Assembly: GCA_964430475.1 (NCBI GenBank) | Contig: CAYSEQ010000001.1 | Coordinates: 92,951-156,950, forward strand | Reading direction: 5' to 3' | DNA from: an uncultured Gammaproteobacteria bacterium | GTDB taxonomy: Bacteria; Patescibacteriota; Microgenomatia; UBA8517 | DNA: 64,000 nucleotides | Shown: positions 1 through 64,000 of the stretch, piece after piece | Numbering within the stretch: the stretch's first letter is position 1 | How the letters are laid out: each line of letters opens with the position of its first letter | Program-made: the position numbers and the translations under genes | Notes under the pieces: model-generated | What the model was told of the DNA's origin: nothing | Seen by the model: the letters and a program-made list of their open reading frames with translations, nothing else | The model's database searches: none

Positions 1-996
1 ACTTGATGGAATACCAACCAGCGGAAATTCTTTTTTTAATATCATGTCCCTTGCCTGTAAAAAATACCAACCAATATCACCAAAAAAAGCCATCGTTTCA
101 CCTATCCTGTACAATCTCAAAAATAATCCTAACGCAAGTATTCCCAAAAGAATCGCGTAGTATTTAGAAAACCTAGCAAAAAGTTCAACTAAAATAGCTG
201 AATGTAAACCGTAATGTTTTTTAAAATAATAAAATCTACTTTTAGCAAAAATTTTCTTCAATTTTTCACTGATATCTTTGGATTTTTGACCATAATGTAC
301 AACTTGAGCATGGGGAATCATATAAATTTTTCCTATTTTATTAACTTTTTTGCACAGATCACTTTCTTCAAAATATAGGAAGAAATGTTCATCAAAACCT
401 CCTATCTTGTTGAAGACTGTACTTCGAATCATAAAAGCGCTTCCTGGCACCACATCTAATCTTACCTTTTCCTTTCTTTTTCTCCATTCAATATCTTTCA
501 TGAAATAATTTCTTGACACTGGATTGTTTGGAAAAACCTTGTTGATAAAAGATAGGGAAAATATACCCTCTAATGGTGTAAGTTCTCGCGTTCCTTGGCT
601 TAGTGAAATATTTCCGTCCTCATCTAATAAAAAGGGGGCAACTATAGCTGCATCCTTATTTTGGTCTAAAAATCTAGCTAAATTATTAAGAGTAGAAGAA
701 GTTTTGAGAAGCGTATCGGGATTAAGTATTAATAGATACTCTCCTAAAGCATATTTAAATCCAAGATTATTTCCTCCCCCATAACCTAAATTTCTGGGGC
801 TTTTTACATACTTTATTTTTTTACTAATTCCAATATATCGAGAAACATTCTTTTCTTTAGAATTGTCAACGACAATAATTTCATAGTCAAAATTTACCTT
901 TTGTATTAGAACACTCCTAATACTTCTTAAAAGATCCTCCAAATTTTTATAATAGACATAAATTATTGATACTTTTATTTTTTGGATTTTTGACAT
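1..996 (-). CDS. Family 2 glycosyltransferase domain (N-terminal, WbbL-like) fused in frame to a membrane domain that looks like the start of a GT-C ArnT/PMT-like domain. Partial: it runs off the window start.
   Basis: Reverse-strand translation by eye gives MSKIQKIKVSIIYVYYKNLEDLLRSIRSVLIQ...IIVVDNS...NLGYGGGNN... followed by a TM helix and ...GETMAFFGDIGWYFLQARDMILKKEFPLVGIPSS (DE..Y..AR.ML-like ArnT N-terminal motif). There is no stop before position 1, so it is absent from the ORF track. The start ATG is at 996 and overlaps the 3' end of the next gene by 22 nt. Confidence 0.6.
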   Translation of the reverse strand, partial: MSKIQKIKVSIIYVYYKNLEDLLRSIRSVLIQKVNFDYEIIVVDNSKEKNVSRYIGISKKIKYVKSPRNLGYGGGNNLGFKYALGEYLLILNPDTLLKTSSTLNNLARFLDQNKDAAIVAPFLLDEDGNISLSQGTRELTPLEGIFSLSFINKVFPNNPVSRNYFMKDIEWRKRKEKVRLDVVPGSAFMIRSTVFNKIGGFDEHFFLYFEESDLCKKVNKIGKIYMIPHAQVVHYGQKSKDISEKLKKIFAKSRFYYFKKHYGLHSAILVELFARFSKYYAILLGILALGLFLRLYRIGETMAFFGDIGWYFLQARDMILKKEFPLVGIPSS

Positions 997-2084
997 AGGC
1001 CAAGCATAACTTCTTCCAAAAGACGATAGTGTCTCTCCCAACTAAATTTTTTAGATACATATTCTCTAGCATTCCTCCCCATATCTTCGGCTAATTTAGG
1101 ATTTTCTAAAAGATAAGTGATTTTCTCTGAAAATTCTTTCGGGTCTCTTTTCAATAAAAATCCTGTTTTTCCATGAAGTACTGTCTCCTTATACCCACCT
1201 TCTTTAACTGCTAATACCGGAGTTTCGCATGCCATTGACTCAATTGCTATCAAACCAAATGGTTCATTAATGCTTGTACACAAGGTTAAAATACTCTCTG
1301 AATATTTTTTTGCTAATTTTCTATCTGTTCTTTTTTTGGAAAAGCTTACTACTTCAAATTCAAAGTCAATATTTTTTGGTACAAATGACAAGGCTTTTTC
1401 AATTAAGTCATAGCCATCAATTTTATGCCTTTCACCCACAAACAATATTTTATTTTTTTTCTTTGAAATCTTTTTAAAAACTTTTAAATCAACCCCCGGA
1501 TAACACACGCTAGCTTCTCTTTTATAAAATCTTTTAACCTTTTTACTAACATATTCTGAATTAGTAAGAATAATACTTGCTTTTTGGGCATTAACTTTAT
1601 CAATCTTCTTTCTATATTTTCTTGTTAGATTCTCATATAAGGTTTTATAAAATACAACCTTTTCATTAAAACGCAATTCCTTTTCATAGGCGATACGCAA
1701 AAGTTCGTGACAATAGTATACTGTTGGCAAATTTATATATCTTAACAAAAATGGTGCCTGCGTAAATTTATCAGGATGTATAAGACAAACATCGTAAGGT
1801 TTTGAATTGATTTTTTTGGCAATATCGTAGTGAATTTTTCTTAAAGAAAAAAAATTTTTCCAGTCACGGTAAATTCTGTTAATAAAAATTGGCAAATTAT
1901 TGAAAAGATTTATCTTAAAGATGTAAACATTGTTAGCAAAAAATCGTATATCTAGAAAATCTTTGTCTTCGGAGTCCATCTCGTACAAATCAATATTATG
2001 TTTAAGACTTAAACGCCTAACCTCTTCAAACAAAACTCTTTTGGCTCCACCCGCTGGAAGATTGTGGTAGACTGCAATATTCAT
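975..2084 (-). CDS. Family 4 glycosyltransferase (GT-B fold)
   Basis: The C-terminal EPFGLIAIESMACETPVLAVKEGGYKETV motif is typical of GT4 (E-x7-E region). Confidence 0.75.
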   Translation of the reverse strand: MNIAVYHNLPAGGAKRVLFEEVRRLSLKHNIDLYEMDSEDKDFLDIRFFANNVYIFKINLFNNLPIFINRIYRDWKNFFSLRKIHYDIAKKINSKPYDVCLIHPDKFTQAPFLLRYINLPTVYYCHELLRIAYEKELRFNEKVVFYKTLYENLTRKYRKKIDKVNAQKASIILTNSEYVSKKVKRFYKREASVCYPGVDLKVFKKISKKKNKILFVGERHKIDGYDLIEKALSFVPKNIDFEFEVVSFSKKRTDRKLAKKYSESILTLCTSINEPFGLIAIESMACETPVLAVKEGGYKETVLHGKTGFLLKRDPKEFSEKITYLLENPKLAEDMGRNAREYVSKKFSWERHYRLLEEVMLGLCQKSKK

Positions 2085-2920
2085 CTTTTTTCCAAAATTA
2101 CAATAAAATCATTACCCCAAAATACATTAAATGGAAAGTACTTGCTTAGGGGATAAAGGTAAACAATAAAATTAAAAAGTAAATCTTTCCAGCTCAATAC
2201 AGGTTTGTTAACTGTTACATTAGTAGAAAAAATTTTTCCGCAAAAACCGTTTCTAGAAAAAAGTTTCTTTAACGAAAAGTAAGTAGATTCCGAAACATGC
2301 ATTATCTTATGAGAACTACTCCGAATCTCTGATGGAGGCGATAGATTGGGATACGAATTACCGGTTAATAAATTGTTTAGTTTAACCAAGACTGTGCTTA
2401 AAGGATAACACCAAAATCTATAAGTAAGATCGTTAAAAATTTTGTTAGGAGAAGTATGAACTATTACCCTACCATCACCTTTTAAGATCTTCTTTATCTT
2501 CTCAAATACAATTATTTGCTCTTCGGGATAAAGATGTTCGAGTACTTCTACAAGAAAAATTACATCAAAACTTCCTTTAGGAAAACTTAACTTCTTAGCA
2601 TCTCTGACCATAAATTTAACCTTAGATTGAACACTTGGACTGTAATGCTTTTTTGCTTTATTTGCTAATTTTATTGCAGCCTTTGAGTAATCTACACCTA
2701 TTGCTCTTTTTGCTCCGTTTTCAGCTGCCCAAAACACCAATTCCCCTCTTCCACAACCGATATCCAGAACGCTAAGATTTTTTAAATTAGGAATTTCTTT
2801 TACTATTCTCGAAAGACGGGGTTCCAGAATTTTACCGAAACTTTTTTTAAACTCGCGATAACCAGTACAATCAGTTAAATAATATTTTTCGTCGTAATAT
2901 TTAGGATCCACTCTTCTCAT
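2081..2920 (-). CDS. Class I SAM-dependent methyltransferase
   Basis: VLDIGCGRGELVFWAAENGAKRAIGVDYS is the glycine-rich SAM-binding motif I. It overlaps its neighbours by 4 nt and 20 nt, suggesting operon coupling. Confidence 0.7.
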   Translation of the reverse strand: MRRVDPKYYDEKYYLTDCTGYREFKKSFGKILEPRLSRIVKEIPNLKNLSVLDIGCGRGELVFWAAENGAKRAIGVDYSKAAIKLANKAKKHYSPSVQSKVKFMVRDAKKLSFPKGSFDVIFLVEVLEHLYPEEQIIVFEKIKKILKGDGRVIVHTSPNKIFNDLTYRFWCYPLSTVLVKLNNLLTGNSYPNLSPPSEIRSSSHKIMHVSESTYFSLKKLFSRNGFCGKIFSTNVTVNKPVLSWKDLLFNFIVYLYPLSKYFPFNVFWGNDFIVILEKR

Positions 2921-4133
2921 ATAACTCTTTCCTCAAAAAGTAAAAAATTAAAGGTAACGCTACCAATGAGCCAATTAAGCAAGAAACACCTGCACCAATC
3001 AATCCAAACTTAATAACCATTGGTAATATTGCTAGAAAAAGTCCAAGCGTACTTACAAAGGTCACTAATGTCACATATCCTTGTTTCTTAAGAGACAAGA
3101 AAAGCACCGATGAAGTTCCTGAAATCGCCCGTAGTATTCCAAAAAGCGAAAGGACTCTAATCACTGGAACAACATCTACCCACTTTGTCCCTAATATAAG
3201 AAATGTAAACGGCCTAGCAAATAAGATTAGAAAAAGCCCAAAAACCACTGTCGGTAGCGAAACAAAAAAAACAACTTTGAAGTATGCTTTCTTTAATCTC
3301 TCCAGATCGTCTGAAATTTTGGAATATACAGGGAATACAACCTTGCTCACTATTTCCCCACCTTCAGAAATAGGAAGAGTGGAAATTTTATAAGCGACCT
3401 GGTAAAAACCTAATGAGCCACTTCCCATGAATTTACCGACCACTATATCGTCAAGATGTTGAAATAGATACTCAAATATGCTGGCAAGGGTTACCCACTT
3501 TCCTCTGTGAATGATTATTTTTAACTTAATAGGTTCAATTTTAAATCTTGGTCGAGGTTTAATAAACATCCACGACCAGATTAATTCCAGAATAGTTCCT
3601 GCAAGCATACCAAGGACCAGACTTTCTGCACTCTTCAAAATAAAAGCACTAATCAGAGTTACCAAACCGTCAAGGATAAAAATATTTGATCTTAACCAAA
3701 ATTCTTTATTAAACCAAAGTTCTTTTTGTAAATTTACTATGCTTGGATTTATAAACCCCCTCAAAAAAGGTATACTACTTATCAATAGGATTAACTTATA
3801 AGAATTGGGTTCATTAAAAAAAGAGGAAATTATTTTTGCAAATATAACTAAAATTATTGTTATTAAAATTCCTCTCGCTATTGAAACAATCCAGGCTGAA
3901 TCCAAATATTTTTTTACATTTGCCTTCTCCTGTATCAAAAATACATTTATCCCGGTATCAGTAAGAATTTCCAAAAAGGCAAGGGCTAAAGAAGCAATAC
4001 CAAATATACCGAATTCTTTTGGACCTAGAATTCTAGCGAGTATCGCGATCTTTAAAAATGCAATTAGACGGGTTATGGATCTTAAACTCCCCATCCACAA
4101 GATGCCTTTTATTGTACTTTTGGTGTAGCCCAC
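2901..4133 (-). CDS. Wzx-like oligosaccharide flippase (polysaccharide biosynthesis protein, MOP superfamily)
   Basis: A 410-aa polytopic membrane protein. The N-terminus LRSITRLIAFLKIAILARILGPKEFGIFGIASLA matches the Wzx/PST-family signature. Confidence 0.65.
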   Translation of the reverse strand: MGYTKSTIKGILWMGSLRSITRLIAFLKIAILARILGPKEFGIFGIASLALAFLEILTDTGINVFLIQEKANVKKYLDSAWIVSIARGILITIILVIFAKIISSFFNEPNSYKLILLISSIPFLRGFINPSIVNLQKELWFNKEFWLRSNIFILDGLVTLISAFILKSAESLVLGMLAGTILELIWSWMFIKPRPRFKIEPIKLKIIIHRGKWVTLASIFEYLFQHLDDIVVGKFMGSGSLGFYQVAYKISTLPISEGGEIVSKVVFPVYSKISDDLERLKKAYFKVVFFVSLPTVVFGLFLILFARPFTFLILGTKWVDVVPVIRVLSLFGILRAISGTSSVLFLSLKKQGYVTLVTFVSTLGLFLAILPMVIKFGLIGAGVSCLIGSLVALPLIFYFLRKELYEKSGS

Positions 4134-4170
4134 GAAGTAATTTTATAATCTCTGTTCTGAAAATTAAATG

Positions 4171-5157
4171 TTATAAAAATATTAATTTTCTCAAACCATA
4201 AATCTGCATCTTCATCATTAAAGAAGATAATAAACCTACCATAAATCCTGCCATGACACAAAAGTCTGCAATTATTTGAACGACTACTCCCCAAATCCCT
4301 GAAACCAAACTTGCCGTTTTTACATATACCTTTCGGAAAGCGTAATAGAAATAAGAAGCTAAAAGCCCAATAATTAGTGCTAAATTACCCTTAAATAGGA
4401 AGATTGTTATTAAAATGCCTACTAAATATCGTGAAACTACCAAAAGAGCTTTAATATTGTGCGACTTAAATCCTTTTAAGGGGTGCAACCAAATTCCAGA
4501 CTCAGCATCTCCCTTGGCGTACTTAAAAATTTTCTTTGAAAATTCCGACAACGAAGAAGGCATTTTCCAGTCAACTTGTGCATCTTTAACCCTTGCGTAC
4601 CTTAAACCGCTTACAACGCATTTGTAATTAAAAACTGTATCTTCAGCAGTATCTTTTAGCCTCTCAGGAAATCCGCCCACTTTTCTCCACGCCTCCTTCT
4701 TAAAAGCAATCGATCTTGTTGCAGGTAAATAATTTCTACCAAAACTTTTAGCGTCCGTACCTAAAAATACTGTAAAGGCTTTCTCTAGGGAATTAAAAGC
4801 AAGCATCCTATAAAATCCTGCTGAAATATCGACATTTTTCGATTTTAGGGGACCAACAATTTTTTTAAGCCAATCTTTTTTGGGAACACATCCTGCGTCG
4901 GTGATTGCTATTATCTCATTTTTAGACAAGGCAATTCCTAAGTTCCTTCCTTCTGCACGACTACACTTTTTGACGATAAGTTTTATTCTTTTACTCTTTT
5001 TTTGATAATCTTTAATAATTTCAATTGTATTATCCGTCGAACAGGCATCAACAATAACTATCTCATCAGGTTTTTTTGACTGAAGAAGTAAGGCATCAAG
5101 CAAACTAGATATAAATCTTCCTTCATTCAGCGTCGTTATGCAAACCGATACTTTCAT
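4171..5157 (-). CDS. Family 2 glycosyltransferase with C-terminal transmembrane helices (GtrB/polyprenol-phosphate glycosyltransferase-like architecture)
   Basis: The N-terminus MKVSVCITTLNEGRFISSLLDALLLQSKKPDEIVIVDACSTDNT is a GT2 DxD region. The C-terminal ~90 aa are hydrophobic. Confidence 0.65.
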   Translation of the reverse strand: MKVSVCITTLNEGRFISSLLDALLLQSKKPDEIVIVDACSTDNTIEIIKDYQKKSKRIKLIVKKCSRAEGRNLGIALSKNEIIAITDAGCVPKKDWLKKIVGPLKSKNVDISAGFYRMLAFNSLEKAFTVFLGTDAKSFGRNYLPATRSIAFKKEAWRKVGGFPERLKDTAEDTVFNYKCVVSGLRYARVKDAQVDWKMPSSLSEFSKKIFKYAKGDAESGIWLHPLKGFKSHNIKALLVVSRYLVGILITIFLFKGNLALIIGLLASYFYYAFRKVYVKTASLVSGIWGVVVQIIADFCVMAGFMVGLLSSLMMKMQIYGLRKLIFL

Positions 5158-5165
5158 TAAAAACT

Positions 5166-6185
5166 CTAATTAAGCCATAAGTTTAAATATTTTTTTTCTA
5201 ATTCATCCCAAGTCTGAGTTCTTACCCATTTAAATGCTTTATTAGTTAATTCCAGATATTTTTTGTGATAAATTTCATAAAATTTAATTATCTTAACAAT
5301 TTTTTTTGGATCTTTGAAGCAAAAAATATACTCTTTAAAAGGAGTGAGAAAGTATATATCTTTTTCTATTGGTAAGCCGTAAGAAACTAATACCAAACAA
5401 TGATGTGCAAAAGCCTCAAGAATTGTAAGGTATCCTGATGCAAAAACGTATCGAGCTTTGGAATAGAGTTTTTCAGGGTTTTTCCAACCGTGAACTTTTC
5501 CATAAATTTCGCAAGCTTCCCGTAGTTCACCATCTCCACAAAATTCAACCCTTATACCATATTTTTGGAAAAAATTATGATAACGCTTCAATATCTTCAA
5601 AAAAATTCGTAATGTTGTTTTTTTGTCTAGTCTTCCCACATAAATTATGAGTTTTTCTTTCTTTTTTGATTTAAATCTAGGAATGTTCACCCCTCCAAGA
5701 ACCACTTCATCTGCCTTAATTCCGAAATATTTCTTTATATAACTCCCCACAGCTATCGTTGCATTTGAAAGTCTAAACGCCAACCTTTTTTGAAATATAC
5801 TCCTGATCGGTATCGGAAATTCTCCTTCCCAACCGTGAAAAGTTGTATAGATTTTCTTCCTTAAAAACAGAAATCTAAAAGGTAAATACCATATAAAAAC
5901 ATCGTGTATGTGTACTATGTCACTTTTTTTGATTAATTGAATATTTTTTAAAATCCAAGCCCAAGTATATAAAAGGCCTATTAATTTTAATTTAGGTTGA
6001 TTGAAGTAAATTACTGAAATTCTACCGCTGACTATATCTTTATCTTTAAGATGGGTGTCAAATTTAGTGGTCAGTACAGTAATCTCATGGCCTTTTTTAA
6101 TCAATCTTTTTGAAATTTCTAAAACATGTTTTTCAACTCCTCCCACATGAGGATAAAAAAGCCGAGTCATAAATAAAATTCTCAT
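5166..6185 (-). CDS. Family 4 glycosyltransferase
   Basis: MRILFMTRLFYPHVGGVEKHVLEISKRLIKKGHEITVLT is a GT4 N-terminal Rossmann motif. Confidence 0.6.
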   Translation of the reverse strand: MRILFMTRLFYPHVGGVEKHVLEISKRLIKKGHEITVLTTKFDTHLKDKDIVSGRISVIYFNQPKLKLIGLLYTWAWILKNIQLIKKSDIVHIHDVFIWYLPFRFLFLRKKIYTTFHGWEGEFPIPIRSIFQKRLAFRLSNATIAVGSYIKKYFGIKADEVVLGGVNIPRFKSKKKEKLIIYVGRLDKKTTLRIFLKILKRYHNFFQKYGIRVEFCGDGELREACEIYGKVHGWKNPEKLYSKARYVFASGYLTILEAFAHHCLVLVSYGLPIEKDIYFLTPFKEYIFCFKDPKKIVKIIKFYEIYHKKYLELTNKAFKWVRTQTWDELEKKYLNLWLN

Positions 6186-6238
6186 TTCTAGGCACTAATA
6201 GCGTCGTCAATTTAACTTTATCGAACCTAATCTTTATT

Positions 6239-6712
6239 TTAAAGATTCGCACTTCTCAAAAGAGAGAATAGAAGAATCGTTAGGCTAATAAAAGAGATAT
6301 AAATGATGATTTTTGATATTAAAATTAAATCTAACTCCTTTTTTCTCTTTTTGTCTATCAAAAACCCTATAAAAAAGTAAAAAAGACCCGATGTCACTAC
6401 CACTATCATCAACGATATTGACCAAGGAATTTCTCTCATGAAACTCATTAGATTTCCAGCAATTAAATATCCAGGAAGACTAAGTAAAAGTATTAAGAAA
6501 ACTCCAGTCGAAGTGCAAAAGGATACCCCAAAGATTTTAGAACAAGTGATAAGAGAAGGAATAAATGTTCCAAAAAAAACAAGGATCACACCCAATAAAA
6601 GTCCTAAGATATATAAAGATAGAAAAAATTTTTTATAAGATAACTTGGAAATCTTTTCTCTTAGTCTCTTGAAATTAATACTCTTTTTTAATTTCAACAA
6701 ACTCTTTTTCAT
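6239..6712 (-). CDS. Small polytopic membrane protein, function unknown
   Basis: A 157-aa ORF with 4 predicted hydrophobic segments and no recognisable motif. Confidence 0.35.
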   Translation of the reverse strand: MKKSLLKLKKSINFKRLREKISKLSYKKFFLSLYILGLLLGVILVFFGTFIPSLITCSKIFGVSFCTSTGVFLILLLSLPGYLIAGNLMSFMREIPWSISLMIVVVTSGLFYFFIGFLIDKKRKKELDLILISKIIIYISFISLTILLFSLLRSANL

Positions 6713-6736
6713 AAAAATAGATTATTTTGCTTAAAT

Positions 6737-7078
6737 TTACTCAGGGTTTAATTTTCTTTTGGAATCCTGCCAAAGGGCGTACATGGAGACAACCCAAATT
6801 CTTTCCTCTGGCGATGACCAACTCCCGTCAGCACCTTGAACAAAATATCTGTATTTTCCACCCCTTTTCTCTCTTTTTATCTTAGTAAATCTTCCTCCCC
6901 TATCTATTGCTTCAACCTCAACCGCTCCCCTTGAAAATCTTCTCCTTAGGGCTTGTGAGGCTCTTTCATAAGCTAGGGGATCATTTATTAGCTGATTAGC
7001 CTTTTTATCCAAGTCGTCAGCGGTTGATAAATCCAAATTCTGAAGATAGGTAATCGTTTTTTTAAAATAATCAAGCAT
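6737..7078 (-). CDS. Hypothetical protein (basic, noticeably higher GC than its neighbours)
   Basis: A 113-aa ORF with local GC of about 40% against about 30% in the flanks. No motif recognised. Confidence 0.35.
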   Translation of the reverse strand: MLDYFKKTITYLQNLDLSTADDLDKKANQLINDPLAYERASQALRRRFSRGAVEVEAIDRGGRFTKIKREKRGGKYRYFVQGADGSWSSPEERIWVVSMYALWQDSKRKLNPE

Positions 7079-7186
7079 ATTTATATTTATAATCTATAAT
7101 CTTTAGCCTAATTGGTCAAGAGGACAATCGGTACAAGTTAGTTTTTAAGAAGAAAGAAAATTAAGAAAAGTTTACTTGAAAAATTT

Positions 7187-7858
7187 TTACCTTTTTTCAA
7201 AAGTTACCTCATTTACATACAAAATTGGATTTAGTTCTTCTCCCTTTTTCCTAAGATTTTCTTTTAAAGGTGTAACCTTACCTTCAATCCCCACTGAATT
7301 TAAAATCTCCTTTAATTGTTCTTGAGTGAATCTACTTCTTAGCGTACTTCCCTTGATAAATACATTAGGCTCGCAATAGCTTGCAGTTTTTTCTAAATAT
7401 CTCATCTCTTCAACATCATCCGGTGATTTAAGAGTCAAAAAAGCCTTACCTCCAGATTTAAGCGACCGATAAATATCTTTAAAGATGATACCTGTCTGTT
7501 CAAATGTAAAATAATTCAAAGATATCCGCGAATAAGCAATATCTATTGATGAATCTTTAAGCGGAAGAGGTTGTAAACTGAAATCAACTTGTATTACCAC
7601 GAGTCTATCGGAAAGATTTGTAGATTTGACTTTTTCCTGAAGTTTTTTCAGTGCGAACTCCGAAATATCAAGAGCGATAACGCTATGCCCATTTTTCAAA
7701 AAATACAAGGCGTCTGCTCCTGTCCCTGTTCCCAGATCTGCAACTAGCGAGTTTCTCGGGAATAGCTTTTCAACCTTTTCAGCATACTCGGATGGTGGAT
7801 CATCAGCTTTATAAGTTTTTTGATGAATAATGTCCCAAAGTTTTGCTTCATCTGCCAT
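7187..7858 (-). CDS. Class I SAM-dependent methyltransferase
   Basis: LVADLGTGTGADALYFLKNGHSVIALDISEFALKKL is SAM-binding motif I followed by an acidic residue. Confidence 0.65.
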   Translation of the reverse strand: MADEAKLWDIIHQKTYKADDPPSEYAEKVEKLFPRNSLVADLGTGTGADALYFLKNGHSVIALDISEFALKKLQEKVKSTNLSDRLVVIQVDFSLQPLPLKDSSIDIAYSRISLNYFTFEQTGIIFKDIYRSLKSGGKAFLTLKSPDDVEEMRYLEKTASYCEPNVFIKGSTLRSRFTQEQLKEILNSVGIEGKVTPLKENLRKKGEELNPILYVNEVTFEKR

Positions 7859-7910
7859 ACATTTTCTAGATTAAACAATTCTTATCACACTTCCTATTTT
7901 GCCCCATTTG

Positions 7911-8588
7911 TTACTTTGAATGATTAGGTAGAAAACTTTTTCTAAAATAACTTAAAACAAAGGGGTAAAATCGAAGTAATAACGTAAAACTTACGAAAAT
8001 TAAAGCAATTATCCTAACAAATGAAAAAGGCACAGTTTGTACATCCGATCCTACTTTTGAATGCAAAAATATCAAATAAAAGATTAAATAGTTAAGTGCG
8101 TGGAATAACCTCCAGTTTTTTCTAAAAAAGGGTTTTGTCCTAAAATATGCAGCGAAGAAAGAAAGAAAGGCGAGCAAAAACCCAATCTTCCCATAAACAA
8201 TCAATAAATCCATTTGAGTCTGAAAATTTGGAAAAAATTCTAGAAAGGCTTTTAAGGCGTTTTTAGAAAGTTGATAAACGATAATGTTTTGAAAAAGTGG
8301 ATGAACTAAAATAAAACCATAGGTAATTAAACCCTGAGTTGTATGAATTCTGTAAGCACTGGCTCCAAGAAATTTAATCCAAAAATTCATTTGTGAACCT
8401 AAAATTATCTGCATCGAAAGAAGAAGATAAGCCATCATTCCCGAAAATCTTTGAAAGGCATTGACAAGGGTTAAAGGATTTGTTAAGACATACTCTATTG
8501 AAGTATTTTTAATTATTGTTACTGGCGCGCAAGAAATGGTTAACAACCAAATGGAAAAAACTACAATCTTTTTTTGTCTTAAAGACAT
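7911..8588 (-). CDS. Ferric-reductase-like transmembrane domain protein (MsrQ/YedZ-like, putative bis-heme b)
   Basis: About 6 TM helices and two His pairs with the classic spacing: RIH-x13-H(P) and FH-x12-H. This is the hallmark of the FRD/MsrQ heme-ligating helices. Confidence 0.45.
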   Translation of the reverse strand: MSLRQKKIVVFSIWLLTISCAPVTIIKNTSIEYVLTNPLTLVNAFQRFSGMMAYLLLSMQIILGSQMNFWIKFLGASAYRIHTTQGLITYGFILVHPLFQNIIVYQLSKNALKAFLEFFPNFQTQMDLLIVYGKIGFLLAFLSFFAAYFRTKPFFRKNWRLFHALNYLIFYLIFLHSKVGSDVQTVPFSFVRIIALIFVSFTLLLRFYPFVLSYFRKSFLPNHSK

Positions 8589-8606
8589 TTTAATTTAGCA
8601 TTTATT

Positions 8607-8635
8607 TTGCTAATATCTTAAATTAAGTATATACT
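8607..8635 (+). promoter_or_regulatory. Putative sigma70-type promoter, TTGCTA-17-TATACT, ending 8 nt before the ATG at 8644. The transcript would be near-leaderless.
   Basis: Hexamers read directly from the sequence. Confidence 0.3.
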
Positions 8636-8643
8636 TTAAAGTC

Positions 8644-9711
8644 ATGAGATTTCTACTTTTAATTTTCATTATATTATTGTCTTTCCTCATCATAAATAGG
8701 TTCCTACGAGTCCAAAAGGGAAAGATTCAACTGGATCGAGGTAGTTTACAAATCAGTATACAACGAGATTCCACTCAAACCCCTAGTGAAACAGTTTCAA
8801 AATCTAACCCGTTTGGGTTAATGATCCCTACTGTCTCAATTTCTGCCGATAAAAAAGTGGAAATAGCTAAAGAACTTGGAGTAACCTATTATAGACCCAA
8901 CGATATTAATCCGGTAAACATTGAGTGTTTGGAATGCGAGGAGGCAAAAAAAGCAGGTTTAAAACTTGTTCTTACAGTAAGAAATAACAAAGGCGCCCGT
9001 ACACCCTCGGAACCACCTCGAGATATTGAAGAATACAGAAATTTTGTATCAGAGGTTCTTGATAGATATAAGCCCTTCTTACTAGTTGTTGAAAATGAAC
9101 AGAACTCAGGACTTTTTTATACAGGAAGTGCGGAAGAATATTTAGAACAACTAAAAATAGCTTGTGAAGTAGCACACTCCAAAGGTTATAAGTGCACTGA
9201 TGGAGGTTTAGTAGGTTCTTTAGTCATATTACTTACTGCGGATTCCTACGAACAGGAAGGGAATCCTTCATATGCAGAAGAGTATCTGAAAAAGGCTCTT
9301 GACCCTAAAGATTATTCAAGGTTAATAAATTCCAAAAACACGCAAATCTACCGTAAGCAAATAGAGTTTGGAAGGAAAGTGCTTGCAGGCTACAAAAACG
9401 CGGGCGCAGATTATGTAAATTTTCATTGGTATTCGAGTTCTTCAGAGGCTTTTGTGGAAGCTGTAAATTTCTTTAAAAAAGCAACAGGACTTCCTGCATT
9501 AACAAATGAAATGGGACAGCAAGAAAATGTAGACCCTTCTCAGGTAACCGCAATAATGAAAAAGGTCACAGAATTAAATCTTCCCGTGGCTATTTGGTTT
9601 AGTGCAGATATACCTCTTCTAGGACAAGCAAGGGGGTTGGTAAATCCAGATGGAACTTTAAGAGAAAACGGAATTGCTTTTAAAAATTTTATTCAAGAAA
9701 ATTTCAAATAA
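8644..9711 (+). CDS. Secreted TIM-barrel glycoside-hydrolase-like protein (GH5-like catalytic pair)
   Basis: A signal peptide MRFLLLIFIILLSFLIINRFL. VVENEQN is a candidate acid/base NE(P) motif and ALTNEMGQ a candidate nucleophile Glu, about 130 aa apart as in clan GH-A. Confidence 0.4.
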   Translation: MRFLLLIFIILLSFLIINRFLRVQKGKIQLDRGSLQISIQRDSTQTPSETVSKSNPFGLMIPTVSISADKKVEIAKELGVTYYRPNDINPVNIECLECEEAKKAGLKLVLTVRNNKGARTPSEPPRDIEEYRNFVSEVLDRYKPFLLVVENEQNSGLFYTGSAEEYLEQLKIACEVAHSKGYKCTDGGLVGSLVILLTADSYEQEGNPSYAEEYLKKALDPKDYSRLINSKNTQIYRKQIEFGRKVLAGYKNAGADYVNFHWYSSSSEAFVEAVNFFKKATGLPALTNEMGQQENVDPSQVTAIMKKVTELNLPVAIWFSADIPLLGQARGLVNPDGTLRENGIAFKNFIQENFK

Positions 9712-9807
9712 CAAGTTGTCCTACACAACAAGAATCAATCTAAAACTTCTTCGTTAGCATATAAACTAAAACTGAAAAGTTAATTTAATTTTCAATTTAT
9801 TTAAAGT

Positions 9808-9932
9808 GGGGCGGATGAGACTTGCACTCATCATGCTAGCATTCCACGGCTGGATTTGAGACCATTACCCGCAGACTTTCATACAAGTAGGAGTACCCAC
9901 TTGTGACGGCAATCTAATGCCGTTTCGCCCCG
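9808..9932. ncRNA. Candidate structured small RNA of unknown class (GC-rich, multi-hairpin). Strand undetermined.
   Basis: A 125-nt GC-rich island between two convergent gene ends. The 5' GGGGCG pairs with the 3' CGCCCC. Internal hairpins are GAUGAG/CUCAUC (loop ACUUGCA), ACAAGU/ACUUGU, and ACGGCA/UGCCGU (loop AUCUAA). Confidence 0.35.
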
Positions 9933-9988
9933 TTGACATTAGAAAAAAACTATAAGCAAGCTTAATTATAACTCTAGTATTAAGTGTT

Positions 9989-10318
9989 TTAAGGAGGAAC
10001 AATAACGGAATATTTCACACACCTTAGATATCGATGAATCTCAATGTCAAAAATCTTAACTTCTTCTTCAACAAGACGTTTCTCCCCTATTTTAGGTGGA
10101 CAAGTTGCTTCAGGATCCAGCGAGACACCTTTTTCTTGGGATAGATTTCCCTTTGGATCTATATAAGTGCCTTCCCAGACAGTAAGTCTTTGAGGATTTT
10201 CAGCACTACAACCATTAATAAGGCCAACAAGCAATAATCCACTTAAGACTTTTTTAAGTGATTCGGTTCGATTATTGGTTTTTTCTCTTTCTAACATTTT
10301 GCTGAAATTTATTTTCAA
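9989..10318 (-). CDS. Small putative lipoprotein or secreted protein
   Basis: A 109-aa ORF. Its N-terminal hydrophobic segment ends in LINGC-SA (lipobox-like). Confidence 0.3.
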   Translation of the reverse strand: MKINFSKMLEREKTNNRTESLKKVLSGLLLVGLINGCSAENPQRLTVWEGTYIDPKGNLSQEKGVSLDPEATCPPKIGEKRLVEEEVKIFDIEIHRYLRCVKYSVIVPP

Positions 10319-10365
10319 AAGGCTTTAAAAATTTTTAAACTCTAACTTATGTAAAAATAAAATAG

Positions 10366-10439
10366 TGGGCACTGTTGGACTTGAACCAACGACCTCTGCA
10401 ATGTGAGTGCAGCGCTCTTGCCAACTGAGCTAAGTGCCC
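10366..10439 (-). tRNA. tRNA-Val (anticodon CAC)
   Basis: The reverse complement folds as a canonical cloverleaf: GGGCACT acceptor, GCTC/GAGC D-stem, anticodon stem CTGCA/TGCAG with loop CTCACAT, T-arm GTTGG-TTCAAGT-CCAAC and discriminator A. 74 nt, no encoded CCA. Confidence 0.85.
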
Positions 10440-10503
10440 CAGGTAATTTGATTTTTTTATTTTTAAAGGACTATTTTAGCACTTAACATTACTTTTTAAA
10501 AGA

Positions 10504-10532
10504 TTGACAATCTTATCATTTATCTTATAAAT
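10504..10532 (+). promoter_or_regulatory. Putative sigma70 promoter, TTGACA-16-TATAAAT, about 27 nt upstream of the guaB-like gene
   Basis: A consensus -35 hexamer and a near-consensus -10, read directly. Confidence 0.35.
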
Positions 10533-10558
10533 TAAATTGTCTTAAATTTTTTTAAATT

Positions 10559-11629
10559 ATGAACAATAACTTCCCTCTTGGGCTTTCCTTTGATGATGTT
10601 TTACTTATACCTCAATACTCCGAAATTGATTCACGTTCCGAAATAGATCTCTCAGTAAAACTTTCCAAAAGGTTATTGTTGAAAATCCCATTAATAAGTG
10701 CAAATATGAGTGATGTAACTGGAGTTAAAATGGCTGTTGCACTTGGAAAACTTGGTGGATTAGGTGTTATACCAAGATTTATACCAATAGACAAGGAGGC
10801 GGATATGGTATCAAAAGTTAAGAAAGAAAGAGTACTTGTTGGCGCTTCAGTGGGTTGTAAAGACTGGAAAGAAAGAGGGACTGCTTTAGTCTCTGCAGGC
10901 GCTGACGCTTTGTTCTTGGATGTTGCTCATGGACATTTAAAAAAAGCCTTAGAAGTCACAAGACTCTTGAAACAAGAGTTTGGCGAAAATGTAGATATAG
11001 TTAGTGGCAATGTAGCCACAAAAGAAGCCGCAGAAGATTTATTTTCAAACGGCGCCGATGTTGTGAAGGTAGGTGTCGGACCGGGATCAATTTGCACGAC
11101 AAGAATTGTTACAGGATGCGGTGTACCCCAAATTACAGCGATTTTAGAATGCTTTAAATCTGCAAAAAAATTTAAAAAAACCTTAATTGCAGATGGGGGA
11201 ACAAAAAACTCCGGTGATATCGTCAAGGCACTGGCAGCTGGTGCTCACGCAGTGATGATTGGCAACCAATTTGCAGGAACAGACGAGGCTAGCGGAAGAT
11301 TAATAAAAAGGAATGGAATTCTTTATAAAATGTATAACGCCTCCACATCTTACTCAGAGAAGAAAAATCACCTAAAAACTTCTGGAATGAAGTTGTCATC
11401 TAATTACATAAAACAAATTGAAGGCGTAGAATCGCTTGTGCCCTACAAAGGACCTTTAAAAGAAGTAGTTGAAAGAATGTTAGCTAACATCCGTTCAGGC
11501 CTTAGCTACTCGGGGTCAAAAAACATTGAAGAACTTCATTCAAAAGCACGTTTCTTAAAAATCACCCTCAATGGATTCAGAGAAAGCCTGCCACATGATG
11601 TAATCGTTCAGGAAAATCATTCTGGCTAA
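10559..11629 (+). CDS. IMP dehydrogenase/GMP reductase family protein (lacks the CBS subdomain)
   Basis: The N-terminus GLSFDDVLLIPQYSEI, the catalytic-Cys loop VGVGPGSICTTR and IADGG are all present. At 356 aa there is no room for the CBS pair. Confidence 0.8.
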   Translation: MNNNFPLGLSFDDVLLIPQYSEIDSRSEIDLSVKLSKRLLLKIPLISANMSDVTGVKMAVALGKLGGLGVIPRFIPIDKEADMVSKVKKERVLVGASVGCKDWKERGTALVSAGADALFLDVAHGHLKKALEVTRLLKQEFGENVDIVSGNVATKEAAEDLFSNGADVVKVGVGPGSICTTRIVTGCGVPQITAILECFKSAKKFKKTLIADGGTKNSGDIVKALAAGAHAVMIGNQFAGTDEASGRLIKRNGILYKMYNASTSYSEKKNHLKTSGMKLSSNYIKQIEGVESLVPYKGPLKEVVERMLANIRSGLSYSGSKNIEELHSKARFLKITLNGFRESLPHDVIVQENHSG

Positions 11630-11673
11630 TTTTTTATTTACAAGCTAAAATAGGTTTTATTTAAGTAAAATTT

Positions 11674-12231
11674 ATGTTAAAACGTCTAGGCGCATTTTTT
11701 TTGGACATCACAGAGGTAATCGTATTTGCAATTGCGATATTTTTATTTGTATACCTCTTAATTCTCCAACCTCATAAAATAAAAGGGCAATCAATGGAAC
11801 CCAATTTTTTCGACGGCGAATACTTATTAACTGAAAAGGTTAGCTACAGACTTAATGGACCCAAAAGAGGCGATGTAATCGTTTTTAAAGCACCAACTGG
11901 AAATGACGAGGAGTTTATCAAAAGAATCATCGGTCTACCTCAAGAAAAGGTCTCAATTAAGGATGGAAAGGTTTACATTAATGGGCATGTTCTTGAAGAG
12001 AACTACTTGCCTGGAAGTACCCAAACATTAGGCGGATTCTTCTTAAAAGAGGGAGAGGAAAAGGTCGTTCCTGAGGGATACTATTTTGTTTTAGGTGATA
12101 ATCGAAGCGCCTCATCTGATTCCCGTTCTTGGGGTTTTGTGGCTAAAGAAAAAATTACTGGTCGTGCATGGATTCTCTATTGGCCACCGCAAAAGGCCGG
12201 CATTGTTCCAAAAGTTAATTATTCCCTCTAA
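11674..12231 (+). CDS. lepB: Signal peptidase I
   Basis: The SPase I boxes are present: GQSMEPN (catalytic Ser), FIKRIIGLP (Lys box) and GDNRSASSDSRSWG. Confidence 0.8.
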   Translation: MLKRLGAFFLDITEVIVFAIAIFLFVYLLILQPHKIKGQSMEPNFFDGEYLLTEKVSYRLNGPKRGDVIVFKAPTGNDEEFIKRIIGLPQEKVSIKDGKVYINGHVLEENYLPGSTQTLGGFFLKEGEEKVVPEGYYFVLGDNRSASSDSRSWGFVAKEKITGRAWILYWPPQKAGIVPKVNYSL

Positions 12232-13091
12232 TTCCCCTTACCCGAAGTTATCAATTTAAAAAACCTCTGAAGCCTTTCTTCAGTCTCGTCTAAATTTCCT
12301 TTAAAGATTATTAGAATCCTTGTCTCTCTTCTGGAACGAATGAGTTTAAGAGTTGTTCTTTTGTCTGAGCTAACACTACCAGGTTTTGGTTGAAGAGCCC
12401 TTTCCATTTCTTCTTGCATTCTATCTATCTCTTTTGAAATAATTCTTAATTGATCAAGTCTCATTCCTCGCCTTGCGATTGGTTGTTTTGATTTCGCTTT
12501 CATCCTCCTTGCTAACTCTTCTGCTCTTCTTACCGACCCGGATTCCTTAAGAATTATCTTATATGCCTGAATCATTAAATCCACATCATCAATCGCAGCA
12601 AGAGCTCTCGCATGTCCTTCAGTAATCAAACCTGACAATATTCCATCCTTTAATGCGTCCGGTAATGTGAGAAGCCTTAAGGTGTTGGACACATAGGCAA
12701 CTGATTTACCTATCCTTGCAGCAATCTCACTTGCTGAAAGTCCAAACTCTGTTTGCAATCTCTCAAAACCTTTAGCTCTGTCAATTGGGTTTAAGTCAAC
12801 TCTCTGGACATTTTCGACTAAAGCCATCTCAAGCATGCCTTCTGGGGTGGTTTCTCTAATGATTGCTGGAACATGGGTTAAACCTGCAAGCCTTGCTGCT
12901 CGCCAACGTCTTTCACCGGCTATAATCTGATATCCAGCAGGCGTTTTTGCTACAACCAGAGGCTCCAAAATCCCATGCGCCTTTATTGAGTCAACTAAAT
13001 CAACTAGACTTTCCGGTGTAATCGCACCCCTGGGTTGCAAGGGATTAGGTTGAAGTTGATTAATATCTATTTGTACTACCTCATCTGCCAT
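12228..13091 (-). CDS. parB: ParB/Spo0J-family CTP-switch DNA-binding protein. It is an orphan: there is no adjacent parA.
   Basis: HGILEPLVV and the GERRWRAARLAG (GERRxRA) CTPase motif are followed by an HTH region. GC is higher than in neighbouring genes. Confidence 0.8.
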   Translation of the reverse strand: MADEVVQIDINQLQPNPLQPRGAITPESLVDLVDSIKAHGILEPLVVAKTPAGYQIIAGERRWRAARLAGLTHVPAIIRETTPEGMLEMALVENVQRVDLNPIDRAKGFERLQTEFGLSASEIAARIGKSVAYVSNTLRLLTLPDALKDGILSGLITEGHARALAAIDDVDLMIQAYKIILKESGSVRRAEELARRMKAKSKQPIARRGMRLDQLRIISKEIDRMQEEMERALQPKPGSVSSDKRTTLKLIRSRRETRILIIFKGNLDETEERLQRFFKLITSGKGN

Positions 13092-13131
13092 AAATTTAGG
13101 TTTTTTATTTTTGGAATTAAAGATATCTTAA

Positions 13132-13386
13132 TTAAGCGACATTGACTACCCTTTTATCCCCTCTTTTGACAAATTTAACAATACCTGAAACTACTGAATA
13201 AAGTGTATGATCTCTCCCTACTTTAACACCCTTTCCTGCTAAGAATTTAGTTCCTCTTTGCCTAACAAGAATAGACCCAGATCTAACTTTTTGTCCATTA
13301 GAAACCTTCACACCTAAAAACTTTGGTCTTGGTCGTGTATGTTGGGTAAGTTTTCCTCCTTGCTTCTTATGTGCCATATTCTCCAA
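13132..13386 (-). CDS. rpmA: 50S ribosomal protein L27
   Basis: MAHKKQGG...[18 protein letters not shown] is the canonical L27. Confidence 0.9.
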
Positions 13387-13506
13387 ATAATTAAATTCTT
13401 TTAAACCTAAATATCCTCACTGCCAATATAATTTAAATTTTCACGCATGTCAAGATAGCACTTTGATATACATATACATATTTTATTCAGCTTTGATTGA
13501 GAAATT

Positions 13507-13815
13507 TTAAGAAATATCCTCTATAAGAAGCCTGGTATATTGGGGTGTAAAGCCTCTAACCCTTCGGTAGCGAGATTTTGCCTTAAATTTTAAAACCCTG
13601 ATCTTTTTCCCGGGTTTTTCTCCCAAAATTTTAAATTTAACTTTGACATCGGAAATATTGGGCTTACCTATCTTAGGTACCGAATCTTTTACCAATAAAA
13701 GTACTTCAGGGGTTAATTCGCTTTCCTTTAATCTGGGCACGAGTATTTCTTCACCCCTTTTTACTTTGTATTGAAAGCCTTTAATTCTTATTACGGCATA
13801 AGTATTTTCTGCCAT
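13507..13815 (-). CDS. rplU: 50S ribosomal protein L21
   Basis: YAVIRIKGFQYKV at the N-terminus, with L27 immediately downstream in the conserved rplU-rpmA order. Confidence 0.85.
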   Translation of the reverse strand: MAENTYAVIRIKGFQYKVKRGEEILVPRLKESELTPEVLLLVKDSVPKIGKPNISDVKVKFKILGEKPGKKIRVLKFKAKSRYRRVRGFTPQYTRLLIEDIS

Positions 13816-13847
13816 TAGATTTATATTTTAGTATTTTTCAAATAATC

Positions 13848-14903
13848 TCACAAGCCCTTTCTGGAGTTAATAACTAAAGCTAGGGATATCACAGAACCTA
13901 AAAGAGCTGAACCGCCAGCCGAAACAAATGGTAATGGAATGCCAGTAATTGGGAATAAACCAACATTCATACCAATGTGAATAAGCGTTTGAGCAAAGAA
14001 TGAAAGCAGAACACCGGATACAAATGCACGTGCAATCAAATTTTTTGCTTTTTTCAAAATATCAGTCATCATGTATAAAATTATGAAAAGATCAGATAAA
14101 ACTAAGAAAGATCCCAAAAAACCAAGTTCTTCAGAAATGGAAGCAAAGATGAAGTCTGTATGTCTTTCTGGTAAAAAAAGTAATTGCGTTTGGACACCCT
14201 TTCCTAAACCCCTCCCAAAGATTCTTCCTGAACCAACAGCTATCATCGATTGAATACTATTATAACCTGCGCCTAAGGGATCTGAAAAAGGTTTTAAAAA
14301 AACAAGAATTCTTTCTTTCTGATAAGGTAAAAGTAAAAACCATATGAAAGGTAATAAAATTAAAAAGGCTAACAATCCTCCTAAAAAATGTATTTTTTTA
14401 ATATTTGAAGCCAAAAGTGTACCCAAAAATCCTGCTGCTAAAAGGAAAGCCACTCCAAGCGAGGGTTGTATTAATATAAGAAAGAAAGGTACGGCAAAAA
14501 AAAATAATAGTCTGACAAAATTTTTAAAATTGATTTCATTTTCTGTTGACATTTTCGCAAAGTGAATAATTAGAAAAGCCCTAACAATTTCGGATGGTTG
14601 GAGTGTTATAGGACCAATAGGAATCCAACGAATGGCTCCTCGGGTAATCTCACCTAGTAAAAGTGGAAGTACTAAAAGAAAAAGACTTAAAAAATAAAGA
14701 TGCTTAGAAAAAATGCTAAAAATTTCAAAATCTATTAAGAGAAAAATTAAAAAAATAACAATAGACAAAAAGATATAAAGATAATAGTTAGGAAATAAAA
14801 ATGGGGCAATTGAACGAAGTACAAAAATGCTAATGATGAAAAGCATTACTACGGAAAAAATAAGCAGATAATCTTGCTGGGTAAGTTTAAATATTTTCAA
14901 CAT
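13848..14903 (-). CDS. SEDS-family peptidoglycan glycosyltransferase (RodA/FtsW paralogue)
   Basis: GSGRIFGRGLGKGVQTQ..FLPE.HTDFIFA and PITGIPLPFVSAGGSA are SEDS signatures. Confidence 0.8.
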   Translation of the reverse strand: MLKIFKLTQQDYLLIFSVVMLFIISIFVLRSIAPFLFPNYYLYIFLSIVIFLIFLLIDFEIFSIFSKHLYFLSLFLLVLPLLLGEITRGAIRWIPIGPITLQPSEIVRAFLIIHFAKMSTENEINFKNFVRLLFFFAVPFFLILIQPSLGVAFLLAAGFLGTLLASNIKKIHFLGGLLAFLILLPFIWFLLLPYQKERILVFLKPFSDPLGAGYNSIQSMIAVGSGRIFGRGLGKGVQTQLLFLPERHTDFIFASISEELGFLGSFLVLSDLFIILYMMTDILKKAKNLIARAFVSGVLLSFFAQTLIHIGMNVGLFPITGIPLPFVSAGGSALLGSVISLALVINSRKGL

Positions 14904-14906
14904 CTT

Positions 14907-17900
14907 TCAAATCTTTTCTACTTTAAAATTCCCGATCAATAATTTTTGAGTTAAAGTTTTCCGCTTTATTTTTTGGATAAGTTCTTTACTCGTTGGTAAC
15001 CAAGGAGTATGTACTATAATGTTCTGATCAATTTTTATATTCATGTTTTTCCTTGCTAATTGAATTTTTCGTATTAAATCTCTAGATTTTGCTTCTTCCT
15101 CCAATTCCTCAGATATATCTAATAAAAGCGACACCCTTAAAAATCTTGAAGTATGTGATTTATCAGACTTAACTGAAAACCAATTTCCTTTTATTTTTAA
15201 GTTTTTGTAGTCCTTCGTAAAAAAAACTTCTTTCACATTTAGTTCAGTCTTTAATAAAGTATTATATTCCGACGGTTTATACATCTTCGCGGAGTCGTTA
15301 AACCAGTAGCACATAGCTTTCAGGGGTTGACGAACAGGAATGTTTTCCTTCTTACGAATACTATGCCCAAGCTCAACTAATTCTCTAACAATAGCCATCT
15401 GTTCAATCAACTTATATTCTTTTAGAGTTGGTTTTTGAGTCTTGGGCCAATTAGATAAATGAACAGACTTTTCTTTTGTAAGGTTTCTGTAAATTACTTC
15501 AGAAATAAATGGATTAAATGGGGCAAGAATTTTGCAAAGTGTAGTCAAGACAAAATAACAAGTCTCGTAAAAATTTTCAGCATCCCTTTTTGAAACCTTA
15601 TCAAAACCCGTTCTTTCACGCGATCTTCTTATGTACCAGTTAGAAAGATCTTCAACAAATTCTTCAATCTTATTACTTGCGCTAAATGCATCATATTCTT
15701 TCAATTTCTCTGTTACAATAAAGATAGTTTCTTTTAATCTTGCCCTAATCCACTTATCCAAGATATTTTGGCTTGTTTTTTTGGGTTTTAAACCTTTAGG
15801 TCTAAAACCGTCAAGATTTGCATAGGTGACAAAAAAGTTATAGACATTCCAAAGCTTGATGTGAAATCTTCTCCTTACTTCATCTGCCACTTTATATCCA
15901 AAAAGTAAATTTTCGCTAGGATTTTGCTTGACATACATCCAGCGCATCACATCCACACCAATTTTCTCAGCACCCTCATTAAATTCAATCATGTTGCCCC
16001 AACTTTTATGCATAGGCTTACCATCTTCGGCAAGTAATGTAGCAAAACCAAGCACATTCTTGAAAGGTTCGCGGTTTTCTAAAACCGCACTCATGGCTAT
16101 TAACGAATAAAACCAATTCTTAAACTGTCCCGGAAAACTTTCTGTTATAAAATCAGCAGGAAACCATTTTAGCCACTCTTTCCTATTTATTAGATAAAGC
16201 GGTTCACTTTTATTGTCTGAAGAAATTGTAGAAAAAGGAACTATTCCTGCGTCTAGCCAAGGATTACCTACATCAGGAATTCGTTCGCTTAATTCTCCAC
16301 ATCTTGAACACCTTATTTTAATCTCATCAATGAAAGGTTTGTGAGGACTGTGACCTTTGAAACTTTCCCAACCTTCGACTGCCCTTGTTTTTAACTCCTC
16401 TTTTCCTCCAATAACTTCAAAGTTGTTACATTTCTTACATTCCCAAATTGGAAGCGCCAAACCCCAATAACGATTTTTCTTTGATATTAACCAATCATGC
16501 ATATTTGTAAGCCAGTCTAACTCTCTTTTAAGACCAAATGAAGGTATCCAGTTAATCTTTCTAGCAACCCTTTTCATTGCTTCCCTTAAAGGATTAACGG
16601 CAATATACCACTCATCTGTGAGTTTAAACACAAGTTCCTTTTTACACCTCCAACAAACAGGATATCTATGCTTATATTTATCAACCTTATAAAGGTATTT
16701 TCCATTCTGATATTCTCTTAGATAATCAATGATCAAATGCGGTTCCTCTTTTGCATTCTTACCTGTTAAAAAGCCAAAATCAGGTAAGTAACTTGCATCA
16801 TCTTCTATTGCAGGGATTATCGGAAGATTAAGTTTTTCACCAAGTTTATGATCTTCTGCTCCGGTTCCAGTAGAGGTGTGGACAAGTCCGGTTCCCTCTT
16901 CTTCGCTTATCGGCATAATCCTTGGATCCGTCGCAATTACTTCATGAAATCCTTTTTCATTCTTGACCTTTAGAACCGCAGATAAGTTATCAAACGGGGT
17001 TTCGTACTTTAATCCCAAAAGACTCTCACCTTTTACTTCCTTTAAAACTTTTACATCTTTCGCAAAGACGCTTTTAACTAGTTTCTTGCCTATCCAAAAC
17101 TTATCCTTCCCATCGTATACAAGTTGGTAATCAGATTGAGGATTAACTGCGACCGCTATATTTGCAGGGACTGTCCAGGGGGTGGTTGTCCATATAAGTA
17201 AGAATTCATTTTCCCCACCCACAACAGGAAATTTCAGGTACAAAGATTCATGAGTCACTTCCCTGTAATCTTCAGTTAATATTTCATGTTCGGAAATAGC
17301 TGTTTGACAACGGGGGCACCAAGGTACAACATCACTCCCTTTATAGATTAAGCCTCTTTTGTGACATTCTTTAAGAAAATGCCAAATCATGTAATTATTT
17401 ACATCAGATAGAGTAAAGTAAGAATTCTCCCAATCCATAAAGTATCCTAGCCTTTTAGACTGATCAGTTTGGATTCTTGCATACTTAAACACTCTTTTCT
17501 TACACAACTCTACGAACTTAGCAATACTTGCTGTCCTATCACCAGGTACAAGGTTTTCAATATCCCGCTTACTTTTTAGTCCTAATTCTTTTTCAACTTC
17601 TACCTCAACCCAAAGTCCCTGACAATCAAAACCATTTTGAAATCTTTGCTTATAACCCAACATGTTATAAAACCTTTGCCAAAGATCTTTGTAAGTTCTT
17701 CCCCAAGCATGATGAACACCCATAGGATTGTTCGCAGTTATTGGTCCGTCCAAAAAGGAGAATATTTTTTTTGATTTTGCGTTTTTTCGAAGGTATTCTT
17801 TAACAACACCGCTTTTGTACCAATAATCCAATAATTTCCTCTCTAAATCTGGGAAACTAACTTTCGGGAAAACAGGAGTGAAGAAAGGCTTTATTTTGCT

Positions 17901-17954
17901 TTTTCTATCCATCATGAAGCTAATTTTACAATAGAATTGTTTAAATTTTAACAC
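14907..17954 (-). CDS. ileS: Isoleucyl-tRNA synthetase
   Basis: HHAWG (a HIGH variant), WTTTPWTVPAN (IleRS editing/CP1 signature), KMHKS (a KMSKS variant) and C-terminal CxxC zinc motifs. 1015 aa. Confidence 0.85.
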   Translation of the reverse strand: MLKFKQFYCKISFMMDRKSKIKPFFTPVFPKVSFPDLERKLLDYWYKSGVVKEYLRKNAKSKKIFSFLDGPITANNPMGVHHAWGRTYKDLWQRFYNMLGYKQRFQNGFDCQGLWVEVEVEKELGLKSKRDIENLVPGDRTASIAKFVELCKKRVFKYARIQTDQSKRLGYFMDWENSYFTLSDVNNYMIWHFLKECHKRGLIYKGSDVVPWCPRCQTAISEHEILTEDYREVTHESLYLKFPVVGGENEFLLIWTTTPWTVPANIAVAVNPQSDYQLVYDGKDKFWIGKKLVKSVFAKDVKVLKEVKGESLLGLKYETPFDNLSAVLKVKNEKGFHEVIATDPRIMPISEEEGTGLVHTSTGTGAEDHKLGEKLNLPIIPAIEDDASYLPDFGFLTGKNAKEEPHLIIDYLREYQNGKYLYKVDKYKHRYPVCWRCKKELVFKLTDEWYIAVNPLREAMKRVARKINWIPSFGLKRELDWLTNMHDWLISKKNRYWGLALPIWECKKCNNFEVIGGKEELKTRAVEGWESFKGHSPHKPFIDEIKIRCSRCGELSERIPDVGNPWLDAGIVPFSTISSDNKSEPLYLINRKEWLKWFPADFITESFPGQFKNWFYSLIAMSAVLENREPFKNVLGFATLLAEDGKPMHKSWGNMIEFNEGAEKIGVDVMRWMYVKQNPSENLLFGYKVADEVRRRFHIKLWNVYNFFVTYANLDGFRPKGLKPKKTSQNILDKWIRARLKETIFIVTEKLKEYDAFSASNKIEEFVEDLSNWYIRRSRERTGFDKVSKRDAENFYETCYFVLTTLCKILAPFNPFISEVIYRNLTKEKSVHLSNWPKTQKPTLKEYKLIEQMAIVRELVELGHSIRKKENIPVRQPLKAMCYWFNDSAKMYKPSEYNTLLKTELNVKEVFFTKDYKNLKIKGNWFSVKSDKSHTSRFLRVSLLLDISEELEEEAKSRDLIRKIQLARKNMNIKIDQNIIVHTPWLPTSKELIQKIKRKTLTQKLLIGNFKVEKI

Positions 17955-18101
17955 TCAGTGTGAGATTAATACATTCTAGTTTATCTCCTTTTTTAGAATA
18001 TTATCTTATGCTAACTTGCTAACACTAAATTTTAAATCTAACTTAAAGAATTAAAATAAAGACTAAAAACTGGGGATTGGACGTTTATGTATATACTTGC
18101 T

Positions 18102-19289
18102 TCACGAAATTTTTCTGAGGAATGCGGGTATTTCGAATTTCTCTCCAAAAATATCCTCTTCTTCAGGTATCTGGGTAGGTCTAGTTTCTTCTTTCTCTTT
18201 CTCTTCTTCTTCAATTTTATCTTCAGCTTCCTTCTTTTCTCCTTTGGGTTCCGGAGCTTCACTAACAACACCTTGAAAAGTTGGAGTATGAGAAAAGCTC
18301 GCAATTCTGGAGCGTGTTTCATCAAATCCTGTTGCAACGACGGTAATCCTTATTTGATCAGGCATGTCGTCTTTTATAACAGCACCAAAAATAATATTCG
18401 CATCTGCATCAGCTGCACTTGAAATTATTCTCGCAGCTTCGTCTACCTCGTACATAGTTAAATCTCTTCCACCAGCAATATTAAAAAGAACTCCTGTTGC
18501 ACCCTCGATAGACAAATCTAGCAGTGGAGAAGAAATTGCCGATCTTGCTGCCATTTGAGCTCTATTTTCGCCTACTCCTGTTCCTATGCCGAGAAGTGCT
18601 GTCCCGGCATCCTTCATTACTGTTTTTACATCCGCAAAATCTACATTAATAAGACCGGGAGTGGTGATTAACTCTGCTATCCCTAAAACAGCTTGTTCCA
18701 ATACAGAATCCGCTACTTTAAAAGCATCTAAAAGTGTCATTTTCCTATCAACCACATCCATAAGTCTCTGATTTGGAATTACAATAAGGGTATCAACCGC
18801 TTCTTTCAACTTTTCTATACCCTCTTCGGCGACCACACTTCGTCTCGTACCTTCAAAGGCAAACGGTTTTGTAACTATTGCTACAGTAAGTGCTCCAGCC
18901 TCTTTTGCAATTTGAGCAATAATTGGAGAGGCACCAGTTCCAGTTCCTCCTCCCATACCCGCTGTGATAAAAACCATATCTGAATCTACTAAAAACTCTT
19001 TTATCTTTTCTCTTGATTCCTCAGCAGCCTGAGCACCGATTAACGGATCCCCGCCTGACCCCAAACCTTTTGTCAACTTCTCACCAATCTGAAGTTTAGC
19101 AGGAGCTTTATTTAGAAGGAGAACTTGAGTATCTGTATTTATAGAAATAAATTCTACACCCTTAATCTCTCCATTCTCTACCATAGAGCTTACAGCATTA
19201 CCCCCACCACCTCCTACACCAACAACCTTTATTTTGGCAAGTCTCGCTGAATCTGGTTTAACAAGTGCCATACTTTCTATTTGCTCCAA
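18102..19289 (-). CDS. ftsZ: Cell division protein FtsZ
   Basis: The GVGGGGGNAV tubulin signature, NTDTQ and an acidic C-terminal linker followed by a C-terminal peptide. Confidence 0.95.
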   Translation of the reverse strand: MEQIESMALVKPDSARLAKIKVVGVGGGGGNAVSSMVENGEIKGVEFISINTDTQVLLLNKAPAKLQIGEKLTKGLGSGGDPLIGAQAAEESREKIKEFLVDSDMVFITAGMGGGTGTGASPIIAQIAKEAGALTVAIVTKPFAFEGTRRSVVAEEGIEKLKEAVDTLIVIPNQRLMDVVDRKMTLLDAFKVADSVLEQAVLGIAELITTPGLINVDFADVKTVMKDAGTALLGIGTGVGENRAQMAARSAISSPLLDLSIEGATGVLFNIAGGRDLTMYEVDEAARIISSAADADANIIFGAVIKDDMPDQIRITVVATGFDETRSRIASFSHTPTFQGVVSEAPEPKGEKKEAEDKIEEEEKEKEETRPTQIPEEEDIFGEKFEIPAFLRKIS

Positions 19290-19388
19290 CTACACTAAAC
19301 CATCACTAATAGTTATTAATATTCAGGGCTCTACTTGTGACAAAACAAGCATTACAAGTAATTACTTTCTTTTGTCTTTCAAATATAT

Positions 19389-20654
19389 TTAGGGCAGGAG
19401 ATTTTTTACAATATCAATAAATTTATTAAATACTCCCTTTGCGGGCAGTTTAAATCGTTTTGAGAAAAATGTCAACGGTTCTTCAACATCTCTTGATACT
19501 CCATATAAAATCAAACCTATAGGTGTAGCAAAGGACGGATTCATAATATCATCAATTAACCCACCTACACCTTGAGGATATCCTACTCTTACAGGAAGAG
19601 ATAACATTCTCTTGGCAGAATCAACTACGCCTATAGTCTCTGCCCCACCCCCTGTAAGGATTGCCCCTGCAGGAACCTGGTTTGCTAGACCCTCCCTTTC
19701 CAAAGATAGTCTAACCATAGTAAAAATTTCGTTAAGTCTGGGCCTTATTATTCCCTCACTTAGTGTCTTTTTTGAAACCTTTTTCGACTCATCAACGCCC
19801 AAAGAACCTAAATCAAATTCATCGTCGGTATCTTTTTTCTTAAGTTTTTTTTGAGATTCTGACAATGCAAGTTTTATTTTCTCTGCTGTTTCTAGAGAAA
19901 CCCTCAAACCTATAGCTAAATCATTTGTCACATTTTTTGCTCCAATAGGTAAGACTCGCGAATATGTTAGTTCTCCTTCTGAGAAAACAGAAATGGTGGT
20001 CGTACCACCACCAATATCAATAAGTACACATCCGAGTTCTTTCTCCGTTTTAGTCAAGACAGCTTTTGAGGCGGCGAGGCCTGAAAAAACAAGTTCAATC
20101 GGGTTAATACCAACTTCATTAACTAATTTTTTCAAATTTTTGACAGCGGCAGACGAAGAAGTAACAAGGTGTGTCTCAACTTCAAGTCTCACTCCACTCA
20201 TTCCAATAGGATCTTTAATTCCCCCTTCGCCGTCTACGGTAAACTCTCTAGGAAGAACATGGATTAACTCACGCGACGAAGGAAGTGAAATGGCAGACGC
20301 AGCCTCAACAACTCTTTCTACATCTTCAACATTAATTTCTCCATTTGGTGAGGAGACCGCAACGACTCCATGAGAATTTTGGGAACTTACACTTGCTCCT
20401 CCAATAGCGATAAAAGCCTCATTGAGATTGTATCCTGCCATTCTTTCAGCTTGTTCTACGCTAGAAACCAACGCCTCAACAGCCTCTTCTATATCTACAA
20501 TCTGTCCCTTTTTAATTCCACGAGATTCAACTGATGAAACACCAATAACATTAATCAAATTTTCAAGATTAGCCTCATCAGTCACCGCCTGAGCAATAAT
20601 TGTTACAATTTTAGAAGAGCCAAGTTCTATTCCTGAAATTATTTTTCCTCTCAT
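19389..20654 (-). CDS. ftsA: Cell division protein FtsA
   Basis: Actin-like ATPase motifs (IELGSSKIV, DIGGGTT) and its position upstream of ftsZ. Confidence 0.85.
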   Translation of the reverse strand: MRGKIISGIELGSSKIVTIIAQAVTDEANLENLINVIGVSSVESRGIKKGQIVDIEEAVEALVSSVEQAERMAGYNLNEAFIAIGGASVSSQNSHGVVAVSSPNGEINVEDVERVVEAASAISLPSSRELIHVLPREFTVDGEGGIKDPIGMSGVRLEVETHLVTSSSAAVKNLKKLVNEVGINPIELVFSGLAASKAVLTKTEKELGCVLIDIGGGTTTISVFSEGELTYSRVLPIGAKNVTNDLAIGLRVSLETAEKIKLALSESQKKLKKKDTDDEFDLGSLGVDESKKVSKKTLSEGIIRPRLNEIFTMVRLSLEREGLANQVPAGAILTGGGAETIGVVDSAKRMLSLPVRVGYPQGVGGLIDDIMNPSFATPIGLILYGVSRDVEEPLTFFSKRFKLPAKGVFNKFIDIVKNLLP

Positions 20655-20671
20655 CTTTAATTTAAAAAATT

Positions 20672-21373
20672 TTATCCTGTCCTTAACACAGGGTTTTCAA
20701 ATCTCAAATCAATTTCGAGGTCTTTATAATCTTTAATTTTAAAGTCAAAATCTTCTTTATTCAACTGACTATAAATTAAGACGAACTTTCCCAACAAATA
20801 ATCTAAATCACCCTCTAATGGGAATATTACCCTTGGGCCATCTTGGAGTTCAATAAGCAAAAAGTTTTCCTCCTTTGTTGACGAAAGTACCTGATACTGG
20901 CTTGAGAGTAAGGAAGTTATTTTCAAAGCAAAAAGAGTCTCCTCATCCACTTTGCCACCATAAGAAGGCACATTATCGACTATAGTAACAATATTGGGAA
21001 AATCCTGGGTTGACTCCATTAGAACGAACCCTTCGTTAGAAATAAAATAAGTCTTATTGGAAAACCTAGACTTCAATGTAAATTTGGGTCTCCTCTCAGA
21101 AACATTCACATTAAGCCTGTTGGGAAGCTGAAAGTGCAAACTGAAATCTTTGACTAATGTGTCGTTTTTTAAAAGTCTAACTATCTCACTTCTGGCTTTG
21201 CTTAAACTTTTTCCTCTCAAAATTTTTAACTTTTCTTCCAAGAATTGACTGCAGGGTTCATCTTGATTCTTACAGACTATTTCATCAACCAAGATGTAAT
21301 GTGGAAGAACAAAAAGGGAAGCGAGTAAAAATATAATTGCTAAAAATACTGTGAAAAATTTTATCCTATTCAT
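20672..21373 (-). CDS. ftsQ: FtsQ/DivIB-like division protein (N-terminal TM plus POTRA-like domain)
   Basis: A bitopic 233-aa protein at the canonical position between murG and ftsA. Sequence similarity is weak. Confidence 0.45.
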   Translation of the reverse strand: MNRIKFFTVFLAIIFLLASLFVLPHYILVDEIVCKNQDEPCSQFLEEKLKILRGKSLSKARSEIVRLLKNDTLVKDFSLHFQLPNRLNVNVSERRPKFTLKSRFSNKTYFISNEGFVLMESTQDFPNIVTIVDNVPSYGGKVDEETLFALKITSLLSSQYQVLSSTKEENFLLIELQDGPRVIFPLEGDLDYLLGKFVLIYSQLNKEDFDFKIKDYKDLEIDLRFENPVLRTG

Positions 21374-22482
21374 TTTATAAGATTTTCTATTTCTAGAACT
21401 AACTTCTCACGCGCTTTGATATCAGGATTACGATTTTTCTTCAATCCTTTTGCAATTTTCTTCCAATTATTTTTTAAAAAAATTACTTCAGAAATCAGAC
21501 TCTTAGGAGTTAATTCATCTTGATGTATTATTCTTGATCCAGCGTATCTTTTCGCGAAGGATGCATTTTTTTCTTGTTCTTGAAGATATGAAAAGGGTAT
21601 TGGGACTAATATAGATGGTTTGAACGAAGCAACAATCTTAGAAACGGTATTAGCTCCAGCCCTTGAAATAACAATGGAGGCTGAATTAAAAATTTTTGCG
21701 TATTTATCAGGGCTTACTGTACCAAAAACCCAATATCTTCTTTTTAACTTCTTATCCAAGCTCTCTTTTATCTTTTTAAACTTTTCTTCCTCTTTTAGGC
21801 CTGTCAAATGAATTACCTTACCTATTGACAACAACCTTTCTAGGCTTTTCTCAACAACTTCATTTAAAAAAAGACTTCCTGACTGGCCTCCTGTAACCAA
21901 AATTAGTGGTTCTTTAGGAATATTTTTAAGTATTTTAGGCTTAAAAATAGTGTAGTCAATTGGATTACCAGTTAAAACTGTCTTTCCTCTGGGAAAGTAT
22001 TTCTTACTTGAAATTCTTGAGATGGCAACTTTCTTTGCAAAAATTGCTCCGAAACGATTTGCTATTCCCGCAACAGACACTTGTTCGTGAATTAAAATCG
22101 GAATTCTTAAAAAAAATCCCGCGATAACCACAGGAATTGAACTAGAACCACCAAAAGAAACAATAATATGAGGTTTTATTTTTAAAAGAAGAAAAAAAGC
22201 CTGCAGTAAACCTACTGGAATTTTCAAAAGTGACGGTATTGTCCAGAGCGTAAAAGTTCTCTGAAGACGACCAGAAATTAAGCCATATGTTTTAATACCA
22301 TATTTAGGAAAATAAAGAATTGGCAAAGTTGGAATATTTTCTCCTTCAATAGAGCTTTTAAATCCTATCCAGTAAAAATCCCAATTCTTTTTTCTCTTTC
22401 TTGCTTCTTTAAATACTTCAAAGGCTGTTGAAGCTGCGTGACCTCCAGTTAAAACAATTTTTTTATTTCTAAGGTTAGACAT
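21370..22482 (-). CDS. murG: MurG, undecaprenyldiphospho-muramoylpentapeptide beta-N-acetylglucosaminyltransferase
   Basis: The N-terminus IVLTGGHAAS, the GT28 fold and its position after ftsW. Confidence 0.75.
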   Translation of the reverse strand: MSNLRNKKIVLTGGHAASTAFEVFKEARKRKKNWDFYWIGFKSSIEGENIPTLPILYFPKYGIKTYGLISGRLQRTFTLWTIPSLLKIPVGLLQAFFLLLKIKPHIIVSFGGSSSIPVVIAGFFLRIPILIHEQVSVAGIANRFGAIFAKKVAISRISSKKYFPRGKTVLTGNPIDYTIFKPKILKNIPKEPLILVTGGQSGSLFLNEVVEKSLERLLSIGKVIHLTGLKEEEKFKKIKESLDKKLKRRYWVFGTVSPDKYAKIFNSASIVISRAGANTVSKIVASFKPSILVPIPFSYLQEQEKNASFAKRYAGSRIIHQDELTPKSLISEVIFLKNNWKKIAKGLKKNRNPDIKAREKLVLEIENLIK

Positions 22483-23578
22483 TTTTAGAGTATCTATCGA
22501 TACTTAAAAGTATTCCACAACCAAGCATTAAAGTAATGAGAGATGAACCTCCGTAAGAAATAAAAGGCAGTGGGACTCCTGTTAGAGGAACAAGTGCAAC
22601 CATTGAACCTAAATTTAATATAGTCTGAAGTCCTAAGGCTGAAACGATACCCGCTGATAAAACTTTTGAAAATTGGTCTCTGGAATTTTTTACTACATCA
22701 ACACATATAAGTATAAAATAAAGGTATAAACAAATAAGGACGATAGAACCAATAAACCCGGTTTCTTCCGCAACAATCGCAAAAATAGAATCTGTAGCAG
22801 TTTCTGGCAAAAAAAGATGTTTCTGTCTTGATTGACCAAGGCCAACCCCTAAAAAACCTCCTGATCCCAAGGCTAGTAGTATTTGTCTTATATGATAGGA
22901 ACCTCCTAAGGGATTTTTTATGGTTTCAACAAAACCTAAAAGTCGATCCCTTCTATACGGTGAAATCAAAATTAAGATGATACTTAAAAATGTCCCTAGT
23001 ATAAGACTAAAGGTAATCAACTTCTTACTCACTCCAGCAATAAACAATTGAATTAGACTCATTCCCACTATCAAAATGGTAGTACCTAAATCCGGTTGAA
23101 GCATTATCAAGAATGCCGAGATGACAATCGGTGGAAAGAATGCATATATTTTTTTCTTTTTATAACTAATTTTGGCCAAGAAACTTGCAAGTGAAATTTT
23201 AAGGAATTCAGATGGCTGAATCGAAAAATCCCCAAGAAAAATCCAACGTTTTGCACCCAATAACTCTTTACCTAAACCCGGAAGAAGCACCAACACAAGA
23301 GTCACCAAAGAAAGGAAAAAAAGAGGAACCGCAATTTTTTCCCAAAATAAATAGTGTACCTTGGAAAATACGAAAAGAAGAATGATTCCTATAAAGGCCC
23401 ATAAAACTTGTTGTTTGACAAAATAAAACTTATCGGAAAACTGCCTTTGTGCAAGGGGAGCTGAAACATCAGCAATCGCAACCAGTCCTAAAACTGTTAA
23501 AAGGATTAAGACAATTAAAATCCTATTTCCAATTAAGTTATTTTTATATTTAAATTTTTTAAATAATTGGCGTTGCAC
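22475..23578 (-). CDS. ftsW: FtsW (SEDS family)
   Basis: RQKHLFLPETATDSIFA and PLTGVPLPFISYGGSS. Confidence 0.85.
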   Translation of the reverse strand: MQRQLFKKFKYKNNLIGNRILIVLILLTVLGLVAIADVSAPLAQRQFSDKFYFVKQQVLWAFIGIILLFVFSKVHYLFWEKIAVPLFFLSLVTLVLVLLPGLGKELLGAKRWIFLGDFSIQPSEFLKISLASFLAKISYKKKKIYAFFPPIVISAFLIMLQPDLGTTILIVGMSLIQLFIAGVSKKLITFSLILGTFLSIILILISPYRRDRLLGFVETIKNPLGGSYHIRQILLALGSGGFLGVGLGQSRQKHLFLPETATDSIFAIVAEETGFIGSIVLICLYLYFILICVDVVKNSRDQFSKVLSAGIVSALGLQTILNLGSMVALVPLTGVPLPFISYGGSSLITLMLGCGILLSIDRYSKNV

Positions 23579-23581
23579 CTT

Positions 23582-24637
23582 TTAGATTACACTAAGCCAC
23601 AAACCAAATATGGCAAGCATTAAACCAGCAAGCCAGGCTCGTGTAACAATTTTAGGTTCCTCCCACCCTTTAGCAAGAAACGCATGATGAATAGGGGCTA
23701 GTGGAAAAATAGGGCGCTTAAGAATCCTCCATCCAAAAATTTGAATTGCTGAACTCACAAGTTCTATAACAAATAATCCGGCTATTACAAAAAGTGCAAT
23801 CACGCTCCCAGTCAACAGACCAATCACAGCAAGCATTGCACCAAATGAAAGCGCACCCGCATCACCTAAAAAAATCCTTGCAGGCCATACATTAAAGTAA
23901 AGAAATGAAATCAAGGATCCTAACCAAAGAGTTATAAAAAGGGAAAGTGGGGTATCTAAATTTGACCAGGCAATTGCAGCAAAAGCAAATAAACAAATAA
24001 CTAATAATCCTGTAGCCAGTCCGTCCAGACCATCGGTAATATTAAACGCATTGCTAAAAAGGACAATAATGAACGAAGATATTGGAATATACCAAAAACC
24101 AAAATCTATAGTTTTATTAAAAAATGGGATATGAATTATATCAATACCCAACTTTTTATAAAGAGTTACACCTATAACAATTGCAATAATCCATTCGAGT
24201 ATAAACTTTTGTCTTCTCCCCAAACCAAACCATTGACCTAAATTACCTTTGGTTGGTTTACCAAAAATTTTTAAAAGGTCATCAGAAAGACCTAAAAGTC
24301 CGAAAGATAAGAATGTAAAAAAAATTACGAAAAGTTCTGATTTAAAATCATATGAACTTCTTATGTAAACGCCCATTCTTGCAGCAAACGGAAAAAGAAA
24401 TGCAAAAGATAGTGACACAAAGCAAATTATCAAAATTCCACCTCCAACTGGCGTTCCCGCCTTAACATCGTGTAACTTGTCAAAAAGGGGTACCTTTCCT
24501 TTCTTGGGCGCTTCTTTTTTTCTAACTAATCTTAGTTTGTAAAGAATATCAATAAATGGGATGATTAAGAGGCTACTTATTATAAAAGAAAATATTATTA
24601 AACCCAAAGCTAAGGGCAGTATATTTGGCGAACTCAT
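23582..24637 (-). CDS. mraY: Phospho-N-acetylmuramoyl-pentapeptide transferase MraY
   Basis: NAFNITDGLDGLATG is the MraY/GPT family signature. Confidence 0.9.
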   Translation of the reverse strand: MSSPNILPLALGLIIFSFIISSLLIIPFIDILYKLRLVRKKEAPKKGKVPLFDKLHDVKAGTPVGGGILIICFVSLSFAFLFPFAARMGVYIRSSYDFKSELFVIFFTFLSFGLLGLSDDLLKIFGKPTKGNLGQWFGLGRRQKFILEWIIAIVIGVTLYKKLGIDIIHIPFFNKTIDFGFWYIPISSFIIVLFSNAFNITDGLDGLATGLLVICLFAFAAIAWSNLDTPLSLFITLWLGSLISFLYFNVWPARIFLGDAGALSFGAMLAVIGLLTGSVIALFVIAGLFVIELVSSAIQIFGWRILKRPIFPLAPIHHAFLAKGWEEPKIVTRAWLAGLMLAIFGLWLSVI

Positions 24638-24704
24638 AAAAATCTCTCAAACATTAAAACTTATATTAGCAAAAGTATTATAACAAAATATTTATAATAA
24701 AACT

Positions 24705-25505
24705 TTAATGATTTTTCAGCAAATAATTTCCCCGCTCTAAAATAATCTTAAACCCCTTTTTCCTTAAATTACTCATATGTGTCCTGACTGCGGAGTAAGA
24801 AGCATAACCCGCCCATATAAGATTTTTGATATCATGGATATTCAAAGATTTTTCTTCTCCAAAAAGTTCCAAGATTCGCCTTTCGGTCGGAGTAAGGTGA
24901 ATATCATCTTCAGGCAAAAAAACATATCCCAAGCCTCTTCTATTAACTATAATCTTTGGATTTTCAGGATCCTCTTCAATCTTTCTCCTTATATAATGTA
25001 TCGTGACTCTAACCTTGCTATCAACATTTTCAGAATCGCCCCAAACTTTTCCTAATTCTCTTACTGCTACCATACCTCCTTTTTTTTGTACAAGTAACAT
25101 CAAAACTTGAAACTCTCTTGGGCTTAATTCTACCCTACCTTTTATTGGAAGTTCTATTGATCTATCTTGCTCGCGTATTGAAATCTCCCCAAATTTCCAA
25201 GTTACTTCTGGTTGTGAATTTCTCTCCTTAAGACAATAACCAGTACCCCTGATATTTAAAATCTTTAAGCCTTTTCTTCGTATTTTATGAATAATAAACC
25301 TAACATTTGAATAACTTCCAAATTTTTCTTCAAGATCAGCGTATGGAACAATTCCTTCTGCATTTTCAAGCATTTCTAAAAGTTGTGACTCTCTAGGAGT
25401 TAAATGAGGGGTTCCCTCACTTTCATTTAGGTTCTTACCAAAATTTTCCTTAAATTTTTCTGAAGGAAGATCTCCTTGTTGAGACTCGAATTCAGGAATT
25501 GCCAT
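24705..25505 (-). CDS. Protein made of three tandem OmpR/PhoB-type winged-helix (trans_reg_C) DNA-binding domains with no receiver domain
   Basis: Three repeats each end in the OmpR wing motif: ...LTPRESQLLEML...IRGTGYCL; ...LSPREFQVLMLL...NRRGLGYVFL; ...LTPTERRILELF...LERGNYLL. Confidence 0.6.
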   Translation of the reverse strand: MAIPEFESQQGDLPSEKFKENFGKNLNESEGTPHLTPRESQLLEMLENAEGIVPYADLEEKFGSYSNVRFIIHKIRRKGLKILNIRGTGYCLKERNSQPEVTWKFGEISIREQDRSIELPIKGRVELSPREFQVLMLLVQKKGGMVAVRELGKVWGDSENVDSKVRVTIHYIRRKIEEDPENPKIIVNRRGLGYVFLPEDDIHLTPTERRILELFGEEKSLNIHDIKNLIWAGYASYSAVRTHMSNLRKKGFKIILERGNYLLKNH

Positions 25506-25537
25506 TTGCGCCTATAATATAATATAAAATTAAATTT

Positions 25538-26560
25538 TTAAAGTCCCCGATAAATTCTTCTTGCTGTTTCAAAAATAAAAGTCGCCCAATATAAGGGACT
25601 TATGATAAGATCGTGAGCGTGAAGCCAATCTACTCTTTGACCACCAAAACCTTTTTTAAAAACACTCACCCCAAAAAATCTGTGTTTGGGATTGTCGTTG
25701 GGTGCAATCCCCCAGAAATCATAATAATGAATACCTTTACTTTTTAGATATTTAATAATTTGCCATTGTGTAAAATACGAAGCATTGGTGTTTCTTGCAC
25801 TATCAGAAGAAGCACTGTGGTGGTAGAAAGCCTTTTCGCCATAAAAAATTATTAATGCGGAAACTAACTGTTCACCATTTCTTTCGCATATAAAAAGTTT
25901 AGCCTGATCTTCCTTCCCAAACACTTCCAACTGTGCCTTAAAAAGTTCTTCCGAAAATCCCACAAATCTATGCCTTCTGATAGTTTCTTCCTGTAATCTA
26001 TAAAGAACTTTAGCATCGTCTGGATTATCCGAAATCTTAATCGTATAACCTTCAGTAAGACTTTTCTTTATCAAATATCGAGTCGTTTTTCGCATTCCTT
26101 TTAGTATCTCCTCCTCACTTTCTCCAATATCCAAAACAAGGGTATGTTCTCCATGAAGATGCATGGGTGCAGAAATAAAACCAAGCTTTCTTAGTCTATT
26201 TTTTAATTGCTCAGAATCTGCAACATCCGGTCTTATCCTAACAAACCAAACCCTATAATCCTGGGCAATCTTTTTAATCGAATTTACAACAAACTTGTAA
26301 AGATTTTCATTCTCATAATCAATTACAGGTCCACCGGGAATCAAAAAATGTGGTCCTCTCTTAGCTGGCTGATGAATAAGCAGAAATAGTCCGACTAAAC
26401 GGTTTTTTTCGTAAACACCCATTCTTTTTATTTTTAAACCAACCCGTTTGTTTACTTCGCCCCAGTTCCAAGATTGAAGAAAAGTTCCAGGTTTTCTAGG
26501 AAGTAAAAATCCCTCCCATTCTCTCTTATCAGTAATTTCCTTAATTTCGTAATTTGGCAT
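25538..26560 (-). CDS. FemAB/FemX-family aminoacyl-tRNA-dependent peptidoglycan aminoacyltransferase
   Basis: FLQSWNWGEV and YYDFWGIAP are FemABX signatures. The length (340 aa) is FemX-like, without the coiled-coil insert. Confidence 0.7.
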   Translation of the reverse strand: MPNYEIKEITDKREWEGFLLPRKPGTFLQSWNWGEVNKRVGLKIKRMGVYEKNRLVGLFLLIHQPAKRGPHFLIPGGPVIDYENENLYKFVVNSIKKIAQDYRVWFVRIRPDVADSEQLKNRLRKLGFISAPMHLHGEHTLVLDIGESEEEILKGMRKTTRYLIKKSLTEGYTIKISDNPDDAKVLYRLQEETIRRHRFVGFSEELFKAQLEVFGKEDQAKLFICERNGEQLVSALIIFYGEKAFYHHSASSDSARNTNASYFTQWQIIKYLKSKGIHYYDFWGIAPNDNPKHRFFGVSVFKKGFGGQRVDWLHAHDLIISPLYWATFIFETARRIYRGL

Positions 26561-26578
26561 TAATATATAACAATTATT

Positions 26579-27835
26579 TTACAGAGATTTAACACAAATT
26601 TTTAGTAAGCGAGTAACATACAAGGCTTTTTCTTTACTCATTGCTTGATAAGTCGGTAAATTTAAAATTTTTCCGGCTAAGCTCTCGGCACGGGGACAGA
26701 AACCAACTCTATAATTTACAACTGCTAGATCTTTTACTGGAACTATAACGTCTTTGTACCAATCTCCGAGTAAAATCCCTTTCTTTTTCATGCATTCTAT
26801 AATCCTAGGTGCATTTTGGTAAATCACAGGAAATCTCACCCAGACAGAACCCTCATCCCTGCGGGGAAGTTTAAACAAAGAAGTCTTGAGGCTCCTAAAA
26901 TATAAGTTTGCAATTTTTTTCCTCTTCTTATTAAACCTTTCAAGTTTGAAAAATTGATTGTGGGCAAGTTGAGCAAGAGCACCTGGAAATTTCGATGGAA
27001 AAATCTTAGGTCGTTTACCAAACTTCTCTTCTTTCAGGACAGCTTTTGATAGAAATCCTAATTTCTGAAGTATTAAAAGCACAATCTTTCCTAAAGTTAT
27101 ATTACCCAAGCCTAAATTCAAGAAGGGTAAAACTAATAAATTAATTAGTATAGGGTGCAAAAGTTGCTGAAAAACCCAAAGCCTAGGAGGATAATTCAAC
27201 TTATCTCTTTCTTTTTTGAGCTGTTGATAAAGATCTTTATCCTTTGTTAAAATCATTCCACCGAAGACGCTTGATATTACTTTATCCCTACCAAAGCTAA
27301 AAAAAGACACCTTACCAAAAGTACCTAGTAGTCTACCATTAAAACTTCCTCCTAAACACAAAGCGCAATCCTCCACTAGAGGGATTTTCTTTTCTTTTGA
27401 GAATTTTAATATCTCTTTCATATTGGCAGGGATACCAAATGTATGTTGAACAATTATTGTCTTCGTTTTTTCACTTACCTTTTCACGCATGTCTCGGATA
27501 TCCATATTGAAATTTTCATCCACATCTATATATAGAGGCTTTGCACCCAACCACAGTATAGCGTTCGGGACAGCAACACAAGTAAGCGCTTGCAAAGCTA
27601 CTTCATCATTCCCTTTCACGCCAAGTGCTTTTAAGATAAGATATAAAGCACTTCTACCACTATTCACTGCTAAAGCAAGATAACCTCTCCCAAATTTTCT
27701 TGCAAATATTTTTTCGAACTCTTCGGTCTTAGTTGAATCAAACCATAATTGGGGAGAAAATAAAAGCCTTAAAGCCAAAAAAATATCGTCTTTTTCAGTG
27801 TTCGGCGATAAGGCAATCGCAATAGGGTTTTCCAT
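26579..27835 (-). CDS. DegT/DnrJ/EryC1/StrS-family PLP-dependent sugar aminotransferase
   Basis: The N-terminal fold is GRGYLALAVNSGRSALYLILKALG...VEDCALCLGG...SFFSFGRDK, with a putative PLP Lys. Confidence 0.6.
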   Translation of the reverse strand: MENPIAIALSPNTEKDDIFLALRLLFSPQLWFDSTKTEEFEKIFARKFGRGYLALAVNSGRSALYLILKALGVKGNDEVALQALTCVAVPNAILWLGAKPLYIDVDENFNMDIRDMREKVSEKTKTIIVQHTFGIPANMKEILKFSKEKKIPLVEDCALCLGGSFNGRLLGTFGKVSFFSFGRDKVISSVFGGMILTKDKDLYQQLKKERDKLNYPPRLWVFQQLLHPILINLLVLPFLNLGLGNITLGKIVLLILQKLGFLSKAVLKEEKFGKRPKIFPSKFPGALAQLAHNQFFKLERFNKKRKKIANLYFRSLKTSLFKLPRRDEGSVWVRFPVIYQNAPRIIECMKKKGILLGDWYKDVIVPVKDLAVVNYRVGFCPRAESLAGKILNLPTYQAMSKEKALYVTRLLKICVKSL

Positions 27836-29430
27836 TATATCTTTTTTGAAAATTCCAACATTATTTTAGCCGGCAATCTACCCTCAAGAAGTACCACACT
27901 ATCCTTAGAATTTAATATACCTTTCACAATTTGATAAAGCTTATCTTCGTTGACATATATAAGCTTATCTTTCTTGGTCATACCTTTTTTTAAGTCATTC
28001 AAAAAATCTCTGTTCGTCAAATACACTATTTCGGCTTTACCGCTTAGCAACTTTCCAATCTTTTGATGAATAGCACCTGATCTTTGACCTAATTCTATAA
28101 TTCCACTGGTTATGACAATTCTTCTTTTATTTTTGAAACTTTTTAAATAATTTATAGCAGCCTCAAATGAGGATGGTGTAGAGTTATATGTATCATCAAT
28201 GATGATGTTGCCTCCCAACTCATAAACATTCATTGTCCCTTTTGGTAAAACCAGATTCTTAACACCTTCTTCTATCTTTTTCCAAGAAACGCCAAAAAGT
28301 TTAGCGACTAAAATTCCAGCAGTAAGATTTTCGAGAAGGTGTTCTCCAGTCAAATTAGTGGAAAAAACATGCTTTGCGCTTTTATATTTTACTTCGAAAA
28401 CAATACTTTTTCTTTTAAAAGATAAAACTCTTGCAACAATGTCCGCGTTTTCATCCCAACTTTCTTGGGTACTATGTTTAACAAAATAACTCAAAACCTT
28501 TAGTTTTGACTTGAGTTTCTTTGCTCGTAAAAAAAGCTCTCGGCAATGTTTATTGTTAAAATTAAAAATCGCAAGACCTTCTTGAGGTAAACTTTCAATT
28601 AACTCAAATTTCGCTTTTTTAATGTTTTCTAAGCTTCCAAACAAGGCAAGATGCTGTTCTTCAATCCCTGTCAATATGCCAATAGATGGATGTACAATCT
28701 CGGTAAGTTTTTTTATTTCTCCCCTCTTATAAGCCCCCATTTCAACGACAAAAAATTCAGTTCCAGACTTAACATTCAGAATCGCCTTTCTAGCTACACC
28801 AAACTCTGTATTTTCGCTTCCTTCTGTCTTTGCTACCTTGAATTTTTGAGATAAAAGATGCGCTACAAATTCCTTGGTAGTTGTCTTCCCATAGCTTCCC
28901 GTAATTCCAATAACAATCGGTTTTACACTATCTAAGACTTCACGAGCTTTCTTGATTTCCTCTCTTTTAATCTTATTAACAATGGGAGTCGTCCATAAAA
29001 TACCAAGGAAGGGTGTAACTAACAACAAAACCTCGCCTACCAAAAGATTTCTGAAAAAAAGGGTAGCCAGGATCCCTAAAACCGAAGCCAAAAAAATCTT
29101 CTGAGCTCTCTGTGTAAATACCGGCTTTTTTAGGTTCTTTGTAAAAAGTTTCCAAAATGTCAGGAAATCAAGATATAGAATTCCAATCAAAAACAAAAAC
29201 CCTACAGGATAAAGCTTTAAAAAAAACGCTGTTAGGATCTTGAAAAAGATGAATAAAATACCCAATTTCTTTACACCTTCGTAGGATTTAAAAAAAACCG
29301 AGAATCTGTCCCAACGATACTCCTTTGTTTGTAACCAATATATCCAGTTTAATATCTGTGAAAAAGCCTGGATTGCCCAAAAAACAAAAATCGTAAAAAA
29401 ATTTAATGAGAGAAAATCTGTTTCTGCCAT
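27835..29430 (-). CDS. murF: MurF-like Mur ligase (D-Ala-D-Ala adding enzyme) in which an N-terminal ~150-aa four-TM domain replaces the usual N-terminal domain
   Basis: The P-loop IGITGSYGKTTTKE, the MurF C-terminal DDTYNSTPSSFEAAINYL, and 4 hydrophobic helices in residues 1-150 with no internal Met before the ligase core. Confidence 0.65.
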   Translation of the reverse strand: MAETDFLSLNFFTIFVFWAIQAFSQILNWIYWLQTKEYRWDRFSVFFKSYEGVKKLGILFIFFKILTAFFLKLYPVGFLFLIGILYLDFLTFWKLFTKNLKKPVFTQRAQKIFLASVLGILATLFFRNLLVGEVLLLVTPFLGILWTTPIVNKIKREEIKKAREVLDSVKPIVIGITGSYGKTTTKEFVAHLLSQKFKVAKTEGSENTEFGVARKAILNVKSGTEFFVVEMGAYKRGEIKKLTEIVHPSIGILTGIEEQHLALFGSLENIKKAKFELIESLPQEGLAIFNFNNKHCRELFLRAKKLKSKLKVLSYFVKHSTQESWDENADIVARVLSFKRKSIVFEVKYKSAKHVFSTNLTGEHLLENLTAGILVAKLFGVSWKKIEEGVKNLVLPKGTMNVYELGGNIIIDDTYNSTPSSFEAAINYLKSFKNKRRIVITSGIIELGQRSGAIHQKIGKLLSGKAEIVYLTNRDFLNDLKKGMTKKDKLIYVNEDKLYQIVKGILNSKDSVVLLEGRLPAKIMLEFSKKI

Positions 29431-30122
29431 GAGTTTATTTCTAAAGCTACCTTTTTAGGGTCTTCGTAAGGAAGTCTATGGCCCTGGTTTTCAAAAACCA
29501 CAAGTTTACTTCCCAAAATGCGGGATTTTAGAAAGAATGCGTCTTTAATTGGAGTCATCTTATCTTTTTCTCCCCAAAGAATAAGTACAGGAATTTTAAT
29601 TTTACTTACAGAATCTTTCAAATCCTCATTAACAACCTTCTTAAATATCTCGCGCATAATCCCTTGAGTCTTCTCGTAATCGTGTTCCCTGGCTAATTTG
29701 TAAAGTAGCCTTCTAAAGTTCTTAGCAATTTTAGGATAAATCAAAAATACCTTCCCTAACTTCGCAACTAAAATGAAAACTAATCTTTTTAAAAAAATTG
29801 TTCTTGAAATTCCTCTTGTTTCACAAAGAATTATTCCATAAAGATCTCGTTTATGATTTAAGGCAAGTTTTAATGCAATCGCTCCGCCAAAAGAATGTCC
29901 AAAGACAAAAAACTTTACTTTTGAAAATCTTTTCTCTGCTTTTTTTAAAACATAATCAGAATATTCCTTTAACCCCCAAACCTTCTTTGGTGCGGGCCTC
30001 CCAAAACCTGGAAGCTTGATAAGAAAAACACGCCAACCAAGACCTAAAAGTTCTTTTTTGAGTGGGATCAGGCTTTCTGTCTTTGCACCCCAACCGTGAA
30101 TAAGAACTATATTTTTAAGCAT
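29403..30122 (-). CDS. Alpha/beta-hydrolase fold protein
   Basis: IVLIHGWG..., the nucleophile elbow GHSFGG and a C-terminal His. It overlaps murF by 28 nt. Confidence 0.65.
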   Translation of the reverse strand: MLKNIVLIHGWGAKTESLIPLKKELLGLGWRVFLIKLPGFGRPAPKKVWGLKEYSDYVLKKAEKRFSKVKFFVFGHSFGGAIALKLALNHKRDLYGIILCETRGISRTIFLKRLVFILVAKLGKVFLIYPKIAKNFRRLLYKLAREHDYEKTQGIMREIFKKVVNEDLKDSVSKIKIPVLILWGEKDKMTPIKDAFFLKSRILGSKLVVFENQGHRLPYEDPKKVALEINSWQKQIFSH

Positions 30123-30197
30123 TTAAGATTTTCTTAATAAATTAAGAACTTAAAATTATAGAGAATTAGTAGGTTTAAGTATTTTTTAACATAAAAT

Positions 30198-31607
30198 TTA
30201 GAAAGTTAACGATCTAACTGCTTCTTTAAATTGATAACCCCGATCCTTATAATCTTTAAACATATCAAATGAGGCAGCTGCAGGTGAAAGAAGTACCACC
30301 CCACCTTTAGGTGTAATCTCAAAAGACTTCTGGATCAACTCTTGCATTTTAGGATACCCAAGTTCTAGTAAATTTCCTCTAAAATTTGCCCTTTTAATAG
30401 AACGCTTTATCTTTTTCGCTATCTGCCCAATCAAGATTACATTTGCTATATTTTTGGCTTTTGAAATTTCTTTTCCAAGAAGGTCATAATTCAACCCCTT
30501 ATCAGATCCACCAAGAATCAATGTGAGAGGTTCTTCAAATGAACGCAGTGCGGCTATTGTAGTTTGAGGATTAGTCGAAAACGAATCATTGTAAAAAGAT
30601 ACTCCTTTGACTTCCGCAACTAATTCTAGTCTGTGCTCAAGTCCTTTAAAAGAAAAAAGGACCTTTCTTATCGTCAGTGGATGGACACCAGCAAGATATG
30701 CCGCACAAGCTGCTGCACAAATGTTTTCCCAGTTATGCTTCCCCCTCAACAATAAGTCTTGGGTATCTCCTATTTCCATAGACCTTCCAGAAAAATTAAT
30801 AAAAATCTTTCCATTTTTTACATATGCTCCTTTTACTTTCTTTTTAGTACTAAAATAAAAGACTTTAGCGTTAGTAAGACGCGAGAAAGACTTTGAAACT
30901 TTATAGTCAAATGCTAAAACGCAAAAATCCTCCTTCGCCTGATGCCTAACAATCTGAGACTTTGCTTTTATGTATTCCTCCTTGTCTTTGTGCCAGTCAA
31001 GATGGTCCTCGGTAATATTTAAAACAACACTGATATGTGGACTCTTAGTCAAATCTATTAGCTGAAAGGAGGAGAGCTCTAAAACAACCCAATCGCTGGG
31101 CTTAAGTTTGGGTAAAAGTTCCAAAACAGGCAGACCTATATTGCCAGCAAGATAAACGCTCCTCCCATCTTTTTTCAAAATTTCATAGATCAAGGTGCTT
31201 GTAGTACCTTTTCCTTTAGTGCCAGTGACACCTATGATCCTTGCTTGACAATCATCAAAAAAAACTTTAATTGCTGAAGTAACAAAAACACCTTTACTTT
31301 CTGCCTCAACTATCTCAGGAAGATATCTGTAAACTGCCGGTGTACGAAAAATACAATCAAAACTACCTAATCCATGTTTTAAATAGTTCCTACCAAGAAC
31401 AAGTCTTGCCTTCCGGATATCAAAACCCGAAAAATCTAGTTCTTTCTTTGTCTTTCTATCAAATATTGTCAATTCAGCGCCATTTTTAAGTAAATACTTT
31501 GCTGAATCTAAGCCATTAATTCCCCAACCCAAGATTGCGATTTTTTTACTCTTCCAATTATTCATCTTTAGTAGTAAAGGTATGATAAAACTAAAAAATT
31601 TAATCAA
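30198..31607 (-). CDS. murD: UDP-N-acetylmuramoylalanine--D-glutamate ligase MurD
   Basis: KIAILGWGINGLDSAKYLLKNGAELTIFD (MurD Rossmann), GVTGTKGKGTT and LAGNIGLPVLELL. Confidence 0.8.
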   Translation of the reverse strand: MIKFFSFIIPLLLKMNNWKSKKIAILGWGINGLDSAKYLLKNGAELTIFDRKTKKELDFSGFDIRKARLVLGRNYLKHGLGSFDCIFRTPAVYRYLPEIVEAESKGVFVTSAIKVFFDDCQARIIGVTGTKGKGTTSTLIYEILKKDGRSVYLAGNIGLPVLELLPKLKPSDWVVLELSSFQLIDLTKSPHISVVLNITEDHLDWHKDKEEYIKAKSQIVRHQAKEDFCVLAFDYKVSKSFSRLTNAKVFYFSTKKKVKGAYVKNGKIFINFSGRSMEIGDTQDLLLRGKHNWENICAAACAAYLAGVHPLTIRKVLFSFKGLEHRLELVAEVKGVSFYNDSFSTNPQTTIAALRSFEEPLTLILGGSDKGLNYDLLGKEISKAKNIANVILIGQIAKKIKRSIKRANFRGNLLELGYPKMQELIQKSFEITPKGGVVLLSPAAASFDMFKDYKDRGYQFKEAVRSLTF

Positions 31608-32661
31608 ATCCTATAAACTGAACCTCAGGCTCAAGCTTGATACCAAACTTATTATAAATATCACTAGAAATTACCTCAGAAAGTTTCTTTATGTCTTTGG
31701 CGGTGGCTTTCTTCCTGTAATTTGTAATCACTAGTGCGTTTTTACTAGATACTCTTGCACCTCCTATACCTTTTCCCCTCCAACCCGCTTTATCAATTAA
31801 CCAACCTGCAAATAGCTTATACCTATTCTCTCCATCCTCGTAAAAAGGCATGTCAGGGTATTTTTTAATTAAAGCTTTGAAAATCTTTTTCCCTACAAAA
31901 GGATTTTTGAAAAAAGACCCAGCATTCCCAACAAATTTGGGATTTTCAAGCTTCTTCCTTCTTAAATAAAGAACAGCTTTTCTTACCTCTTTTAATGTCG
32001 GATTTATAACATTTTTTTTCATAAAATAGTCAGTAAGGGACTTATAGGTAAGTGTCGGGGTAGCATTTTTCTTTAACATAAGAAATACTTCGGTAATTAA
32101 ATAGCGTCCAATGTTTCGGGGAATCTTAAATATACTAGATCTATAAGAAAATTTGCAGTCGTTTTTTGAGAAAGTTACAAATTTTTGTTCCTTAAAATCA
32201 AAAGCGATAAGTTTCACAAATGTATCCTTTAATTCTTGGCCGTAGGCACCTATATTTTGGATAGGTGAAGCACCAACTGTTCCGGGAATCCCTGAAAGGC
32301 ATTCTATGCCTTGTAAATTTTTATCAACGCAGATTTTTACCAATCGATCCCATTTTAAACCGGCTTGAGCTTTAACTAAAACATGCCCTTTCCTTTTTGT
32401 AAAACTCACTTTATTACCTCTAAATTTTATTACCAAACCCTTAAAACCAGAATCATTTATAAGAATATTACTTCCCTCACCAATGACAAAAATCGGCAAT
32501 TTTTTTTCTTTCGCAAATAAGACTGCTTGCAAAACATCATTTTTTGTCTTTAAGACGCAAAAATATTGAGCTTTTCCTCCAACCTGAAATGTAGTCAAAT
32601 CTCTAAGATTAACATTCTTATAAAATATCAAGTTTGTATTATCTACTGAAACATTAAGCAT
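31600..32661 (-). CDS. murB: UDP-N-acetylenolpyruvoylglucosamine reductase MurB
   Basis: LTTFQVGG.A, an FAD-binding N-terminal domain and IGEGSNIL. Confidence 0.8.
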   Translation of the reverse strand: MLNVSVDNTNLIFYKNVNLRDLTTFQVGGKAQYFCVLKTKNDVLQAVLFAKEKKLPIFVIGEGSNILINDSGFKGLVIKFRGNKVSFTKRKGHVLVKAQAGLKWDRLVKICVDKNLQGIECLSGIPGTVGASPIQNIGAYGQELKDTFVKLIAFDFKEQKFVTFSKNDCKFSYRSSIFKIPRNIGRYLITEVFLMLKKNATPTLTYKSLTDYFMKKNVINPTLKEVRKAVLYLRRKKLENPKFVGNAGSFFKNPFVGKKIFKALIKKYPDMPFYEDGENRYKLFAGWLIDKAGWRGKGIGGARVSSKNALVITNYRKKATAKDIKKLSEVISSDIYNKFGIKLEPEVQFIGFD

Positions 32662-32666
32662 TTTTC

Positions 32667-34238
32667 TTATCTTTTTATTTCTTTAACGCCACCTCTAAGT
32701 GCTACCTTCACTGCATCAAAGTCCGACCATTCGTATTCTTTTCCATTATAAGCCATGCTCATTTCATGTCCCTTTCCACAGATTATAATAACATCTTCTT
32801 TTTTGGCTAATTTTTGAATAGCAAACGAAATTGCCTCTCCCCTTTCAGGAATTCTTATAAACACATGGTTTGGATTTTTTCCTAACTTATTTAAAACAGT
32901 AAGATTTCTTTTGTTTCCTAATTTGATTTCTTTGGAGTTATTTTTTTTAGCGCCCTTCACCATCTCCCTAATAATATCGTTGACATTTTCACTTCTGGGG
33001 TCTTCTGCGGTAAATATTGAGACATCTGCAATACGCGTTGATATCTCACCCATCAAAGATCTTTTCCCAACATCTCGCTCACCGGCACAACCTAAAACAG
33101 CAATCAACCTTCCCTTATTCCTTTTTTCTATCATCCTTTTTAAATATCCAAGCACATTCTCTAAGGAATTCGGAGTGTGAGCAAAATCTATAAAAATATC
33201 AAGTTTAGCTTTCTTTATCTTTTCTAAACGTCCTTTAGGGGTCTGAAATTGAGCGATATATTTTTTAAGTTTCTGGATATCGGGTGTATAAAATTTCACT
33301 GCCGCAATAGCCGCCAAAATATTATAAACATTATATTCCCCTAAAAGCTTAGTTCTAACACTAAAGGACCTCACACCGTCAATAAGCTCAAAAGTGGTGT
33401 ATGAATCAGATTCGTTTATGTTTATGGCTAAAATATCGGATCCTTTGTCCTTCAATCCATAAGTAATGATTTCTACGGATGGATCTATTTCTTTCTTAAA
33501 CGCTGTATATATATTTGGATCATCTTTATTAAGAACTGCTTTTTTAGTATGTTTAAAAAGCTTTATTTTAGCCTGAAGATACTTTTGGAAAGTTTTATGG
33601 TAATCAAGATGCTCATGAGTGACATTTGTTAAGACTGCACAATCAAAATCAATGCCAAATACCCTTTCTTGATCTAGTGCATGAGAGGTAACCTCCAACA
33701 CAGCAAACTCACACCTTTGTTTTACCATCTTGTACAAAAGGCTATGAAGTAATGTCGGATCTGGACTCGTTACATGAAGTCCAGTATCAAATTCTTTTTC
33801 TTTAATTTTTGCTCCGATTGTTGAAATCAGTCCCGTTTTATGACCCAAAGAATTTAACAATTCACTAATTAAAGTTGAAACCGTTGTCTTACCATCAGTT
33901 CCAGTCACACCTATAATTTTTAAGTTCCTGGAAGGGTAGCCATAAAAAGCAGCAGAAAGTAGACCCAAAAACTTTCTAGAATCCTCGACTTTAATATAAA
34001 CCACTTCATTTGGAATTTTTCTTGAGGATTTTGGATTTTCACTTACGATAACCTTGGCTCCTTTTTGAATCGCATCAAAAATGAAGGTGTTACCGTCAAC
34101 ATGTAAGCCTTTAATGGCAACAAAGAGACTTCCCTCTCCAATTTCCCTTGAATCTTGAGATATTTTTTTAACATCATAATCCTTAAAATTATATATCTTA
34201 CAATTTGAAATTCCCTGAAGAAGACGGGTCAGTTTCAT
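32667..34238 (-). CDS. murE: MurE (UDP-MurNAc-L-Ala-D-Glu : diamino acid ligase)
   Basis: The DSREIGEGSLFVAIKG N-terminal signature and IIGVTGTDGKTT. The specificity motif reads EDPR rather than the canonical DNPR. Confidence 0.85.
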   Translation of the reverse strand: MKLTRLLQGISNCKIYNFKDYDVKKISQDSREIGEGSLFVAIKGLHVDGNTFIFDAIQKGAKVIVSENPKSSRKIPNEVVYIKVEDSRKFLGLLSAAFYGYPSRNLKIIGVTGTDGKTTVSTLISELLNSLGHKTGLISTIGAKIKEKEFDTGLHVTSPDPTLLHSLLYKMVKQRCEFAVLEVTSHALDQERVFGIDFDCAVLTNVTHEHLDYHKTFQKYLQAKIKLFKHTKKAVLNKDDPNIYTAFKKEIDPSVEIITYGLKDKGSDILAININESDSYTTFELIDGVRSFSVRTKLLGEYNVYNILAAIAAVKFYTPDIQKLKKYIAQFQTPKGRLEKIKKAKLDIFIDFAHTPNSLENVLGYLKRMIEKRNKGRLIAVLGCAGERDVGKRSLMGEISTRIADVSIFTAEDPRSENVNDIIREMVKGAKKNNSKEIKLGNKRNLTVLNKLGKNPNHVFIRIPERGEAISFAIQKLAKKEDVIIICGKGHEMSMAYNGKEYEWSDFDAVKVALRGGVKEIKR

Positions 34239-34262
34239 AATTCAACAAAAATCGAAAACGCC

Positions 34263-35546
34263 CTATATTTCCTCAATTTTAGCACCTAATTTTTTTAAGT
34301 TTTGGGAAAAATGAGGATGTCCTCTATACAGTGCATCAGCATTTAATATTACCGTTTCTCCCTCGGAAATCATAGCTGAAATAACCATTGCCACTACTGC
34401 ACGAATAATGTAAGGAGCTTCCAGTATCGCACCCCTTAATTTATTTCCGGCAATAACGATAACTCTATGAGGATCCGCCATTATAATATTCGCTCCCAGT
34501 TTTCCCAACTCCGATGTCCAAAAAAGTCCTGCTTCGTACATCCAGTTATGAAAAAGTACTTGTCCTTCTTTTGCAGCAAGTGCAAGTGGAATAAAAAGAG
34601 GTAAAATGTCCACAGGAAGTGCAGGCCAAGGTTGAGCTTTTACAACTAAGGTTTTTCTCCCTTCCTCAGAAGAGATAACAATCTCATCCTGGTCAACATA
34701 AGCACTGCCATCCTTATACTTAATCCTAACGCCAAACTTCTCAAAAATTCTTGCAATTGGCTTAAACTCTCTTTGCAAGGCATCATGTACTACCACTTTC
34801 CCTTTGGTGGCGGAAGCCATTGCCAAAAAAGTGGCGATTTCATAATGGTCGCTCAATATCCTGTGCTCGGTTGGTTTTAACAATTTTCCTCCTTCAATTT
34901 CCAGAATATTTGAACCTACCCCATCTATCTTTGCTCCACAAGCGTTCAAAAAGTTACAGAGATCCTGCACTTGAAGTTCGCAAGCACCTCCAATAATCTT
35001 TGTTTTACCTGGAAGTCCAACAGCTAGCATGATCGCATTCTCTGTTGCCGTGGGGCTGACTTCAGTAAGCCAAATTTCTCTTGCTTTAGCCTCTCTGGCA
35101 TCCATAGAAACACTTGAAGTAGTCTCTCTTATCTTCACACCCAAATCCCTAAACGCTTGATAATGTGGATCTAATGTTCTATACCCAAGCGTGCAGCCAC
35201 CTGGCAAATCCTTAAAAACTACTTTCTTGAACCTATAAAGCATTGGTCCCCAGAGAAGGGATGTCCCTCTCATATTTCCTAAATCCTCTTTATCCAAGTT
35301 TTTAAAAGACAAATTTTTGTTATCGATTGTCAATGTCTTATTCTCTTTATCCCACAACACTTTACTCCCCATTTTTTGGAGTATATTCAGAAGTCTTGTA
35401 ACATCCGTTATATCTGGGACATTTTTGAATTTTACGGGTTGATCAAACAAAATACTGGCAGGAATCAAAGCAACTGCTGAGTTTTTACTTCCAGAAGGAT
35501 ACACTTCACCTTCAAGTCTTTGACAACCAATTACTCTTATATTCAT
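34263..35546 (-). CDS. murA: UDP-N-acetylglucosamine 1-carboxyvinyltransferase MurA
   Basis: YPSGSKNSAV and LPGGCTLGYR (catalytic Cys) in an EPSP-synthase fold. Confidence 0.85.
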   Translation of the reverse strand: MNIRVIGCQRLEGEVYPSGSKNSAVALIPASILFDQPVKFKNVPDITDVTRLLNILQKMGSKVLWDKENKTLTIDNKNLSFKNLDKEDLGNMRGTSLLWGPMLYRFKKVVFKDLPGGCTLGYRTLDPHYQAFRDLGVKIRETTSSVSMDAREAKAREIWLTEVSPTATENAIMLAVGLPGKTKIIGGACELQVQDLCNFLNACGAKIDGVGSNILEIEGGKLLKPTEHRILSDHYEIATFLAMASATKGKVVVHDALQREFKPIARIFEKFGVRIKYKDGSAYVDQDEIVISSEEGRKTLVVKAQPWPALPVDILPLFIPLALAAKEGQVLFHNWMYEAGLFWTSELGKLGANIIMADPHRVIVIAGNKLRGAILEAPYIIRAVVAMVISAMISEGETVILNADALYRGHPHFSQNLKKLGAKIEEI

Positions 35547-35574
35547 AAATTCTTCTTATTCTATCACAAATTCT

Positions 35575-37287
35575 TTATTTTTCAGGCTGAATTTTAAAGA
35601 TGTCAAAAAGTTCCTTCGCAATCGAATACCACAAGGGTGCAGCTGTTTCAGAAGCCCATGGCGAACTTTTTGGCTCTTTGAGACTTACAAGCATTACAAA
35701 TTTAGGATCGTCAAATGGAGCAAATCCTACAAAAGAAGCAATAGTCTTTTCCTCATCATAGTGTCCTTCTATAGGAATCTGTGCTGTGCCGGTTTTTCCT
35801 GCTACCTTAAATCCAGGAATATTAGTCCATTTTGACTCTCCCCTTTTAGCTGCTTCATACATCATATAAGAAACTTCATCAGCTGCCTCCTTGGATATTA
35901 CCCTACCTCGTACCTCCGGCTTTATATCTTCAACCCAATTTTCACCAACAATTTTGTCAACCACCTGAGGTTTTACCATAATACCATCATTTGCAATAGT
36001 AGCGGCTGCAACCAGCATTTGTATGGGGGTGACCGCGATTCCTTGCCCGAAACTTGCTGTTGCCAAATCTACCTCAGACCACTGCACCTTATCCCTTAAC
36101 CTCGGCGTATCTTCTCCCTGAAGATCAATTCCTGTCTTTTGACCAAATCCGAATTTACTTAAATAATCATATAATTTTTCAATCCCAAGTTTCTGAGCCA
36201 CAAACACCATGCCAACATTATCCGAATTAACAATAACTTCTATCATATTTGAATTAGGACGATACACATTATTCCAAGTTTCTATACTGTACTTTCCAAT
36301 CTTAACCGGACCTGCACATATGTTGCAAACAGTTTCAGGTTCAACAACTTTAGCGTCTAAGGCTGAAGCCATAACTATTATCTTGAAAATGGAGCCTGGC
36401 TCAAATGAACTAGAAATGACAGGATTTGAAAAAAGCGAATCTGAAAACTTCCAATACTTTGCTGGATCATAACTTGGGTAGGATGCCATACCCAAAACTG
36501 CACCACTTTTAGGATCCATCACAACTGCCAATCCTTCGTTGCTTGCATACTTTTTTAAACCCTCAAGAAGTTCTCTTTCCAAAATAAGCTGAATTCTTTT
36601 ATCAATGTGTGTTTGTAAATCAACCCCGGATATAGCTTCAGACTCAGACTCTCTTGATACAAGAATTGGAATTCCTCCTACATCTTCTTCGCGCCTGGTA
36701 AAACCAGATTTGCCCGAAAGAATCAAATTATAAAAACCCTCCAAACCAAAATAACCAGTGTCCTCTCCTTGGCTATTTTTACCGACAAAACCTAAAAGGT
36801 GCGCGCTTGAAGAACCCTCAGGATAGAATCTTTTTTCCTCTCTTTGAAATCCTATCCCTTTTATATTTAAGTTTTCTATCTTACTTTTAGTCTCTGCGTC
36901 AATCCTACTTTTCAGGACTACCCACACTACATCTTTTTTAGTCAAAAGATTGAAAATTCTTTCAACCTCCTTTAAAACATCCTCCCTTTCATTAGGATCC
37001 TCCACAAAAAGGGGTGCTAATTCTTCCGCAATTTTCCTAGGATCTTTTTCTATGCGAGGCAAATCCGCAAAGACTAGCCACGCATCAGTGGTTGCAACCA
37101 ACCAACTTCCATCAGTTGACAATATCTCTCCTCGGTGAGCAAAAGTTTCCGAAGTTTTTTGATATTGTGCTCTTGCTTTCCTAGAAAATTCCTCGCCTTT
37201 ATAAACCTGCCAATAAAAAAGTCTTAGAATGATCAATAAAAAGGAAAAAATAAAGAAAAGCTTGACCAAAAAAACACGGGTTTGCAT
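35575..37287 (-). CDS. ftsI: Class B penicillin-binding protein / FtsI transpeptidase
   Basis: An N-terminal TM. SxxK (GSIFK), SxN (NSDN) and KTGT (AGKTGTA) motifs. Confidence 0.85.
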   Translation of the reverse strand: MQTRVFLVKLFFIFSFLLIILRLFYWQVYKGEEFSRKARAQYQKTSETFAHRGEILSTDGSWLVATTDAWLVFADLPRIEKDPRKIAEELAPLFVEDPNEREDVLKEVERIFNLLTKKDVVWVVLKSRIDAETKSKIENLNIKGIGFQREEKRFYPEGSSSAHLLGFVGKNSQGEDTGYFGLEGFYNLILSGKSGFTRREEDVGGIPILVSRESESEAISGVDLQTHIDKRIQLILERELLEGLKKYASNEGLAVVMDPKSGAVLGMASYPSYDPAKYWKFSDSLFSNPVISSSFEPGSIFKIIVMASALDAKVVEPETVCNICAGPVKIGKYSIETWNNVYRPNSNMIEVIVNSDNVGMVFVAQKLGIEKLYDYLSKFGFGQKTGIDLQGEDTPRLRDKVQWSEVDLATASFGQGIAVTPIQMLVAAATIANDGIMVKPQVVDKIVGENWVEDIKPEVRGRVISKEAADEVSYMMYEAAKRGESKWTNIPGFKVAGKTGTAQIPIEGHYDEEKTIASFVGFAPFDDPKFVMLVSLKEPKSSPWASETAAPLWYSIAKELFDIFKIQPEK

Positions 37288-37613
37288 TACTTCCTCAAGA
37301 AAGCAAACACATCCTCAACATCAATATAAATTTTTTGGTCAACTTTCCTAAATCCTAATTCCGAAGCTTTCTTCTCAAGCTCCATTAACGAGGTAGTATA
37401 GGCTAACTTACTTTCAATTTCTTTATTTTTTCTAGAAAGAGACTCAATTTCATCTTCTAAACGGCTTATTTGACCACCCCAACCCAAAACCTGCAAGGTT
37501 AAAAACACTTTTATAAGTACATAAACTCCTAAAGAAACGACCAATAATACTCTTTTATTTAGTCTTACCTTTTTTTCATTATTTTTTGTTTTTCTTAGAA
37601 AATTGTATTTCAT
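37287..37613 (-). CDS. ftsL: FtsL-like bitopic coiled-coil division protein
   Basis: A 108-aa protein with one TM plus a coiled coil, sitting between rsmH and ftsI. Confidence 0.45.
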   Translation of the reverse strand: MKYNFLRKTKNNEKKVRLNKRVLLVVSLGVYVLIKVFLTLQVLGWGGQISRLEDEIESLSRKNKEIESKLAYTTSLMELEKKASELGFRKVDQKIYIDVEDVFAFLRK

Positions 37614-38584
37614 ATTTTTTCTAAAACCCTAAGTCTTGCACTTCGCGCTCTAGGGTTTTCCTTAATTTCCTCTTCTTTAGGTAAAATAGGCTTTTTCGTT
37701 ATCACTTTTCCTTCTTTCTTTTCTTCCAAAGTTTTGAAAAAGTGCTTAACTATCCTATCTTCACCCGAATGATAACTAATCACGACTAACCTTCCACCTC
37801 TATCAAGTAAATTAAAAGCCTTGGGCAAAGTTTTTTTTAAATTCTCAAGTTCACTATTAACCGCTATACGAAGGGCTAGGAAAGGCAGTGTAGCGGGATT
37901 TAAGTTGCGATGCTTAATCGTAGACTCTTTGATAATCTGCAAAAAATCACCAACCTTTTCAATACTTTTTAGCTTTCTTGTTTCAATAATTTTCCTCACA
38001 AGTTTTCTTGCAGATTTTAAATCCATTACCTCACCAAATAACTTAAGCAAGTTTCTCCTGTCTAAAAGTCTTAACAAATCTGAAGCCTTAACACCTTGAC
38101 CTTCGGGATCAAAACGCATGTCAAGAGGGTCGGACGGTCTATTAAAAGAAAAACCTCTGTTTTCTTTTTCAAGTTGATAAGACGATATCCCTAAATCGAA
38201 TAAAACCCCATTTACTTTTTCAAAACCAAATCGTTTTGCAATCCTATCAAGGCTCAAAAAATTACCTTTGACTAATTTGATATCGCCCCAAACCAAAGAT
38301 GTTTGGTTTGGGACAGGGCAGGCTTTTCTCTTTAAAGTTTGATCAGATAGGATTTTTTTAATTTCTTTTCTTGCTATACCAAGAGATTTTCTATCAGCTT
38401 CAATACCCAATACATGTCCGCCTCTTTCCCAGATTTTTATTGTATGCCCTCCCAAGCCAAGTGTGGCATCTATAAACTTTGCCCTAGGTTTTAAATGTGC
38501 AAGTTCATTTAGCTTTAAAGCTTCCAAAACTTCATCAACAAGTACTGGCCTATGTATTCCTTGACCTTTTCTTAAATATTCCAT
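37610..38584 (-). CDS. rsmH: 16S rRNA (cytosine1402-N4)-methyltransferase RsmH (MraW)
   Basis: FIDATLGLGGHT and FDLGISSYQLE. Confidence 0.9.
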   Translation of the reverse strand: MEYLRKGQGIHRPVLVDEVLEALKLNELAHLKPRAKFIDATLGLGGHTIKIWERGGHVLGIEADRKSLGIARKEIKKILSDQTLKRKACPVPNQTSLVWGDIKLVKGNFLSLDRIAKRFGFEKVNGVLFDLGISSYQLEKENRGFSFNRPSDPLDMRFDPEGQGVKASDLLRLLDRRNLLKLFGEVMDLKSARKLVRKIIETRKLKSIEKVGDFLQIIKESTIKHRNLNPATLPFLALRIAVNSELENLKKTLPKAFNLLDRGGRLVVISYHSGEDRIVKHFFKTLEEKKEGKVITKKPILPKEEEIKENPRARSARLRVLEKI

Positions 38585-39026
38585 GTTCTAACCACTTCTC
38601 TTCCTTCGCAATCTTCTCGATAGCCAGGGATGCCTTTTCTTCTGCGCTCTTTTCCAGATCAATCCACTTTTCTTTAGCCCATATTTCAACCCTATCCCCC
38701 AATCCAAGAAAGACTACCTCTTCCTTCAATCCAGCAAAATCTACTAAAACCTCAGGCAATACAAACCTTCCCTGACTATCTAGACTCACCTCAAAAGCTG
38801 ATCCCAAGATAAACCTATCGATATCCCTTATCGGGGAGATCACCAGATGGGTTCTACCGATAAGGCGATCTATTAGATTTTGCCAATTCTGTTTTGAAAC
38901 CAACACACAACACCCCTCGTACCACCTCGCGACTATCATCTCTGAACCCAACTCTTCCCTGAACTTTTTAGGTACTGCTACTCTATTTTTTTGTGTTAAT
39001 TTGCTAAAGTACTGCCCAATAAGCAT
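38550..39026 (-). CDS. mraZ: Transcriptional regulator MraZ
   Basis: The N-terminus LDSKGRV-like: MLIGQYFSKLTQKNRVAVPKKFREEL, with a duplicated MraZ domain, and ...DSQGRFVLP. Confidence 0.85.
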   Translation of the reverse strand: MLIGQYFSKLTQKNRVAVPKKFREELGSEMIVARWYEGCCVLVSKQNWQNLIDRLIGRTHLVISPIRDIDRFILGSAFEVSLDSQGRFVLPEVLVDFAGLKEEVVFLGLGDRVEIWAKEKWIDLEKSAEEKASLAIEKIAKEEKWLEHGIFKKRSRNT

Positions 39027-39064
39027 TGAGTGTTAAGGGCAGTTTTGAGAATATTTTATACTAT

Positions 39065-39074
39065 ATTCACCACT
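39065..39074 (-). promoter_or_regulatory. Copy 1 of an exact 10-mer ATTCACCACT (minus-strand AGTGGTGAAT). Candidate MraZ operator box, proximal.
   Basis: An exact direct repeat also found at 39127..39136. It contains a GTGGTG core resembling the MraZ-box GTGG motif. Confidence 0.35.
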
Positions 39075-39081
39075 TTTAACC

Positions 39082-39110
39082 ATTTTTATACATTATTAAC
39101 AGAATGTCAA
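39082..39110 (-). promoter_or_regulatory. Putative mraZ promoter (minus strand): TTGACA at 39105-39110, with an A/T-rich -10 around 39082-39090
   Basis: A consensus -35 hexamer lying between the two boxes. The -10 spacing is ambiguous (14-17 nt). Confidence 0.3.
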
Positions 39111-39126
39111 GATGATATTCTTTAAA

Positions 39127-39136
39127 ATTCACCACT
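39127..39136 (-). promoter_or_regulatory. Copy 2 of the ATTCACCACT box, distal, upstream of the -35
   Basis: An exact 10/10 match to copy 1. Confidence 0.35.
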
Positions 39137-39213
39137 AAAAGAACAAAAAATGGCAAGTAAAAGATTAATTAAGCATTATGTAGCTCTATTTTTATGAAGT
39201 TCCTTAACTTAAG

Positions 39214-39972
39214 CTAGTTACTTTCGGAGACACCAATGATGATCAACTTGTCTAGAGTTTTTGAGATTGGATCTTTCGACCAACTTTTACTTTCTTCATC
39301 CCAACGATAAATTTCTGCTCCACTTTCTAGAACCTCATTTTCAACCTGAAATCTACCTGAAGCAAAAATTCCATAAGGACCCGAAACTATATTCGCAGGA
39401 TTAAAAGAAGGTAGACCAACAGTCTGCATGGTTACAAAATAAGTTCCCTTAGGAGAAGATTTACTAAGCTTAATCTTTAAGACTCCGTCAATGCTAGTCA
39501 AGGTATCCACACCTTTCTGCATATGAAATTCAGTCTCAAATTTTGATAAAAGTTTCCCCTCAGCATTCCTAAACTTCAGTGTCAACTTCCCTACTTCTAC
39601 GCCCTCATCGTACCTAAATTTCCCCGAAGACTCGCTTCCTAAAAGAAGATCCGTTTCAAAAAAACTTTTGTCTTTAATATCCACCGTGCCTGGAACACCC
39701 TGAGTAACTTTTTCCTTTGTCTCATAAAGAAGCTCGTAGTCAAGCGAAGATCCCAATTTTGACATATTTTCTATCCTTAACTTTAGATAATGTCCATCAC
39801 TCGTGGGTGTGAGGGAAACGAATGGCCTATCCTTTAGAGGGACATCAAGAAGTGCACTCTCTTCTTCTTGATTTTGTACTTCAGGAGTGTTTTTTTTATT
39901 AACGAAAAATAATACCACTACGATTGATATTATACCTAGCAGTAAAAGAACGAGCTCTAAATATTTTCTCAT
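39214..39972 (-). CDS. Hypothetical secreted or membrane-anchored protein
   Basis: An N-terminal TM/signal MRKYLELVLLLLGIISIVVVLFFV, then a beta-rich domain. Confidence 0.4.
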   Translation of the reverse strand: MRKYLELVLLLLGIISIVVVLFFVNKKNTPEVQNQEEESALLDVPLKDRPFVSLTPTSDGHYLKLRIENMSKLGSSLDYELLYETKEKVTQGVPGTVDIKDKSFFETDLLLGSESSGKFRYDEGVEVGKLTLKFRNAEGKLLSKFETEFHMQKGVDTLTSIDGVLKIKLSKSSPKGTYFVTMQTVGLPSFNPANIVSGPYGIFASGRFQVENEVLESGAEIYRWDEESKSWSKDPISKTLDKLIIIGVSESN

Positions 39973-40066
39973 CTTACCTAAAAAAGATTAACCTATTTTT
40001 TCTTTGAAATTCAAGTGTCTAAAAATATTTATCAAAGTAAAAATTCAACCTTGAGCACACATTACC

Positions 40067-41476
40067 TTACAATTTTTCATTAAACCAATCTTCAAGTTTA
40101 GCTATACTAACCCTCTCTTGTTTTTTAGTATCTCTATCTCTTATAGTTACACTATCATCTTTCAATGACTGAAAATCAATGGTCACACACCAGGGTGTTC
40201 CTATTTCATCTTGAGAAAAGTATCTTTTACCAATATTGCCTCTGTCATCCCATGCCACATAGAAATCTTTTGAAAGAATCTCAAAAACATTTCTAGCTTT
40301 GTCTATAAGTTCCTCTTTATTCGAAAGAAGTGGAAAAACAGCAACTTTATATGGAGAAAGTTGAGGATGGAGGGACAAAATCACTCTTTCTTTTTCCTCC
40401 CTATAAGCATCCAAAAGAAAAAATAGTACTGCCCTATCAACACCTCCTGATATTTCAATCACCCACGGAACATATTCTTTTTTAGTTTCTGGATCTTTGT
40501 AAACTAGACCATGCCTGCTAAGATCCCAATCTCCCCTGTGATGAATACCCTCAAATTCCTTCCAACCAAATGGAGAGTTGTATTCAATGTCGGTTGCAAA
40601 TCGGGCATAATGCGCTCTTTCTTTTTCTTCATGATCCCTAAAGCGCAAATTCTTCTCACTTATACCTAGTTTTATATACCAATCTAATCTTTCTTTTTTC
40701 CAATACTCAAAGGTTTCACTTGCTTTTTTATCGTCGGGAGGGATAAAATACTCCAACTCCATTTGCTCAAATTCCCTACTTCTGAAGGTAAAGTTTCCTG
40801 GAGTGATTTCGTTTCTAAACGCCTTACCAATTTGGGCTACGCCAAAAGGAATCTTTACCCTTGTTGATTTAACTATATTCTGAAAGTTAACAAAAACACC
40901 CTGTGTAATTTCACCACGAAGATACGCCTTTTGTTTAGGTTCGGTTGTCCCAAGATATACCTCAGTTAAGAGATTGAACAATTTTGGATCAGTAAATTCG
41001 TGAGATTCGGTACAACATGGACATAAGATTTTGTTTTCAGACTTAAAAAGATAATAAGCCTTCTTGGCCGCTGATTGTGAGTTTGGCTCCTGATTACCCC
41101 GTTTGGATTTGTAAAAATCCTGCCATCTTTCCAGCCAATATTTTTCCTCAATAGTCCTGTCTTGAAGCTCGGCAAAATGGTCAGCCCTAAACCTTGCGTG
41201 ACAATTTTTGCATTCAACAAGAGGATCTGTGAAAGCCTCAAGATGTCCGGAAACCTTCCAAACCTCAGGGTTCATGATTATCGCCGCGTCTATTCCCAAA
41301 ACATCTTCCCTTGAATAGACCATATCTTTCCACCAAATTTTTTTGATATTGTTTTTAAGCTCAACCCCAAGTGGACCGTAATCCCAGAAACCCGCTAACC
41401 CCCCATATATTTCGCTACCTGGATAGATAAACCCTCTTCTTTTAGCAAGCGAGGAAACTTTTTCTAATAAATTCAT
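40067..41476 (-). CDS. glyQS: Glycyl-tRNA synthetase (alpha2 type)
   Basis: RGFIYPGSEIYGGLAGFWDYGPLGVELKNN is the diagnostic GlyRS N-terminus. Class II motifs are present. Confidence 0.85.
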   Translation of the reverse strand: MNLLEKVSSLAKRRGFIYPGSEIYGGLAGFWDYGPLGVELKNNIKKIWWKDMVYSREDVLGIDAAIIMNPEVWKVSGHLEAFTDPLVECKNCHARFRADHFAELQDRTIEEKYWLERWQDFYKSKRGNQEPNSQSAAKKAYYLFKSENKILCPCCTESHEFTDPKLFNLLTEVYLGTTEPKQKAYLRGEITQGVFVNFQNIVKSTRVKIPFGVAQIGKAFRNEITPGNFTFRSREFEQMELEYFIPPDDKKASETFEYWKKERLDWYIKLGISEKNLRFRDHEEKERAHYARFATDIEYNSPFGWKEFEGIHHRGDWDLSRHGLVYKDPETKKEYVPWVIEISGGVDRAVLFFLLDAYREEKERVILSLHPQLSPYKVAVFPLLSNKEELIDKARNVFEILSKDFYVAWDDRGNIGKRYFSQDEIGTPWCVTIDFQSLKDDSVTIRDRDTKKQERVSIAKLEDWFNEKL

Positions 41477-41528
41477 ATCTAAATTATAACCTTAAGCAAA
41501 AGTGTACGCTAGGATAAATCTAAAATAT

Positions 41529-42644
41529 TTATTCCTTTTGATTTTCTTCTCCACTTTGCAATTCAGGAAAATCCAATCCCTTGATTTGAAAGGCTGATGA
41601 GCCTATACGACCTTGAATTGAACCCACAACATTTGCCGTTGAAGTAATCATTCTCCTAATCTGACCTTCGCGTTGCTTCCACAATCTCTCATACAAGGCT
41701 CTTTCCTTTTCAAGTTCTATTTGCATCTCGGAATATACTTCTACTAAAGCTTCGAGCTGCTGCCGAAATTCATGAGAGGTTACATATTCGTAAAGATATT
41801 CAGCCTTTTCTTCTCTATGGGCAGAAAGCGCCTTTTGAAAAGCGATATCCAGTAGATTTTTTCTAAGCAGAGTAGCAAGAGGAAGAACCAACGAAAAAGA
41901 GACAACCCAAACCCCATCTTTTAATCCAAAACCTGTTTGGATCTCTTTGGGAAAAACTGAACTAACTATCACAGGGATATTCGCTTTTTCGCTCCTCAAA
42001 TCGTTTTTAAGTTTTGCAATCCATTTATCATCCCAATTTTTTGTCCTTTTCGTCTCCCATAAAATGACGCCACAAACATATCCCTTTGGGCTTTTTACTA
42101 TTTGTCTAATATCTGCGCCCTTAATTCCTTTACCTACAGGTTCAATTTTGTCGTTGGGAAAAGTCTCTCTAAGTGTAGACTCTACATCAAGCTCTAACAC
42201 CTCACCCTGAAGCTGTTGCGAACCTATCTGTGCTTTTCTTAATGCCTCTTCAAGCTGAGATTGAAGGTCTTGAATTTTTTTATCCTTCTCCAAATCTTTA
42301 AGCCGGTGTTCCTCATAGGCTCTTTTCAAGACAGCTTCTTCAATCCTTTTCCTTTCCTCATCAATTTTCCTTTGTAATTCAAGCTCTAGTTCCTTCTCCC
42401 GATCTTCCAGTTTTCTTCTTTCCTCTCTAAGTTTTAACTCTTCTTCCCTTAGTCTATCCAATTTAATATCTTTTTCTTTAAGTTGTCTTTTGAGATCTTC
42501 AATCTCGGTAACATGCCTTTCCTCAATCTCCTTACTAATCTTTTCCTTAAGTTCACTTCTTAACTCCTGCTCTATTTCCTGCCTAAGAGCGTCTTTGATC
42601 TTTATCTCTCCACCGCAATAGGGGCATTTAAGTAATATGGACAT
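41529..42644 (-). CDS. Zn-ribbon / long coiled-coil / C-terminal PD-(D/E)xK-like domain protein (DUF2130-like)
   Basis: CPYCGG at the N-terminus, about 130 aa of E/K/R-rich coiled coil, and a C-terminal GAD...VILWETK (D...ExK pattern). Confidence 0.5.
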   Translation of the reverse strand: MSILLKCPYCGGEIKIKDALRQEIEQELRSELKEKISKEIEERHVTEIEDLKRQLKEKDIKLDRLREEELKLREERRKLEDREKELELELQRKIDEERKRIEEAVLKRAYEEHRLKDLEKDKKIQDLQSQLEEALRKAQIGSQQLQGEVLELDVESTLRETFPNDKIEPVGKGIKGADIRQIVKSPKGYVCGVILWETKRTKNWDDKWIAKLKNDLRSEKANIPVIVSSVFPKEIQTGFGLKDGVWVVSFSLVLPLATLLRKNLLDIAFQKALSAHREEKAEYLYEYVTSHEFRQQLEALVEVYSEMQIELEKERALYERLWKQREGQIRRMITSTANVVGSIQGRIGSSAFQIKGLDFPELQSGEENQKE

Positions 42645-42653
42645 AAGTGCCTT

Positions 42654-43217
42654 TTATTCTACCACACTCCTTTCTTGAAGAAGCCTTTTTCCAACTCTTA
42701 TGGAAGTAATTTCCCTTTCTAATATTTCGCTTAAAATTTCGTCTGGTTTTTCCATACTCTTACCTTCGGGCCAAAATCCAAGGATTACAAGGACCTTGTA
42801 AATAAAGTCTTTTCTTAAACTTTTTAACCTGCTTGTGCTAGTTAATGTCTTAAGGGTATCCAATAACAAAAGGTAGAGCTTTTGATTTTTTTCTTCAAAA
42901 TTAGTAAGTTTTAAAATAGTCTCTAAAACAAAATAGCCTACAGCCAGTCTTTTCAAATCTGATTTTAATTCCGCAAAAGACCTGATTATTTGAACCTCTG
43001 TCATTAAACTAATGCCCTTTGATTTATTAGCGGAAAATTTTACCTGACTGAAAACCTCTATATGTCCTCTTTTTCGACTTGTTGGTTTGCGTACACCCTT
43101 AGCTAAAACCTCTAATTTTCCAAAATTCTTGGTGTAAAGAAAAAGGATTCTATCAGCCTCACCAAAATTTTTCCTTTTAAGAACTACTGCTTCTGAGGAA
43201 AATTTACGAGGTAGCAT
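42654..43217 (-). CDS. recO: DNA repair protein RecO (short form)
   Basis: The N-terminal OB fold SEAVVLKRKNFGEADRILFLYTKNFGKLEVLAKGVRK matches the RecO N-terminus. Confidence 0.5.
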   Translation of the reverse strand: MLPRKFSSEAVVLKRKNFGEADRILFLYTKNFGKLEVLAKGVRKPTSRKRGHIEVFSQVKFSANKSKGISLMTEVQIIRSFAELKSDLKRLAVGYFVLETILKLTNFEEKNQKLYLLLLDTLKTLTSTSRLKSLRKDFIYKVLVILGFWPEGKSMEKPDEILSEILEREITSIRVGKRLLQERSVVE

Positions 43218-43231
43218 AAAAAATACTAAAC

Positions 43232-45232
43232 CTAAATTTTAACTTTAATTTCCTTGTCGGTTTTAAGATAAAACTCTTGCATTTTTTTACCTAAGGTTAA
43301 GCTATATAAGGGAGAATCCCTACCGGGTTGTTTTTGGATATATATCTTGTAAACCTGATCAAACTTTTGAGGTAGTTCATATTTAACTTTTACCTCTACT
43401 ATACCCTGGGGTCTCAATTCAAAAAAACCTGAAAAGACCGTCTTGCCAAACTCTTCGTAAGGATCCTTTTTCTCTTGCAGTCCTTCAAGGCTTAATAACT
43501 TACTGCCTTTTGGTACATAGATCCTTACCCAATTTGGAAGAACGCTATTAAGCCAGCCATCATGCCTCATTGGATTTTTGTAAATAATACTCAAAACTTT
43601 CACTACACTACCATCTTCTCTAATTTCAACTTCTTGGTTTACTTCCTGGGTAACATATAGGTTTGATTTTCGACCTCCAAGATTAGCATCGTTTATCATA
43701 AGAAAATCCCCATCGTAGTCATTGATCCTTCCAGCTATTCCGAAACTCTCCAGAGCATGTTGAACCTTTTCATCAAACATAAAAATAAGTATGTGCTTTT
43801 CAAAAATAGATCGAAGAAGCGCGTTGAAAAGGGCAGGTAATTTACTTGTTGGTAAACCCAATGTATCTTTCAAAATAGTATTCATCATCGGACCTATGAT
43901 TTTCTTGCGATTGTCGAAGTTCGGTGGTGCGTACACAATCTTACCAGGCTCATTTTCACTCCAAACGATAGGTCCTTCCAGATCCGCAAAACTTTCTAAC
44001 TCATACACCACCTGCGGACAATTACACAACTCAACAATATTATTTGAATAACCTCCGTATCCCGGAACTTGTATTTCGCCCAAAACATCAAGAATATTTA
44101 CGAGTGTAAAAGTATCCACTGCGATAACTCCATCAATGTTTTTAATTCCAGCCGATGCTGCTTCTCTCGTAAAAAGTTGCATGGACTCAAAAAAGTCAGG
44201 CGACCAATTCATATCTCTTAACCTATAATTTTTTGATATCAAATAGGGACCTTTTATGTATTTTCTCAATACCTCAGGAGCTTCAACTTTTGGTTTATAA
44301 AGATTGTCAAGATTATATATATCATTCGAAGATATAGGCTCAATTATCCCATTTTTTACCTTCGCTATTGAGTAGGCTGTGATAAAACCTCCAGTTGGGC
44401 GAAGTTCCTTGTCATTTTGAAAAATTAGTAGATATCTTCTTTCGCTGTCTAAACCCAAAAGGTAAGGGATAACTTCAAGTAAAGGCTTTCCTCTAATGAC
44501 AAAATTTGATCCTAACTCCACCAGCTCTTTCCCCTTCTCAATCCTATCCCTTATCGGCAGACCAAACATTTTCTCAGGATATCTGGCTGGATCTATATAA
44601 TCGACTTCTTGTTTTAGAAGAGAAACCTTAGTCGAGATTACACCAGACTTTGAGATCAGATCAGGAAGCGATTCTATAATGAACCCAATCGTGTCATAAG
44701 TGCTTTTTCTATCTGGCACCTCTCCCTGAGCATTTTTAAAACCGATAATGTAGGCGTAAGGCGAAACGGTTTCAACTAAAAGGTCTGTTGTCTCAACGCC
44801 ATAAATCCCGGCATTTATTATATGAGAGGCATCGGAAACATAAGTACCCACAAGCGGAAGAAACTTTAACCATCCTACATATTTGAATACCTTTTGGGTT
44901 TCAATAAGGGTATTCTTTACATCTTTTAATTCCCCTTTTATTTTTACGAGATCTTTTTCATCTAAAGCCTGATTTAGTTTTTGTAAGGAACTTTCCAAAG
45001 ACTTGGCATTAAGATAAATCTTGTAAAAACCTATCCCAAACATAAATGCCGTCAGGACAATAAAAAAAAGGATAATCAGTCCTATTTTTCTAAGATTTAA
45101 ACTCCGAAAAGAAACCCAAAAGCTCCTTTTTCTTAATTTCTCGGACTTTCTCTCTTCCATATTAAAGGTGGTTTCCAAATCAGTTGAATTCTCAGAAACC
45201 TCTACACTTTTTATTTTCCTAAACTCAACCAT
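43232..45232 (-). CDS. DUF4012-like large extracytoplasmic protein with an N-terminal TM anchor
   Basis: RRYLLIFQNDKELRPTGGFITAYS and SPDFF segments match what I remember of DUF4012. It is immediately adjacent to a phosphoglycosyl transferase, as is typical. Confidence 0.5.
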   Translation of the reverse strand: MVEFRKIKSVEVSENSTDLETTFNMEERKSEKLRKRSFWVSFRSLNLRKIGLIILFFIVLTAFMFGIGFYKIYLNAKSLESSLQKLNQALDEKDLVKIKGELKDVKNTLIETQKVFKYVGWLKFLPLVGTYVSDASHIINAGIYGVETTDLLVETVSPYAYIIGFKNAQGEVPDRKSTYDTIGFIIESLPDLISKSGVISTKVSLLKQEVDYIDPARYPEKMFGLPIRDRIEKGKELVELGSNFVIRGKPLLEVIPYLLGLDSERRYLLIFQNDKELRPTGGFITAYSIAKVKNGIIEPISSNDIYNLDNLYKPKVEAPEVLRKYIKGPYLISKNYRLRDMNWSPDFFESMQLFTREAASAGIKNIDGVIAVDTFTLVNILDVLGEIQVPGYGGYSNNIVELCNCPQVVYELESFADLEGPIVWSENEPGKIVYAPPNFDNRKKIIGPMMNTILKDTLGLPTSKLPALFNALLRSIFEKHILIFMFDEKVQHALESFGIAGRINDYDGDFLMINDANLGGRKSNLYVTQEVNQEVEIREDGSVVKVLSIIYKNPMRHDGWLNSVLPNWVRIYVPKGSKLLSLEGLQEKKDPYEEFGKTVFSGFFELRPQGIVEVKVKYELPQKFDQVYKIYIQKQPGRDSPLYSLTLGKKMQEFYLKTDKEIKVKI

Positions 45233-45898
45233 CTATACAGCTCCTTTCCCAGAAATCATTGCCCAAGGGGTTTTTAAGATAATAAGAATATCAAAAAGGA
45301 GACTTTTTTTCCTTGCATAATAGGCATCCATCTGAATTCTTTTGTCAAAATTCACCTCACTTCTTCCAGATACCTGCCAATATCCCGTTATTCCTGGTTT
45401 TACTTTCAAAACTTCCTTTACCAATTCTTTGGTATGAGGATATCTTTTTTGCTGTTCTCTCAATTCATCAGGATAATAAGCCCTAGGACCAACAATACTC
45501 ATCTCTCCTTTTAAAACATTTATAAATTGAGGCATCTCATCTATTGAAAACCTCCGAATTATTCTACCTACCTTTGTGACCCTTGGATCTTTAAAAAGCT
45601 TATAACTTGAAGCTTTGTACTCTTTATAGAGCTCTTTAAACCTAGGATCTTTCTTCATAAGATAATGGGCGTTGACAATCATCGACCTGAATTTATATAG
45701 GCGAAATAGCTTTCCATTCTTGCCCACACGTGGCGGAATATCTGCAAAAACCGGACCTGGCGAGGTCAACTTTATTAGTAAAGCAGTTGTCAAAAGAATA
45801 GGAGAAAAAATGATAATAAGAAAAATTGATCCAAATATATCTATCGTTCTTTTAGTTATATTATAAAAAGAACTTAGGTCCTCGCTCGAAAAAATCAT
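45233..45898 (-). CDS. Initiating polyprenyl-phosphate sugar phosphotransferase (bacterial sugar transferase, WbaP/WcaJ C-terminal-domain type)
   Basis: KRTIDIFGS...TSPGPVFADIPPRVGKNGKLFRLYKFRSM...DEMPQFINVLKGEMSIVGPRA. Confidence 0.85.
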   Translation of the reverse strand: MIFSSEDLSSFYNITKRTIDIFGSIFLIIIFSPILLTTALLIKLTSPGPVFADIPPRVGKNGKLFRLYKFRSMIVNAHYLMKKDPRFKELYKEYKASSYKLFKDPRVTKVGRIIRRFSIDEMPQFINVLKGEMSIVGPRAYYPDELREQQKRYPHTKELVKEVLKVKPGITGYWQVSGRSEVNFDKRIQMDAYYARKKSLLFDILIILKTPWAMISGKGAV

Positions 45899-45961
45899 AA
45901 TCGGGCAGAATATTATAATATGTCAAGCCTTAGTAAATCATACCAAAAAATTAAAAATCTT

Positions 45962-47047
45962 CTATTCAACATATTCCTTTTTACTTTTTTCTAGATTCCT
46001 AAAAACCTCTTTGACTAAATCAGTCTTATCTAGCCTACATACAAGAAGACCATCCTCGGTATCAACTACAGCAATATTGGAAAGACCTATCAAGGCAATA
46101 ACCTTTCCTTTTGGCCCTATAATGAGGTTATCTTGAGAATCAATAAACTCTGTATCCACGCCACCCTCAACAACAGTTTTTACATTTTTAGTAATTAAGG
46201 ATTTGTAAAAAAGTTCCCATGTCCCTGCATCTTCCCAACCAACCTCAACAGGAATAACCGCACGTTTATCTTTGGGCATTTTCTCAAAAATCGCATATTC
46301 AACAGACTCTTTTTTAAATTTATGATATTCGGCCTTAAGTGTCCGTTCCCAACGAGGAGTTCCCCAAGCTTCAGCAATCTTTTGGAGTCCTTCCCACATT
46401 TCAGGCTCATATTCTTGATAAAAGGAAAGCATAACATCTGATCTCCAGGCGCGATAGCCTGTATTTATAAGCCACTTTTTAGATCTGAAAAGTTTTTCAG
46501 CTAAAGCTTTTTTAGGCTTCTCAATATGCTTTACGATTTCAACCAGTTTATGACCGTCTATACGCTCAATTGTCCTCCCCAGTTTCACCCATCCGTGATG
46601 GACAGACGGATAAGTAGGTTTTTCATCAACCGAAACTATCAGACTTTTTTTGTTCGCATACTCTCCTGCTAAGACAACAGCTTTAAGAAAGTCCATTTCC
46701 TTTGCTATAAAGTGATCGGACCAGGAAACCATCATTACTTCAGCGGGGAATATTTTATTGATAATTGCTGTTGCCAATCCTACTGCGCCAAGATTGTCTC
46801 TTCTTTCAGGCTCCGCGATTATATTCTTCTTAGGAATCTCGTGGGCTTGAACTCTAACATAAGGAATGTAAACTTCCTCGGTTGAAATAAATATATCCTC
46901 GGGCTTAAAAACCTTCAAAAATCTTGAAAGAGTAAGCTGAAAAAATGACTTTCCTTTAACGAGAGGATAAAACTGTTTAGGATAGCTTTTCCGGCTTACC
47001 GGCCACATTCGGGTGCCGTATCCGCCGCAAAAAATTACTATTTTCAT
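45962..47047 (-). CDS. Mannose-1-phosphate guanylyltransferase-like sugar nucleotidyltransferase
   Basis: IFCGGYGTRMWPVSRKSYPKQF, IIAEPERRDN, SDHFI and AGTWE. Confidence 0.65.
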   Translation of the reverse strand: MKIVIFCGGYGTRMWPVSRKSYPKQFYPLVKGKSFFQLTLSRFLKVFKPEDIFISTEEVYIPYVRVQAHEIPKKNIIAEPERRDNLGAVGLATAIINKIFPAEVMMVSWSDHFIAKEMDFLKAVVLAGEYANKKSLIVSVDEKPTYPSVHHGWVKLGRTIERIDGHKLVEIVKHIEKPKKALAEKLFRSKKWLINTGYRAWRSDVMLSFYQEYEPEMWEGLQKIAEAWGTPRWERTLKAEYHKFKKESVEYAIFEKMPKDKRAVIPVEVGWEDAGTWELFYKSLITKNVKTVVEGGVDTEFIDSQDNLIIGPKGKVIALIGLSNIAVVDTEDGLLVCRLDKTDLVKEVFRNLEKSKKEYVE

Positions 47048-47071
47048 TTAACAATTAAATCTATATAAAAC

Positions 47072-48172
47072 TTATTTTAATTTGCTTTTGGTATACTTAT
47101 CAACTATTACTTTGATTTTTTCCTTAAATTTTTCCTTTGAAAATTTTTCAGCATTTTTAAAAAGTACATTTTTATCCCAAGGACCATGGCTCTCCATCAA
47201 ACCCACAGCTTCTATTATACTTTCTTTAGACTGTTCATCGAAGAAAATTCCAGTTTTCCCTTCAATTACCGTCTCTTTAGCCCCACCTTTTCTGTAGGCA
47301 ATAACAGGAGTGCCCGCTGCTTGTGCCTCAACCGCTACCATCCCAAAATCTTCTTCTTGAGGTTGTATCAGCGCTTTTGCATCAATATATAGTTTAATTA
47401 GCTCATCTTCTCTAACAAACGACTTGAAGGTAATATTCTTTCTAGCAAGTGATCGCAACTTTTTCTCCTCACTGCCAACACCAACTATTACAAGAGGCAA
47501 TGCTAAATCATTAAATGCCTCAATAACAAGATCGACGCGTTTATAAGGAACAAGCCTTGAGACCACAAGATAATACTTTTTCCGCGAAACGCTTTTTTTA
47601 CTAATTCTGACTATTTTTCTCACATCTACTGGTGGATATATTAATTGCGATGTTCTTCCATAAAACTTTCTAATTCTTTCTTGAACAGCCTTTGAAATTC
47701 CAACCATAACATCCGGTCTTTGAGCAGCTATTTTATCCCAATATCTAAGGTAACCAACTATAGGCTTAGAGAAAAAACTAAATAACTTTGACTTAAAATA
47801 AAAATGATAATGACTCCAAAGATATCTTGTAGGTGTAAGACAATAGCAGATGTGAAGAGTACTTGGTTTAGTAAGTATACCCTTCGCAGCTTCTGAGGTA
47901 ACCGAGATTACCAAGTCATACCCCTCAAAATTAAAGTATTCAAACGCAATTGGCATAAGGAAAGGAAAAATTTCATGATGATTTCTTATAAAGGGTAACT
48001 TTTGCAAAAACGATGTCTCTACAGAAGGGAAAGCTTTCGCCCATAAGGCTTTCCTGGGATTATAAACCGAAGTATAAAGTGGGGCTTTCGGGAAAATCTC
48101 ATGAAGTGTTAATAGTACCCTCTCTGCGCCACCCCACTTGTTTACTCTATCATAGACAATCGCTACCTTCAT
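47072..48172 (-). CDS. Family 4 glycosyltransferase
   Basis: EDFGMVAVEAQAAGTPVIAYRKGGAKETV. Confidence 0.7.
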   Translation of the reverse strand: MKVAIVYDRVNKWGGAERVLLTLHEIFPKAPLYTSVYNPRKALWAKAFPSVETSFLQKLPFIRNHHEIFPFLMPIAFEYFNFEGYDLVISVTSEAAKGILTKPSTLHICYCLTPTRYLWSHYHFYFKSKLFSFFSKPIVGYLRYWDKIAAQRPDVMVGISKAVQERIRKFYGRTSQLIYPPVDVRKIVRISKKSVSRKKYYLVVSRLVPYKRVDLVIEAFNDLALPLVIVGVGSEEKKLRSLARKNITFKSFVREDELIKLYIDAKALIQPQEEDFGMVAVEAQAAGTPVIAYRKGGAKETVIEGKTGIFFDEQSKESIIEAVGLMESHGPWDKNVLFKNAEKFSKEKFKEKIKVIVDKYTKSKLK

Positions 48173-48219
48173 TTTTTAAAGATTTGATTAGAAAATACTT
48201 TCATACACCTAACTGACGC

Positions 48220-49404
48220 TTAGTGCTTTTCTTCTATTACTCTTTCATACACACGAAAAGTTTCCTTAGCCATTCTTCTCCAGGAAAATTCCTTTGCAAA
48301 ATCCCTCCCTTTTTTCAAATACTCACGCCTTTTTCCTTGAGGCATTTTAAATATCTTTTCCATAACTTTTATCAAAGATTCTTCACTTGTAGGATCAAAA
48401 AAGAAAGCCTTATCTTTATAAACTTCTCTAAAAACAGGTATATCAGAAGCTATCACTAAGCAACCAGAAGCCATTGCCTCCAATCCCTGTAGACCAAATC
48501 CCTCAGAAAGAGATGGATATAAAAAAGCCAAAGAATTTTGATAAAGGACCCTTAAATCACTATCCTTTACAAAACCCAGAATTCTAACATAGCGCTGTGC
48601 GTTATTATTAACAATATAACCTTTTAGTCTTGATTTAAAAGAGTCTTTTATCCCTGCAATTACAAGCAAAGCATCCATTTTTTTCGTTTCGTTGAGTTTT
48701 TTAACTGCACGAACAGCAAGCTCCAAGTTTTTGTGAGGATAAGCATTTCCTACATAGAAAAAATAATTTTTATGCTTAAGATTGAAATTTCCAAGAAGTT
48801 TTTTTTCTAATCTTTTCCTCTCCAAAAAAAACCTCTGTACTCCTTCAGGCACAACCACAACTTTAGAAGGTTCAACTCCAAAATAACTTAAAATCTGCTT
48901 TTTGATTACTTTACTTGGTACAAAAATTTTTTTGGCTCTTAAGATAGAGTTCCTAAAAATAATTTTATAGGGAATTCGCTTTATCAAGTATCTATAAAAT
49001 GGCAAGGTTGTTGAATTTTTCCCTTGAAAATGCATTATCATATCGTGAATTGTTACAACAAAATCTCCATTGTAAAACATGGGTACATTAAAATGGGGGA
49101 AATGCACTAGGCTAGGTTTTTCTCGGTGTATTATAAATGGAATTTTTATTTGTTCGTCAATCGTATAGTGTTTTATGTCCGAAAGAATCTTATTCCAATT
49201 TTTGGGAAACTTTAATTGATTATAGTACTTTTTGCGCAGAAGGACGACAAAATTAAATTTCTCATATCTTTTATCAGAAAGTGAGAGAGTTTTAAGTTCT
49301 TTTATTAAATTTGCCACATACCTCCCAATTCCAGAGTTTTCTAAACCATACATTCTTCCATCAATTAATATCTTTTTTCCCATAAAAACTTCACTTTTAA
49401 CCAA
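48220..49404 (-). CDS. Family 4 glycosyltransferase
   Basis: SEGFGLQGLEAMASGCLVIASDIPVFREV. Confidence 0.75.
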   Translation of the reverse strand: MVKSEVFMGKKILIDGRMYGLENSGIGRYVANLIKELKTLSLSDKRYEKFNFVVLLRKKYYNQLKFPKNWNKILSDIKHYTIDEQIKIPFIIHREKPSLVHFPHFNVPMFYNGDFVVTIHDMIMHFQGKNSTTLPFYRYLIKRIPYKIIFRNSILRAKKIFVPSKVIKKQILSYFGVEPSKVVVVPEGVQRFFLERKRLEKKLLGNFNLKHKNYFFYVGNAYPHKNLELAVRAVKKLNETKKMDALLVIAGIKDSFKSRLKGYIVNNNAQRYVRILGFVKDSDLRVLYQNSLAFLYPSLSEGFGLQGLEAMASGCLVIASDIPVFREVYKDKAFFFDPTSEESLIKVMEKIFKMPQGKRREYLKKGRDFAKEFSWRRMAKETFRVYERVIEEKH

Positions 49405-50311
49405 AAAGCAATGTAGAAAAAAATCTTTTTAGTCTCATTAACCTTATTCCTAAAACAACAATATAATTTACAACTAAAGGATACCTTTTCCAAAGTCTTT
49501 TTCGATAAAAAATTTCCATCGATTCTACGCCAGCCATTCTAAATCTAAGCTTTTCCTCTAAACTAACTTTTACTTTTGAACTTTCACTCTTGCCTTTTGA
49601 AACACCTTTAAAGTGGATAATCGTAGCGTTCGGATAATAAACTATTTTCCAGCCTCGCATTTTTATCCGCCAACACAAGTCCACATCCTCCCCATCCAAG
49701 AAATAATCTTCATCAAACCAACCAACCTCGTCTAAAACTTTCCTCCGGGTCAAGAAAAACGCTCCTTGTGCTACATCTATCTCATGCTCAATATCCGCTG
49801 GAATCCATCCATACCAATATTGACCAAAAAGCCTAGAATTTGGGAAAAGTTTATCCAACCCAGTCAAAAGGTGAACAAAACCTATCCATGGTGTAATAAA
49901 CTTTCTCCTTGCGTCTTTATCTAAATCTCCATTTGGAAGAAGAATCTTACACGATAAAACACCTACATCCTGGTGTAAATCCAAGTAGCTAACCGTATTT
50001 TTCAAGGTATCTTTATTAACCAGCGTATCGGAATTTAAGAACAAAACATACCTCCCTCTACAAACATCTTTTGCCTTATTATTTCCTTTAGCAAAACCTA
50101 GATTTTTTTTATTGACTATTAGCTTAACCCAAGGGAATTTTTTTCTAACAAGATATTGGGATCCATCAGTCGAAGCATTATCGATAACGATGATTTCGCT
50201 TTCCACCTCATTTTTCACTTTAACCAATGAAAGTAAACAATTCTCAAGAAATTCTTTGGTGTTGAAGTTAAGAATTACAATGGAAAGTTTAGGTTTTTTC
50301 ATTTCTAGCAA
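49397..50311 (-). CDS. Family 2 glycosyltransferase (WbbL/rhamnosyltransferase-like)
   Basis: LSIVILNFNT...IIVIDNASTDGS...KNLGFAKGNN. Confidence 0.75.
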   Translation of the reverse strand: MLEMKKPKLSIVILNFNTKEFLENCLLSLVKVKNEVESEIIVIDNASTDGSQYLVRKKFPWVKLIVNKKNLGFAKGNNKAKDVCRGRYVLFLNSDTLVNKDTLKNTVSYLDLHQDVGVLSCKILLPNGDLDKDARRKFITPWIGFVHLLTGLDKLFPNSRLFGQYWYGWIPADIEHEIDVAQGAFFLTRRKVLDEVGWFDEDYFLDGEDVDLCWRIKMRGWKIVYYPNATIIHFKGVSKGKSESSKVKVSLEEKLRFRMAGVESMEIFYRKRLWKRYPLVVNYIVVLGIRLMRLKRFFSTLLFG

Positions 50312-51503
50312 CTTTTAATAAATCCTCATAAATTTTGTCGTGAAGTTTTACTATTACCTCCCAATCGTAGTACTTCCTTACATGATCTTGACCTTTCTTA
50401 CCAATTCTTTCTGCTAAAACTTCGTCTTTCAAAAGCATGACTGCCTTTCTAGCAAGTTCTTCGTAAGAATTCGCTATCAAAACATTAACGCCATCCATCA
50501 CATTCAAACCCGCTATTCCAATACTTGTTGAAATTACAGGAAGCCCCGTAGCCATTGCCTCAAGAATCTTTAACCTAGTACCCCCCTCACCCATTATAGG
50601 CGCAACCATTATACTTGATTTCCTATAAGCATCTCTCGCATCAGCAATATTTTCGGTAATCTCAATATCTTCGTTCTTTTTAGATTCCTCTTTCAACCAC
50701 ATTGGGATTCTACGACCTACTATCCAAACTTTTGCATTTTTATATTCCCTTTTAATTAAGGGCCAAACCTTTTTAACTAAAATTTCCGTTGCTTCCTGGT
50801 TTTGCAGCCACTCAAAATTAGTCACACCATATAAAATTCTTGGTGGTTTTATCCTTTCTATCTTCTTCTCCATAAAAAATTTAACATCTACTCCATTTGG
50901 AATTATTTCAATTTTTTTATTTGGTACAAGTTTAAGCATTTCTTTTCTGTCTTCTTCGGAAACAGCAAATAATCTATCTGCCTTATTCCAATAATATTTC
51001 TCCCAAAACCTAACTTTGTAGACATCTAGCATAAACATCGGCCTCAAAATCAAAGGCACTTTTACATCCACATGATGTTTGTAGACCTTGTGCCATATTG
51101 TCTGTTCTACCAAAATTGTAGGGATATCTGTTTTTCCCAGATGCGGCATTACATAAAAGGTTTCTGCATGAATTAGGTCATATCTTTCAGACTTGAGTTC
51201 GTTCCTAATCTCCTTTCTTTCTTCAAAAGAGGAATTTCTGACAACTAAAAGTGGAAAGGGGCCGAAAACAGAAAGAAAGATGTTTCTTATGGTCCAGGGT
51301 TTTCTTGGTCTTTCAAAAACTTTGACCTTTTTACAATATTTTTTTAACTCTGGGATAAACTTACGCTCTGATTCATCTTTAATTAATGAAAAAAGCGTTA
51401 TCTCGTGTTGCCTAGCTAAATATTTAATGATGTTATACCAACGCGTTTGGCCGCCACTCATTGTAATAGTTGGCAAATATGGAACAAGCATTAAAATCTT
51501 CAT
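50289..51503 (-). CDS. Family 4 glycosyltransferase
   Basis: GEGGTRLKILEAMATGLPVISTSIG. Confidence 0.75.
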   Translation of the reverse strand: MKILMLVPYLPTITMSGGQTRWYNIIKYLARQHEITLFSLIKDESERKFIPELKKYCKKVKVFERPRKPWTIRNIFLSVFGPFPLLVVRNSSFEERKEIRNELKSERYDLIHAETFYVMPHLGKTDIPTILVEQTIWHKVYKHHVDVKVPLILRPMFMLDVYKVRFWEKYYWNKADRLFAVSEEDRKEMLKLVPNKKIEIIPNGVDVKFFMEKKIERIKPPRILYGVTNFEWLQNQEATEILVKKVWPLIKREYKNAKVWIVGRRIPMWLKEESKKNEDIEITENIADARDAYRKSSIMVAPIMGEGGTRLKILEAMATGLPVISTSIGIAGLNVMDGVNVLIANSYEELARKAVMLLKDEVLAERIGKKGQDHVRKYYDWEVIVKLHDKIYEDLLKVARNEKT

Positions 51504-51505
51504 TT

Positions 51506-53095
51506 TTACTTAAGTTTTAATATTACATAACTGTCAGTTTTTTCTAATACCTTAAATCTTCTAATAAATTCTTGGGTTTGGGGATTATCTAGATTAACCG
51601 AAGCATAATATAGTGCTCCTTCTGATATTAATTCCTCTATTGGCAATTCCACCACTGGCCAACCTCTCCTTTTTGTTTGATAAAGAAATGCCGTATCACC
51701 ATTATAATCTGCAATAACCAATGCATCTTTAGGAGTTAACCTCTGTACTGCGAGGCCTGCTTCCACTATCTCTGGATGATTAATTTTATAAAACTCCTTG
51801 ACCTGATAGACCCCTAAAATAAAGCCTAAGAAAACTAGCACAATAAGACCTATTCTTAAGTAATTTCTTTTTAAAATGCGTAAGTTCCAAAGATATACCA
51901 AACCAGAAGAAAAACCTAAAGATACAGCAGGGATAGCAATCGCCTGATAGTAATCGTGCCTTACATTAGCAGTAGCAAAGACGCTCACATAAAAAAACAT
52001 TCCTATTAAAAAAACATTAATAAAGTTTCTAGACTTTTCATTAATAAAACCAAAGAAAAATGGTATCAAACCAAAATAGCCTAGAATAAGTTTTGAAAGT
52101 CTTTCACCAAATATCCAGTACCAAAAAGCTGGCTTAAACCTAATCCCATCACCATTAAAAGTCCACTTCCAAAAAGGAATCCCCTCAGGAAAGTTTAACA
52201 TCCAAATTCTCCATAAAGTAAAGGGGAGAAAAATTATAATGAAGGTGAAAATTAAGGACTTTTGTCTAAAAAATTTAAACGAGTATTTTTTATATCCGAT
52301 AAATACTGCGGGAAATAGATAAAAAACGAAATAAGGCTTTACAAGTAAAGCAATACTTAATGCTACCCCAGATAAAAAAAGAAAAGATCTTTTTTCAGTC
52401 TCGATAAATCTTAAGAAAAGATAAAGACTGATACATCCAAAAAAAATCCCCAGAGGCTCAGGTAAAATCACTCTACTGAAATAAATATTGTAAGGCAAAA
52501 GAAGATAAAAAATTCCAGCTATTAAACCAGCAGTTTCAGAGATTAATTTTTTAGCGAGAAAAAACAATATCAACCCGGTTCCTAAAGATGCGAATATTGA
52601 TATGAGTCTACCCCAAACTTCTAAAGAAAAAAAACTCAAATATTTTGCCAAAAGTGCATTTAAAAAGTTATAGATTGGAAACTCTACAAAACGATACCCT
52701 TCAGGATTAAATAAACCACTTTGCACCCTTGAAATGTCATGATATTTAGGGTGGAGCAAATCTATACCATTCTCCAAATATATTCTTGTAACAGAAGCGG
52801 TATCTGCTTGTCTAAATGAATGCCAATCGGCAATAGGAGAATTGATTCTATAAAGCCGAAGTAAAAACCCAACCAAAACAGTAAAAATTAAGACTATGGA
52901 TGAAATTCTTTTATCTTCAAAAAATTTAAATTTATACTTTTTCTTCAAACGCCACACAGTATAGATCAAAATTAACAAAACTAGCAATAAGACAACAAAG
53001 AGTATGTCGTAATATTTAGTAAACAAAATTTTCAACAATAGGTAATTCATTTTTTCCGTTCTAGTAGTGAAATACACATACCCATAATGAGCCAA
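51506..53095 (-). CDS. GT-C fold membrane glycosyltransferase (ArnT/PMT-like) with a C-terminal extracytoplasmic domain
   Basis: About 11 TM helices. The first-loop motif is ADWHSFRQADTA, and there is a soluble C-terminal domain of about 100 aa. Confidence 0.45.
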   Translation of the reverse strand: MAHYGYVYFTTRTEKMNYLLLKILFTKYYDILFVVLLLVLLILIYTVWRLKKKYKFKFFEDKRISSIVLIFTVLVGFLLRLYRINSPIADWHSFRQADTASVTRIYLENGIDLLHPKYHDISRVQSGLFNPEGYRFVEFPIYNFLNALLAKYLSFFSLEVWGRLISIFASLGTGLILFFLAKKLISETAGLIAGIFYLLLPYNIYFSRVILPEPLGIFFGCISLYLFLRFIETEKRSFLFLSGVALSIALLVKPYFVFYLFPAVFIGYKKYSFKFFRQKSLIFTFIIIFLPFTLWRIWMLNFPEGIPFWKWTFNGDGIRFKPAFWYWIFGERLSKLILGYFGLIPFFFGFINEKSRNFINVFLIGMFFYVSVFATANVRHDYYQAIAIPAVSLGFSSGLVYLWNLRILKRNYLRIGLIVLVFLGFILGVYQVKEFYKINHPEIVEAGLAVQRLTPKDALVIADYNGDTAFLYQTKRRGWPVVELPIEELISEGALYYASVNLDNPQTQEFIRRFKVLEKTDSYVILKLK

Positions 53096-54450
53096 AAACA
53101 GATAGCAAATTTAGAAGCTTCAAATATGTCAATAAAAAATGCATTTAAGAAAATTCCAGGCAATGCACCTAAAACCCCACCGATAAGAGAAAGTACTGCA
53201 ACATCTTTATACTGCTGAAGTGGGAAAAAAAGTAAAAATCTTCTTAAAATGTTTATAAAAATAAGGAAAAATGAAAGGAAACCTAAGATTCCAACTTCCC
53301 CTAAAAGACGTAAAAAATCATTATCTGTAGCTAATGTAATAGATGAATAACCCGTTCCTAAAATAGGATTTTTTGTAAATGCTCTCAACGCCCGAGGCCA
53401 TTCAACATTTAATCTAATATTAGTAGACCTGTCCTCTGATTGGACCTCATTTTTTGTTGGAGAAAAATTCTCGTTGTTTTCAAAAAGAATTTCACTCTGA
53501 GCAAGTACTAGTTTAGGTTTATAAAGGTAATTTAAAAGATTAAATTCTAAAAACCTTTCGCTAGTCACCTTAAAAATACGCATATATCGTGACATTAAAC
53601 TAGGTGAAAAGAAAGTGAACAAAAAACTAACTATTAATACCAGTAAAATGGTTCTATATTTTTTCAAAAAAACTAAACTTATGACAACTGCCAAAATATA
53701 AGAAACGAATGAGATTCTTGATGCAGCGTTAACCAGAAGCCATAACCCACTAAGCCATATAAAAAAAGAGGTTATTTTTGTCTTCTTCTCATTTGAACTG
53801 ACAAATATAGAAACTACGATTGGAAGGGTAAGCACTAAAAATGCAGCAAGATCATAATGCCCTGCAAAAGTTGAATTTATATGAGCGCCTTCAACATATC
53901 TTAAAGCTATGCCCTTTGAATATTCCTCATTCTGTGTAATCACCATGGGCCAGTCCAAATATCTTTGTCCGAATCCGTATATAAACACTATGGCAATAAC
54001 TACGAAAATTATCTTCACAAAGTAATCAATGGCGTTGGGATTTCTTCTAGCAAACTCTAATCCAATGAAAAATGGAATAAAGTACTCAACCCTTCTTAGC
54101 CAATGTAAAAAACCTATATGAGGCACAACTGTGGAGGTTATAAAGATAGCTGATAAAAGAGAAATAAAACCTGACAATAAAAAAATCAAAATTGACCTGT
54201 TAATTTGATCTTTTAAGAAACTTCTTAAAGAACTACTTACTAAAAATAAAAATAGAATGCCGGAAAGGGCTAGTAAAAAGTCCTCAATCCGTATGGAAAC
54301 AAATGTTCCCGGAACCCTAATAAGGGGAAATTTAGGATAAAGGGTTACAAAAATAAAAATCATCGAGACCGTATATTTGAGCAATGGATTAAGCCATAAT
54401 AAACGCTTTAGCATATGCTTTTGCTGCCTCCTTTCCTGATAAAATTCCAA
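53047..54450 (-). CDS. O-antigen ligase / Wzy_C-family polytopic membrane protein
   Basis: ILGTGYSSITLATDNDFLRLLGEVGILGFLSF matches the Wzy_C signature (GxGxG...H/N..yL..l.E.GiiG). Confidence 0.5.
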   Translation of the reverse strand: MEFYQERRQQKHMLKRLLWLNPLLKYTVSMIFIFVTLYPKFPLIRVPGTFVSIRIEDFLLALSGILFLFLVSSSLRSFLKDQINRSILIFLLSGFISLLSAIFITSTVVPHIGFLHWLRRVEYFIPFFIGLEFARRNPNAIDYFVKIIFVVIAIVFIYGFGQRYLDWPMVITQNEEYSKGIALRYVEGAHINSTFAGHYDLAAFLVLTLPIVVSIFVSSNEKKTKITSFFIWLSGLWLLVNAASRISFVSYILAVVISLVFLKKYRTILLVLIVSFLFTFFSPSLMSRYMRIFKVTSERFLEFNLLNYLYKPKLVLAQSEILFENNENFSPTKNEVQSEDRSTNIRLNVEWPRALRAFTKNPILGTGYSSITLATDNDFLRLLGEVGILGFLSFFLIFINILRRFLLFFPLQQYKDVAVLSLIGGVLGALPGIFLNAFFIDIFEASKFAICFWLIMGMCISLLERKK

Positions 54451-55309
54451 ACAATATCATCCTCCAAAACGCACCCAGCTTTAGCAATAACCTTAAAACT
54501 GGATACTGCCACTTTGGATAATGCTTTCTGAAAAACAACTTTATTCCTTCAAATTCGTGTAAAACATGGGACCAGGAACTCCCACTTGCCCCACCATAAT
54601 GAGTTATAAACCATGTAGGAATATAAAAAATCTTCCAGCCGCGCGCTCTTGCTCTATAGCAAAGATCAACATCTTCCGTATACATAAAAAAATCTCTATC
54701 AAAACCACCAGTTTGTTCATAAACTTGCCTTCTCACAAACATAAAGGCTCCTGTAACCCAATCAAGTTCTTGCTTTATTTTAAAAAAACCTGCACCCTTA
54801 TTAAAAAATCTTGAATGGACTGGATGAAATGGTTTAATCAACTTATCCACTAAAGGAATATCCTGGATAATCATCCATGAAAACACTCTCAGAAGAGTTG
54901 GAAAATATCCGCCTGGTCCTTGCAATTTTCCATCTTTTCCTTTGAGGGCGCATGTCGATATACCTATATCAAGATTTTTATCCATCCAAGAAACCATCTT
55001 ACCCAAGACATTGTCGTGAATAAGCGTATCCGAGTTTAATAGCAAGATATATCTTCCCCTTGATACTTTCATTCCCTGATTGTTCGCTCTTCCAAATCCT
55101 ACATTTTTTTTATTTTCAATTACTTTCATCTCAACTTCTGAAAGATTTTTCTCAAGCTTTTTTAAAATGTTTCTTGAATTGTCAGACGACGCATTATCCA
55201 CAACGATAATCTCGTACGAAATATTCCGAGTATTCCTAACAACAGATAAAATTGCATTTTTAACAAGCTTTTCTGTATTAAAGTTAACAATTATAATTGA
55301 AAGATCCAT
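54389..55309 (-). CDS. Family 2 glycosyltransferase (WbbL-like)
   Basis: LSIIIVNFNT...IIVVDNASSDNS...KNVGFGRANN. Confidence 0.75.
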   Translation of the reverse strand: MDLSIIIVNFNTEKLVKNAILSVVRNTRNISYEIIVVDNASSDNSRNILKKLEKNLSEVEMKVIENKKNVGFGRANNQGMKVSRGRYILLLNSDTLIHDNVLGKMVSWMDKNLDIGISTCALKGKDGKLQGPGGYFPTLLRVFSWMIIQDIPLVDKLIKPFHPVHSRFFNKGAGFFKIKQELDWVTGAFMFVRRQVYEQTGGFDRDFFMYTEDVDLCYRARARGWKIFYIPTWFITHYGGASGSSWSHVLHEFEGIKLFFRKHYPKWQYPVLRLLLKLGAFWRMILFGILSGKEAAKAYAKAFIMA

Positions 55310-55857
55310 TTCTTTTTTATCTCCTTATAAAGGCTAACCACACTCATGGTAAAATTTTGGATAAGAACTGGAATAAAAAGAATTGTTATAACCCCTAGAA
55401 GAAACCTTATCAGTAAATTTGAATAAACCATTTTCACAGTAACTTTCTGATTCCACTTTTTTCCATTTATATAAATTGCATCTTTAGCATGTTTCGGTTC
55501 AAAACCGTTTACAAACAAGCTCTCCCGCATTGGGTGAACTATTTCTTCTAAAAAAGTGCTTCTAGTTTGGTCGCGAATCAATATTTGAGCCTCTTCAGGA
55601 GGGTAATTAAGCCTGAATGTGAGAAAGTGTAAGTCAAACGGTCCCAATTTCTGCATATAATCCTGATAATGCTTAAGAACGCTTGCCCTATCTAAATCGC
55701 TATAATAAGCTCTTCTTAAAGGGGTTTCTGTATCAGCAGGTTCGTTGGACTGAAGAGAATTCGGTGGAGGTGGAGGAAATTGAGGTTGAGGCAAGAGAAG
55801 ATAAGTAAGAAAAACAAATGATATTAAAATGTATACAATTTTCACAATACTTTTCAT
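55291..55857 (-). CDS. Hypothetical bitopic protein with a poly-proline linker
   Basis: An N-terminal TM, a PQPQFPPPPP linker, a globular domain of about 110 aa and a C-terminal TM. Confidence 0.35.
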   Translation of the reverse strand: MKSIVKIVYILISFVFLTYLLLPQPQFPPPPPNSLQSNEPADTETPLRRAYYSDLDRASVLKHYQDYMQKLGPFDLHFLTFRLNYPPEEAQILIRDQTRSTFLEEIVHPMRESLFVNGFEPKHAKDAIYINGKKWNQKVTVKMVYSNLLIRFLLGVITILFIPVLIQNFTMSVVSLYKEIKKKWIFQL

Positions 55858-55875
55858 GAGAATATAAATTACTCA

Positions 55876-56598
55876 TTATTGGAAAAGCCTGGCTCTCCCT
55901 AGTCTATAGTTTAAATTTCTAACTTCTCTTTCGCCGATGACCTTTGCCGGAATCCCAGCAACTATTTTATAATCGTCAACATCCTTAGTAACCACAGCAC
56001 CAGCTGCAACAACCGCTCCTTTACCTATCTTTACTCCTGGTAAAATTATGGCTCTGGGACCAACAAAAACGTAATCCTCTATCTTAACTTTGGCATTAAC
56101 TGCTCGAAAAAACGGATCGTTGATATTATGCTCTGAGTTGTAAATCAGAACTTGTGAGGCTATATCTACATGATTTCCAATCTCAAGTAGGTCTCTACCG
56201 TCGAGGAAAGCGTTTTCTCCTATTTTGGTATCCTCGCCAATTTTAACATTTTTAGGTTCAAAAAATCTACATCCCATATGAATCGTAGAACCCCTTCCTA
56301 TTTTTACGCCAGCTAATTTGAAAACTAAGTGCCTTATTGTTGCAAAGGGCACATGAAGACTTACTAAATGGATGAAAAAAAGCTTAAGATCAAGATACCA
56401 ATTATAAAATCTTAGCAAAATCTTCTCTTTTGCTTGTTTCAAACTTAACTTCCTTCCGTATTTATCCATGAAAACAATTCCTTTTGACGATACTCTGATA
56501 TTTTCTGAAAATAACATTTTAAAAATTTGTTCCGATTTTATGGACTTTTTATTGTATTTTCTAATAAATCTAGAGTTTCCCTGGCAGACTTTTGCCAC
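55876..56598 (-). CDS. Hexapeptide-repeat (left-handed beta-helix) sugar O-acetyltransferase
   Basis: [40 protein letters not shown]. The true start is probably the internal Met (MDKYG, about nt 56466), which avoids the 61-nt overlap. Confidence 0.7.
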
Positions 56599-57659
56599 GA
56601 AAAGTTTTTCACGCGTTTTAAACCTCTTTCTATTAACTTATTTTTTTCTTTTTGACTCATACTAAGAATTGTTTTCAGTCCACCAGCAATACTTTCTATA
56701 TTATAAGGGTTTACATATATACCTGCATCTTTTACAATTTCAGGAAGACTTGCAACTTTACTCACTACAACCGGTGTTCCACAAGCCATACTACTTAAGA
56801 CATCCATACCAAATCCTTCCCAAAATGATGGCAAAACATACAATTCTGCAGCAGTTAAGAGTGCGGCCTTTTCTTTTTCACTCACATAACCTGTAAATAA
56901 AACATTTTTTTCTAATTTTAAATCCTTTATCTTCTTAAAGATTGGATGATAAAGCCATCCCTTCTTTCCTGCGATTACCAAAAGACAATCAAATTCCTTA
57001 ACTATGTTTTTATAAGCCTCTAAAAGTCCTTCAACATTTTTACTAGGCTTTAATGTTGATAAAAAAAGGATATACTTTTTGTATATCCTATATTTTTTAA
57101 GAATTCGTCGCACAAAATTTTTAGAAATTTTTGTGTTGAAGTTATCTTTATCAAATCCATGATAAATTATTTTCACTTTTTTTGAGGCAAAAGGATAATG
57201 TCGTACAATATCATTAGCTGTAGATTTTGACGGAGAAATGATATATTTTGATACAGATATTGAAATAGCACTCCAGTATTTTAACTGCCAAAAATCGTAT
57301 TTTCTAAATTGGCCCGAAAATTTGAGATAACCTAGGTCATGTATTGTACAAATCATCGGTGCACGCGAGAAAATCGGTAAATAATGCGATGGTGAAAAAA
57401 ACACATCTAACTTTTCAGTCGTCAAAAGCCGAGGCATTAAACCGGTCAAGACCCAAAATTTCCCACTAGGAAAAATCTTATATTCCCAAAAGGGATTGCT
57501 TCTGGGCATATCTTCATTTGGAGGATTTTTTAAATAAATTCTAAACCTTAGATTATTATCCTGTAGTTTGTGAAGATTAACTAGTATTTGCCACGCGTAT
57601 TGATTGACTCCAACTTTCTCCGTCACATTTGCTTCGTTTCCATCAATCCCTATCAACAT
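56538..57659 (-). CDS. Family 4 glycosyltransferase
   Basis: [31 protein letters not shown]. Confidence 0.75.
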
Positions 57660-57751
57660 AAACTTTTATATGAAAGTAATTTTAAATGTGATAACCTTAT
57701 TTTTCAATTTTTGACTTCCTATCCTTATAATTTAAGTAATAAAAGTTAAAT

Positions 57752-58846
57752 TTATAAGGCAAGCTTTTTATAAACCTCCAATGTAGCTTTAGCGGTTTTA
57801 ATCCAATCATACCTTTTAAGGACAGAAAGACCCTTTTTAACCCAAAAGTCTTTTTTCTTTAAAACATTCAAAATTCCTTCTGAAATTGAAACAGGATCTT
57901 GGGGGTCAACCAAAAAAGCGGCGTCCTTACCTATCTCACGCATACTGCCAAGATTAGAAGTAACAACCGGTGTTTTGCATGCAAAGGACTCCAAAATCGG
58001 CAGTCCAAAACCTTCGTAAAGCGATGGATAAACTAAAGCTTCAGCTGCCGTGAAAAGTTTTGGCAAATCTAATTTCGGAACAAAGCCTAAAAATTTTACG
58101 CCTCTTATAGGACTTATACCCTTAACTTCACTACCAATAACCACTAATTTCAAGCCTGTAATGGGTTTTATTCTCTCAAAGGCTTCAATAACTCTCTTAA
58201 CATTCTTTCTCGGACTGGTACCAATAGCAAGAATAAAATTCCCTGAAATCAAATACTTTCTCTTTACTTTTTCTACCTCGTACTTTTTAGCAGGTTTAAA
58301 AATTGGATCAGGAGCCTCAGGTATGATAGATATTCTTTCGGGTCTAAAACCAAAATCAAGGCAATCTTCATAAGTGGTTTTTGATGGCACAATAATTCTA
58401 TCTACCTCTTTGACAACCCATCTTAGTCTTGCCTTGTGCACGGAAATTATCTTAGGATCTGAATACATGGGAAACTTTAATGGTATCAAATCGTGAATAG
58501 TACTTACCTTAAAAGCCAAGGAGGGAGGCTGCACCCAATCCGAAGAGTGCAGGACATCAACTTTTCCTATCAACCTCTCAATATTCAAAACATGTAGTCT
58601 ATTCCATAAAATATCGGCAAAAAAGGGAGAAATAGGAAAGATTTTATACTTAACATTGTTAAACTGCCCAACTTTTTTTAATTCGTTTAACTTAAACTCT
58701 AAAACATTTCTCCCCCTTAGAGAACCGCCATACAAAATGAATTCGTCTTTATTATCAATTTTTAGTAAATTTTTGACGAGATTTTCCGTATACACTGACA
58801 CTCCAAAATCGTAAATCATTTGCGAAACATCAATCGCTATCCTCAT
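57752..58846 (-). CDS. Family 4 glycosyltransferase
   Basis: YEGFGLPILESFACKTPVVTSNLGSMREI. Confidence 0.75.
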   Translation of the reverse strand: MRIAIDVSQMIYDFGVSVYTENLVKNLLKIDNKDEFILYGGSLRGRNVLEFKLNELKKVGQFNNVKYKIFPISPFFADILWNRLHVLNIERLIGKVDVLHSSDWVQPPSLAFKVSTIHDLIPLKFPMYSDPKIISVHKARLRWVVKEVDRIIVPSKTTYEDCLDFGFRPERISIIPEAPDPIFKPAKKYEVEKVKRKYLISGNFILAIGTSPRKNVKRVIEAFERIKPITGLKLVVIGSEVKGISPIRGVKFLGFVPKLDLPKLFTAAEALVYPSLYEGFGLPILESFACKTPVVTSNLGSMREIGKDAAFLVDPQDPVSISEGILNVLKKKDFWVKKGLSVLKRYDWIKTAKATLEVYKKLAL

Positions 58847-58851
58847 AAATT

Positions 58852-60234
58852 TTAGATTTCCTTTCTTAGCAAGATATCCAAAGGTCCCAATTTTTCAGCT
58901 TCAACATAGTTTTGGTCAATATACTCCTTTATTAAAGGCATTGCACTTACTAAATTTATCCCTTGCACTTGCGCATGTTTATCTCTTACAACTACTCTAG
59001 GCGGATCAGTAATTAAACCGCTTAAAATTTTTTCCTCCGCTTCCCTCATAAACCAAGGGAATTGAAATACAAAAACATTTCCCGGAGGAAGCCTGTTGGC
59101 TAAAAAATAAAGATGTGGAGTAGTACCAAAAGCAAAGACTTTATCTTCACTTTCTGAATAATTATTGATTTTATCAACTAATCTTTTCTCTAAATCTCCA
59201 AAAAAAAGCACATCTTTCCCCCAAGCCCATTGGTAAAAGGGTATGATTAAATAAAAAGAGAATAAAAAATAGAATAACAATCCAATTTTTAAAATATTGG
59301 GCTGAAGATTTAGGAAAAGATAATATAAAGATATTAAAACAAAAGGTAGTGATGGCTGTAAATGAACAAAGTCAAACCTTGCGTAGACAAAAGATAAAGT
59401 ACCAAGTAAAAACACACTCAAAAGTTTCAGAATTTTAAAATCCTTTCTAAAATAAATTAGCCAGAAAGAAATAAATACAGGCCAGTAAACCCAGAAAGCC
59501 TTTACTAGATCGAATAAACTTGGATATTTTCTACCCATTTGTGCAAATGTCGTTAAATTAAAAGTTATAGTCCAATAAAATAAATCTTTTATGACACCCA
59601 TTTTTACAAAATAAATTATCACCGGTAGTTCAACCAATACCATAAAAACTAAAAACCAAAAAATGGTTTTGTATCTTTTTTCTAAAAAAAATAAACCTAC
59701 TAGAAGAAAAATCAAGACAACACTTACCTGTTTCATCTCCAAAGAAAGACCCAAGACTAATCCCAGGAAAGCAGAGTAAAACTTAGCATTCAAATCTTTT
59801 GAAATCAATAAATAAAATGCAAAAAGAAAGATTGGTACCACTAAAGAATCAATCCATAAAACATACCCTTCAAAAAAGGGGTGCCAAAACGCATATAAAA
59901 GATTCAAAATTAACAAAAATTTACTATCCTTAGAAATTTTTCTTGCGATAAGAAACAAAAGAATATGATTGATAATAATCGTTACTGCATGCAAAAAAAA
60001 TGCACCCAACGGAGTTTTAATTCCGAGAGTATAAAAATTAACTGGAAGGAAAAAAAGTCCGGGAAAGTGCTGGTCTATGATCTCTTTATAAGGTAAAAGT
60101 CCTTTAGTCGTTAGATAAGAATAGACAAAAATTTCGGGATACGGAAAAAAAATAATCTTGGTCAAGATAAAAACATGCAGACCAATTATTAATATCAGAA
60201 AAATATTATAAAAGTTAAAAATTTTGTTTTTCAT
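58852..60234 (-). CDS. Polytopic membrane protein, possibly a GT-C-like glycosyltransferase
   Basis: About 12 TM helices with a C-terminal soluble domain of about 100 aa. This is the same architecture as the adjacent GT-C genes. The sequence motif is weak. Confidence 0.35.
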   Translation of the reverse strand: MKNKIFNFYNIFLILIIGLHVFILTKIIFFPYPEIFVYSYLTTKGLLPYKEIIDQHFPGLFFLPVNFYTLGIKTPLGAFFLHAVTIIINHILLFLIARKISKDSKFLLILNLLYAFWHPFFEGYVLWIDSLVVPIFLFAFYLLISKDLNAKFYSAFLGLVLGLSLEMKQVSVVLIFLLVGLFFLEKRYKTIFWFLVFMVLVELPVIIYFVKMGVIKDLFYWTITFNLTTFAQMGRKYPSLFDLVKAFWVYWPVFISFWLIYFRKDFKILKLLSVFLLGTLSFVYARFDFVHLQPSLPFVLISLYYLFLNLQPNILKIGLLFYFLFSFYLIIPFYQWAWGKDVLFFGDLEKRLVDKINNYSESEDKVFAFGTTPHLYFLANRLPPGNVFVFQFPWFMREAEEKILSGLITDPPRVVVRDKHAQVQGINLVSAMPLIKEYIDQNYVEAEKLGPLDILLRKEI

Positions 60235-61703
60235 TCTTTAACCCAATAAGTTATTTTCCCAACCCCAGTAAAATCGCCATACTCCTCTTTTATCTTAAAG
60301 CCCCCATTAATAATTTCACTTTCAACCACTCTTCTAGGATCAGATAAGTCTCGCAAATATTCAAAATAATAAATTCCACTTTTATCATCTATCAGCATCT
60401 TGGTTTTTTCTCTTGTTTTCTCTGAATTTGCGAAAATTGAATCCGTAGCTCCCATTGCCTCAACCATCCCATTTGAATACCATCTATAAGGAGTAAAAGG
60501 TTCGGGATATTCAAATAGAATTATCTCGGAATCGGATACCTTATCTTCAACAAATCTCACAGCTTCCCTCCATTTTTCTCTCTGTTGGCGAGGATCATTC
60601 CAGTAAATAAACAATCCTAAAAAATTAAAGACTATCAAAAGCATAAAAGATAAAACCCTTAAGAAGTTATTCTTCATTGTCGTTATTCCCAAACCAACAA
60701 GTATATAAAACGCTGGTAATAGAAAGAGAAATCTAAAGAAATTAAAAGCAGGTATGATAAAAGACAAAGACAAAACTAAAACCAAAGGAACAAAGTACCA
60801 CAGCCAAATTATTTTCAAGCTTTTTTTTAGAAAAATAAAACTTCTCAACAGGCCTAAAAAGGCTGGAACCGAAGAAAACAAAACCAAAACAAGATAAACC
60901 GATTTATTAATTAGCGAAATCCTCCCAAAAACAAACTTTGTCCAAACAAACAAAATCTGTCTTATATCACTTCCTCCAGCAACTTCTTTCCATCCGGGCA
61001 AAGCATTCAAAAGCCACAAGCCGTTTTCAACTTGTTTTCTAAAAATCGGAAACCAGAAGAAACTTAATATTAAAATTGGCAAATGCGAAATCAAAAATCT
61101 GATCAAAAAATCTGTATCTTTTAACTTTTTTTCAAAAAATGAAAATAACCAAAAAATGGGTAATAAAAATAATGGTAGGTAATCAGTAAAAACAAGTGCA
61201 GTAATTGAAAAAGAAAATAATACCCACCTTAGATTCAAGAAAGAGTAGACAGCAAGTGTAGCTAAAAATGCAGCCATAGAATACATTCTTGCTTCTTGGG
61301 AATAGAAAATATGGAGTTGGGAGGTTGCGATAAGCAAACTAACAAGAATTGGGCTAGTCGGTTCGGTACTATTTTTATACAAATGTTTGCAGATCTTAAA
61401 TACAAGAAATACAGTCGCTACGCCAAACAAGACTGAAGGAAGTCTCAGTGAGAATTCTGAAAAACCAAAAATATTTGTCCATAATTTAAGAAATAAATAG
61501 TAAAGGGGCGGGTGATTATCAAATTTTGGAAACTCAGTTAGAATGTACCAAAACGAACCTTTCTTAACTTCAAAAGCACCGATGGACTCATCAAGCCAAA
61601 GAGATTGATTAATCGCCAAAAGTCTTAACAGAAAAGACATAAGTAAAATAAAAAGTACAGAATACCTACTACTAATACATCGATGTATTGTTAGTGAGGA
61701 CAT
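60231..61703 (-). CDS. GT-C fold glycosyltransferase, family 39/83 (ArnT/PMT-like)
   Basis: LWLDESIGAF...HPPLYYLFLKLW is the classic ArnT/PMT first-loop DE motif plus HPPLYY. Confidence 0.65.
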   Translation of the reverse strand: MSSLTIHRCISSRYSVLFILLMSFLLRLLAINQSLWLDESIGAFEVKKGSFWYILTEFPKFDNHPPLYYLFLKLWTNIFGFSEFSLRLPSVLFGVATVFLVFKICKHLYKNSTEPTSPILVSLLIATSQLHIFYSQEARMYSMAAFLATLAVYSFLNLRWVLFSFSITALVFTDYLPLFLLPIFWLFSFFEKKLKDTDFLIRFLISHLPILILSFFWFPIFRKQVENGLWLLNALPGWKEVAGGSDIRQILFVWTKFVFGRISLINKSVYLVLVLFSSVPAFLGLLRSFIFLKKSLKIIWLWYFVPLVLVLSLSFIIPAFNFFRFLFLLPAFYILVGLGITTMKNNFLRVLSFMLLIVFNFLGLFIYWNDPRQQREKWREAVRFVEDKVSDSEIILFEYPEPFTPYRWYSNGMVEAMGATDSIFANSEKTREKTKMLIDDKSGIYYFEYLRDLSDPRRVVESEIINGGFKIKEEYGDFTGVGKITYWVKE

Positions 61704-61869
61704 TTTTTTGTTCTAAATCTCCCCTGTATTTAAAAAAATTACTTTAAATTTACTTTTTTTAGTTTCCTTTTTTACAGGAAAGTATTATAGCTTTATTAGT
61801 TGGACGCTTTAAGCTTCTTTAGCCTTTTTCGCAACTTTATCGACTTAAACCTTAAAACCACTATATGAC

Positions 61870-62661
61870 TCATAGAGTTTTTAAAAAATGCTTTACTGCT
61901 AGATTAAATTTTTTACTTCTTTCCCAAATTTTCACCCAAACCGAAACCTTGTATATCATCATTAGGTAAGTTAAAGAAAAACCCTCAAAGCCATCCAAAA
62001 ATCCAAAATGCCGAATAAACCTTGATAAAAAAACCCTGATGGGCCACCAAAAAAGATTAAAAAAGGTTGGGTCAACACCTCTTTGAATTAGATTTTCTGC
62101 CTCAATCTCCGAGTATCGATTCTGACGAGCCAAAAATTCATAAATATTATCATATTGCTTATGAACTATTGCTAGGTTCTCGGTACCTGGAAGTTCAAAA
62201 ATCTTGCCTTGAACTTGAGGATAAGAATGAATATCCTTTTTCCATAAGACCTTTCCTTTCTTGAAAAATCTTATCTGTCTGTCAGGCCACCAATTAGTAT
62301 GTTTTATCCATTTCCCAAAAATAATATTTTTTCTGGGTATATTTACAGCATCATATTTTCCTGATTTACTAATCTCTTTAAGCTTTTTTTTAAGGTCATC
62401 CGTAATATACTCATCAGGGTCAAGTAGAATCACCCATTCTCCTCCACACGCTTCAATCATCTTATTTCTAATTAGCTCAATATAAGACACTTTATCTATA
62501 TCAATAAGCTTAGCACCAAACTTTTTTGCTACCACCCGTATATTACGATCTACTCTTGACAAATTAAAAATTAAAATCTCATCAGCAAAGCCCTTTAAAG
62601 ATTTTAGACACCTTTCCAATTTTTCGCTTTCGTTAAAAGAAGCAATCGCTAATGAAATCAT
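61870..62661 (-). CDS. Family 2 glycosyltransferase
   Basis: ISLAIASFNE..., ILLDPDE (DxD) and a GT-A fold length. Confidence 0.6.
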   Translation of the reverse strand: MISLAIASFNESEKLERCLKSLKGFADEILIFNLSRVDRNIRVVAKKFGAKLIDIDKVSYIELIRNKMIEACGGEWVILLDPDEYITDDLKKKLKEISKSGKYDAVNIPRKNIIFGKWIKHTNWWPDRQIRFFKKGKVLWKKDIHSYPQVQGKIFELPGTENLAIVHKQYDNIYEFLARQNRYSEIEAENLIQRGVDPTFFNLFWWPIRVFLSRFIRHFGFLDGFEGFSLTYLMMIYKVSVWVKIWERSKKFNLAVKHFLKTL

Positions 62662-62701
62662 ATAGTTTTGATATACTAAATTTTAGTAATCTGTTGACTT
62701 G

Positions 62702-63715
62702 TTAAGTTAATTCTTCAAAAATTTCCTCATATTTTTTCACAATTTTGTCCCATGAGAATTTTTGAGCTTGTTTCCTAGGTTTACTACCCCAATCAATTTT
62801 TAAAGCCATTTTTAAAGCCTGAGCATAAGCGTTAGTATCTGTTGGATCAACTAATATACCAGCATTACCAACAATCTCCTTCCTTTGCTCATCGTTAGGT
62901 GCAACAACAGGAAGCCCACTGGCTAGCGCTTCTAAATAAACCATACCAAAAGCCTCGTTTGGCCAAGAAGGCAAAGTGAAAAGATCACATGAGCGATAAT
63001 AATTTGCGATTTCCTCAAACCCAACCTTTTTAATCATAAACCTTCCTCGTAATTTTAAATTAGCAAGTTTCCTAATCTCAGTTTCATAATCCCCTTCTCC
63101 TAAGATCAAAAGGCTAGCTTTTTTAAGCCTTGATACAGCTTCTATAGCTAGCTCCATTCTTTTTTCTTTAACCAAGGCTCCAACCATTAAAATAATAGGT
63201 CTTGGGAGAGGAATATCTACTTTCGGTCCTAATGGTTTAAAAACTTCTAAATTTACTCCGTCGGGAACTTGGTAAACCTTTATAAAAGGATTTATCCTCT
63301 TTGCCCATTTAGCCTGCCTTGAGGTTAATCCCACAAATGCATCTGGAAAACAGTAAATATTGTTTCTATCATCCCAACCAATACCGGAGTGGCCAATAAC
63401 AACCATCCTTCCACCCCTTAACCATGTAAGAAGGCGTACCAAAGCAGGTTGCCAACCACCATTTATAGGAATTACGATATCAAATTTTTCTCTCCAAAGA
63501 TTAATGAGATTTTTGAAAGTAAACCAAAATATAAAAATTCCTTGAGGATCAATAAAAAACCTCCAAAAAAAGGACCATCTTTTTAAAGGCTTGACTTTGG
63601 CACTGAAAATAACTACATCATAACCATTCTTCAATCTTTTTGATATTTCTTCAACAAATCTCTCAGCTCCCCTAAGCACACCTCCCTGATAAGCACTTAA
63701 AATCCCTATCTTCAT
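62702..63715 (-). CDS. Family 4 glycosyltransferase
   Basis: NEAFGMVYLEALASGLPVVAPNDEQRKEIVGNAG. Confidence 0.7.
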   Translation of the reverse strand: MKIGILSAYQGGVLRGAERFVEEISKRLKNGYDVVIFSAKVKPLKRWSFFWRFFIDPQGIFIFWFTFKNLINLWREKFDIVIPINGGWQPALVRLLTWLRGGRMVVIGHSGIGWDDRNNIYCFPDAFVGLTSRQAKWAKRINPFIKVYQVPDGVNLEVFKPLGPKVDIPLPRPIILMVGALVKEKRMELAIEAVSRLKKASLLILGEGDYETEIRKLANLKLRGRFMIKKVGFEEIANYYRSCDLFTLPSWPNEAFGMVYLEALASGLPVVAPNDEQRKEIVGNAGILVDPTDTNAYAQALKMALKIDWGSKPRKQAQKFSWDKIVKKYEEIFEELT

Positions 63716-63772
63716 TTTTTAAATACTAAACAATTCGTCCTTTTTATTAAATAAAAATAAAGAAAAAATCGG

Positions 63773-64000
63773 TTAATTCCAAAATCTATATCTGAAAAGT
63801 GTTAAAACCGCAACAAATCCATCTACCCAACTAATCTTTTTCCCTTCCTTATAGCCTCTGGGTTTTATCTTTATAGGAATTTCATGGATTTCGAGCCCCT
63901 TTTTTAATATTTTCGCGGTTATTTCTGGTTCGAACTCAAAACGCTTAGATTTAAGTTCTATTCCATCTAAAACTTTTCTTTTGAACATTTTGTAACCTGT
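63773..64000 (-). CDS. C-terminal part of a family 2 glycosyltransferase (DPM1/GtrB-like polyprenol-phosphate sugar synthase). The gene continues beyond the window end.
   Basis: ...RFEFEPEITAKILKKGLEIHEIPIKIKPRGYKEGKKISW resembles the C-termini of dolichyl/undecaprenyl-phosphate glycosyltransferases. The listed 71-aa ORF is an internal-Met truncation. Confidence 0.5.
   Translation of the reverse strand, partial: TGYKMFKRKVLDGIELKSKRFEFEPEITAKILKKGLEIHEIPIKIKPRGYKEGKKISWVDGFVAVLTLFRYRFWN

Follow-up and report, generated by a model that had tools for sequence, protein, structure and literature searches.

The Intergenic Element and Its Surroundings

The window analyzed here is a single stretch of 64 kb (64,000 nucleotides), and the element that concerns us lies in a convergent gap within it, between a gene for a protein of 355 amino acids that ends at 9711 on the plus strand and ORF109, which ends at 9989 on the minus strand. 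The flanking genes encode IMPDH, a signal peptidase, ParB, L27, L21, FtsW, and IleRS, and by their best matches in the database the genome is one of Patescibacteria. An initial annotation had drawn attention to a GC-rich block in this gap as a candidate structured RNA, lying outside any open reading frame and close to a gene for tRNA-Val, and every feature it described is present. The GC fraction is 0.52 over 9807-9932, compared with 0.23-0.26 in flanking 100-nt windows, stop codons occur in all six frames, and the measured distance to the tRNA-Val gene is 433 nt. The three clean hairpins noted at that stage (ACGGCA/TGCCGT, ACAAGT/ACTTGT, and GATGAG/CTCATC) are all present, as are the paired ends GGGGCG/CGCCCC. 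With GGGGCG at 9808-9813 and CGCCCC at 9926-9931 on the plus strand, the folded unit spans 9808-9931, to which T9807 (an A on the minus strand) is added, and the boundaries first given were therefore one base off. The RNA unit accordingly comprises 125 nt of the minus strand, folded into five helices (P1-P5) around one junction. Position i of the RNA is coordinate 9932-i of the window, and the individual parts are listed in Table 1.

Table 1. Parts of the RNA and neighboring features, in window coordinates
Feature	Coordinates	Strand	Basis or remark
Whole RNA	9807..9931	-	Fold; self-match of 157.7 bits with model R1 and 125.7 bits with model R2; 3' end is the unpaired, discriminator-like A at 9807
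P1, 5' strand GGGGCG (RNA 1-6), acceptor-like stem	9926..9931	-	Pairs with 9808-9813
AA linker ahead of P2	9924-9925	-	Fold
P2, D-arm-like hairpin (RNA 9-26), 6-bp ACGGCA/UGCCGU, loop UUAGAU at 9912-9917	9906..9923	-	Covariation
P3 (RNA 28-49), 9-bp hairpin with apical loop UACU at 9892-9895, in the place of the anticodon arm	9883..9904	-	Fold
J3/4 AUGAAAG and P4 (RNA 50-89), 7-bp UCUGCGG/CCGUGGA, 19-nt irregular loop beginning GUAAU	9843..9882	-	Covariation; counterpart of the long variable arm
J4/5 AUGCUAGCAU (RNA 90-99), single-stranded, containing the palindrome GCUAGC	9833..9842	-	Alignment
P5, T-arm-like hairpin (RNA 100-118), 6-bp GAUGAG/CUCAUC, 7-nt loop UGCAAGU at 9820-9826	9814..9832	-	Covariation
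P1, 3' strand CGCCCC (RNA 119-124), directly after the T arm	9808..9813	-	Fold, three-sequence alignment, RNAalifold
Promoter-like TTAAAA-16 nt-TATAAT, overlapping the ORF109 stop codon	9965..9992	-	10/12 consensus positions; end 33 nt upstream of G1
ORF109, orphan small protein with lipoprotein-type signal LINGC	9989..10318	-	End 57 nt before the RNA; only database match is itself
tRNA-Val(CAC), canonical host tRNA with GG D loop and UUCAAGU T loop	10365..10439	-	Rfam, ARAGORN

The fold of the minus strand has a minimum free energy of -52.8 kcal/mol (z = -4.38), which none of 200 shuffled sequences equaled, and that of the plus strand is -44.2 kcal/mol (z = -3.03). A fold better than that of shuffled sequences, together with homologues that carry compensatory base changes (see below), bears out the proposal of a structured RNA. 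The element has no second copy within the 64-kb window, as judged by blastn and by the covariance models R1 and R2 described below.

Comparison with Known RNA Classes

A search of Rfam had been named at the outset as a check on the class of the RNA, and it returned no family for the element. At the gathering score, Rfam 15 matched only the tRNA-Val gene in the whole 64 kb, and at E ≤ 10 the region 9650-10050 gave five weak chance matches to unrelated families (E of 3.3-8). No covariance model match was obtained for SRP RNA, 6S RNA, RNase P RNA, 5S rRNA, or the known ribozymes. Inspection by eye for SRP domain IV, the 5S loop E, an RNase P P4-like GAAAGUC, a tmRNA tag, a retron, an integron attC site, or a MITE found either that the features were missing or that the resemblance was a short coincidence. 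A tmRNA was rejected because the G at position 3 is paired with C, a tag frame and pseudoknots are missing, and neither ARAGORN nor Rfam gives a tmRNA match; as G3 pairs with C and not with U, the alanine identity pair of tmRNA (G3-U70) is missing.

A riboswitch or some other ligand-sensing leader might be suggested by the T-arm-like hairpin GGUGCAAGUCC, a hairpin with the same T-loop sequence being, as we take it from the RNA-Puzzles AdoCbl sequence, also present in cobalamin riboswitches, and by the start of an ORF 13 nt downstream of the RNA in one of the homologous loci (L023, below). The likeness to cobalamin riboswitches is confined to that hairpin, however: there is no B12 box, no Rfam riboswitch matches the window region at E ≤ 10 or the homologues, and both in the window and in a second homologous locus (L026) the RNA lies in a convergent gap with no same-strand gene downstream. 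We regard a ligand-sensing leader as very improbable.

Homologues and Covariation

Given that the element has no close relatives, we scanned for it with degenerate patterns. The pattern used on metagenomes required GGGG, the core of the T loop, and CCCCA and left the stems purine/pyrimidine-free; it retrieved a 135-nt RNA on contig Ga0137384_10035526 (L023) and an identical copy on WNGQ01061385.1 (L024). Beyond the positions fixed by the pattern, the window RNA and L023 have in common GGGGCGAA, the UUAGAU loop, GUCAC, GAAAG.CU, UAAU, and AGCCGU.G.A.GCUAGCAUG, and L023 reaches 84 bits (E = 1e-16) with R1, a model built from a single sequence. The ORF adjacent to the RNA in L023 had three homologues in a protein lookup, and one of these led to a third member, which is more divergent and 156 nt long, on a 10-kb JGI contig (L026). 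These three are the only distinct full-length members known for the family. The model R2, built from the window RNA, L023/L024, and L026, scores them at 125.7, 148.2, and 128.3 bits, respectively, and its next best score over about 1.5 Mb of fetched loci is at most 28 bits.

The window RNA has all parts of the family definition embodied in R2, namely GGGGNGAA, a 6-bp P2 with a UU(N)AGNU loop, C, and a variable P3 with a UACN apex in the 5' part, followed by GAAAGYCU, P4, a 6-bp T arm with UGCAAGU, YGCCCC, and A in the 3' part. In P1, four of the six pairs are invariant across members; of the other two, one goes from G-C to G-U and the second is a G-G mismatch in L026. P2 has both sides changed in 4/6 pairs over the three members; its loop is UUAGAU also in L023 and UUCAGCU in L026. 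P3 varies in length (22, 39, and ∼55 nt) and keeps its UACN apex, which in L023 and L026 takes the form of a 3-bp stem with UACG, and an invariant C27-G52 pair closes the base of this arm in the RNAalifold consensus. In P4, two pairs have both partners changed and two more have a single partner changed, and GAAAGYCU is invariant in all members. J4/5 of L023 differs from that of the window at 2 nt only, whereas that of L026 differs. A pseudoknot between the P2 loop and J4/5 (UUAG with CUAG) could form in the window RNA and in L023 but not in L026, and was dropped. P5 contains two compensatory pairs and an apical UGCAAGU unchanged in every member.

In the three-sequence alignment, P1, P2, P4, and P5 are common to all members and together make up 25 pairs, over which 97.3% of the cells can pair, compared with 40-54% in slid controls where the partners were shifted by 1-3 columns. 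Both sides have changed in 8 of the 25 pairs (four in P2, two in P4, and two in P5), compared with none or one in the slid controls, and none of 500 shuffles matched the observed pairing percentage or covariation score. RNAalifold independently gave the same helices, with the base of P3 closed by C-G. With three sequences this covariation is qualitative rather than statistical proof, and as such it gives the fold solid qualitative support. A lack of both conservation and covariation had been put forward in the initial annotation as evidence against a structured RNA; the homologues show both.

An exact pattern scan of GTDB genomes gave only two chance matches, both without a T stem, scans of viral sequences with family-specific 5' and 3' patterns gave nothing or chance matches only, and blastn of the window, L023, and L026 elements against phages and plasmids likewise gave only chance matches. 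A broader "superfamily" with a GGGGCG acceptor and a UGCAAGU loop (L007/L022, L030/L033, L042, L049, and L050; R2 scores of at most 28 bits) was rejected because the search pattern itself had imposed the common features. A scan with the acceptor left free found that ordinary phage tRNAs have UGCAAGU T loops too, combined with acceptor stems of every kind.

Strand and Putative Expression Signals

The initial annotation had left the strand unchosen. P1, P2, P3, and P4 include G-U pairs, which become C-A mismatches if the opposite strand is read, and these point to the minus strand of the window as the transcribed one; G34-U43 in P3 and the pairs 59-87 and 60-86 in P4, for example, can form on the minus strand only. 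The energy of the fold indicates the same strand, as does the way in which all homologues are oriented. The best promoter-like site of the region, a consensus match only, lies between ORF109 and the RNA (Table 1). At L023, a strong terminator of 11 bp ends ∼10 nt ahead of the RNA, and after the terminator comes TGTTATAAA, taken by eye as an extended -10 element. We hold with moderate confidence that the element is an independent RNA gene, read on the minus strand from 9931 to 9807, a judgment made jointly with its assignment to a new family of non-decoding, tRNA-shaped RNAs on mobile elements.

tRNA-like Anatomy without an Anticodon Loop

From 5' to 3', the RNA consists of GGGGCG (P1), AA, P2, C, P3, AUGAAAG, P4, AUGCUAGCAU, P5, CGCCCC (P1), and A, and this connectivity is that of a class II tRNA, with an acceptor stem, a 2-nt linker, a D arm, a single nucleotide, an anticodon arm, a long variable arm, a T arm, and a discriminator. 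The initial annotation had overlooked this anatomy, that is, the T arm placed on an acceptor-like stem, the discriminator-like A, and the elbow loops. P1 and P5 contribute 6 bp each with no base between them, forming a 12-bp acceptor/T minihelix, and in each of the three members the next base is an unpaired A, so that the stack and the discriminator of a tRNA are both found here. The P5 loop UGCAAGU keeps G53-C61, U54, C56, R57, and A58, and has G instead of U at position 55. When the loops are compared by sequence, a T-loop signature and its D-loop elbow partner are present in the form of a G55/AG variant. The D-like stem of 6 bp with a 6-nt loop is atypical of tRNA.

The anticodon arm is where the resemblance stops. 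Where a tRNA would present an anticodon that can be read, with U33, in a 7-nt loop on a 5-bp stem, the window RNA has the 9-bp P3 with UACU, and a hairpin capped by a UACN tetraloop has no anticodon loop. The Rfam tRNA model (RF00005) finds no match on 9650-10050 even at E ≤ 10, and ARAGORN with default settings calls neither a tRNA nor a tmRNA at the element. The tRNA likeness therefore rests on our reading of the anatomy.

A phage-type tRNA gene that does decode, with a large insertion or intron that is removed or tolerated, would be another way to account for this anatomy. Viral contigs do hold tRNAs with insertions of 52-94 nt in the anticodon loop (L030; intron calls by ARAGORN), and when ARAGORN is relaxed to thresholds of 70-80% with introns allowed, it calls all three members as tRNAs. 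The P3 apex also reads UAC in all three, and CUUACGG in L023 and L026 resembles the anticodon loop of a Val(UAC) tRNA. The forced calls are discordant, however, in both anticodon (Trp, Arg, and Phe) and intron position, and a 7-nt loop with U33 on a stem occurs in no member, the apex being a tetraloop on a stem of 3-9 bp. The silence of the Rfam tRNA model counts against a decoding tRNA as well, as does the conservation of P4 and GAAAGYCU and the covariation within P4, which are unexpected of an intron awaiting removal. Given the missing 7-nt anticodon loop and the discordant calls, the RNA is not a decoding tRNA as it stands, and we consider a decoding tRNA gene with an insertion to be quite unlikely.

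The reading that we prefer is a non-decoding tRNA mimic. We judge it somewhat probable that the element belongs to a previously uncatalogued family, absent from Rfam, whose members are shaped like tRNA, do not decode, and are carried by mobile elements.

The Elbow Signature in Phage tRNAs

A scan of viral sequences with GGTGCAAGTCC-N10-ACCA gave at least 120 loci; among the 121 matches listed, 107 had perfect 5-bp T stems, and many were ordinary tRNAs of many isotypes. We then compared the T and D loops of 684 unique ARAGORN tRNAs from the fetched viral loci. Of 124 tRNAs with G55 in the T loop, 103 had AG and no GG in the D loop and 21 had GG, whereas for 444 tRNAs with U55 the corresponding counts were 21 and 414. 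The association of G55 with AG over these 684 viral tRNAs has a Fisher odds ratio of 97 (p = 8e-69), to be read with the caveat that the loci were picked for a G55 loop and that the U55 controls come from those same loci. UAG(A/U) is frequent in the D loops of the G55 tRNAs. As judged from the loop sequences, there is a subclass of phage tRNAs that is predicted to swap the G18:U55 contact for A18:G55 with G19:C56 kept. This exchange offers a possible account of how certain phage tRNAs depart from those of the host at a site read by many enzymes.

The loops of the window RNA, UUAGAU and UGCAAGU, form a G55/AG pair of this kind, whereas those of the host tRNA-Val, at a distance of 430 nt, are canonical (GG and UUCAAGU). 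The G55/AG pair supports formation of an elbow in the window RNA, in which case the molecule would be L-shaped, and it also supports a foreign origin from a phage or mobile element. The resemblance to G55-type phage tRNAs, especially those of class II (Leu, Ser, and Tyr), extends over the 12-bp stack, the unpaired A, the 2-nt linker, the UGCRANN T loop with G53-C61, the AG-for-GG D loop, and, for class II, the five helices around one junction. Unlike them, the window RNA has no 7-nt anticodon loop, no consistent anticodon, a 6-bp D-like stem, an extra arm of 33-45 nt with large conserved single-stranded flanks, an overall length of 125-156 nt in the family, and no encoded CCA.

Genomic Context and Probable Origin of the Element

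Among 5.8 billion proteins, the closest relative of the IMPDH encoded in the window is 70% identical and comes from GCA_900175145.1 (L001), and syntenic relatives of the locus were collected through this protein. Gene order in L001 is conserved on both sides, and the 221 nt that separate its 352-residue protein gene from the IMPDH gene contain tRNA-Val alone. Other small ORFs lie 3' of tRNA-Val in two further relatives (L015 and L017), and R1 finds the element in none of the syntenic loci. ORF109 belongs to no Pfam or PHROG family and is absent from all three of these relatives. The absence of the element in L001, the variable content 3' of tRNA-Val, and the orphan status of ORF109 mark the segment of ∼620 nt that holds ORF109 and the RNA as accessory DNA, and ORF109 is probably part of the same inserted segment as the RNA. 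No att-like direct repeats flank this segment.

The homologues lie on contigs of unrelated soil DNA with 43-45% GC. In L023, the contig also encodes a TniB/MuB-like ATPase (AAA_22, 3e-18; PHROG "DNA transposition protein," 4e-18), and in L026 a Replic_Relax gene is convergent on the RNA. Both contigs are short and each is typed from one or two genes, so that "mobile element" is a reasonable but limited inference for them. The lineage-specific small RNA proposed by the initial annotation does not fit this distribution, the nearest syntenic relative being without the element and the homologues lying on unrelated soil contigs beside mobile-element genes.

Its other suggestion, a Y-RNA-like molecule, fares no better. 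Bacterial Y RNAs contain a tRNA-like module, and their termini form the Ro-binding stem. A structured, GC-rich island with paired ends is what the window shares with such an RNA, or with a small regulatory RNA particular to a Patescibacteria lineage. Its 5' and 3' ends form an acceptor-like stem, however, and not a Ro-binding stem, no Rfam model of Y RNA or YrlA matches at E ≤ 10, and on inspection of the ORFs at 5-15 kb no gene of the Ro/TROVE type was noticed. With the element missing at the syntenic site of the nearest relatives and present on unrelated contigs, either form of this proposal is barely plausible.

The position of the element in variable DNA on the 3' side of a tRNA gene would also suit a function at the level of DNA, either as a tRNA-gene mimic used for recombination or attachment or as a hairpinned single-strand origin. 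Many integrases use the dyad symmetry of tRNA T arms, and L024 contains a second, short T-arm/acceptor module. Protein-binding DNA would, however, keep its sequence and not its pairing, and here compensatory changes preserve four helices over 125-156 nt. All G-U pairs fall on one strand, flanking direct repeats are missing, and the full 5' half is present, which an attP site that copies the 3' end of a tRNA would not need. A DNA-level function is therefore highly improbable, if slightly less so than the leader discussed above.

In every locus the RNA is adjoined by an ORF on the same strand: it begins 57 nt after ORF109 in the window, starts 4 nt past the stop codon of a P0125-family ORF in L026, and ends 13 nt before the P0122 ORF in L023/L024. 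This arrangement is what would be expected of a cis element on the mRNA of the neighboring small ORF, acting as tRNA-like punctuation or a stabilizer of its 3' end, or as a 5' leader. In the same direction point a mini acceptor/T-arm helix 2 nt after the P0122 ORF in L024, and the fact that one protein family abuts the RNA in both L023 and L026, before it in one and after it in the other. Yet that very change in the order of RNA and ORF between loci speaks against a cis role, ORF109 is unrelated to the P0122-P0125 family, of which the window holds no homologue, and the RNA is missing at 2/4 loci that carry this family. A promoter-like site separates ORF109 from the RNA in the window, and in L023 a terminator lies just upstream of the RNA. 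The two accounts overlap to some degree, because release of a tRNA-like RNA by RNase P would cut the mRNA too; as an explanation in its own right, we consider a cis element unlikely. For the 128-residue neighbor family, an AlphaFold model (pLDDT of 76) gave no PDB fold match at E < 0.1.

A Proposed Non-decoding tRNA Mimic and Its Possible Role

If the element is an independent, non-decoding tRNA mimic, the enzymes that mature tRNA would be expected to act on it, with cleavage by RNase P at G1, 3' trimming, and CCA addition. The mature RNA would then occupy a protein that reads the acceptor/T-arm/elbow half of tRNA. It might, for example, be a decoy or a ligand, and the protein a factor that targets or binds tRNA and belongs to the host or to a competing element. 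The copy in the window would have arrived with ORF109 as the remnant of an element inserted into the variable DNA 3' of tRNA-Val.

A broader and more speculative proposal, which we put forward as a tentative possibility, is that mobile elements and phages carry a dedicated non-decoding tRNA mimic that combines a phage-type A18:G55 acceptor/T-arm/elbow face with a conserved extra domain. Once matured by RNase P and CCA addition, such an RNA might serve as a decoy against tRNA-directed host immunity, such as toxins that modify or cleave acceptor ends, or as a charged carrier outside the ribosome, and the window copy would be one that is domesticated or decaying in a Patescibacteria chromosome. 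Phage tRNAs that counter tRNA-targeting defense are a subject of current work on mobile elements. If our reading is right, bacterial mobile elements gain a family of anticodon-less, tRNA-shaped RNAs, and with its compact conserved core and its defined model R2 this family is open to direct study.

Several known RNAs use the acceptor/T-arm/elbow half of tRNA without decoding, as we suppose for the window RNA: mascRNA and menRNA, the tRNA-like module of YrlA, and the tRNA-like structures at viral 3' ends. Non-decoding mimics of tRNA can be expected to serve RNase P and the CCA-adding enzyme as substrates. The known mimics differ from the window RNA in that their sequences are unrelated and they belong to eukaryotic nuclei, to Ro-associated bacterial RNAs, or to RNA viruses; the P4 arm and the GAAAGYCU junction described here occur in none of them, and their Rfam families give no matches here. 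YrlA in particular ends in the Ro-binding stem, whereas the window RNA ends in the acceptor-like stem.

Closer in some proportions are tRNA-Sec and the allo-tRNAs, which, like the window RNA, have a D stem of 6 bp, an extra arm that is long, and an altered partition between acceptor and T stems, here 6+6. In tRNA-Sec and allo-tRNAs the partition is 8+5 or 9/4. They differ in that their anticodon loop is normal, their stack is 13 bp long, and they measure ∼90-95 nt, and the tRNA-Sec model gives no match here. The tRNA-like domain of tmRNA shares a GGGGC acceptor start, a T arm set against the acceptor, and a large insert between the halves, but tmRNA is ∼350 nt long compared with 125 nt and has pseudoknots and a tag frame, both absent from the window RNA.

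For annotation, the element illustrates that GC-rich islands in the AT-rich gaps of Patescibacteria can be foreign RNA genes overlooked by standard tools. In the 64 kb studied here, only two non-coding stretches have at least 50% GC over 80 nt, one being the RNA block and the other the tRNA-Val gene.

D loops of phage tRNAs with G at position 55

Among the matches listed, viral loci L029-L171 (for instance L052-L131) include a subclass of phage tRNAs that spans all isotypes and carries G at T-loop position 55; its T loops read UGCAAGU, UGCAAAU and UGCGAUU, along with others. The D loop has AG and lacks GG in 103 of the 124 G55 tRNAs on the viral loci among the matches listed, whereas 414 of 444 U55 tRNAs from the same loci have GG at this place (Fisher odds ratio 97, p = 8e-69). 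At the level of sequence, this pattern of paired D-loop and T-loop changes looks as though the G18:U55 elbow contact had been exchanged in a covarying manner.

Other tRNA-like RNAs

Several further RNAs with tRNA-like features lie on viral contigs and beside the homologue of the window RNA.

Coordinates of tRNA-like and unusually long tRNA features on the compared loci
Feature	Locus	Coordinates	Strand	Remarks
tRNA-like RNA, 128 nt	L022	4949-5077 (= L007 83-211)		viral contig, 65% GC
Second structure	L022	5084-5195 (downstream of 211 in L007)		immediately after the 128-nt RNA
Long tRNA	L030	1024-1146		viral contig, adjacent to next; Rfam 54.6 bits
Long tRNA	L030	1155-1282		viral contig; Rfam 49.2 bits
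Odd tRNA-like RNA	L049	2254-2334		viral contig
Odd tRNA-like RNA	L030	10259-10337		viral contig
Odd tRNA-like RNA	L050	8880-8919		viral contig
Odd tRNA-like RNA	L042	ends at 4695	minus	viral contig
Mini acceptor/T-arm helix	L024	2409-2462		GGGGGUG ... CUGG-UGCAAGU-CCAG-A-CGCCCCC-A

The first RNA on L022 has the T loop UGCAAGU and an encoded ACCA at its 3' end, and it was recognized by neither ARAGORN nor Rfam. The structure that follows is closed by ACACGACGAG/CUCGUCGUGU and encloses a pair of canonical T-arm hairpins. The 128-nt RNA and this structure are both located upstream of a gene that we read as a UDG-DNA polymerase fusion.

The long tRNA pair on L030 reaches 123 and 128 nt because of insertions of at least 50 nt in the anticodon arm or loop, and ARAGORN calls "introns" of 90-94 nt in tRNAs of other viral loci. 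The odd RNAs of L049, L042, L030 and L050 comprise an 81-nt "tRNA" whose anticodon loop has ∼13 nt and which lies next to two amber-suppressor tRNAs, 79-nt forms with "anticodon" loops of 12-14 nt, a minihelix of ∼44 nt with the 3' end ACCA, and a ∼70-nt RNA with the loop AGCGAUU in a phage of 30% GC. The gene downstream of this last RNA was read as a small terminase subunit.

Genomic surroundings

When window 9712-10364 was compared with the corresponding sites of three relatives (L001 4780-4834, L015 1509-2252 and L017 about 950-2826), the DNA 3' of tRNA-Val(CAC) differed in every one, with the flanking genes conserved; there is nothing in L001, two unrelated small ORFs in L015 and other ORFs in L017. 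By this comparison, the site looks like a hotspot for insertions. A homology search with the window IMPDH (10559-11629) gave a best match of 70% and did not return the protein itself, which probably reflects a quirk of the search's candidate collection and not biology; the Logan contig L005 contains this locus, and the gene is called there.

On L023, ∼1.8 kb (about 1170-3009 = L024 1-1326) separate the TniB-like module from a 161-aa ORF. The ORFs of this stretch are short, overlapping and implausible on both strands, no Rfam match falls within it, and it may hold a further non-coding feature or degraded genes. On L024, the mini helix starts 2 nt past the 128-aa ORF and the full-length RNA lies upstream of the same ORF, which is thus flanked on both sides by tRNA-like modules.

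Follow-up and report, generated by a model that had tools for sequence, protein, structure and literature searches.

The 64-kb window (the whole stretch of DNA that was analysed) belongs to a Woesebacteria-like CPR bacterium and contains, at positions 18102–39026, a block of 19 co-directional open reading frames on the minus strand. Genes were assigned by Pfam and NCBIfam profile searches and, read from mraZ to ftsZ, are as follows.

38550..39026, minus strand: mraZ (Pfam MraZ, 76.9 bits)
37610..38584, minus strand: rsmH (mraW) (Pfam Methyltransf_5, 256.6 bits)
37287..37613, minus strand: ftsL-like bitopic protein of 108 aa, assigned by position (single TM segment, residues 22–40)
35575..37287, minus strand: ftsI, class B PBP (Pfam PBP_dimer and Transpeptidase)
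34263..35546, minus strand: murA (NF006873, 352.5 bits against a cutoff of 297)
32667..34238, minus strand: murE, best match diaminopimelate-type (NF001126, 485 bits against a cutoff of 373)
31600..32661, minus strand: murB (NF000755, 352 bits against a cutoff of 277)
30198..31607, minus strand: murD (TIGR01087, 375.5 bits against a cutoff of 212)
29403..30122, minus strand: α/β-hydrolase (Pfam Abhydrolase_1, Abhydrolase_6 and Hydrolase_4)
27835..29430, minus strand: TM-MurF (TIGR01143, 248.5 bits, below the cutoff of 288.6; profile positions 65–404 only)
26579..27835, minus strand: DegT-like PLP enzyme (Pfam DegT_DnrJ_EryC1, 193 bits)
25538..26560, minus strand: predicted Fem-like aminoacyl-tRNA-dependent transferase (Pfam FemAB, 129 bits)
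24705..25505, minus strand: regulator with three OmpR-type winged-helix repeats and no receiver domain (Pfam Trans_reg_C, residues 124–196)
23582..24637, minus strand: mraY (Pfam Glycos_transf_4)
22475..23578, minus strand: ftsW (Pfam FTSW_RODA_SPOVE, 320 bits)
21370..22482, minus strand: murG (Pfam Glyco_transf_28 and Glyco_tran_28_C)
20672..21373, minus strand: ftsQ-like (weak POTRA_1 match, E 0.0045; TM segment, residues 6–24)
19389..20654, minus strand: ftsA (Pfam FtsA and SHS2_FTSA)
18102..19289, minus strand: ftsZ (Pfam Tubulin and FtsZ_C)

The order mraZ-rsmH-ftsL-ftsI-murA-murE-murB-murD-[α/β-hydrolase]-[TM-MurF]-[DegT]-[Fem]-[triple winged helix]-mraY-ftsW-murG-ftsQ-ftsA-ftsZ is the one described in the original prediction. 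The spacing between the 19 genes ranges from -35 to +99 nt, a packing that is operon-like, and they are therefore probably read as one transcription unit. Promoter-like and terminator-like sites in the cluster are in no excess over shuffled sequence, and no terminator-like site falls between two genes. The FtsL-like protein has no match in a Pfam search and has orthologues in two related loci (L005 and L007), while the FtsQ-like family has members in 61 loci, one of which matches POTRA_1 at E 1e-4. MraY is 60–74% identical to orthologues from Microgenomates-type loci. The start codon of murD is uncertain (TTG at 31607 versus a 455-aa gene call in the Logan record).

The cluster shares with canonical dcw clusters of the E. 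coli / B. subtilis type the mraZ-rsmH-ftsL-ftsI 5′ end, the Mur ligases in the middle, mraY-ftsW-murG followed by ftsQ-ftsA-ftsZ at the 3′ end, and the single direction. It differs from them in the position of murD, which comes before the MurF block (the order mraY-murD-ftsW is retained in Gottesmanbacteria-type relatives), in the lack of ddl and murC, in the membrane domain of MurF, and in having three extra enzymes and one regulator. Pfam scans that extended to every other ORF of 100 aa or more gave no match to murC, ddl, murI or alr in the 64-kb window, in agreement with the predicted absence of murC and ddl from the cluster. The block between murD and mraY, which had been described as five non-canonical genes, is present, but one of the five is the cluster's MurF, which sits between murE and mraY and adjoins neither, so that four genes are extra. 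The presence of murA and murB, which had been proposed to be recruits, is not without precedent, as both are included in a reconstructed ancestral dcw cluster of 17 genes, the longest version known (PMC8871954). Among CPR (Patescibacteria) bacteria of the Microgenomates type the layout of this region is the ordinary, standard one for a dcw cluster, and the idea of a cluster remodelled in this host does not hold.

Two features alone set this genome apart, the loss of murC from the cluster and the gain of the triple winged-helix regulator. In 29 of 37 related dcw-type loci a murC-like gene is kept inside the cluster as judged by tblastn, and the five of these genes that were checked all scored above the TIGR01082 cutoff. 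The absence of murC is thus an exception peculiar to the host, whose murC has probably been relocated elsewhere in the genome. The regulator, whose three internal repeats have z-scores of 12–13 versus shuffles, is absent from all 87 related loci, and we infer that it is a private addition to the host cluster; the GC content of its gene is like that of the neighbouring genes.

The other four of the five genes form a module that is spread over Microgenomates and Parcubacteria, with one locus labelled Peregrinibacteria. In 71 of the 87 related loci, which come from different species, the hydrolase, TM-MurF, DegT-like and Fem-like genes follow one another in this order on one strand, and 14 of the 16 loci without the full order are interrupted by contig ends. 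In Microgenomates the cassette is part of the dcw cluster, where murD or murA precedes it and mraY follows, and in Parcubacteria its context is MreC-PBP2-LysRS-SerRS-cassette-FtsQ. The cassette proteins are conserved on a par with MurD, MurE and MurA (39–61% identity), and over long evolutionary distances the DegT-like protein is better conserved than the other three. No description of the cassette was found in the literature searched. It is very improbable that the five genes were recently inserted from a foreign source, or that they make up a separate operon lying by chance inside the host's dcw cluster. The uniqueness of the regulator gene to this host would fit such an origin, but it is contradicted by the synteny of the cassette, by GC and GC3 contents that match those of the neighbouring genes, by genes that overlap or lie at most 75 nt apart, and by the lack of any excess of transcription signals. 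The cassette genes are not scattered among relatives, and the conserved order and absence of separate signals agree with the original prediction that they share a unit with the lipid II genes.

TM-MurF has a membrane domain of about five hydrophobic segments in place of the N-terminal UDP-binding domain. Its AF2 model (pLDDT 94) shows seven N-terminal helices followed by the MurF fold, with MurF 4qf5 as the best Foldseek match (E 2e-27), and the conserved motifs are WxQxKEYRxDRF and RxPVFTxRA. In all dcw-type loci it is the sole MurF-like gene found within ~10 kb of the cassette. MurT/GatD, which acts on a membrane-bound precursor (lipid II), likewise includes a member of the Mur ligase family in which the N-terminal UDP-binding domain is missing. 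TM-MurF differs from it in having its own membrane domain and no glutaminase partner, and it matches the MurT profile at a mere 20 bits with a fold that is MurF-like. The hydrolase, with a GHSFGG nucleophile motif and a hydrophobic segment at residues 109–132, is encoded by a gene that overlaps that of TM-MurF by 28 nt.

The pair of hydrolase and TM-MurF is also found in other CPR and in Firmicutes, where Ddl is the neighbour and DegT and Fem are missing. Such operons were found in four CPR loci (Collierbacteria, for example), in Tissierella sp. MB52-C2 (CP133261.1), and on ~24 non-CPR metagenome contigs from human gut and other sources, some of them cut within the hydrolase. Their TM-MurF has the same N-terminal membrane architecture and motifs as that of the window, and in three of the CPR loci (L089, L091 and L092) the operon occupies the same slot before mraY, but the third gene is Ddl instead of the DegT-like and Fem-like pair, and its TM-MurF and hydrolase share only ~30% identity with their counterparts in the window. 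The Bacillus ddl-murF operon is related in spirit; no experimental study of the hydrolase/TM-MurF/Ddl operon was found in the literature searched. Because the hydrolase adjoins TM-MurF in both types of operon, it would belong with TM-MurF rather than with DegT and Fem, which always occur together, at the position of Ddl. The proposal that hydrolase, DegT and FemX make three independent modifications is not consistent with this arrangement.

Across 1.55 Mb of DegT-type loci the sole Ddl match is a truncated copy of 259 aa in locus L019 (full-length relatives have 384 aa), which is not a clean test of Ddl replacement given that L019 also lacks murA-D and has a fragmented murE. L019 and the Ddl-type locus L091 are close relatives, with identities of 90% for FtsA, 89% for FtsZ, 87% for MraY and 80% for FtsI, whereas hydrolase and TM-MurF are only 29–30% identical, and the whole module was therefore swapped. 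In a rough neighbour-joining tree the TM-MurFs separate into a clade of 70 DegT-type proteins and a clade of 15 Ddl-type proteins (CPR and non-CPR), a split for which horizontal transfer of an operon of Firmicute type into a small number of CPR lineages would account equally well. Taken together, the Microgenomates-type clusters contain almost all of the precursor pathway, with GlmS, GlmU, MurA, MurB, MurC, PgeF, DgkA and MraY in Gottesman-type loci, MurD, MurE or MurI in a large number of loci and MurG in the majority; neither an intact Ddl nor an Alr was ever found in them.

The DegT-like enzyme reaches no NCBIfam equivalog cutoff. Its catalytic Lys185 and Asp156 are invariant, as is Arg61 within an SGR motif, at a site where the family usually has SGT. 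A conserved hydrophobic insertion of ~55 aa forms helices 218–238 and 248–258 in the AF2 model (pLDDT 92), whose PDB neighbours are all 17–24% identical, the nearest folds all being sugar aminotransferases. To our knowledge all characterised DegT-family enzymes act on a sugar or cyclitol, and we know of no amino-acid racemase or epimerase in the family. The DegT-like enzyme might accordingly aminate the sugar of a nucleotide- or lipid-linked wall precursor and the Fem-like protein aminoacylate the new amine, giving a decorated peptidoglycan or attached glycopolymer. The two enzymes are most simply linked in chemical terms if one creates an amine and the other acylates it, the Fem-like Orf11 reportedly glycylates an amino sugar in the biosynthesis of streptothricin-related BD-12, and the hydrophobic insertion suggests a membrane-bound substrate. 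We nevertheless consider this route improbable, since a scan of recurrent neighbour families found no dehydratase or oxidoreductase that would make the keto sugar beside the 71 complete cassettes, the Thr of SGT is replaced by the invariant Arg, and the complementarity with Ddl is left unexplained.

The Fem-like protein has the double-GNAT Fem fold and Phe-Lys pair of W. viridescens FemX (FemX_Wv) and S. aureus FemX/FemA, the catalytic pair F301-K302 being invariant in 76 sequences. Its top PDB matches are S. aureus FemX (6snr) and FemX_Wv, and it resembles the latter in having ~340 aa and no coiled coil. It differs from known FemX and FemA in always being paired with a PLP enzyme, and scores 76 versus a cutoff of 500 for the NCBIfam FemX equivalog. 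Lys36 and Arg211 of FemX_Wv are among the residues that bind UDP-MurNAc-pentapeptide (PMC8280954). In a profile alignment at ~20% identity neither is conserved, the Fem-like proteins having Q/N/H (3 Arg among 76) at the first position and F/H/Y at the second.

Under a more classical scheme, which is close to the original prediction and is possible but doubtful, Ddl is encoded elsewhere, TM-MurF adds ordinary D-Ala-D-Ala, the Fem-like protein is a FemX that puts a branch amino acid on position 3 of the completed precursor immediately before MraY acts, and DegT makes an unrelated change, so that the peptidoglycan is branched. The kinship to both FemX proteins favours it, as does the gene order of MurF, Fem and MraY, which parallels the order of steps for FemX_Wv on UDP-MurNAc-pentapeptide. 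Five Parcubacteria loci have a second Fem paralogue, as expected of multi-residue bridges, and aminoacyl-tRNA synthetase genes flank the module (GlyRS in the window, LysRS-SerRS in Parcubacteria). The scheme gives no reason for DegT and Fem to be inseparable, for neither of them ever to occur with an intact Ddl beside hydrolase and TM-MurF in ~120 loci, or for the TM-MurF clades to be split by partner, and the substitutions at the Lys36 and Arg211 positions speak against it. MurE is DAP-type by profile and bridges on DAP are uncommon, and the closely related L019 and L091 would have branched and unbranched walls, respectively.

The reading that we favour, tentatively, is that the DegT-like and Fem-like proteins replace Ddl in supplying the substrate of MurF. 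It draws on the synteny of the cassette, the identity of TM-MurF as MurF, the pathway content of the loci, the complementarity with Ddl, and the Fem-like residues. Several points weigh against it: the search for ddl covered the window and the related loci, and the gene could lie elsewhere, as in many bacteria; the characterised DegT-family enzymes act on sugars or cyclitols, and the folds nearest to the DegT-like model are sugar aminotransferases; two loci (L041 and L066) have hydrolase, DegT and Fem without TM-MurF; and the Lys36/Arg211 alignment, the L019 ddl and the tree all carry the limits given above. In addition, Fem transferases use L-aminoacyl-tRNA or Gly-tRNA, yet D,D-transpeptidases require a D residue at position 4. 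DhpH also couples a PLP-dependent enzyme to a Fem-like tRNA-dependent transferase, although in a secondary-metabolite pathway, with fused domains instead of separate genes and a PLP domain outside the DegT family; this comparison is by description only. Its Fem-like part, DhpH-C, from dehydrophos biosynthesis, has been modelled with two substrates, Leu-tRNA and, as the acceptor, L-Ala(P), a free analogue of an amino acid (PMC12945691).

If DegT and Fem do replace Ddl, the Fem-like protein would join a residue borne by aminoacyl-tRNA to a second amino acid, or build an equivalent MurF substrate, and the PLP enzyme would provide the unusual chemistry of one partner, most simply its D configuration. 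TM-MurF, as the cell's MurF, would then complete the stem peptide by adding its last residues at the surface of the membrane, beside MraY. The hydrophobic segments of TM-MurF, DegT and the hydrolase suggest that these proteins may form a membrane-bound complex feeding MraY.

The gene order given in the original prediction proved right: the cluster comprises 19 ORFs on the minus strand (18102-39026), and it belongs to the dcw family, with mraZ-rsmH first, ftsQ-ftsA-ftsZ last, and ftsI, mur genes and mraY-ftsW-murG inside, all co-directional. Profile matches were obtained for MraZ, RsmH, FtsI, MurA, MurE (diaminopimelate type), MurB and MurD, for an α/β hydrolase, a MurF-like ligase, a DegT-family PLP enzyme, a FemAB-family protein and a Trans_reg_C regulator, and for MraY, FtsW, MurG, FtsA and FtsZ, while the FtsL and FtsQ assignments rest on position, one transmembrane segment each and a weak POTRA match. 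Intergenic distances within the cluster range from -35 to +99 nt. A scan of the cluster for promoter-like and terminator-like sites gave no enrichment over shuffled sequence and therefore neither supports nor opposes internal promoters. No murC, ddl, murI or alr was found in the 64-kb window. The MurF-like ligase, in which a membrane domain replaces the N-terminal UDP-binding domain (TM-MurF), appears to be the cluster's own MurF, and for this reason the non-canonical genes, previously counted as five, are reduced to four extra ones. The hydrolase, TM-MurF, the DegT-like enzyme and the Fem-like transferase, in that order, are referred to below as the cassette. The rest of the window encodes GlyRS, IleRS, a RodA-like gene and large glycosyltransferase clusters; the regulator and the flanking features are as follows.

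1-6200 and 41500-63715, minus strand: genes for glycosyltransferases (GT1, GT2, GT4) in two long runs
13848-14903, minus strand: second SEDS protein, RodA-like, directly downstream of IleRS and near the dcw cluster (FTSW_RODA_SPOVE, 250 bits)
14907-17954, minus strand: IleRS, flanking the cluster downstream
24705-25505, minus strand: regulator of three OmpR-type winged-helix repeats (Trans_reg_C, 90 bits)
39214-39972, minus strand: 252-aa protein with an N-terminal transmembrane segment and no Pfam match, just upstream of mraZ
40067-41476, minus strand: GlyRS, flanking the cluster upstream

The dcw cluster is flanked on either side by a large surface-polysaccharide locus, whose glycosyltransferase runs also hold a Wzy-like polymerase, PMT_2 proteins, a Wzx-like flippase, a sugar transferase (Bac_transf) and DUF4012. 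The 252-aa protein is kept at the same place, with 41–52% identity, in L007 and L020 (L-numbers denote related loci compared with the window).

The nearest named relatives of the TM-MurF and DegT-like proteins of the window belong to Woesebacteria and other Microgenomates. A profile scan with the DegT-like protein, using one genome per species, yielded at least 571 candidate relatives, the best 80 of which, irrespective of how they are labelled, are CPR-like (Patescibacteria, here mainly Microgenomates and Parcubacteria) in gene content and identity. In seven long-contig relatives with the same cluster, ftsI, murA, murE, murC, murB, murD and sometimes murI are followed by the cassette, and then by mraY through ftsZ and often IleRS. 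The complete four-gene cassette is present in 71 of 87 loci, always in identical order, and 14 of the 16 incomplete ones are interrupted by contig ends. It lies inside the dcw cluster in Microgenomates and in the arrangement MreC-PBP2-LysRS-SerRS-cassette-FtsQ in Parcubacteria, and the conservation of its proteins equals that of MurD, MurE and MurA. The synteny comparison proposed with the original prediction thus came out in its favour, the cassette being syntenic and not scattered in these 71 loci. The same conserved order, together with the dcw placement in Microgenomates, means that the 'remodelled' cluster has to be reinterpreted as the lineage norm, and the layout should be annotated as such and not as the oddity of one genome. 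Synteny and base composition rule out both a recent horizontal insertion and an operon that is foreign or separate. Many TPA metagenome-assembled genomes among these relatives (L009, L011, L012, L019, L020 and others) are titled 'uncultured Gammaproteobacteria' or 'Saccharibacteria'; they carry Woesebacteria-like or Parcubacteria-like clusters with 50–80% identity to the proteins of the window, and judged from these genes the labels look wrong.

Two features are specific to this genome, namely the lack of murC in the cluster and the presence of the triple winged-helix regulator. Of 37 related dcw-type loci, 29 have a murC-like gene in the cluster, and five of these genes were verified above the TIGR01082 cutoff. 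In the window, region 30198-34238 contains no murC remnant when compared with L002, L005, L006 and L008, since the gaps there are only 5–28 nt. The regulator differs from an OmpR/PhoB-type response regulator, which has a receiver domain and one winged-helix output domain: it has no Response_reg match in Pfam and, beside Trans_reg_C, only a sub-threshold HTH_11-like stretch. It is absent from all 87 related loci, and the composition of its gene is that of its neighbours, with no hint of recent import.

TM-MurF possesses the MurF core (Mur_ligase_M 128 bits, Mur_ligase_C 39.5 bits) with the P-loop motif GITGSYGKTTTKE, and its top ten Foldseek matches are all MurF. Its TIGR01143 score of 248.5 falls short of the 288.6 cutoff, and the match covers profile positions 65–404 only, corresponding to the central and C-terminal domains. 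The N-terminal UDP-MurNAc-binding domain is missing, and residues 1–165 instead form a helical membrane domain, which in a high-confidence model is a helix bundle with five hydrophobic segments leading into the MurF fold; two polar motifs within it are nearly invariant. A search with this membrane domain alone gave 64 matches, all of them TM-MurF N-termini or fragments, so that no independent family offers a clue to its function. The location between murE and mraY and the absence of any other MurF-like gene from dcw-type loci argue for a MurF role, and not for D-Ala-D-Ala as the substrate added. Despite departing from MurF in its N-terminal domain and in falling below the family cutoff, TM-MurF is therefore likely to be MurF-like in view of its modelled fold and position. 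Assignment as a MurT, CapB-like or pseudomurein ligase was ruled out, the respective profile scores being far below that of MurF. Its partner is a generic serine α/β hydrolase with a hydrophobic lid segment. At L041:9283-12517 and L066:9261-12574 TM-MurF is missing and DegT comes right after the hydrolase; these two clusters also lack murD and murE and encode a 114-aa membrane protein (family f37) between DegT and Fem, which occupies the same position in L027, where TM-MurF is present.

The DegT-like and Fem-like proteins are members of their families by fold and fall in no characterised subfamily. The former belongs to the DegT/DnrJ/EryC1/StrS family (Pfam 193 bits against a cutoff of 19.8) with the fold confirmed and the PLP-binding Lys 185 and Asp 156 aligned and invariant. 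It belongs to none of the characterised equivalogs (PseC, LegC, ArnB, WecE and others), the best being PseC with 149.5 bits against a cutoff of 423.5, and has 17–24% identity to any solved sugar aminotransferase structure. It also features a conserved 55-aa hydrophobic helix-turn-helix insertion and an invariant Arg within an SGR motif, where the DegT family has SGT. To our knowledge, DegT enzymes act only on sugars. That the DegT-like enzyme makes an amino sugar which is then aminoacylated by the Fem-like protein is improbable; no dehydratase or oxidoreductase supplying a keto-sugar was found among the scanned recurrent neighbour families of the 71 cassettes, and such an enzyme may be encoded elsewhere.

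The Fem-like protein matches Pfam FemAB with 129 bits against a cutoff of 24, and its catalytic Phe-Lys pair (K302) is invariant in 76 sequences. In FemX of Weissella viridescens (FemX_Wv), Lys 305 is the catalytic lysine (PMC12945691), and Lys 36 and Arg 211 bind UDP-MurNAc-pentapeptide (PMC8280954). In a distant alignment at about 20% identity, the Fem-like proteins have Gln, Asn or His (Arg in 3 of 76) at the position of Lys 36 and Phe, His or Tyr at that of Arg 211. We consider it rather unlikely that the protein adds a classical FemX branch while Ddl is encoded elsewhere in the genome. In five loci from Parcubacteria (L034, L038, L047, L086, L087), the hydrolase and TM-MurF are separated by a second, divergent Fem paralogue (25–30% identity). 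The Parcubacteria hydrolase gene is immediately preceded by LysRS-SerRS (L077:4938-7866), each being kept in roughly 26–32 loci; the flanking aminoacyl-tRNA synthetase genes could be relevant to a tRNA-dependent Fem-like enzyme or could be coincidental.

In order to locate Ddl, the 1.55 Mb comprising the window and the DegT-type loci, which carry DegT and Fem, were searched with E. coli DdlB, the sequence of which was checked against PDB 2DLN. It matches in one place only, in L019, where a truncated copy of 259 aa immediately precedes the cassette. Full-length relatives of this fragment have 384 aa and are found in the CPR loci L089, L091 and L092 and the Collierbacteria locus L090, in all of which ddl adjoins the hydrolase and TM-MurF, and DegT and Fem are absent. 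The operon of hydrolase, TM-MurF and Ddl is also present in Tissierella sp. MB52-C2 and, among the matches listed, in about 24 non-CPR metagenome contigs of 44–70% GC, whose TM-MurFs have the N-terminal architecture and motifs of the CPR ones. A metagenome scan with a CPR-Ddl profile gave two close CPR relatives among the matches listed, the others exposing the non-CPR operon. Neighbour-joining separates the TM-MurFs, regardless of taxonomy, into a clade of 70 DegT-type proteins and another of 15 Ddl-type proteins. The cassette is thus conserved and syntenic, the hydrolase and TM-MurF pair is constant, and, in the loci examined, Ddl is a local alternative to the DegT/Fem pair. At L096:8216-11173 and L097:6891-11170 (non-CPR, 54–66% GC) the Ddl-containing operon adjoins a murA-like gene, which supports a peptidoglycan role outside CPR too.

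Loci L019 and L091 are close kin (FtsA 90%, FtsZ 89%, MraY 87% and FtsI 80% identity), yet their hydrolase and TM-MurF are only 29–30% identical, so that the whole module has been exchanged. As a natural experiment this pair is suggestive, and it is confounded because the L019 locus has also lost murA-D and its murE is broken. L019:2950-7392 contains the truncated ddl, a fragmented murE and unrelated genes where L091 has murA-murD, whereas mraY-ftsZ remain 66–90% identical to L091; the same ddl truncation is present in two protein clusters. The precursor pathway may be partly degenerate in L019.

The best explanation, which we hold tentatively and at somewhat less than even chance, is that the DegT-like and Fem-like proteins substitute for Ddl. 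TM-MurF would be the housekeeping MurF, acting at the membrane, and its amino-acid substrate would be made from aminoacyl-tRNA, with the PLP chemistry of the DegT-like enzyme providing a D or otherwise altered residue and the Fem-like transferase making the peptide bond. Weak points of this reading are that Ddl may sit elsewhere in the genome, that DegT is known on sugars only, that L019 has lost other mur genes too, that two loci lack TM-MurF, and that the FemX residue comparison comes from a distant alignment. PLP enzymes acting on aminoacyl-tRNA exist (SelA, SepCysS), and DhpH, a Fem-like enzyme, is coupled to a PLP enzyme. DhpH is modelled with a free amino-acid analogue as acceptor and is thereby a precedent for the proposed Fem-like reaction (PMC12945691).

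GlmS, GlmU, PgeF and an undecaprenol-kinase-like DgkA are further members of the Gottesmanbacteria-type clusters, so that Microgenomates-type clusters together span the precursor pathway almost completely; none of them showed an intact Ddl or Alr. The Gottesmanbacteria-type loci are an unusually complete peptidoglycan 'super-cluster', with PgeF/YfiH (Cu-oxidase_4), GlmU, GlmS and a DgkA-type kinase beside mraY encoded at L064:30-7582 and 12306-12686 (also in L060, L070 and L073). Elsewhere, MurE is fused to the nucleotidyltransferase half of GlmU (L002:4623-6878, Woesebacteria CP065002.1), and Ddl-type CPR loci encode double Mur-ligase proteins of 874–926 aa that join MurE to a MurD-like or MurC-like part (L089:6819-9443, L091:5754-8534). 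DUF218 (SanA/YdcF-like) genes occur among the mur genes at L006:5134-5802 and at L089:3582-4400 and 9388-9984.

The peptidoglycan synthesis steps of Ddl and MurF are textbook knowledge and nearly universal, and D-cycloserine has Ddl as a target. A considerable part of bacterial diversity falls within the CPR, whose members are attached to host cells and may attack the walls of these cells. In the full-text literature searched, we found no description of the cassette, of TM-MurF or of Ddl in CPR, and no mention of FemAB together with any CPR term. Whatever hypothesis holds, the membrane-anchored MurF with its hydrolase partner and the DegT/Fem pair appear to be unstudied, and the occurrence of TM-MurF and the hydrolase in cultivable Firmicutes such as Tissierella makes them open to experiment. 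The strong form of the proposal, that D-Ala:D-Ala ligase has been lost in many, or even most, Microgenomates and Parcubacteria and that these use a new tRNA-dependent route, is doubtful; if true, it would represent an unknown way to complete the stem peptide, shared by at least 80 species-level genomes and perhaps by more than 500. A module apparently in the place of Ddl across much of the CPR would mean either a different wall chemistry or a different route, and, if this is true, Fem-type tRNA-dependent and DegT-type PLP enzymes reach into core metabolism.

Follow-up and report, generated by a model that had tools for sequence, protein, structure and literature searches.

A 266-residue protein encoded within the dcw cluster of an uncultured bacterium consists of three winged-helix-turn-helix (wHTH) modules of the OmpR/PhoB type, joined in one chain that has no receiver domain. 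The gene for this triple-wHTH protein is real and lineage-specific. We infer that the protein is a regulator that binds DNA constitutively as a single chain and reads a composite operator, with the distal dcw genes as possible targets, and put the probability of this reading at about 0.5. As far as sequence comparison can tell, what is new here is a compacted variant of a known domain family, carried by a single orphan gene, within an architecture that is already present in the databases and has remained unstudied.

Results

The triple-wHTH gene lies between femAB and mraY in a complete dcw cluster

We analyzed a stretch of 64,000 nucleotides, called the window throughout. The list of open reading frames (ORFs) places the triple-wHTH gene at 24705..25505 on the minus strand, with an ATG start. 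Its neighbors are femAB (25538-26560) on one side and mraY (23582-24637) on the other, both on the same strand, and the embedding in the dcw cluster that had been described by an earlier, sequence-only reading is therefore correct. The cluster is complete and runs on one strand. It starts with mraZ (38550-39026), rsmH, a small ftsL-like ORF, a class B PBP, murA, and three Mur ligases with murB; these are followed by an alpha/beta hydrolase, murF, a DegT-type aminotransferase, femAB and the triple-wHTH gene, and then by mraY, ftsW, murG, an ftsQ-like ORF, ftsA and ftsZ. The gene, its parts and the two adjoining gaps are as follows:

25506..25537, minus strand: gap of 32 bp from the femAB stop to the ATG of the triple-wHTH gene, with no coding-strand terminator
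24705..25505, minus strand: whole ORF, 266 aa plus stop, with three matched stretches of Trans_reg_C and no PF00072
25407..25505, minus strand: acidic N-terminal tail (aa 1-33), pI 4.3, net charge -4, no family match
25221..25406, minus strand: module 1 (aa 34-95), a short OmpR-derived wHTH without the N-terminal sheet and the E-DP-xP loop
25137..25220, minus strand: linker (aa 96-101) and N-terminal sheet of module 2 (strands 102-105, 108-111, 116-119 and 123-126)
24912..25136, minus strand: wHTH core of module 2 (aa 124-198), a canonical OmpR/PhoB effector domain
24708..24911, minus strand: module 3 (aa 199-266), a short OmpR-derived wHTH
24638..24704, minus strand: gap of 67 bp from the stop of the triple-wHTH gene to the start of mraY

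Promoter-like matches in the gap behind femAB are no commoner than in shuffled sequences, and the sole terminator-like site there is on the opposite strand. Because no terminator on the coding strand precedes the triple-wHTH gene, its co-transcription with the upstream dcw genes is likely. The gene has a GC content of 0.346 and a GC3 of 0.247, and the neighboring genes are alike; this native composition rules out a recent foreign origin.

Judged by mraY, whose closest available relative is 74% identical, the host is a member of the Patescibacteria of the Woesebacteria/Microgenomates type. The mraY loci of many third-party MAGs whose titles read 'uncultured Gammaproteobacteria bacterium' or 'Pseudomonadales' share 50-74% identity, and their synteny, with Woesebacteria/Microgenomates (L002, L006, L011, L012, L016, L017, L020 and many others, with CAY... 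and CAZ... accessions), and the organism names of these records appear to be wrong.

The surrounding DNA has several further features. Four non-classical genes, encoding a hydrolase (the alpha/beta hydrolase at 29403-30122), MurF, a DegT/EryC1 aminotransferase and a FemAB-family transferase, occupy positions 25538-30122 between murD and mraY. This MurF is unusually long (531 aa) and has an N-terminal membrane-like extension. The hydrolase-MurF-DegT-FemAB block recurs in some relatives (for example L002, L013, L015, L020, L022, L028, L042 and L052) and suggests a modified peptidoglycan stem or cross-bridge. The murA product of the window (34263-35546) shares 64% identity with MurA of L045 and 24-38% with the MurA-like genes that adjoin mraY in other relatives; on these identities, two deeply diverged lineages of the MurA/EPSP-synthase fold seem to be in use in these dcw clusters. 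An isoleucyl-tRNA synthetase gene (14907-17954) lies between ftsZ and a second SEDS gene, which is rodA-like (13848-14903), and the genes at 13848-17954 carry the co-directional block past the usual end of the dcw cluster. Both flanks of the cluster (1-6185 and 43232-63715) are rich in genes for envelope glycans, which form large sets and share one strand; they include GT2/GT4 glycosyltransferases, a Wzx-like flippase, a Wzy_C ligase/polymerase, PMT_2 mannosyltransferase-like proteins, a Bac_transf priming transferase and DUF4012.

The protein has one full and two trimmed OmpR-type modules

The Pfam family Trans_reg_C (PF00486) matched the whole protein with 90.5 bits in three stretches. The gathering score of this family, 26.2 bits, is passed by the whole protein and, when the modules are scanned singly, by module 2 only (60.3 bits, E 2e-16); module 1 alone scored 19.9 bits (E 7.8e-4, profile positions 5-77 of 77) and module 3 alone 21.7 bits (E 2.2e-4, profile positions 3-56 of 77). 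The three Trans_reg_C hits anticipated by the sequence-only reading are thus present as matched stretches, with one of them above the threshold on its own. Formally there is only one significant wHTH, an outcome that the sequence-only reading had listed as refuting its claim, but the remainder of the protein is not low-complexity; it consists of homologous modules, as the repeat scores, profile alignments and structure predictions below attest. Pfam detected neither Response_reg (PF00072) nor any sensor family in the protein, even at E<=10, in agreement with the reported lack of both. No HisKA/HATPase_c or receiver domain was found in the 41 window ORFs scanned with Pfam, a set that left out several ORFs, mainly at 11.7-35.5 kb and 62.7-63.7 kb.

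The translation contains the wing motifs RGTGYCL (aa 86-92), RGLGYVFL (aa 190-197) and RGNYLL (aa 258-263). In all three modules a wing hairpin with R-G-x-G-Y follows a three-helix wHTH, the motif reading RGN-Y in module 3. Smith-Waterman comparison aligned module 1 with module 2 at z=12.3 and with module 3 at z=12.4, scores that 0 of 2000 shuffles reached in either case; modules 2 and 3 aligned weakly with each other (z=2.65, reached by 42 of 2000 shuffles). Module 1, being strongly similar to both, therefore bridges the other two, and by these scores the internal repeat is far beyond chance. In hhalign, a profile built from modules 1 and 3 (m1+m3) matched a profile of 18 stand-alone OmpR-type domains; the alignment spans 65 columns, starting at helix 1 and ending in the wing (95.4% probability, E 1.7e-8). 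It also revealed a clean deletion of 7 residues in the outer modules, where the E-DP-xP loop that leads from helix 3 to the wing is gone.

AlphaFold2 run without an alignment predicted three helix-helix-helix-hairpin units (pLDDT 62), and with a 19-row alignment it predicted three such modules with a mean pLDDT of 81.8. Module 1 has helices at 37-48, 55-62 and 65-77 and a wing hairpin at 82-92 (pLDDT 86-89, pI 9.3); module 2 has helices at 129-140, 148-154 and 161-176 and a wing at 186-196; module 3 has helices at 206-217, 223-231 and 237-249 and a wing at 253-264 (pLDDT 80-96, pI 9.1). The four-stranded N-terminal antiparallel sheet was predicted in module 2 only (aa 102-126). The wing of module 1 leads straight into this sheet, with aa 95-99 unstructured in the model made with the alignment, and the linker from the wing of module 2 to module 3 comprises about 6-9 residues. 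The N-terminal tail (about aa 1-31 to 1-33) was predicted to be disordered in both models (pLDDT 29-34). The translation, Pfam, the repeat scores, hhalign and AlphaFold2 together confirm that the protein has three OmpR/PhoB-like modules, with the three wing motifs in the places that the sequence-only reading had assigned to them.

Attempts at a finer classification were less informative. A PDB sequence search with modules 1 and 3 alone returned only spurious low-complexity matches (HP0242, designed proteins and MarR fragments). We rejected an identity of the outer modules with BlaI/MecI (Penicillinase_R) or HTH_11, since the similarity is of a generic wHTH kind; the protein also lacks the combination that marks Penicillinase_R repressors, a profile match beyond the gathering score of 22.6 bits together with a C-terminal dimerisation/cleavage domain. 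A sub-family of module 2 was likewise not discriminated, as the best NCBIfam models (RpaB, MtrA, KdpE, VanR and YycF) gave 48-58 bits against cut-offs of at least 300.

All three modules are basic (pI 9.1-9.8). Their alignment showed that the V-R start and the R-K end of helix 3 are kept in all modules, as is the R-G-x-(G)-Y of the wing, and that helix 3 between these conserved ends varies by module (FIIHKI, VTIHYI and THMSNL). Helix 3 of module 3 is the least basic of the three. This property, the sub-threshold scores of modules 1 and 3 and the loss of their sheet count against a regulator that uses all three modules on DNA. Winged-helix domains are also known from protein-protein contacts, in ScpB, ESCRT-II and cullins, and only the central module might bind DNA, the trimmed outer modules having been re-purposed for self-association that replaces receiver-mediated dimerisation, or for binding a partner or RNA polymerase. 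We consider this somewhat unlikely. The recognition helix of module 1, NVRFIIHKIRRKG, departs from the OmpR pattern hardly more than that of module 2, KVRVTIHYIRRKI, and the Arg-Gly of the wing and the basic pI are kept in all three modules; decayed copies that no longer bind DNA would hardly be expected to keep just these positions.

The gene is an insertion specific to one lineage

A full HMMER search of 1.84 billion representative proteins found no ortholog of the triple-wHTH protein; the next-best match, P0009 (89 bits, 33% identity), is a two-domain protein from an unrelated neighborhood. A word-indexed search of 5.8 billion proteins returned only the protein itself and ordinary response regulators, a profile search with m1+m3 found nothing, and the PHROG matches were response-regulator-like families of unknown function. 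Going by these searches, the triple-wHTH protein is a singleton in the public protein collections searched.

We also searched 80 Microgenomates/Woesebacteria mraY loci, mostly covered to +/-6 kb, with phmmer and tblastn and found neither a match nor a remnant of the gene. In 14 relatives that keep the gene order hydrolase-murF-degT-femAB, or its femAB end, femAB lies directly against mraY. Other relatives have larger gaps upstream of mraY, which hold ddl, murA, a DgkA-like gene or a small membrane protein, and no winged helix. The absence from all 80 loci and the tight femAB-mraY junction indicate that the triple-wHTH gene is a lineage-specific insertion, and that dcw clusters work without it.

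Related architectures include a second family in dcw clusters

The sequence-only reading had stated that known OmpR-family regulators have one DNA-binding domain. This holds for the characterised ones, but proteins with 2-5 such domains do occur in sequence space. About one third of the best 150 HMMER matches had 2-5 matched stretches, and each of the ten multi-stretch proteins that were tested with Pfam proved to have between 2 and 5 full copies of Trans_reg_C but no receiver. Examples of the architecture have three (P0121, which is HUQ85007.1, P0024, P0029, P0039 and P0132), four (P0012 and P0013) or five domains (P0060). The sole source name among them is 'winged helix-turn-helix domain-containing protein', and in a limited literature search no study of tandem Trans_reg_C proteins came to light, nor any of dcw regulators in Patescibacteria. 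According to these domain assignments, the receiver-less multi-Trans_reg_C architecture is already in the databases, uncharacterised, and is not unique to the triple-wHTH protein.

The multi-Trans_reg_C proteins follow the same general plan as the triple-wHTH protein, with several OmpR-type domains per chain and no receiver. Each of their copies is full length, however, at about 100-110 aa with the sheet, and those with three domains have about 350 aa, whereas the triple-wHTH protein is compacted to 266 aa, with one full domain flanked by two trimmed ones. Measured against a definition of two or more Trans_reg_C domains, it has one domain above the threshold and two sub-threshold homologous modules, so that by Pfam thresholds one counts.

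Some proteins of this architecture are fused to or lie beside STAND-type ATPases. P0014 (P0014/P0162) has three Trans_reg_C domains followed by AAA_16, and P0051 (L090) adjoins a Pkinase-AAA-TPR protein and other AAA_16 genes on a contig with 75% GC. P0014/P0162 and P0051 resemble SARP/AfsR-type regulators with duplicated DNA-binding heads.

We inspected the genomic contexts of seven multi-domain proteins. Five are not near dcw genes, and two are located in a dcw cluster:

L085 5001-6074, plus strand: P0121
L089 6001-7056, plus strand: P0024

P0121 (357 aa) and P0024 (351 aa) have three Trans_reg_C domains each and no receiver, and are colinear and 29% identical to each other. Both genes lie between ftsI and a Mur ligase gene, on the opposite strand to the dcw genes, and are preceded by a small tRNA_bind gene. 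As this arrangement is kept across 29% identity, the association with the dcw cluster is stable in that lineage. The sequence TGTTAAAAT is present just upstream of the tRNA_bind gene at both loci.

The contigs carrying P0121 and P0024 have 36-38% GC, and their dcw proteins are 40-46% identical to those of the window; for comparison, recognised Microgenomates PBPs share 49-62% identity with the window PBP. The order RecO-aminoacyl-tRNA synthetase-x-MraZ is common to these contigs and the window. The two hosts probably belong to related Patescibacteria, although one record is labelled 'Limnocylindrales'. This record, L085 (GCA_035526025.1, DATLDE010000005.1; 36% GC at the locus), bears the NCBI label 'Candidatus Limnocylindrales' (Chloroflexota), which looks doubtful on GC, dcw identity and synteny.

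BLASTP aligned the triple-wHTH protein with P0024 colinearly over the three modules (30% identity, E 3e-15). Orthology with P0121/P0024 was nevertheless rejected on three grounds: when the modules are scored pairwise, modules 1 and 3 of the window protein have no specific affinity for their counterparts, so that the matrix is off the diagonal for them; the m1+m3 profile reached 56.8% in hhalign with the third modules of P0121/P0024 versus 84% with their first and second modules; and the position in the cluster and the strand differ. A profile search for further members of the P0121/P0024 family found none. P0121 and P0024 therefore probably represent, as judged from these comparisons, a second and independent recruitment of a triple OmpR-type protein into the dcw cluster. 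Since a single additional family among the six examined lies in such a cluster, the dcw coincidence is suggestive and not statistically secure.

A promoter-like element separates the gene from mraY

The sequence-only reading had envisaged an operator of three direct repeats, and no triple direct repeat turned up in the window: over all of its intergenic gaps, 0 triple direct 7-mers with periods of 9-12 or 20-23 were observed against 0.09 expected. A repeat search in six gaps yielded only short two-copy families. Because the helix 3 residues differ between the modules, three identical operator repeats are not expected, and an asymmetric operator would be instead. Such an operator fits the absence of triple repeats but leaves the hypothesis difficult to check by computation.

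The 67-bp gap before mraY contains an extended -10-like element, TGTTATAAT, at 24677-24685 on the minus strand, 48 nt before the mraY ATG; the triple-wHTH gene ends 20 nt upstream of it. Matches to TGNTATAAT, this element included, number 2 in the 64 kb window versus 3.3 expected, and are thus not above chance. Among 78 relatives, 11 have a similar -10-like element, TGNTANAAT, no more than 120 nt upstream of mraY; the distance is 17-70 nt in the window and in L006, L008, L025, L027, L035, L039-L041, L044, L047 and L054. We regard the 24638..24704 gap as a candidate internal promoter and a candidate target site, and the presence of TGNTANAAT before mraY is a hint that, in Microgenomates, the distal half of the dcw cluster may be served by a promoter inside the cluster.

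At the other end of the cluster, the 187-bp region upstream of mraZ contains a direct repeat of 10-13 nt (39062-39074 and 39124-39136, 62 bp apart; ATTCACCACT on the plus strand, AGTGGTGAAT on the coding strand) that flanks promoter-like AT-rich sequence. MraZ binds direct repeats in its own promoter, and these copies are, by their sequence and location, candidate MraZ boxes.

These results bear on whether the position of the triple-wHTH gene is meaningful. Its singleton status, its absence from the 80 loci and the lack of an operator in the searches count against a dcw regulator, and the five of seven multi-domain proteins located away from dcw genes count against dcw regulation. The position could be incidental if the gene were a lineage-specific insertion at a permissive site of a long operon, with targets elsewhere or with a general or architectural role in DNA binding. 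The otherwise tight femAB-mraY junction, the absence of operator-like repeats near the cluster and the location of most multi-Trans_reg_C proteins examined are all in line with this, as are the unrelated genes (ddl, murA, DgkA-like and small membrane protein) at the same junction in relatives. Yet P0121 and P0024 form another triple Trans_reg_C family, not orthologous to the triple-wHTH protein, that keeps a stable place in dcw clusters across two genomes diverged to 29% identity, an independent precedent that counts for a dcw link of the triple-wHTH protein. Moreover, the composition of the gene is fully ameliorated, and the gene abuts a promoter-like element for mraY. An incidental position thus appears unlikely to us. 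For the role in wall synthesis or division that had been proposed from the position of the gene, the outcome is mixed: it is weakened by the 80 of 80 related mraY loci that lack the gene and by the 14 in which femAB abuts mraY, and supported by the different triple Trans_reg_C family in the dcw clusters of two diverged, related genomes.

The gene is reproducible and intact

Over 20.8 kb that include the triple-wHTH gene, the window and a Logan assembly of SRR11582147 agree at 100% identity. The gene has no in-register DNA repeats, which indicates that its internal duplications are old. Together these two results rule out an assembly artefact, and the chimera that the sequence-only reading had named as a danger to its own claim did not materialise. 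Although the protein is a singleton in public protein collections, a chimeric or dead gene, in the latter case a decaying response-regulator remnant without function, is extremely improbable in view of the identical independent assembly, the intact frame of 266 codons with three confidently folded modules (pLDDT 81.8), the lack of DNA-level in-register repeats, the native codon composition and the absence of any receiver remnant.

Discussion

We favor a constitutive single-chain regulator as the explanation of the triple-wHTH protein. An OmpR/PhoB-type effector domain would have undergone an ancient internal duplication, after which the two outer copies were trimmed. Three basic wHTH modules in one chain, with linkers of about 6-9 residues, would then bring several recognition helices onto neighboring DNA. 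As the modules are joined covalently by short linkers, we propose that neither a receiver nor phosphorylation-driven dimerisation would be needed. The operator would be composite and asymmetric and measure roughly 30 bp, or about three helical turns. In the tandem complex of PhoB with DNA, successive protomers on direct repeats make a wing-to-sheet contact. By analogy, the succession of module 1 wing and module 2 sheet in the triple-wHTH protein may mimic this head-to-tail contact within one chain.

The triple-wHTH gene would be co-transcribed with the proximal dcw genes. Given this and the end of the gene near the mraY promoter-like element, we propose that its likeliest target is the distal group mraY-ftsW-murG-ftsQ-ftsA-ftsZ or the expression of the cluster itself. 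Control of wall and division genes by OmpR-family regulators is known from WalR and MtrA.

The closest known relative of the modules is the OmpR/PhoB effector domain (PF00486; WalR/VicR/YycF, KdpE, PhoB and MtrA), the sheet of which is present in module 2. The outer modules differ from it in that their sheet is missing and the loop leading from helix 3 into the wing is 7 residues shorter. In contrast to OmpR/PhoB response regulators, the triple-wHTH protein has no receiver and no phospho-acceptor, no kinase was found in the ORFs scanned, and each chain has three DNA-binding modules rather than one. ToxR/TcpP, CadC, HilA, SARP/AfsR and EmbR combine a single OmpR-type domain with a transmembrane/periplasmic sensor or with BTAD/NB-ARC/TPR modules, whereas the triple-wHTH protein has none of these and consists only of its wHTHs and the acidic tail of 33 residues.

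Two further systems are instructive. MraZ, the canonical transcription factor of the dcw cluster, is considered to recognise direct repeats in the cluster promoter. Like MraZ, the triple-wHTH protein would be a DNA-binding regulator encoded within the dcw cluster, but its fold is unrelated. MraZ is encoded separately in the window (38550-39026), and the triple-wHTH protein is therefore an addition and not a replacement. In the iteron-binding plasmid initiators (RepE/pi/RepA, WH1-WH2), covalently joined winged helices share out a longer site, each touching one part of it, and no dimerisation is needed. The working principle may be similar, by analogy only: these initiators have two modules instead of three, act in replication initiation and show no detected sequence relationship.

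A broader proposal can be made, which we regard as speculative and quite unlikely. Receiver-less arrays of OmpR-type wHTHs might form an unrecognised class of single-chain, phosphorylation-independent transcription factors that was recruited at least twice independently into dcw clusters of genome-reduced Patescibacteria, where it would have assumed the part in wall and division control that two-component systems of the WalR/MtrA type play elsewhere among bacteria. The protein of the window might then be a compacted, three-headed reader of a tripartite asymmetric operator at the mraY-proximal promoter.

To our knowledge, members of the Candidate Phyla Radiation have very few recognisable regulators, and the control of wall synthesis and division in these bacteria is unstudied. 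If our reading of the triple-wHTH protein as a constitutive regulator is true, it would show the commonest output domain of bacteria working without a two-component system. If the outer modules do not bind DNA, the protein would still be a clear example of duplicated DNA-binding domains that were trimmed and re-used. The two unrelated triple-module genes in dcw clusters provide a testable handle on dcw regulation in uncultivated bacteria.

Follow-up and report, generated by a model that had tools for sequence, protein, structure and literature searches.

A MurF-type ligase of Patescibacteria with a predicted membrane domain in place of its UDP-binding domain

The protein described here, TM-MurF, is probably the D-Ala-D-Ala-adding ligase of its lineage within the Patescibacteria (CPR), with a conserved polytopic membrane domain in place of the UDP-binding domain; we hold this account with moderate confidence, with UDP-MurNAc-tripeptide as a more likely acceptor than lipid-linked tripeptide and MraY as the recipient of the product. 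MurF is a soluble enzyme in the textbooks and MraY is regarded as the first membrane enzyme of peptidoglycan synthesis, and to our knowledge the division of the pathway into UDP-linked steps in the cytoplasm and lipid-linked steps at the membrane is treated as universal. Full-text literature searches found no earlier account of a MurF with a membrane domain, and the architecture appears to have been undescribed until now. Database labels on members of the family are ordinary MurF, "Mur ligase central domain-containing protein" or "hypothetical protein".

Results

A MurF-type ligase in one continuous gene

TM-MurF is encoded on the minus strand at 27835..29430 of the window, the 64,000-nucleotide stretch of DNA analysed here, as a complete open reading frame of 531 aa with an ATG start and a stop codon at 27835-27837. 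A preliminary description of this DNA had read it as a single protein in which a MurF core follows a membrane region, and searches of Pfam and NCBIfam bear this out. Its remark that residues 1-150 lack an internal methionine is also correct, M1 being the sole methionine before residue 231.

The central (ATP-binding) domain of the Mur ligases covers residues 176-376 (28303..28905, minus strand; Pfam Mur_ligase_M, PF08245, E 5e-37), with the P-loop GITGSYGKTTT of the ligase part at residues 175-185 (28876-28908, minus strand), and the C-terminal domain covers residues 407-514 (27889..28212, minus strand; Pfam Mur_ligase_C, PF02875). Residues 412-429 of the latter read DDTYNSTPSSFEAAINYL, and the MurF-type motif DDTYNSTP lies at 28174-28197 (minus strand), aligned to DDTYNASP of T. 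maritima MurF; GIIELG is also present in this domain. We take DDxYNANP and ELG in the C-terminal domain to be MurF-specific and to bind the incoming D-Ala-D-Ala. Across 98 sequences there is no variation in ligase residues G175, T177, G178, S179, G181, K182, E230, H260 and K274, nor in D413 and E446 of the C-terminal domain, and the family as a whole keeps the P-loop, E230, H260, K274, DDxYNxxP and ELG.

The best NCBIfam match is TIGR01143 (murF) at 248.5 bits, compared with 77-84 for the murC, murD and murE models. This is below the NCBI curated cutoff of 288.6, a shortfall that matches the missing N-domain. All of the seven best PDB sequence matches and all of the ten best Foldseek matches are MurF. 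On these sequence grounds we assign residues ~170-531 to the MurF-type Mur ligases.

The possibility that an error of assembly or a frameshift has fused a small membrane ORF to a truncated murF can practically be dismissed. The preliminary description had named a separate upstream membrane ORF as the sign of such an error, and none was seen: the ORF is continuous, a continuous helix bridges the two parts, and independent assemblies have yielded the same architecture for at least 120 clusters; together these findings rule out a frameshifted or split gene. A low-quality 4.3-kb contig (L023) carries a fragmented copy of TM-MurF, an artefact of the opposite kind.

Distribution of the architecture

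The full architecture, with ~95% of the protein covered including the N-terminal region, is found in at least 120 homologous clusters, far more than coincidence would produce, and the source assemblies include closed or near-closed genomes. A profile of the N-domain alone, searched against 1.84 billion representatives, retrieved 690 clusters, and throughout the best 150 of these the domain is N-terminal to the ligase in proteins of ~510-580 aa; none of the 150 has the membrane domain standing alone or fused to another module. Short matches that reach past the TM region continue into GITGSxGK, and are therefore truncated gene calls. Wherever the source can be assigned it is patescibacterial, and 27 genomic loci with TM-MurF represent Woese-, Blackburn-, Pace- and Andersenbacteria and related groups. 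The profile search that the preliminary description suggested thus does recover a family in related lineages; the family-wide occurrence of the architecture in Patescibacteria and the place of the gene in a conserved four-gene block go beyond what it had described.

Loss of the canonical N-terminal domain

The N-terminal alpha/beta domain of canonical MurF binds the UDP end of UDP-MurNAc-tripeptide. Residues 1-170 of TM-MurF have no Pfam match and in particular no PF01225, which MurE in the same window does have. The alignment to the NCBIfam murF model begins only at model position 65 (query 162-516) and that to T. maritima MurF only at residue 71 of 3ZL8, and the canonical N-domain is therefore absent. 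In the AlphaFold2 model (pLDDT 96, pTM 0.93) residues 1-169 are all helix, with zero beta strand. A leftover canonical N-domain in residues 1-170, the second finding that might have overturned the preliminary description, is ruled out by Pfam, NCBIfam, PDB sequence search and predicted secondary structure, and the proposed replacement by a polytopic membrane domain stands on Pfam, NCBIfam and AlphaFold2 alike.

A new membrane domain with conserved cytoplasmic loops

The membrane domain (residues 1-169; 28924..29430, minus strand) is predicted to be entirely helical and has no significant profile match in Pfam-A and no structural match to a solved fold. Strong hydrophobicity marks four segments (about 56-74, 77-96, 107-126 and 129-148), and the earlier count of four hydrophobic helices is to that extent defensible; it leaves out a fifth, more polar helix at residues 2-35 (29326..29427, minus strand), a putative first TM span with an acidic N-tail and an aromatic belt of W29, Y31 and W32. 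By hydrophobicity and the AlphaFold2 model, helices at 58-73 and 77-96 form a TM hairpin (29143..29259, minus strand) that contains the conserved K64, followed by a TM helix at 107-126 (29053..29112, minus strand) and a continuous 41-residue helix at 129-169 (28924..29046, minus strand), which would serve as both the last TM span and a cytoplasmic linker. This last helix enters the first strand of the ligase and, in alignment, corresponds to the T. maritima MurF linker helix.

We infer that the domain crosses the membrane four or five times and has its C-terminus on the inner side, and of these topologies we favour five spans with the N-terminus outside. Under the predicted topology the inside segments contain 6, 5 and 7 lysines plus arginines, compared with 0, 1 and 1 outside. 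Estimated insertion energies are marginal at +1.2 to +2.0 kcal/mol and lend weak support. Derivation from the neighbouring FtsW, MraY or the MurE N-domain was considered and rejected, with hhalign probabilities of <1% each. The domain is new, is modelled with high confidence and has the short signature W-x-Q-x-K-E-Y-R-x-D-R.

Conservation in 202 divergent sequences is concentrated outside the TM segments, which are themselves variable. Ten residues are at least 96% conserved, all of them within two predicted cytoplasm-facing loops or the linker helix. The first loop contains motif 1, QTKEYRWDRF (residues 34-43; 29302..29331, minus strand), in which Q34, K36, E37, Y38, R39, D41 and R42 reach this level; the second contains motif 2, PVFTQR (residues 103-108; 29107..29124, minus strand), with P103 at 100% and T106 at 99%; and A162 of the linker helix is 98% conserved. 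QxKEYRxDR and PxxT are conserved to the same degree as the catalytic residues.

These patterns bear on the idea that the N-terminal region is a passive anchor, which merely localises the enzyme while the ligase core binds its substrate unaided. The region is indeed hydrophobic and helical, and natural MurD-FtsW and MraY-MurG chimeras provide examples of Mur enzymes tethered to membrane proteins (PMC10214165). However, one helix would suffice for tethering, yet a multi-helix fold is confidently predicted, and it is the loop and structural residues rather than the TM segments that are conserved; we consider a purely passive role quite unlikely. The term "membrane anchor" in the preliminary description is accordingly right as to the membrane and undersells a conserved family with its own motifs.

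Gene neighbourhood

The dcw cluster in the window has the order MraZ, RsmH, FtsI, MurA, MurE, MurB, MurD, hydrolase, TM-MurF, DegT-like, FemX-like, wHTH, MraY, FtsW, MurG, an unassigned ORF, FtsA and FtsZ, with polysaccharide-synthesis and housekeeping genes at the flanks of the window. TM-MurF occupies the murF slot between MurD and MraY, as it does in ~20 other loci. Its upstream partner is an alpha/beta-hydrolase (29403..30122, minus strand) with GHSFGG and conserved Asp and His, the 3' end of which overlaps the TM-MurF start by 28 nt. Downstream is a DegT/DnrJ-like PLP enzyme (26579..27835, minus strand), the start of which overlaps the TM-MurF stop; the lysine in its SFGRDK is conserved, and every homolog has a hydrophobic insert (about residues 225-260). 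The third partner is a FemAB/FemX-like peptidyltransferase (25538..26560, minus strand), whose best match, a weak one, is to the FemX type that uses UDP-MurNAc-pentapeptide.

The order hydrolase, TM-MurF, DegT-like and FemX-like is kept in 25 of the 30 loci. In three loci (L024, L027 and L030) the block is present but the ~20 kb retrieved showed no further dcw gene, and in two more (L026 and L003) only an FtsI or FtsQ-like gene adjoins it. The block is thus sometimes apart from other dcw genes and may therefore act as an independent functional unit.

No second intact MurF-type ORF was found in the window or in the 30 loci (~20 kb per genome). Seven genes in related loci with duplicate "MurD" or "MurE" labels were tested as candidates for a second MurF, and all are MurC above the curated cutoff. 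Elsewhere in the window there is no Ddl, MurC or second MurF, and no Ddl was seen in the loci (~20 kb per genome). Beside TM-MurF, the related dcw loci have MurD, MurE and a MurC that scores above the curated cutoff, all of them canonical.

A rather improbable reading of this neighbourhood is that TM-MurF is a MurF-derived paralog rather than the housekeeping enzyme, forming with the hydrolase, DegT-like and FemX-like proteins a separate membrane-associated module that adds or tailors a different residue, either of the stem peptide or of another envelope polymer. The persistence of the four-gene order even where other dcw genes are missing, the gene overlaps in the window, which suggest translational coupling, the murF score under the curated cutoff and three partners that by sequence look catalytically intact would all fit such a module. 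The score and the independence of the block also count against the account that we prefer. However, the dcw clusters examined hold MurC, MurD, MurE and FtsI yet no other MurF-type gene, the MurF-type DDxYNxxP is kept, and every one of the closest matches in sequence or fold is a MurF. FtsI is a D,D-transpeptidase and needs a D-Ala-D-Ala donor.

Discussion

In the preferred account TM-MurF would add D-Ala-D-Ala at the membrane, with its ligase domains suspended in the cytoplasm from a rigid helix continuous with the last TM span. The QxKEYRxDR and PxxT(x)R loops would lie at the cytoplasmic face of the membrane, where, we infer, they form a substitute binding site for the carrier end of the acceptor, whether nucleotide or diphosphate. 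The last 'cytoplasmic' precursor step would then run on the membrane surface beside MraY, with UDP-MurNAc-tripeptide as acceptor and the product passed straight to MraY. The tripeptide is presumably built on UDP because MurC, MurD and MurE retain their UDP-binding N-domains, and the weak FemX-like match to the type using UDP-MurNAc-pentapeptide also counts for a UDP-linked over a lipid-linked acceptor.

An unlikely alternative is a changed order of the pathway, in which MraY first moves phospho-MurNAc-tripeptide to undecaprenyl phosphate, and the membrane domain with its basic KEYRxDR and PxxTxR loops binds the polyprenyl-diphosphate head group instead of UDP. The domain that has been lost is precisely the UDP-binding one, and the invariant Lys and Arg lie at the predicted boundary of membrane and cytoplasm, the expected position of a C55-PP head group. 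For tethering, a structured domain of four or five helices would be excessive; with five membrane helices, the excess hints at a ligand or partner that resides in the membrane, and it counts against the preferred account. MurT provides a precedent for a Mur-ligase homolog acting on lipid I/II and not on UDP-linked precursors (PMC3266927), lipid II being without the uridine that the Mur N-domain binds (PMC6085368); Fem enzymes are able to use lipid II (PMC3266927), and the DegT-like neighbour has its conserved hydrophobic insert. However, MurC, MurD and MurE are all of the canonical kind, the score of MraY is that of an ordinary Glycos_transf_4 protein, this MraY would have to be efficient on a tripeptide substrate, the Tyr and acidic residues of the motif are equally suited to uridine and ribose, and the FemX-like neighbour best matches, albeit weakly, a soluble-substrate type. 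Extended to a large part of the Patescibacteria, this alternative would have the stem peptide completed on the lipid carrier, with MraY producing lipid-linked MurNAc-tripeptide, TM-MurF adding D-Ala-D-Ala while its loops bind polyprenyl-diphosphate, and the hydrolase, DegT-like and FemX-like proteins joining it in a complex; we regard this wider proposal as doubtful.

Canonical MurF proteins (TIGR01143; T. maritima 3ZL8, A. baumannii 4QF5, P. aeruginosa 4CVM and E. coli 1GG4) are the closest known relatives compared, with Foldseek E 1e-27 and TMt ~0.72 over ~385 columns, and they occupy the same dcw position between murE/murD and mraY. They have a soluble UDP-binding alpha/beta N-domain of ~70-90 residues, whereas in TM-MurF this place is taken by a helical membrane domain of 169 residues that has invariant motifs of its own; TM-MurF is also a predicted integral membrane protein and scores below the family cutoff.

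MurT of MurT/GatD is Mur-ligase-derived; it acts at the membrane, where its substrates are precursors bound to bactoprenol, and makes no use of the canonical UDP-binding N-domain (PMC3266927, PMC6085368). It resembles TM-MurF in this last respect and is a functional precedent for a lipid-linked acceptor, but it is soluble or peripheral, requires the GatD glutaminase, and amidates rather than adding a dipeptide. TM-MurF scores only 20 bits with the MurT model NF052464, whose cutoff is 800, no GatD-type domain is found among the matches of the annotated TM-MurF neighbours, and the histidine that MurT lacks (PMC6085368) is present as H260. Natural Mur chimeras (MurE-MurF, MurC-Ddl, MurD-FtsW and MraY-MurG; PMC10214165) likewise join a Mur enzyme covalently to another module, in some cases a membrane protein, with a similar rationale of channelling or co-localisation. 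They are end-to-end fusions of two complete known proteins, whereas in TM-MurF a domain has been replaced. The survey that catalogued them was limited to proteins of >600 aa from named species (PMC10214165), and the TM-MurF family falls outside it because of these length and species filters.

The signature W-x-Q-x-K-E-Y-R-x-D-R can be used for finding and annotating the TM-MurF family, and the hydrolase, DegT-like and FemX-like proteins emerge as conserved members of its block that have so far had no assigned cell-wall role. In hundreds of sequence clusters, drawn from a major radiation of bacteria, the last Mur ligase is a predicted integral membrane protein minus precisely its UDP-recognising domain, which suggests that a large group of ultra-small bacteria runs the MurF step at the membrane. 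A "Mur complex" with channelling to MraY has long been proposed, and at the least TM-MurF would be evidence, built into the protein itself, that substrate is channelled to MraY from the Mur ligases. At most, the order of the pathway would be different in these organisms, and the lipid-carrier reading, if true, would mean that the peptidoglycan pathway has been reordered and that the membrane domain is a new fold for binding polyprenyl diphosphate.

A MurF-type ligase lacking the canonical N-terminal domain

The open reading frame at 27835-29430 (minus strand) is a single uninterrupted frame with an ATG start and encodes a 531-residue protein, TM-MurF, that joins an N-terminal membrane domain to a MurF-type ligase. 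The MurF motifs noted in the preliminary description are present as GITGSYGKTTT (residues 175-185) and DDTYNSTPSSFEAAINYL (residues 412-429), and the initiator is indeed the sole methionine before residue 231. Pfam identifies a Mur ligase middle domain at residues 176-376 (E 5e-37) and a C-terminal domain at residues 407-514, with no credible match in residues 1-170. TM-MurF scores 248.5 bits against the NCBIfam murF model (TIGR01143) and 77-84 bits against murC, murD and murE; the former falls short of the curated cutoff (288.6) because only model positions 65-404 are aligned. The closest solved structure is T. maritima MurF (3ZL8), and the match starts at its residue 71, in the linker helix preceding the P-loop. 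Neither Pfam nor NCBIfam finds a canonical N-terminal domain, and on this sequence evidence the domain is missing, as had been proposed, rather than just diverged. Apart from this domain and the curated score, TM-MurF has the remaining testable features of a MurF.

Mur ligases use their N-terminal domain to bind the UDP moiety and contact the pyrophosphate, their central domain to bind ATP and their C-terminal domain to bind the incoming amino acid (PMC10117817, PMC6085368). TM-MurF retains intact, MurF-like central and C-terminal domains, whereas its N-terminal domain (the N-domain, residues 1-169) has been exchanged.

Distribution of the architecture

A full-length search recovered at least 120 clusters (90% identity level) sharing 35-55% identity over ~95% of TM-MurF, with named clusters from Woesebacteria, Blackburnbacteria, Parcubacteria or "Patescibacteria group". 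An N-domain-only profile searched against 1.84 billion representative proteins gave 690 matches at E ≤ 1e-3 (158 at E ≤ 1e-10). Among the best 150 of these 690 the N-domain is always N-terminal, in proteins of ~510-580 aa or shorter, and is never found alone or joined to another partner; the short matches that reach beyond the membrane region all continue into GITGSxGK and are therefore regarded as truncated gene calls. The possibility that the membrane region is a separate upstream ORF thus finds no counterpart, either in the window or among those 150 matches, and the continuous frame together with the full-length clusters rules out an assembly or frameshift artefact.

A search of species-representative genomes for the pattern W[WLI]QxKEYRxD identified 27 loci, from Woese-, Blackburn-, Pace- and Andersenbacteria, Paceibacterota and unclassified Patescibacteria. 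Taxonomic labels are unreliable for several third-party MAGs among the relatives. Patescibacteria-type division/cell-wall (dcw) clusters occur in records titled 'uncultured Gammaproteobacteria bacterium' (loci L004, L007, L010, L014, L016, L020, L023, L024, L026 and L028), and a 2.7-kb contig binned as 'Parachlamydiales' (L017) carries a hydrolase, TM-MurF and a DegT-like gene; such labels are probably generic or mis-binned.

Structure and conservation of the N-domain

Mean hydropathy over 101 homologs reveals one hydrophobic N-terminal helix and two ~40-residue blocks resembling helical hairpins. The AlphaFold2 model (98-sequence alignment; mean pLDDT 96, pTM 0.93) predicts helices at residues 2-35, 40-48, 50-56, 58-73, 77-96, 107-126 and 129-169, the last unbroken and leading directly into the first ligase strand; the isolated N-domain is modeled with identical helices (pLDDT 92). 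Four helices are clearly hydrophobic and helix 2-35 is more polar, so the span count is four or five. Lysine and arginine are concentrated in segments 31-57 (six), 95-111 (five) and 149-170 (seven), predicted to lie inside, with none in the acidic N-tail (1-7) and one each in turns 72-78 and 125-131, predicted to lie outside. From this charge distribution we infer that with either span count the two long loops face the cytoplasm, on the same side as the ligase.

Ten residues (Q34, K36, E37, Y38, R39, D41, R42, P103, T106 and A162) are 96-100% conserved among 202 sequences including distant ones, equal to the catalytic residues. They form the motifs QxKEYRxDR(F) and (R)xPxxTxR, one per predicted cytoplasm-facing loop, with A162 in the linker helix; a few distant members have KEYHxPRF instead of the usual motif. 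The membrane helices themselves are variable. The proposed membrane anchor therefore holds as a membrane domain, but conserved loops between variable helices argue against mere anchoring. The N-domain is a membrane-domain family with no described match: no Pfam family recurs in it among 38 members, and the best Foldseek E value against PDB folds is only 5.3. Descent from the neighbouring FtsW, MraY or MurE was rejected (hhalign probability <1%).

The dcw cluster and a conserved four-gene block

In the window TM-MurF occupies the murF slot of a complete dcw cluster, every gene of which is on the minus strand, ordered MraZ, RsmH, FtsI, MurA, MurE, MurB, MurD, alpha/beta-hydrolase, TM-MurF, DegT-like, FemAB-like, wHTH, MraY, FtsW, MurG, an unassigned ORF, FtsA and FtsZ. 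MurE and MurD are the only other Mur-ligase paralogs, and no Ddl, MurC or second MurF was detected anywhere in the 64 kb, the remaining genes being for polysaccharide synthesis and housekeeping. In most related clusters (L004, L005, L018 and others) murC lies between murE and murB; the cluster in the window (compared over 30198-35546) has none.

The hydrolase, TM-MurF, DegT/DnrJ-like PLP enzyme and FemX-like transferase genes (25538-30122, minus strand) overlap at their ends, and their order is conserved in 25 of 30 related loci. Of the remaining loci, some are cut short by a contig end; the others are L023 (where the copy is fragmented), L029 (which lacks the hydrolase) and L030, where single-sequence phmmer missed the membrane part. 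In ~20 loci the next genes after the block are MraY, FtsW and MurG. No MraY follows it within the fetched DNA in five, of which L024, L027 and L030 show no other dcw genes, L026 has FtsI upstream and L003 an FtsQ-like gene downstream; the block thus persists where few or zero other dcw genes adjoin. This persistence outside complete clusters would suit a MurF-derived paralog in the service of the block, but no other MurF-type gene lies beside MurC, MurD, MurE and FtsI. The extra ligases in related loci are all MurC (367-415 bits; NCBI cutoff 335), ruling them out as a second MurF, and within the ~20 kb covered per homolog the clusters therefore have canonical MurC, MurD and MurE, each with a normal N-terminal domain; the membrane form is their only MurF-type enzyme.

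We know of no role in peptidoglycan synthesis for the hydrolase or DegT-like members. The hydrolase keeps GHSFGG and conserved Asp and His residues. The DegT-like protein (26579-27835, minus strand) retains the SFGRDK PLP-lysine motif and matches PseC and LegC sugar aminotransferase models in its N-terminal half only, far below cutoffs; a moderately hydrophobic insert at residues ~225-260, present in 29/29 homologs, is possibly a membrane-association element.

Between the FemX-like gene and mraY, the 266-aa product of 24705-25505 (minus strand) has an OmpR-type winged-helix DNA-binding domain (Trans_reg_C) and an HTH_11 match and lacks a receiver domain; since we detected no equivalent there in the 30 related loci, it has the look of a lineage-specific insertion in the cluster. 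Three ORFs (233-355 aa) have no Pfam match: 39214-39972 (-), 8644-9711 (+) and 20672-21373 (-), the last in the place of ftsQ, flanked by murG and ftsA, where most related loci have a homolog. Envelope polysaccharide genes flank the cluster on both sides, at 975-6185 and 42654-54450 (-), and include GT1, GT2 and GT4 glycosyltransferases, a Wzx-like flippase, a Wzy_C/O-antigen-ligase-like protein, PMT_2, Bac_transf, a 666-aa DUF4012 protein and a sugar nucleotidyltransferase. The window also has a second SEDS (RodA/FtsW) gene, at 13848-14903.

Other long ligases were seen in related loci: a 751-aa MurE with a C-terminal nucleotidyltransferase fusion (NTP_transferase) in Woesebacteria CP065002.1 (L001:4623-6878), comparably long MurE-like stop-to-stop ORFs (L007:1437-3695, 753 aa; L019:2281-4611, 777 aa), and an 849-aa MurD-like ORF, also in L019. 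These forms are not among the chimera types given in PMC10214165.

Proposed function

Homologs are named in public records as "UDP-N-acetylmuramoyl-tripeptide--D-alanyl-D-alanine ligase", "Mur ligase central domain-containing protein" or "hypothetical protein". Full-text literature searches turned up no account of a MurF embedded in the membrane; a broad survey of Mur chimeras (PMC10214165) covers proteins >600 aa from named species only and does not use the word "transmembrane". We classify TM-MurF as a MurF-type ligase in which one domain has been replaced, giving an undescribed membrane-domain family.

In the best-supported reading, we infer that TM-MurF is the D-Ala-D-Ala-adding enzyme of this lineage, integrated in the membrane. 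The rigid helix would hold the ligase right beneath the bilayer, and the two invariant loops, in place of the lost domain, would form the site where the acceptor substrate is bound by its carrier end. The chief alternative has TM-MurF acting after MraY, on lipid-linked tripeptide: it is precisely the UDP-binding domain that is gone, the basic motifs are located where a polyprenyl-diphosphate head group would sit, the N-domain is more elaborate than tethering requires, and MurT, a homolog of the Mur ligases, is a precedent for activity on bactoprenol-bound intermediates alone (PMC3266927). We favour UDP-MurNAc-tripeptide as the likelier acceptor because the steps of MurC, MurD and MurE still take place on UDP, MraY appears to be of the ordinary kind, and a motif combining Tyr with acidic and basic residues would be well fitted to bind uridine diphosphate. 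If TM-MurF does use UDP-MurNAc-tripeptide, the pentapeptide would be passed to MraY at the membrane.
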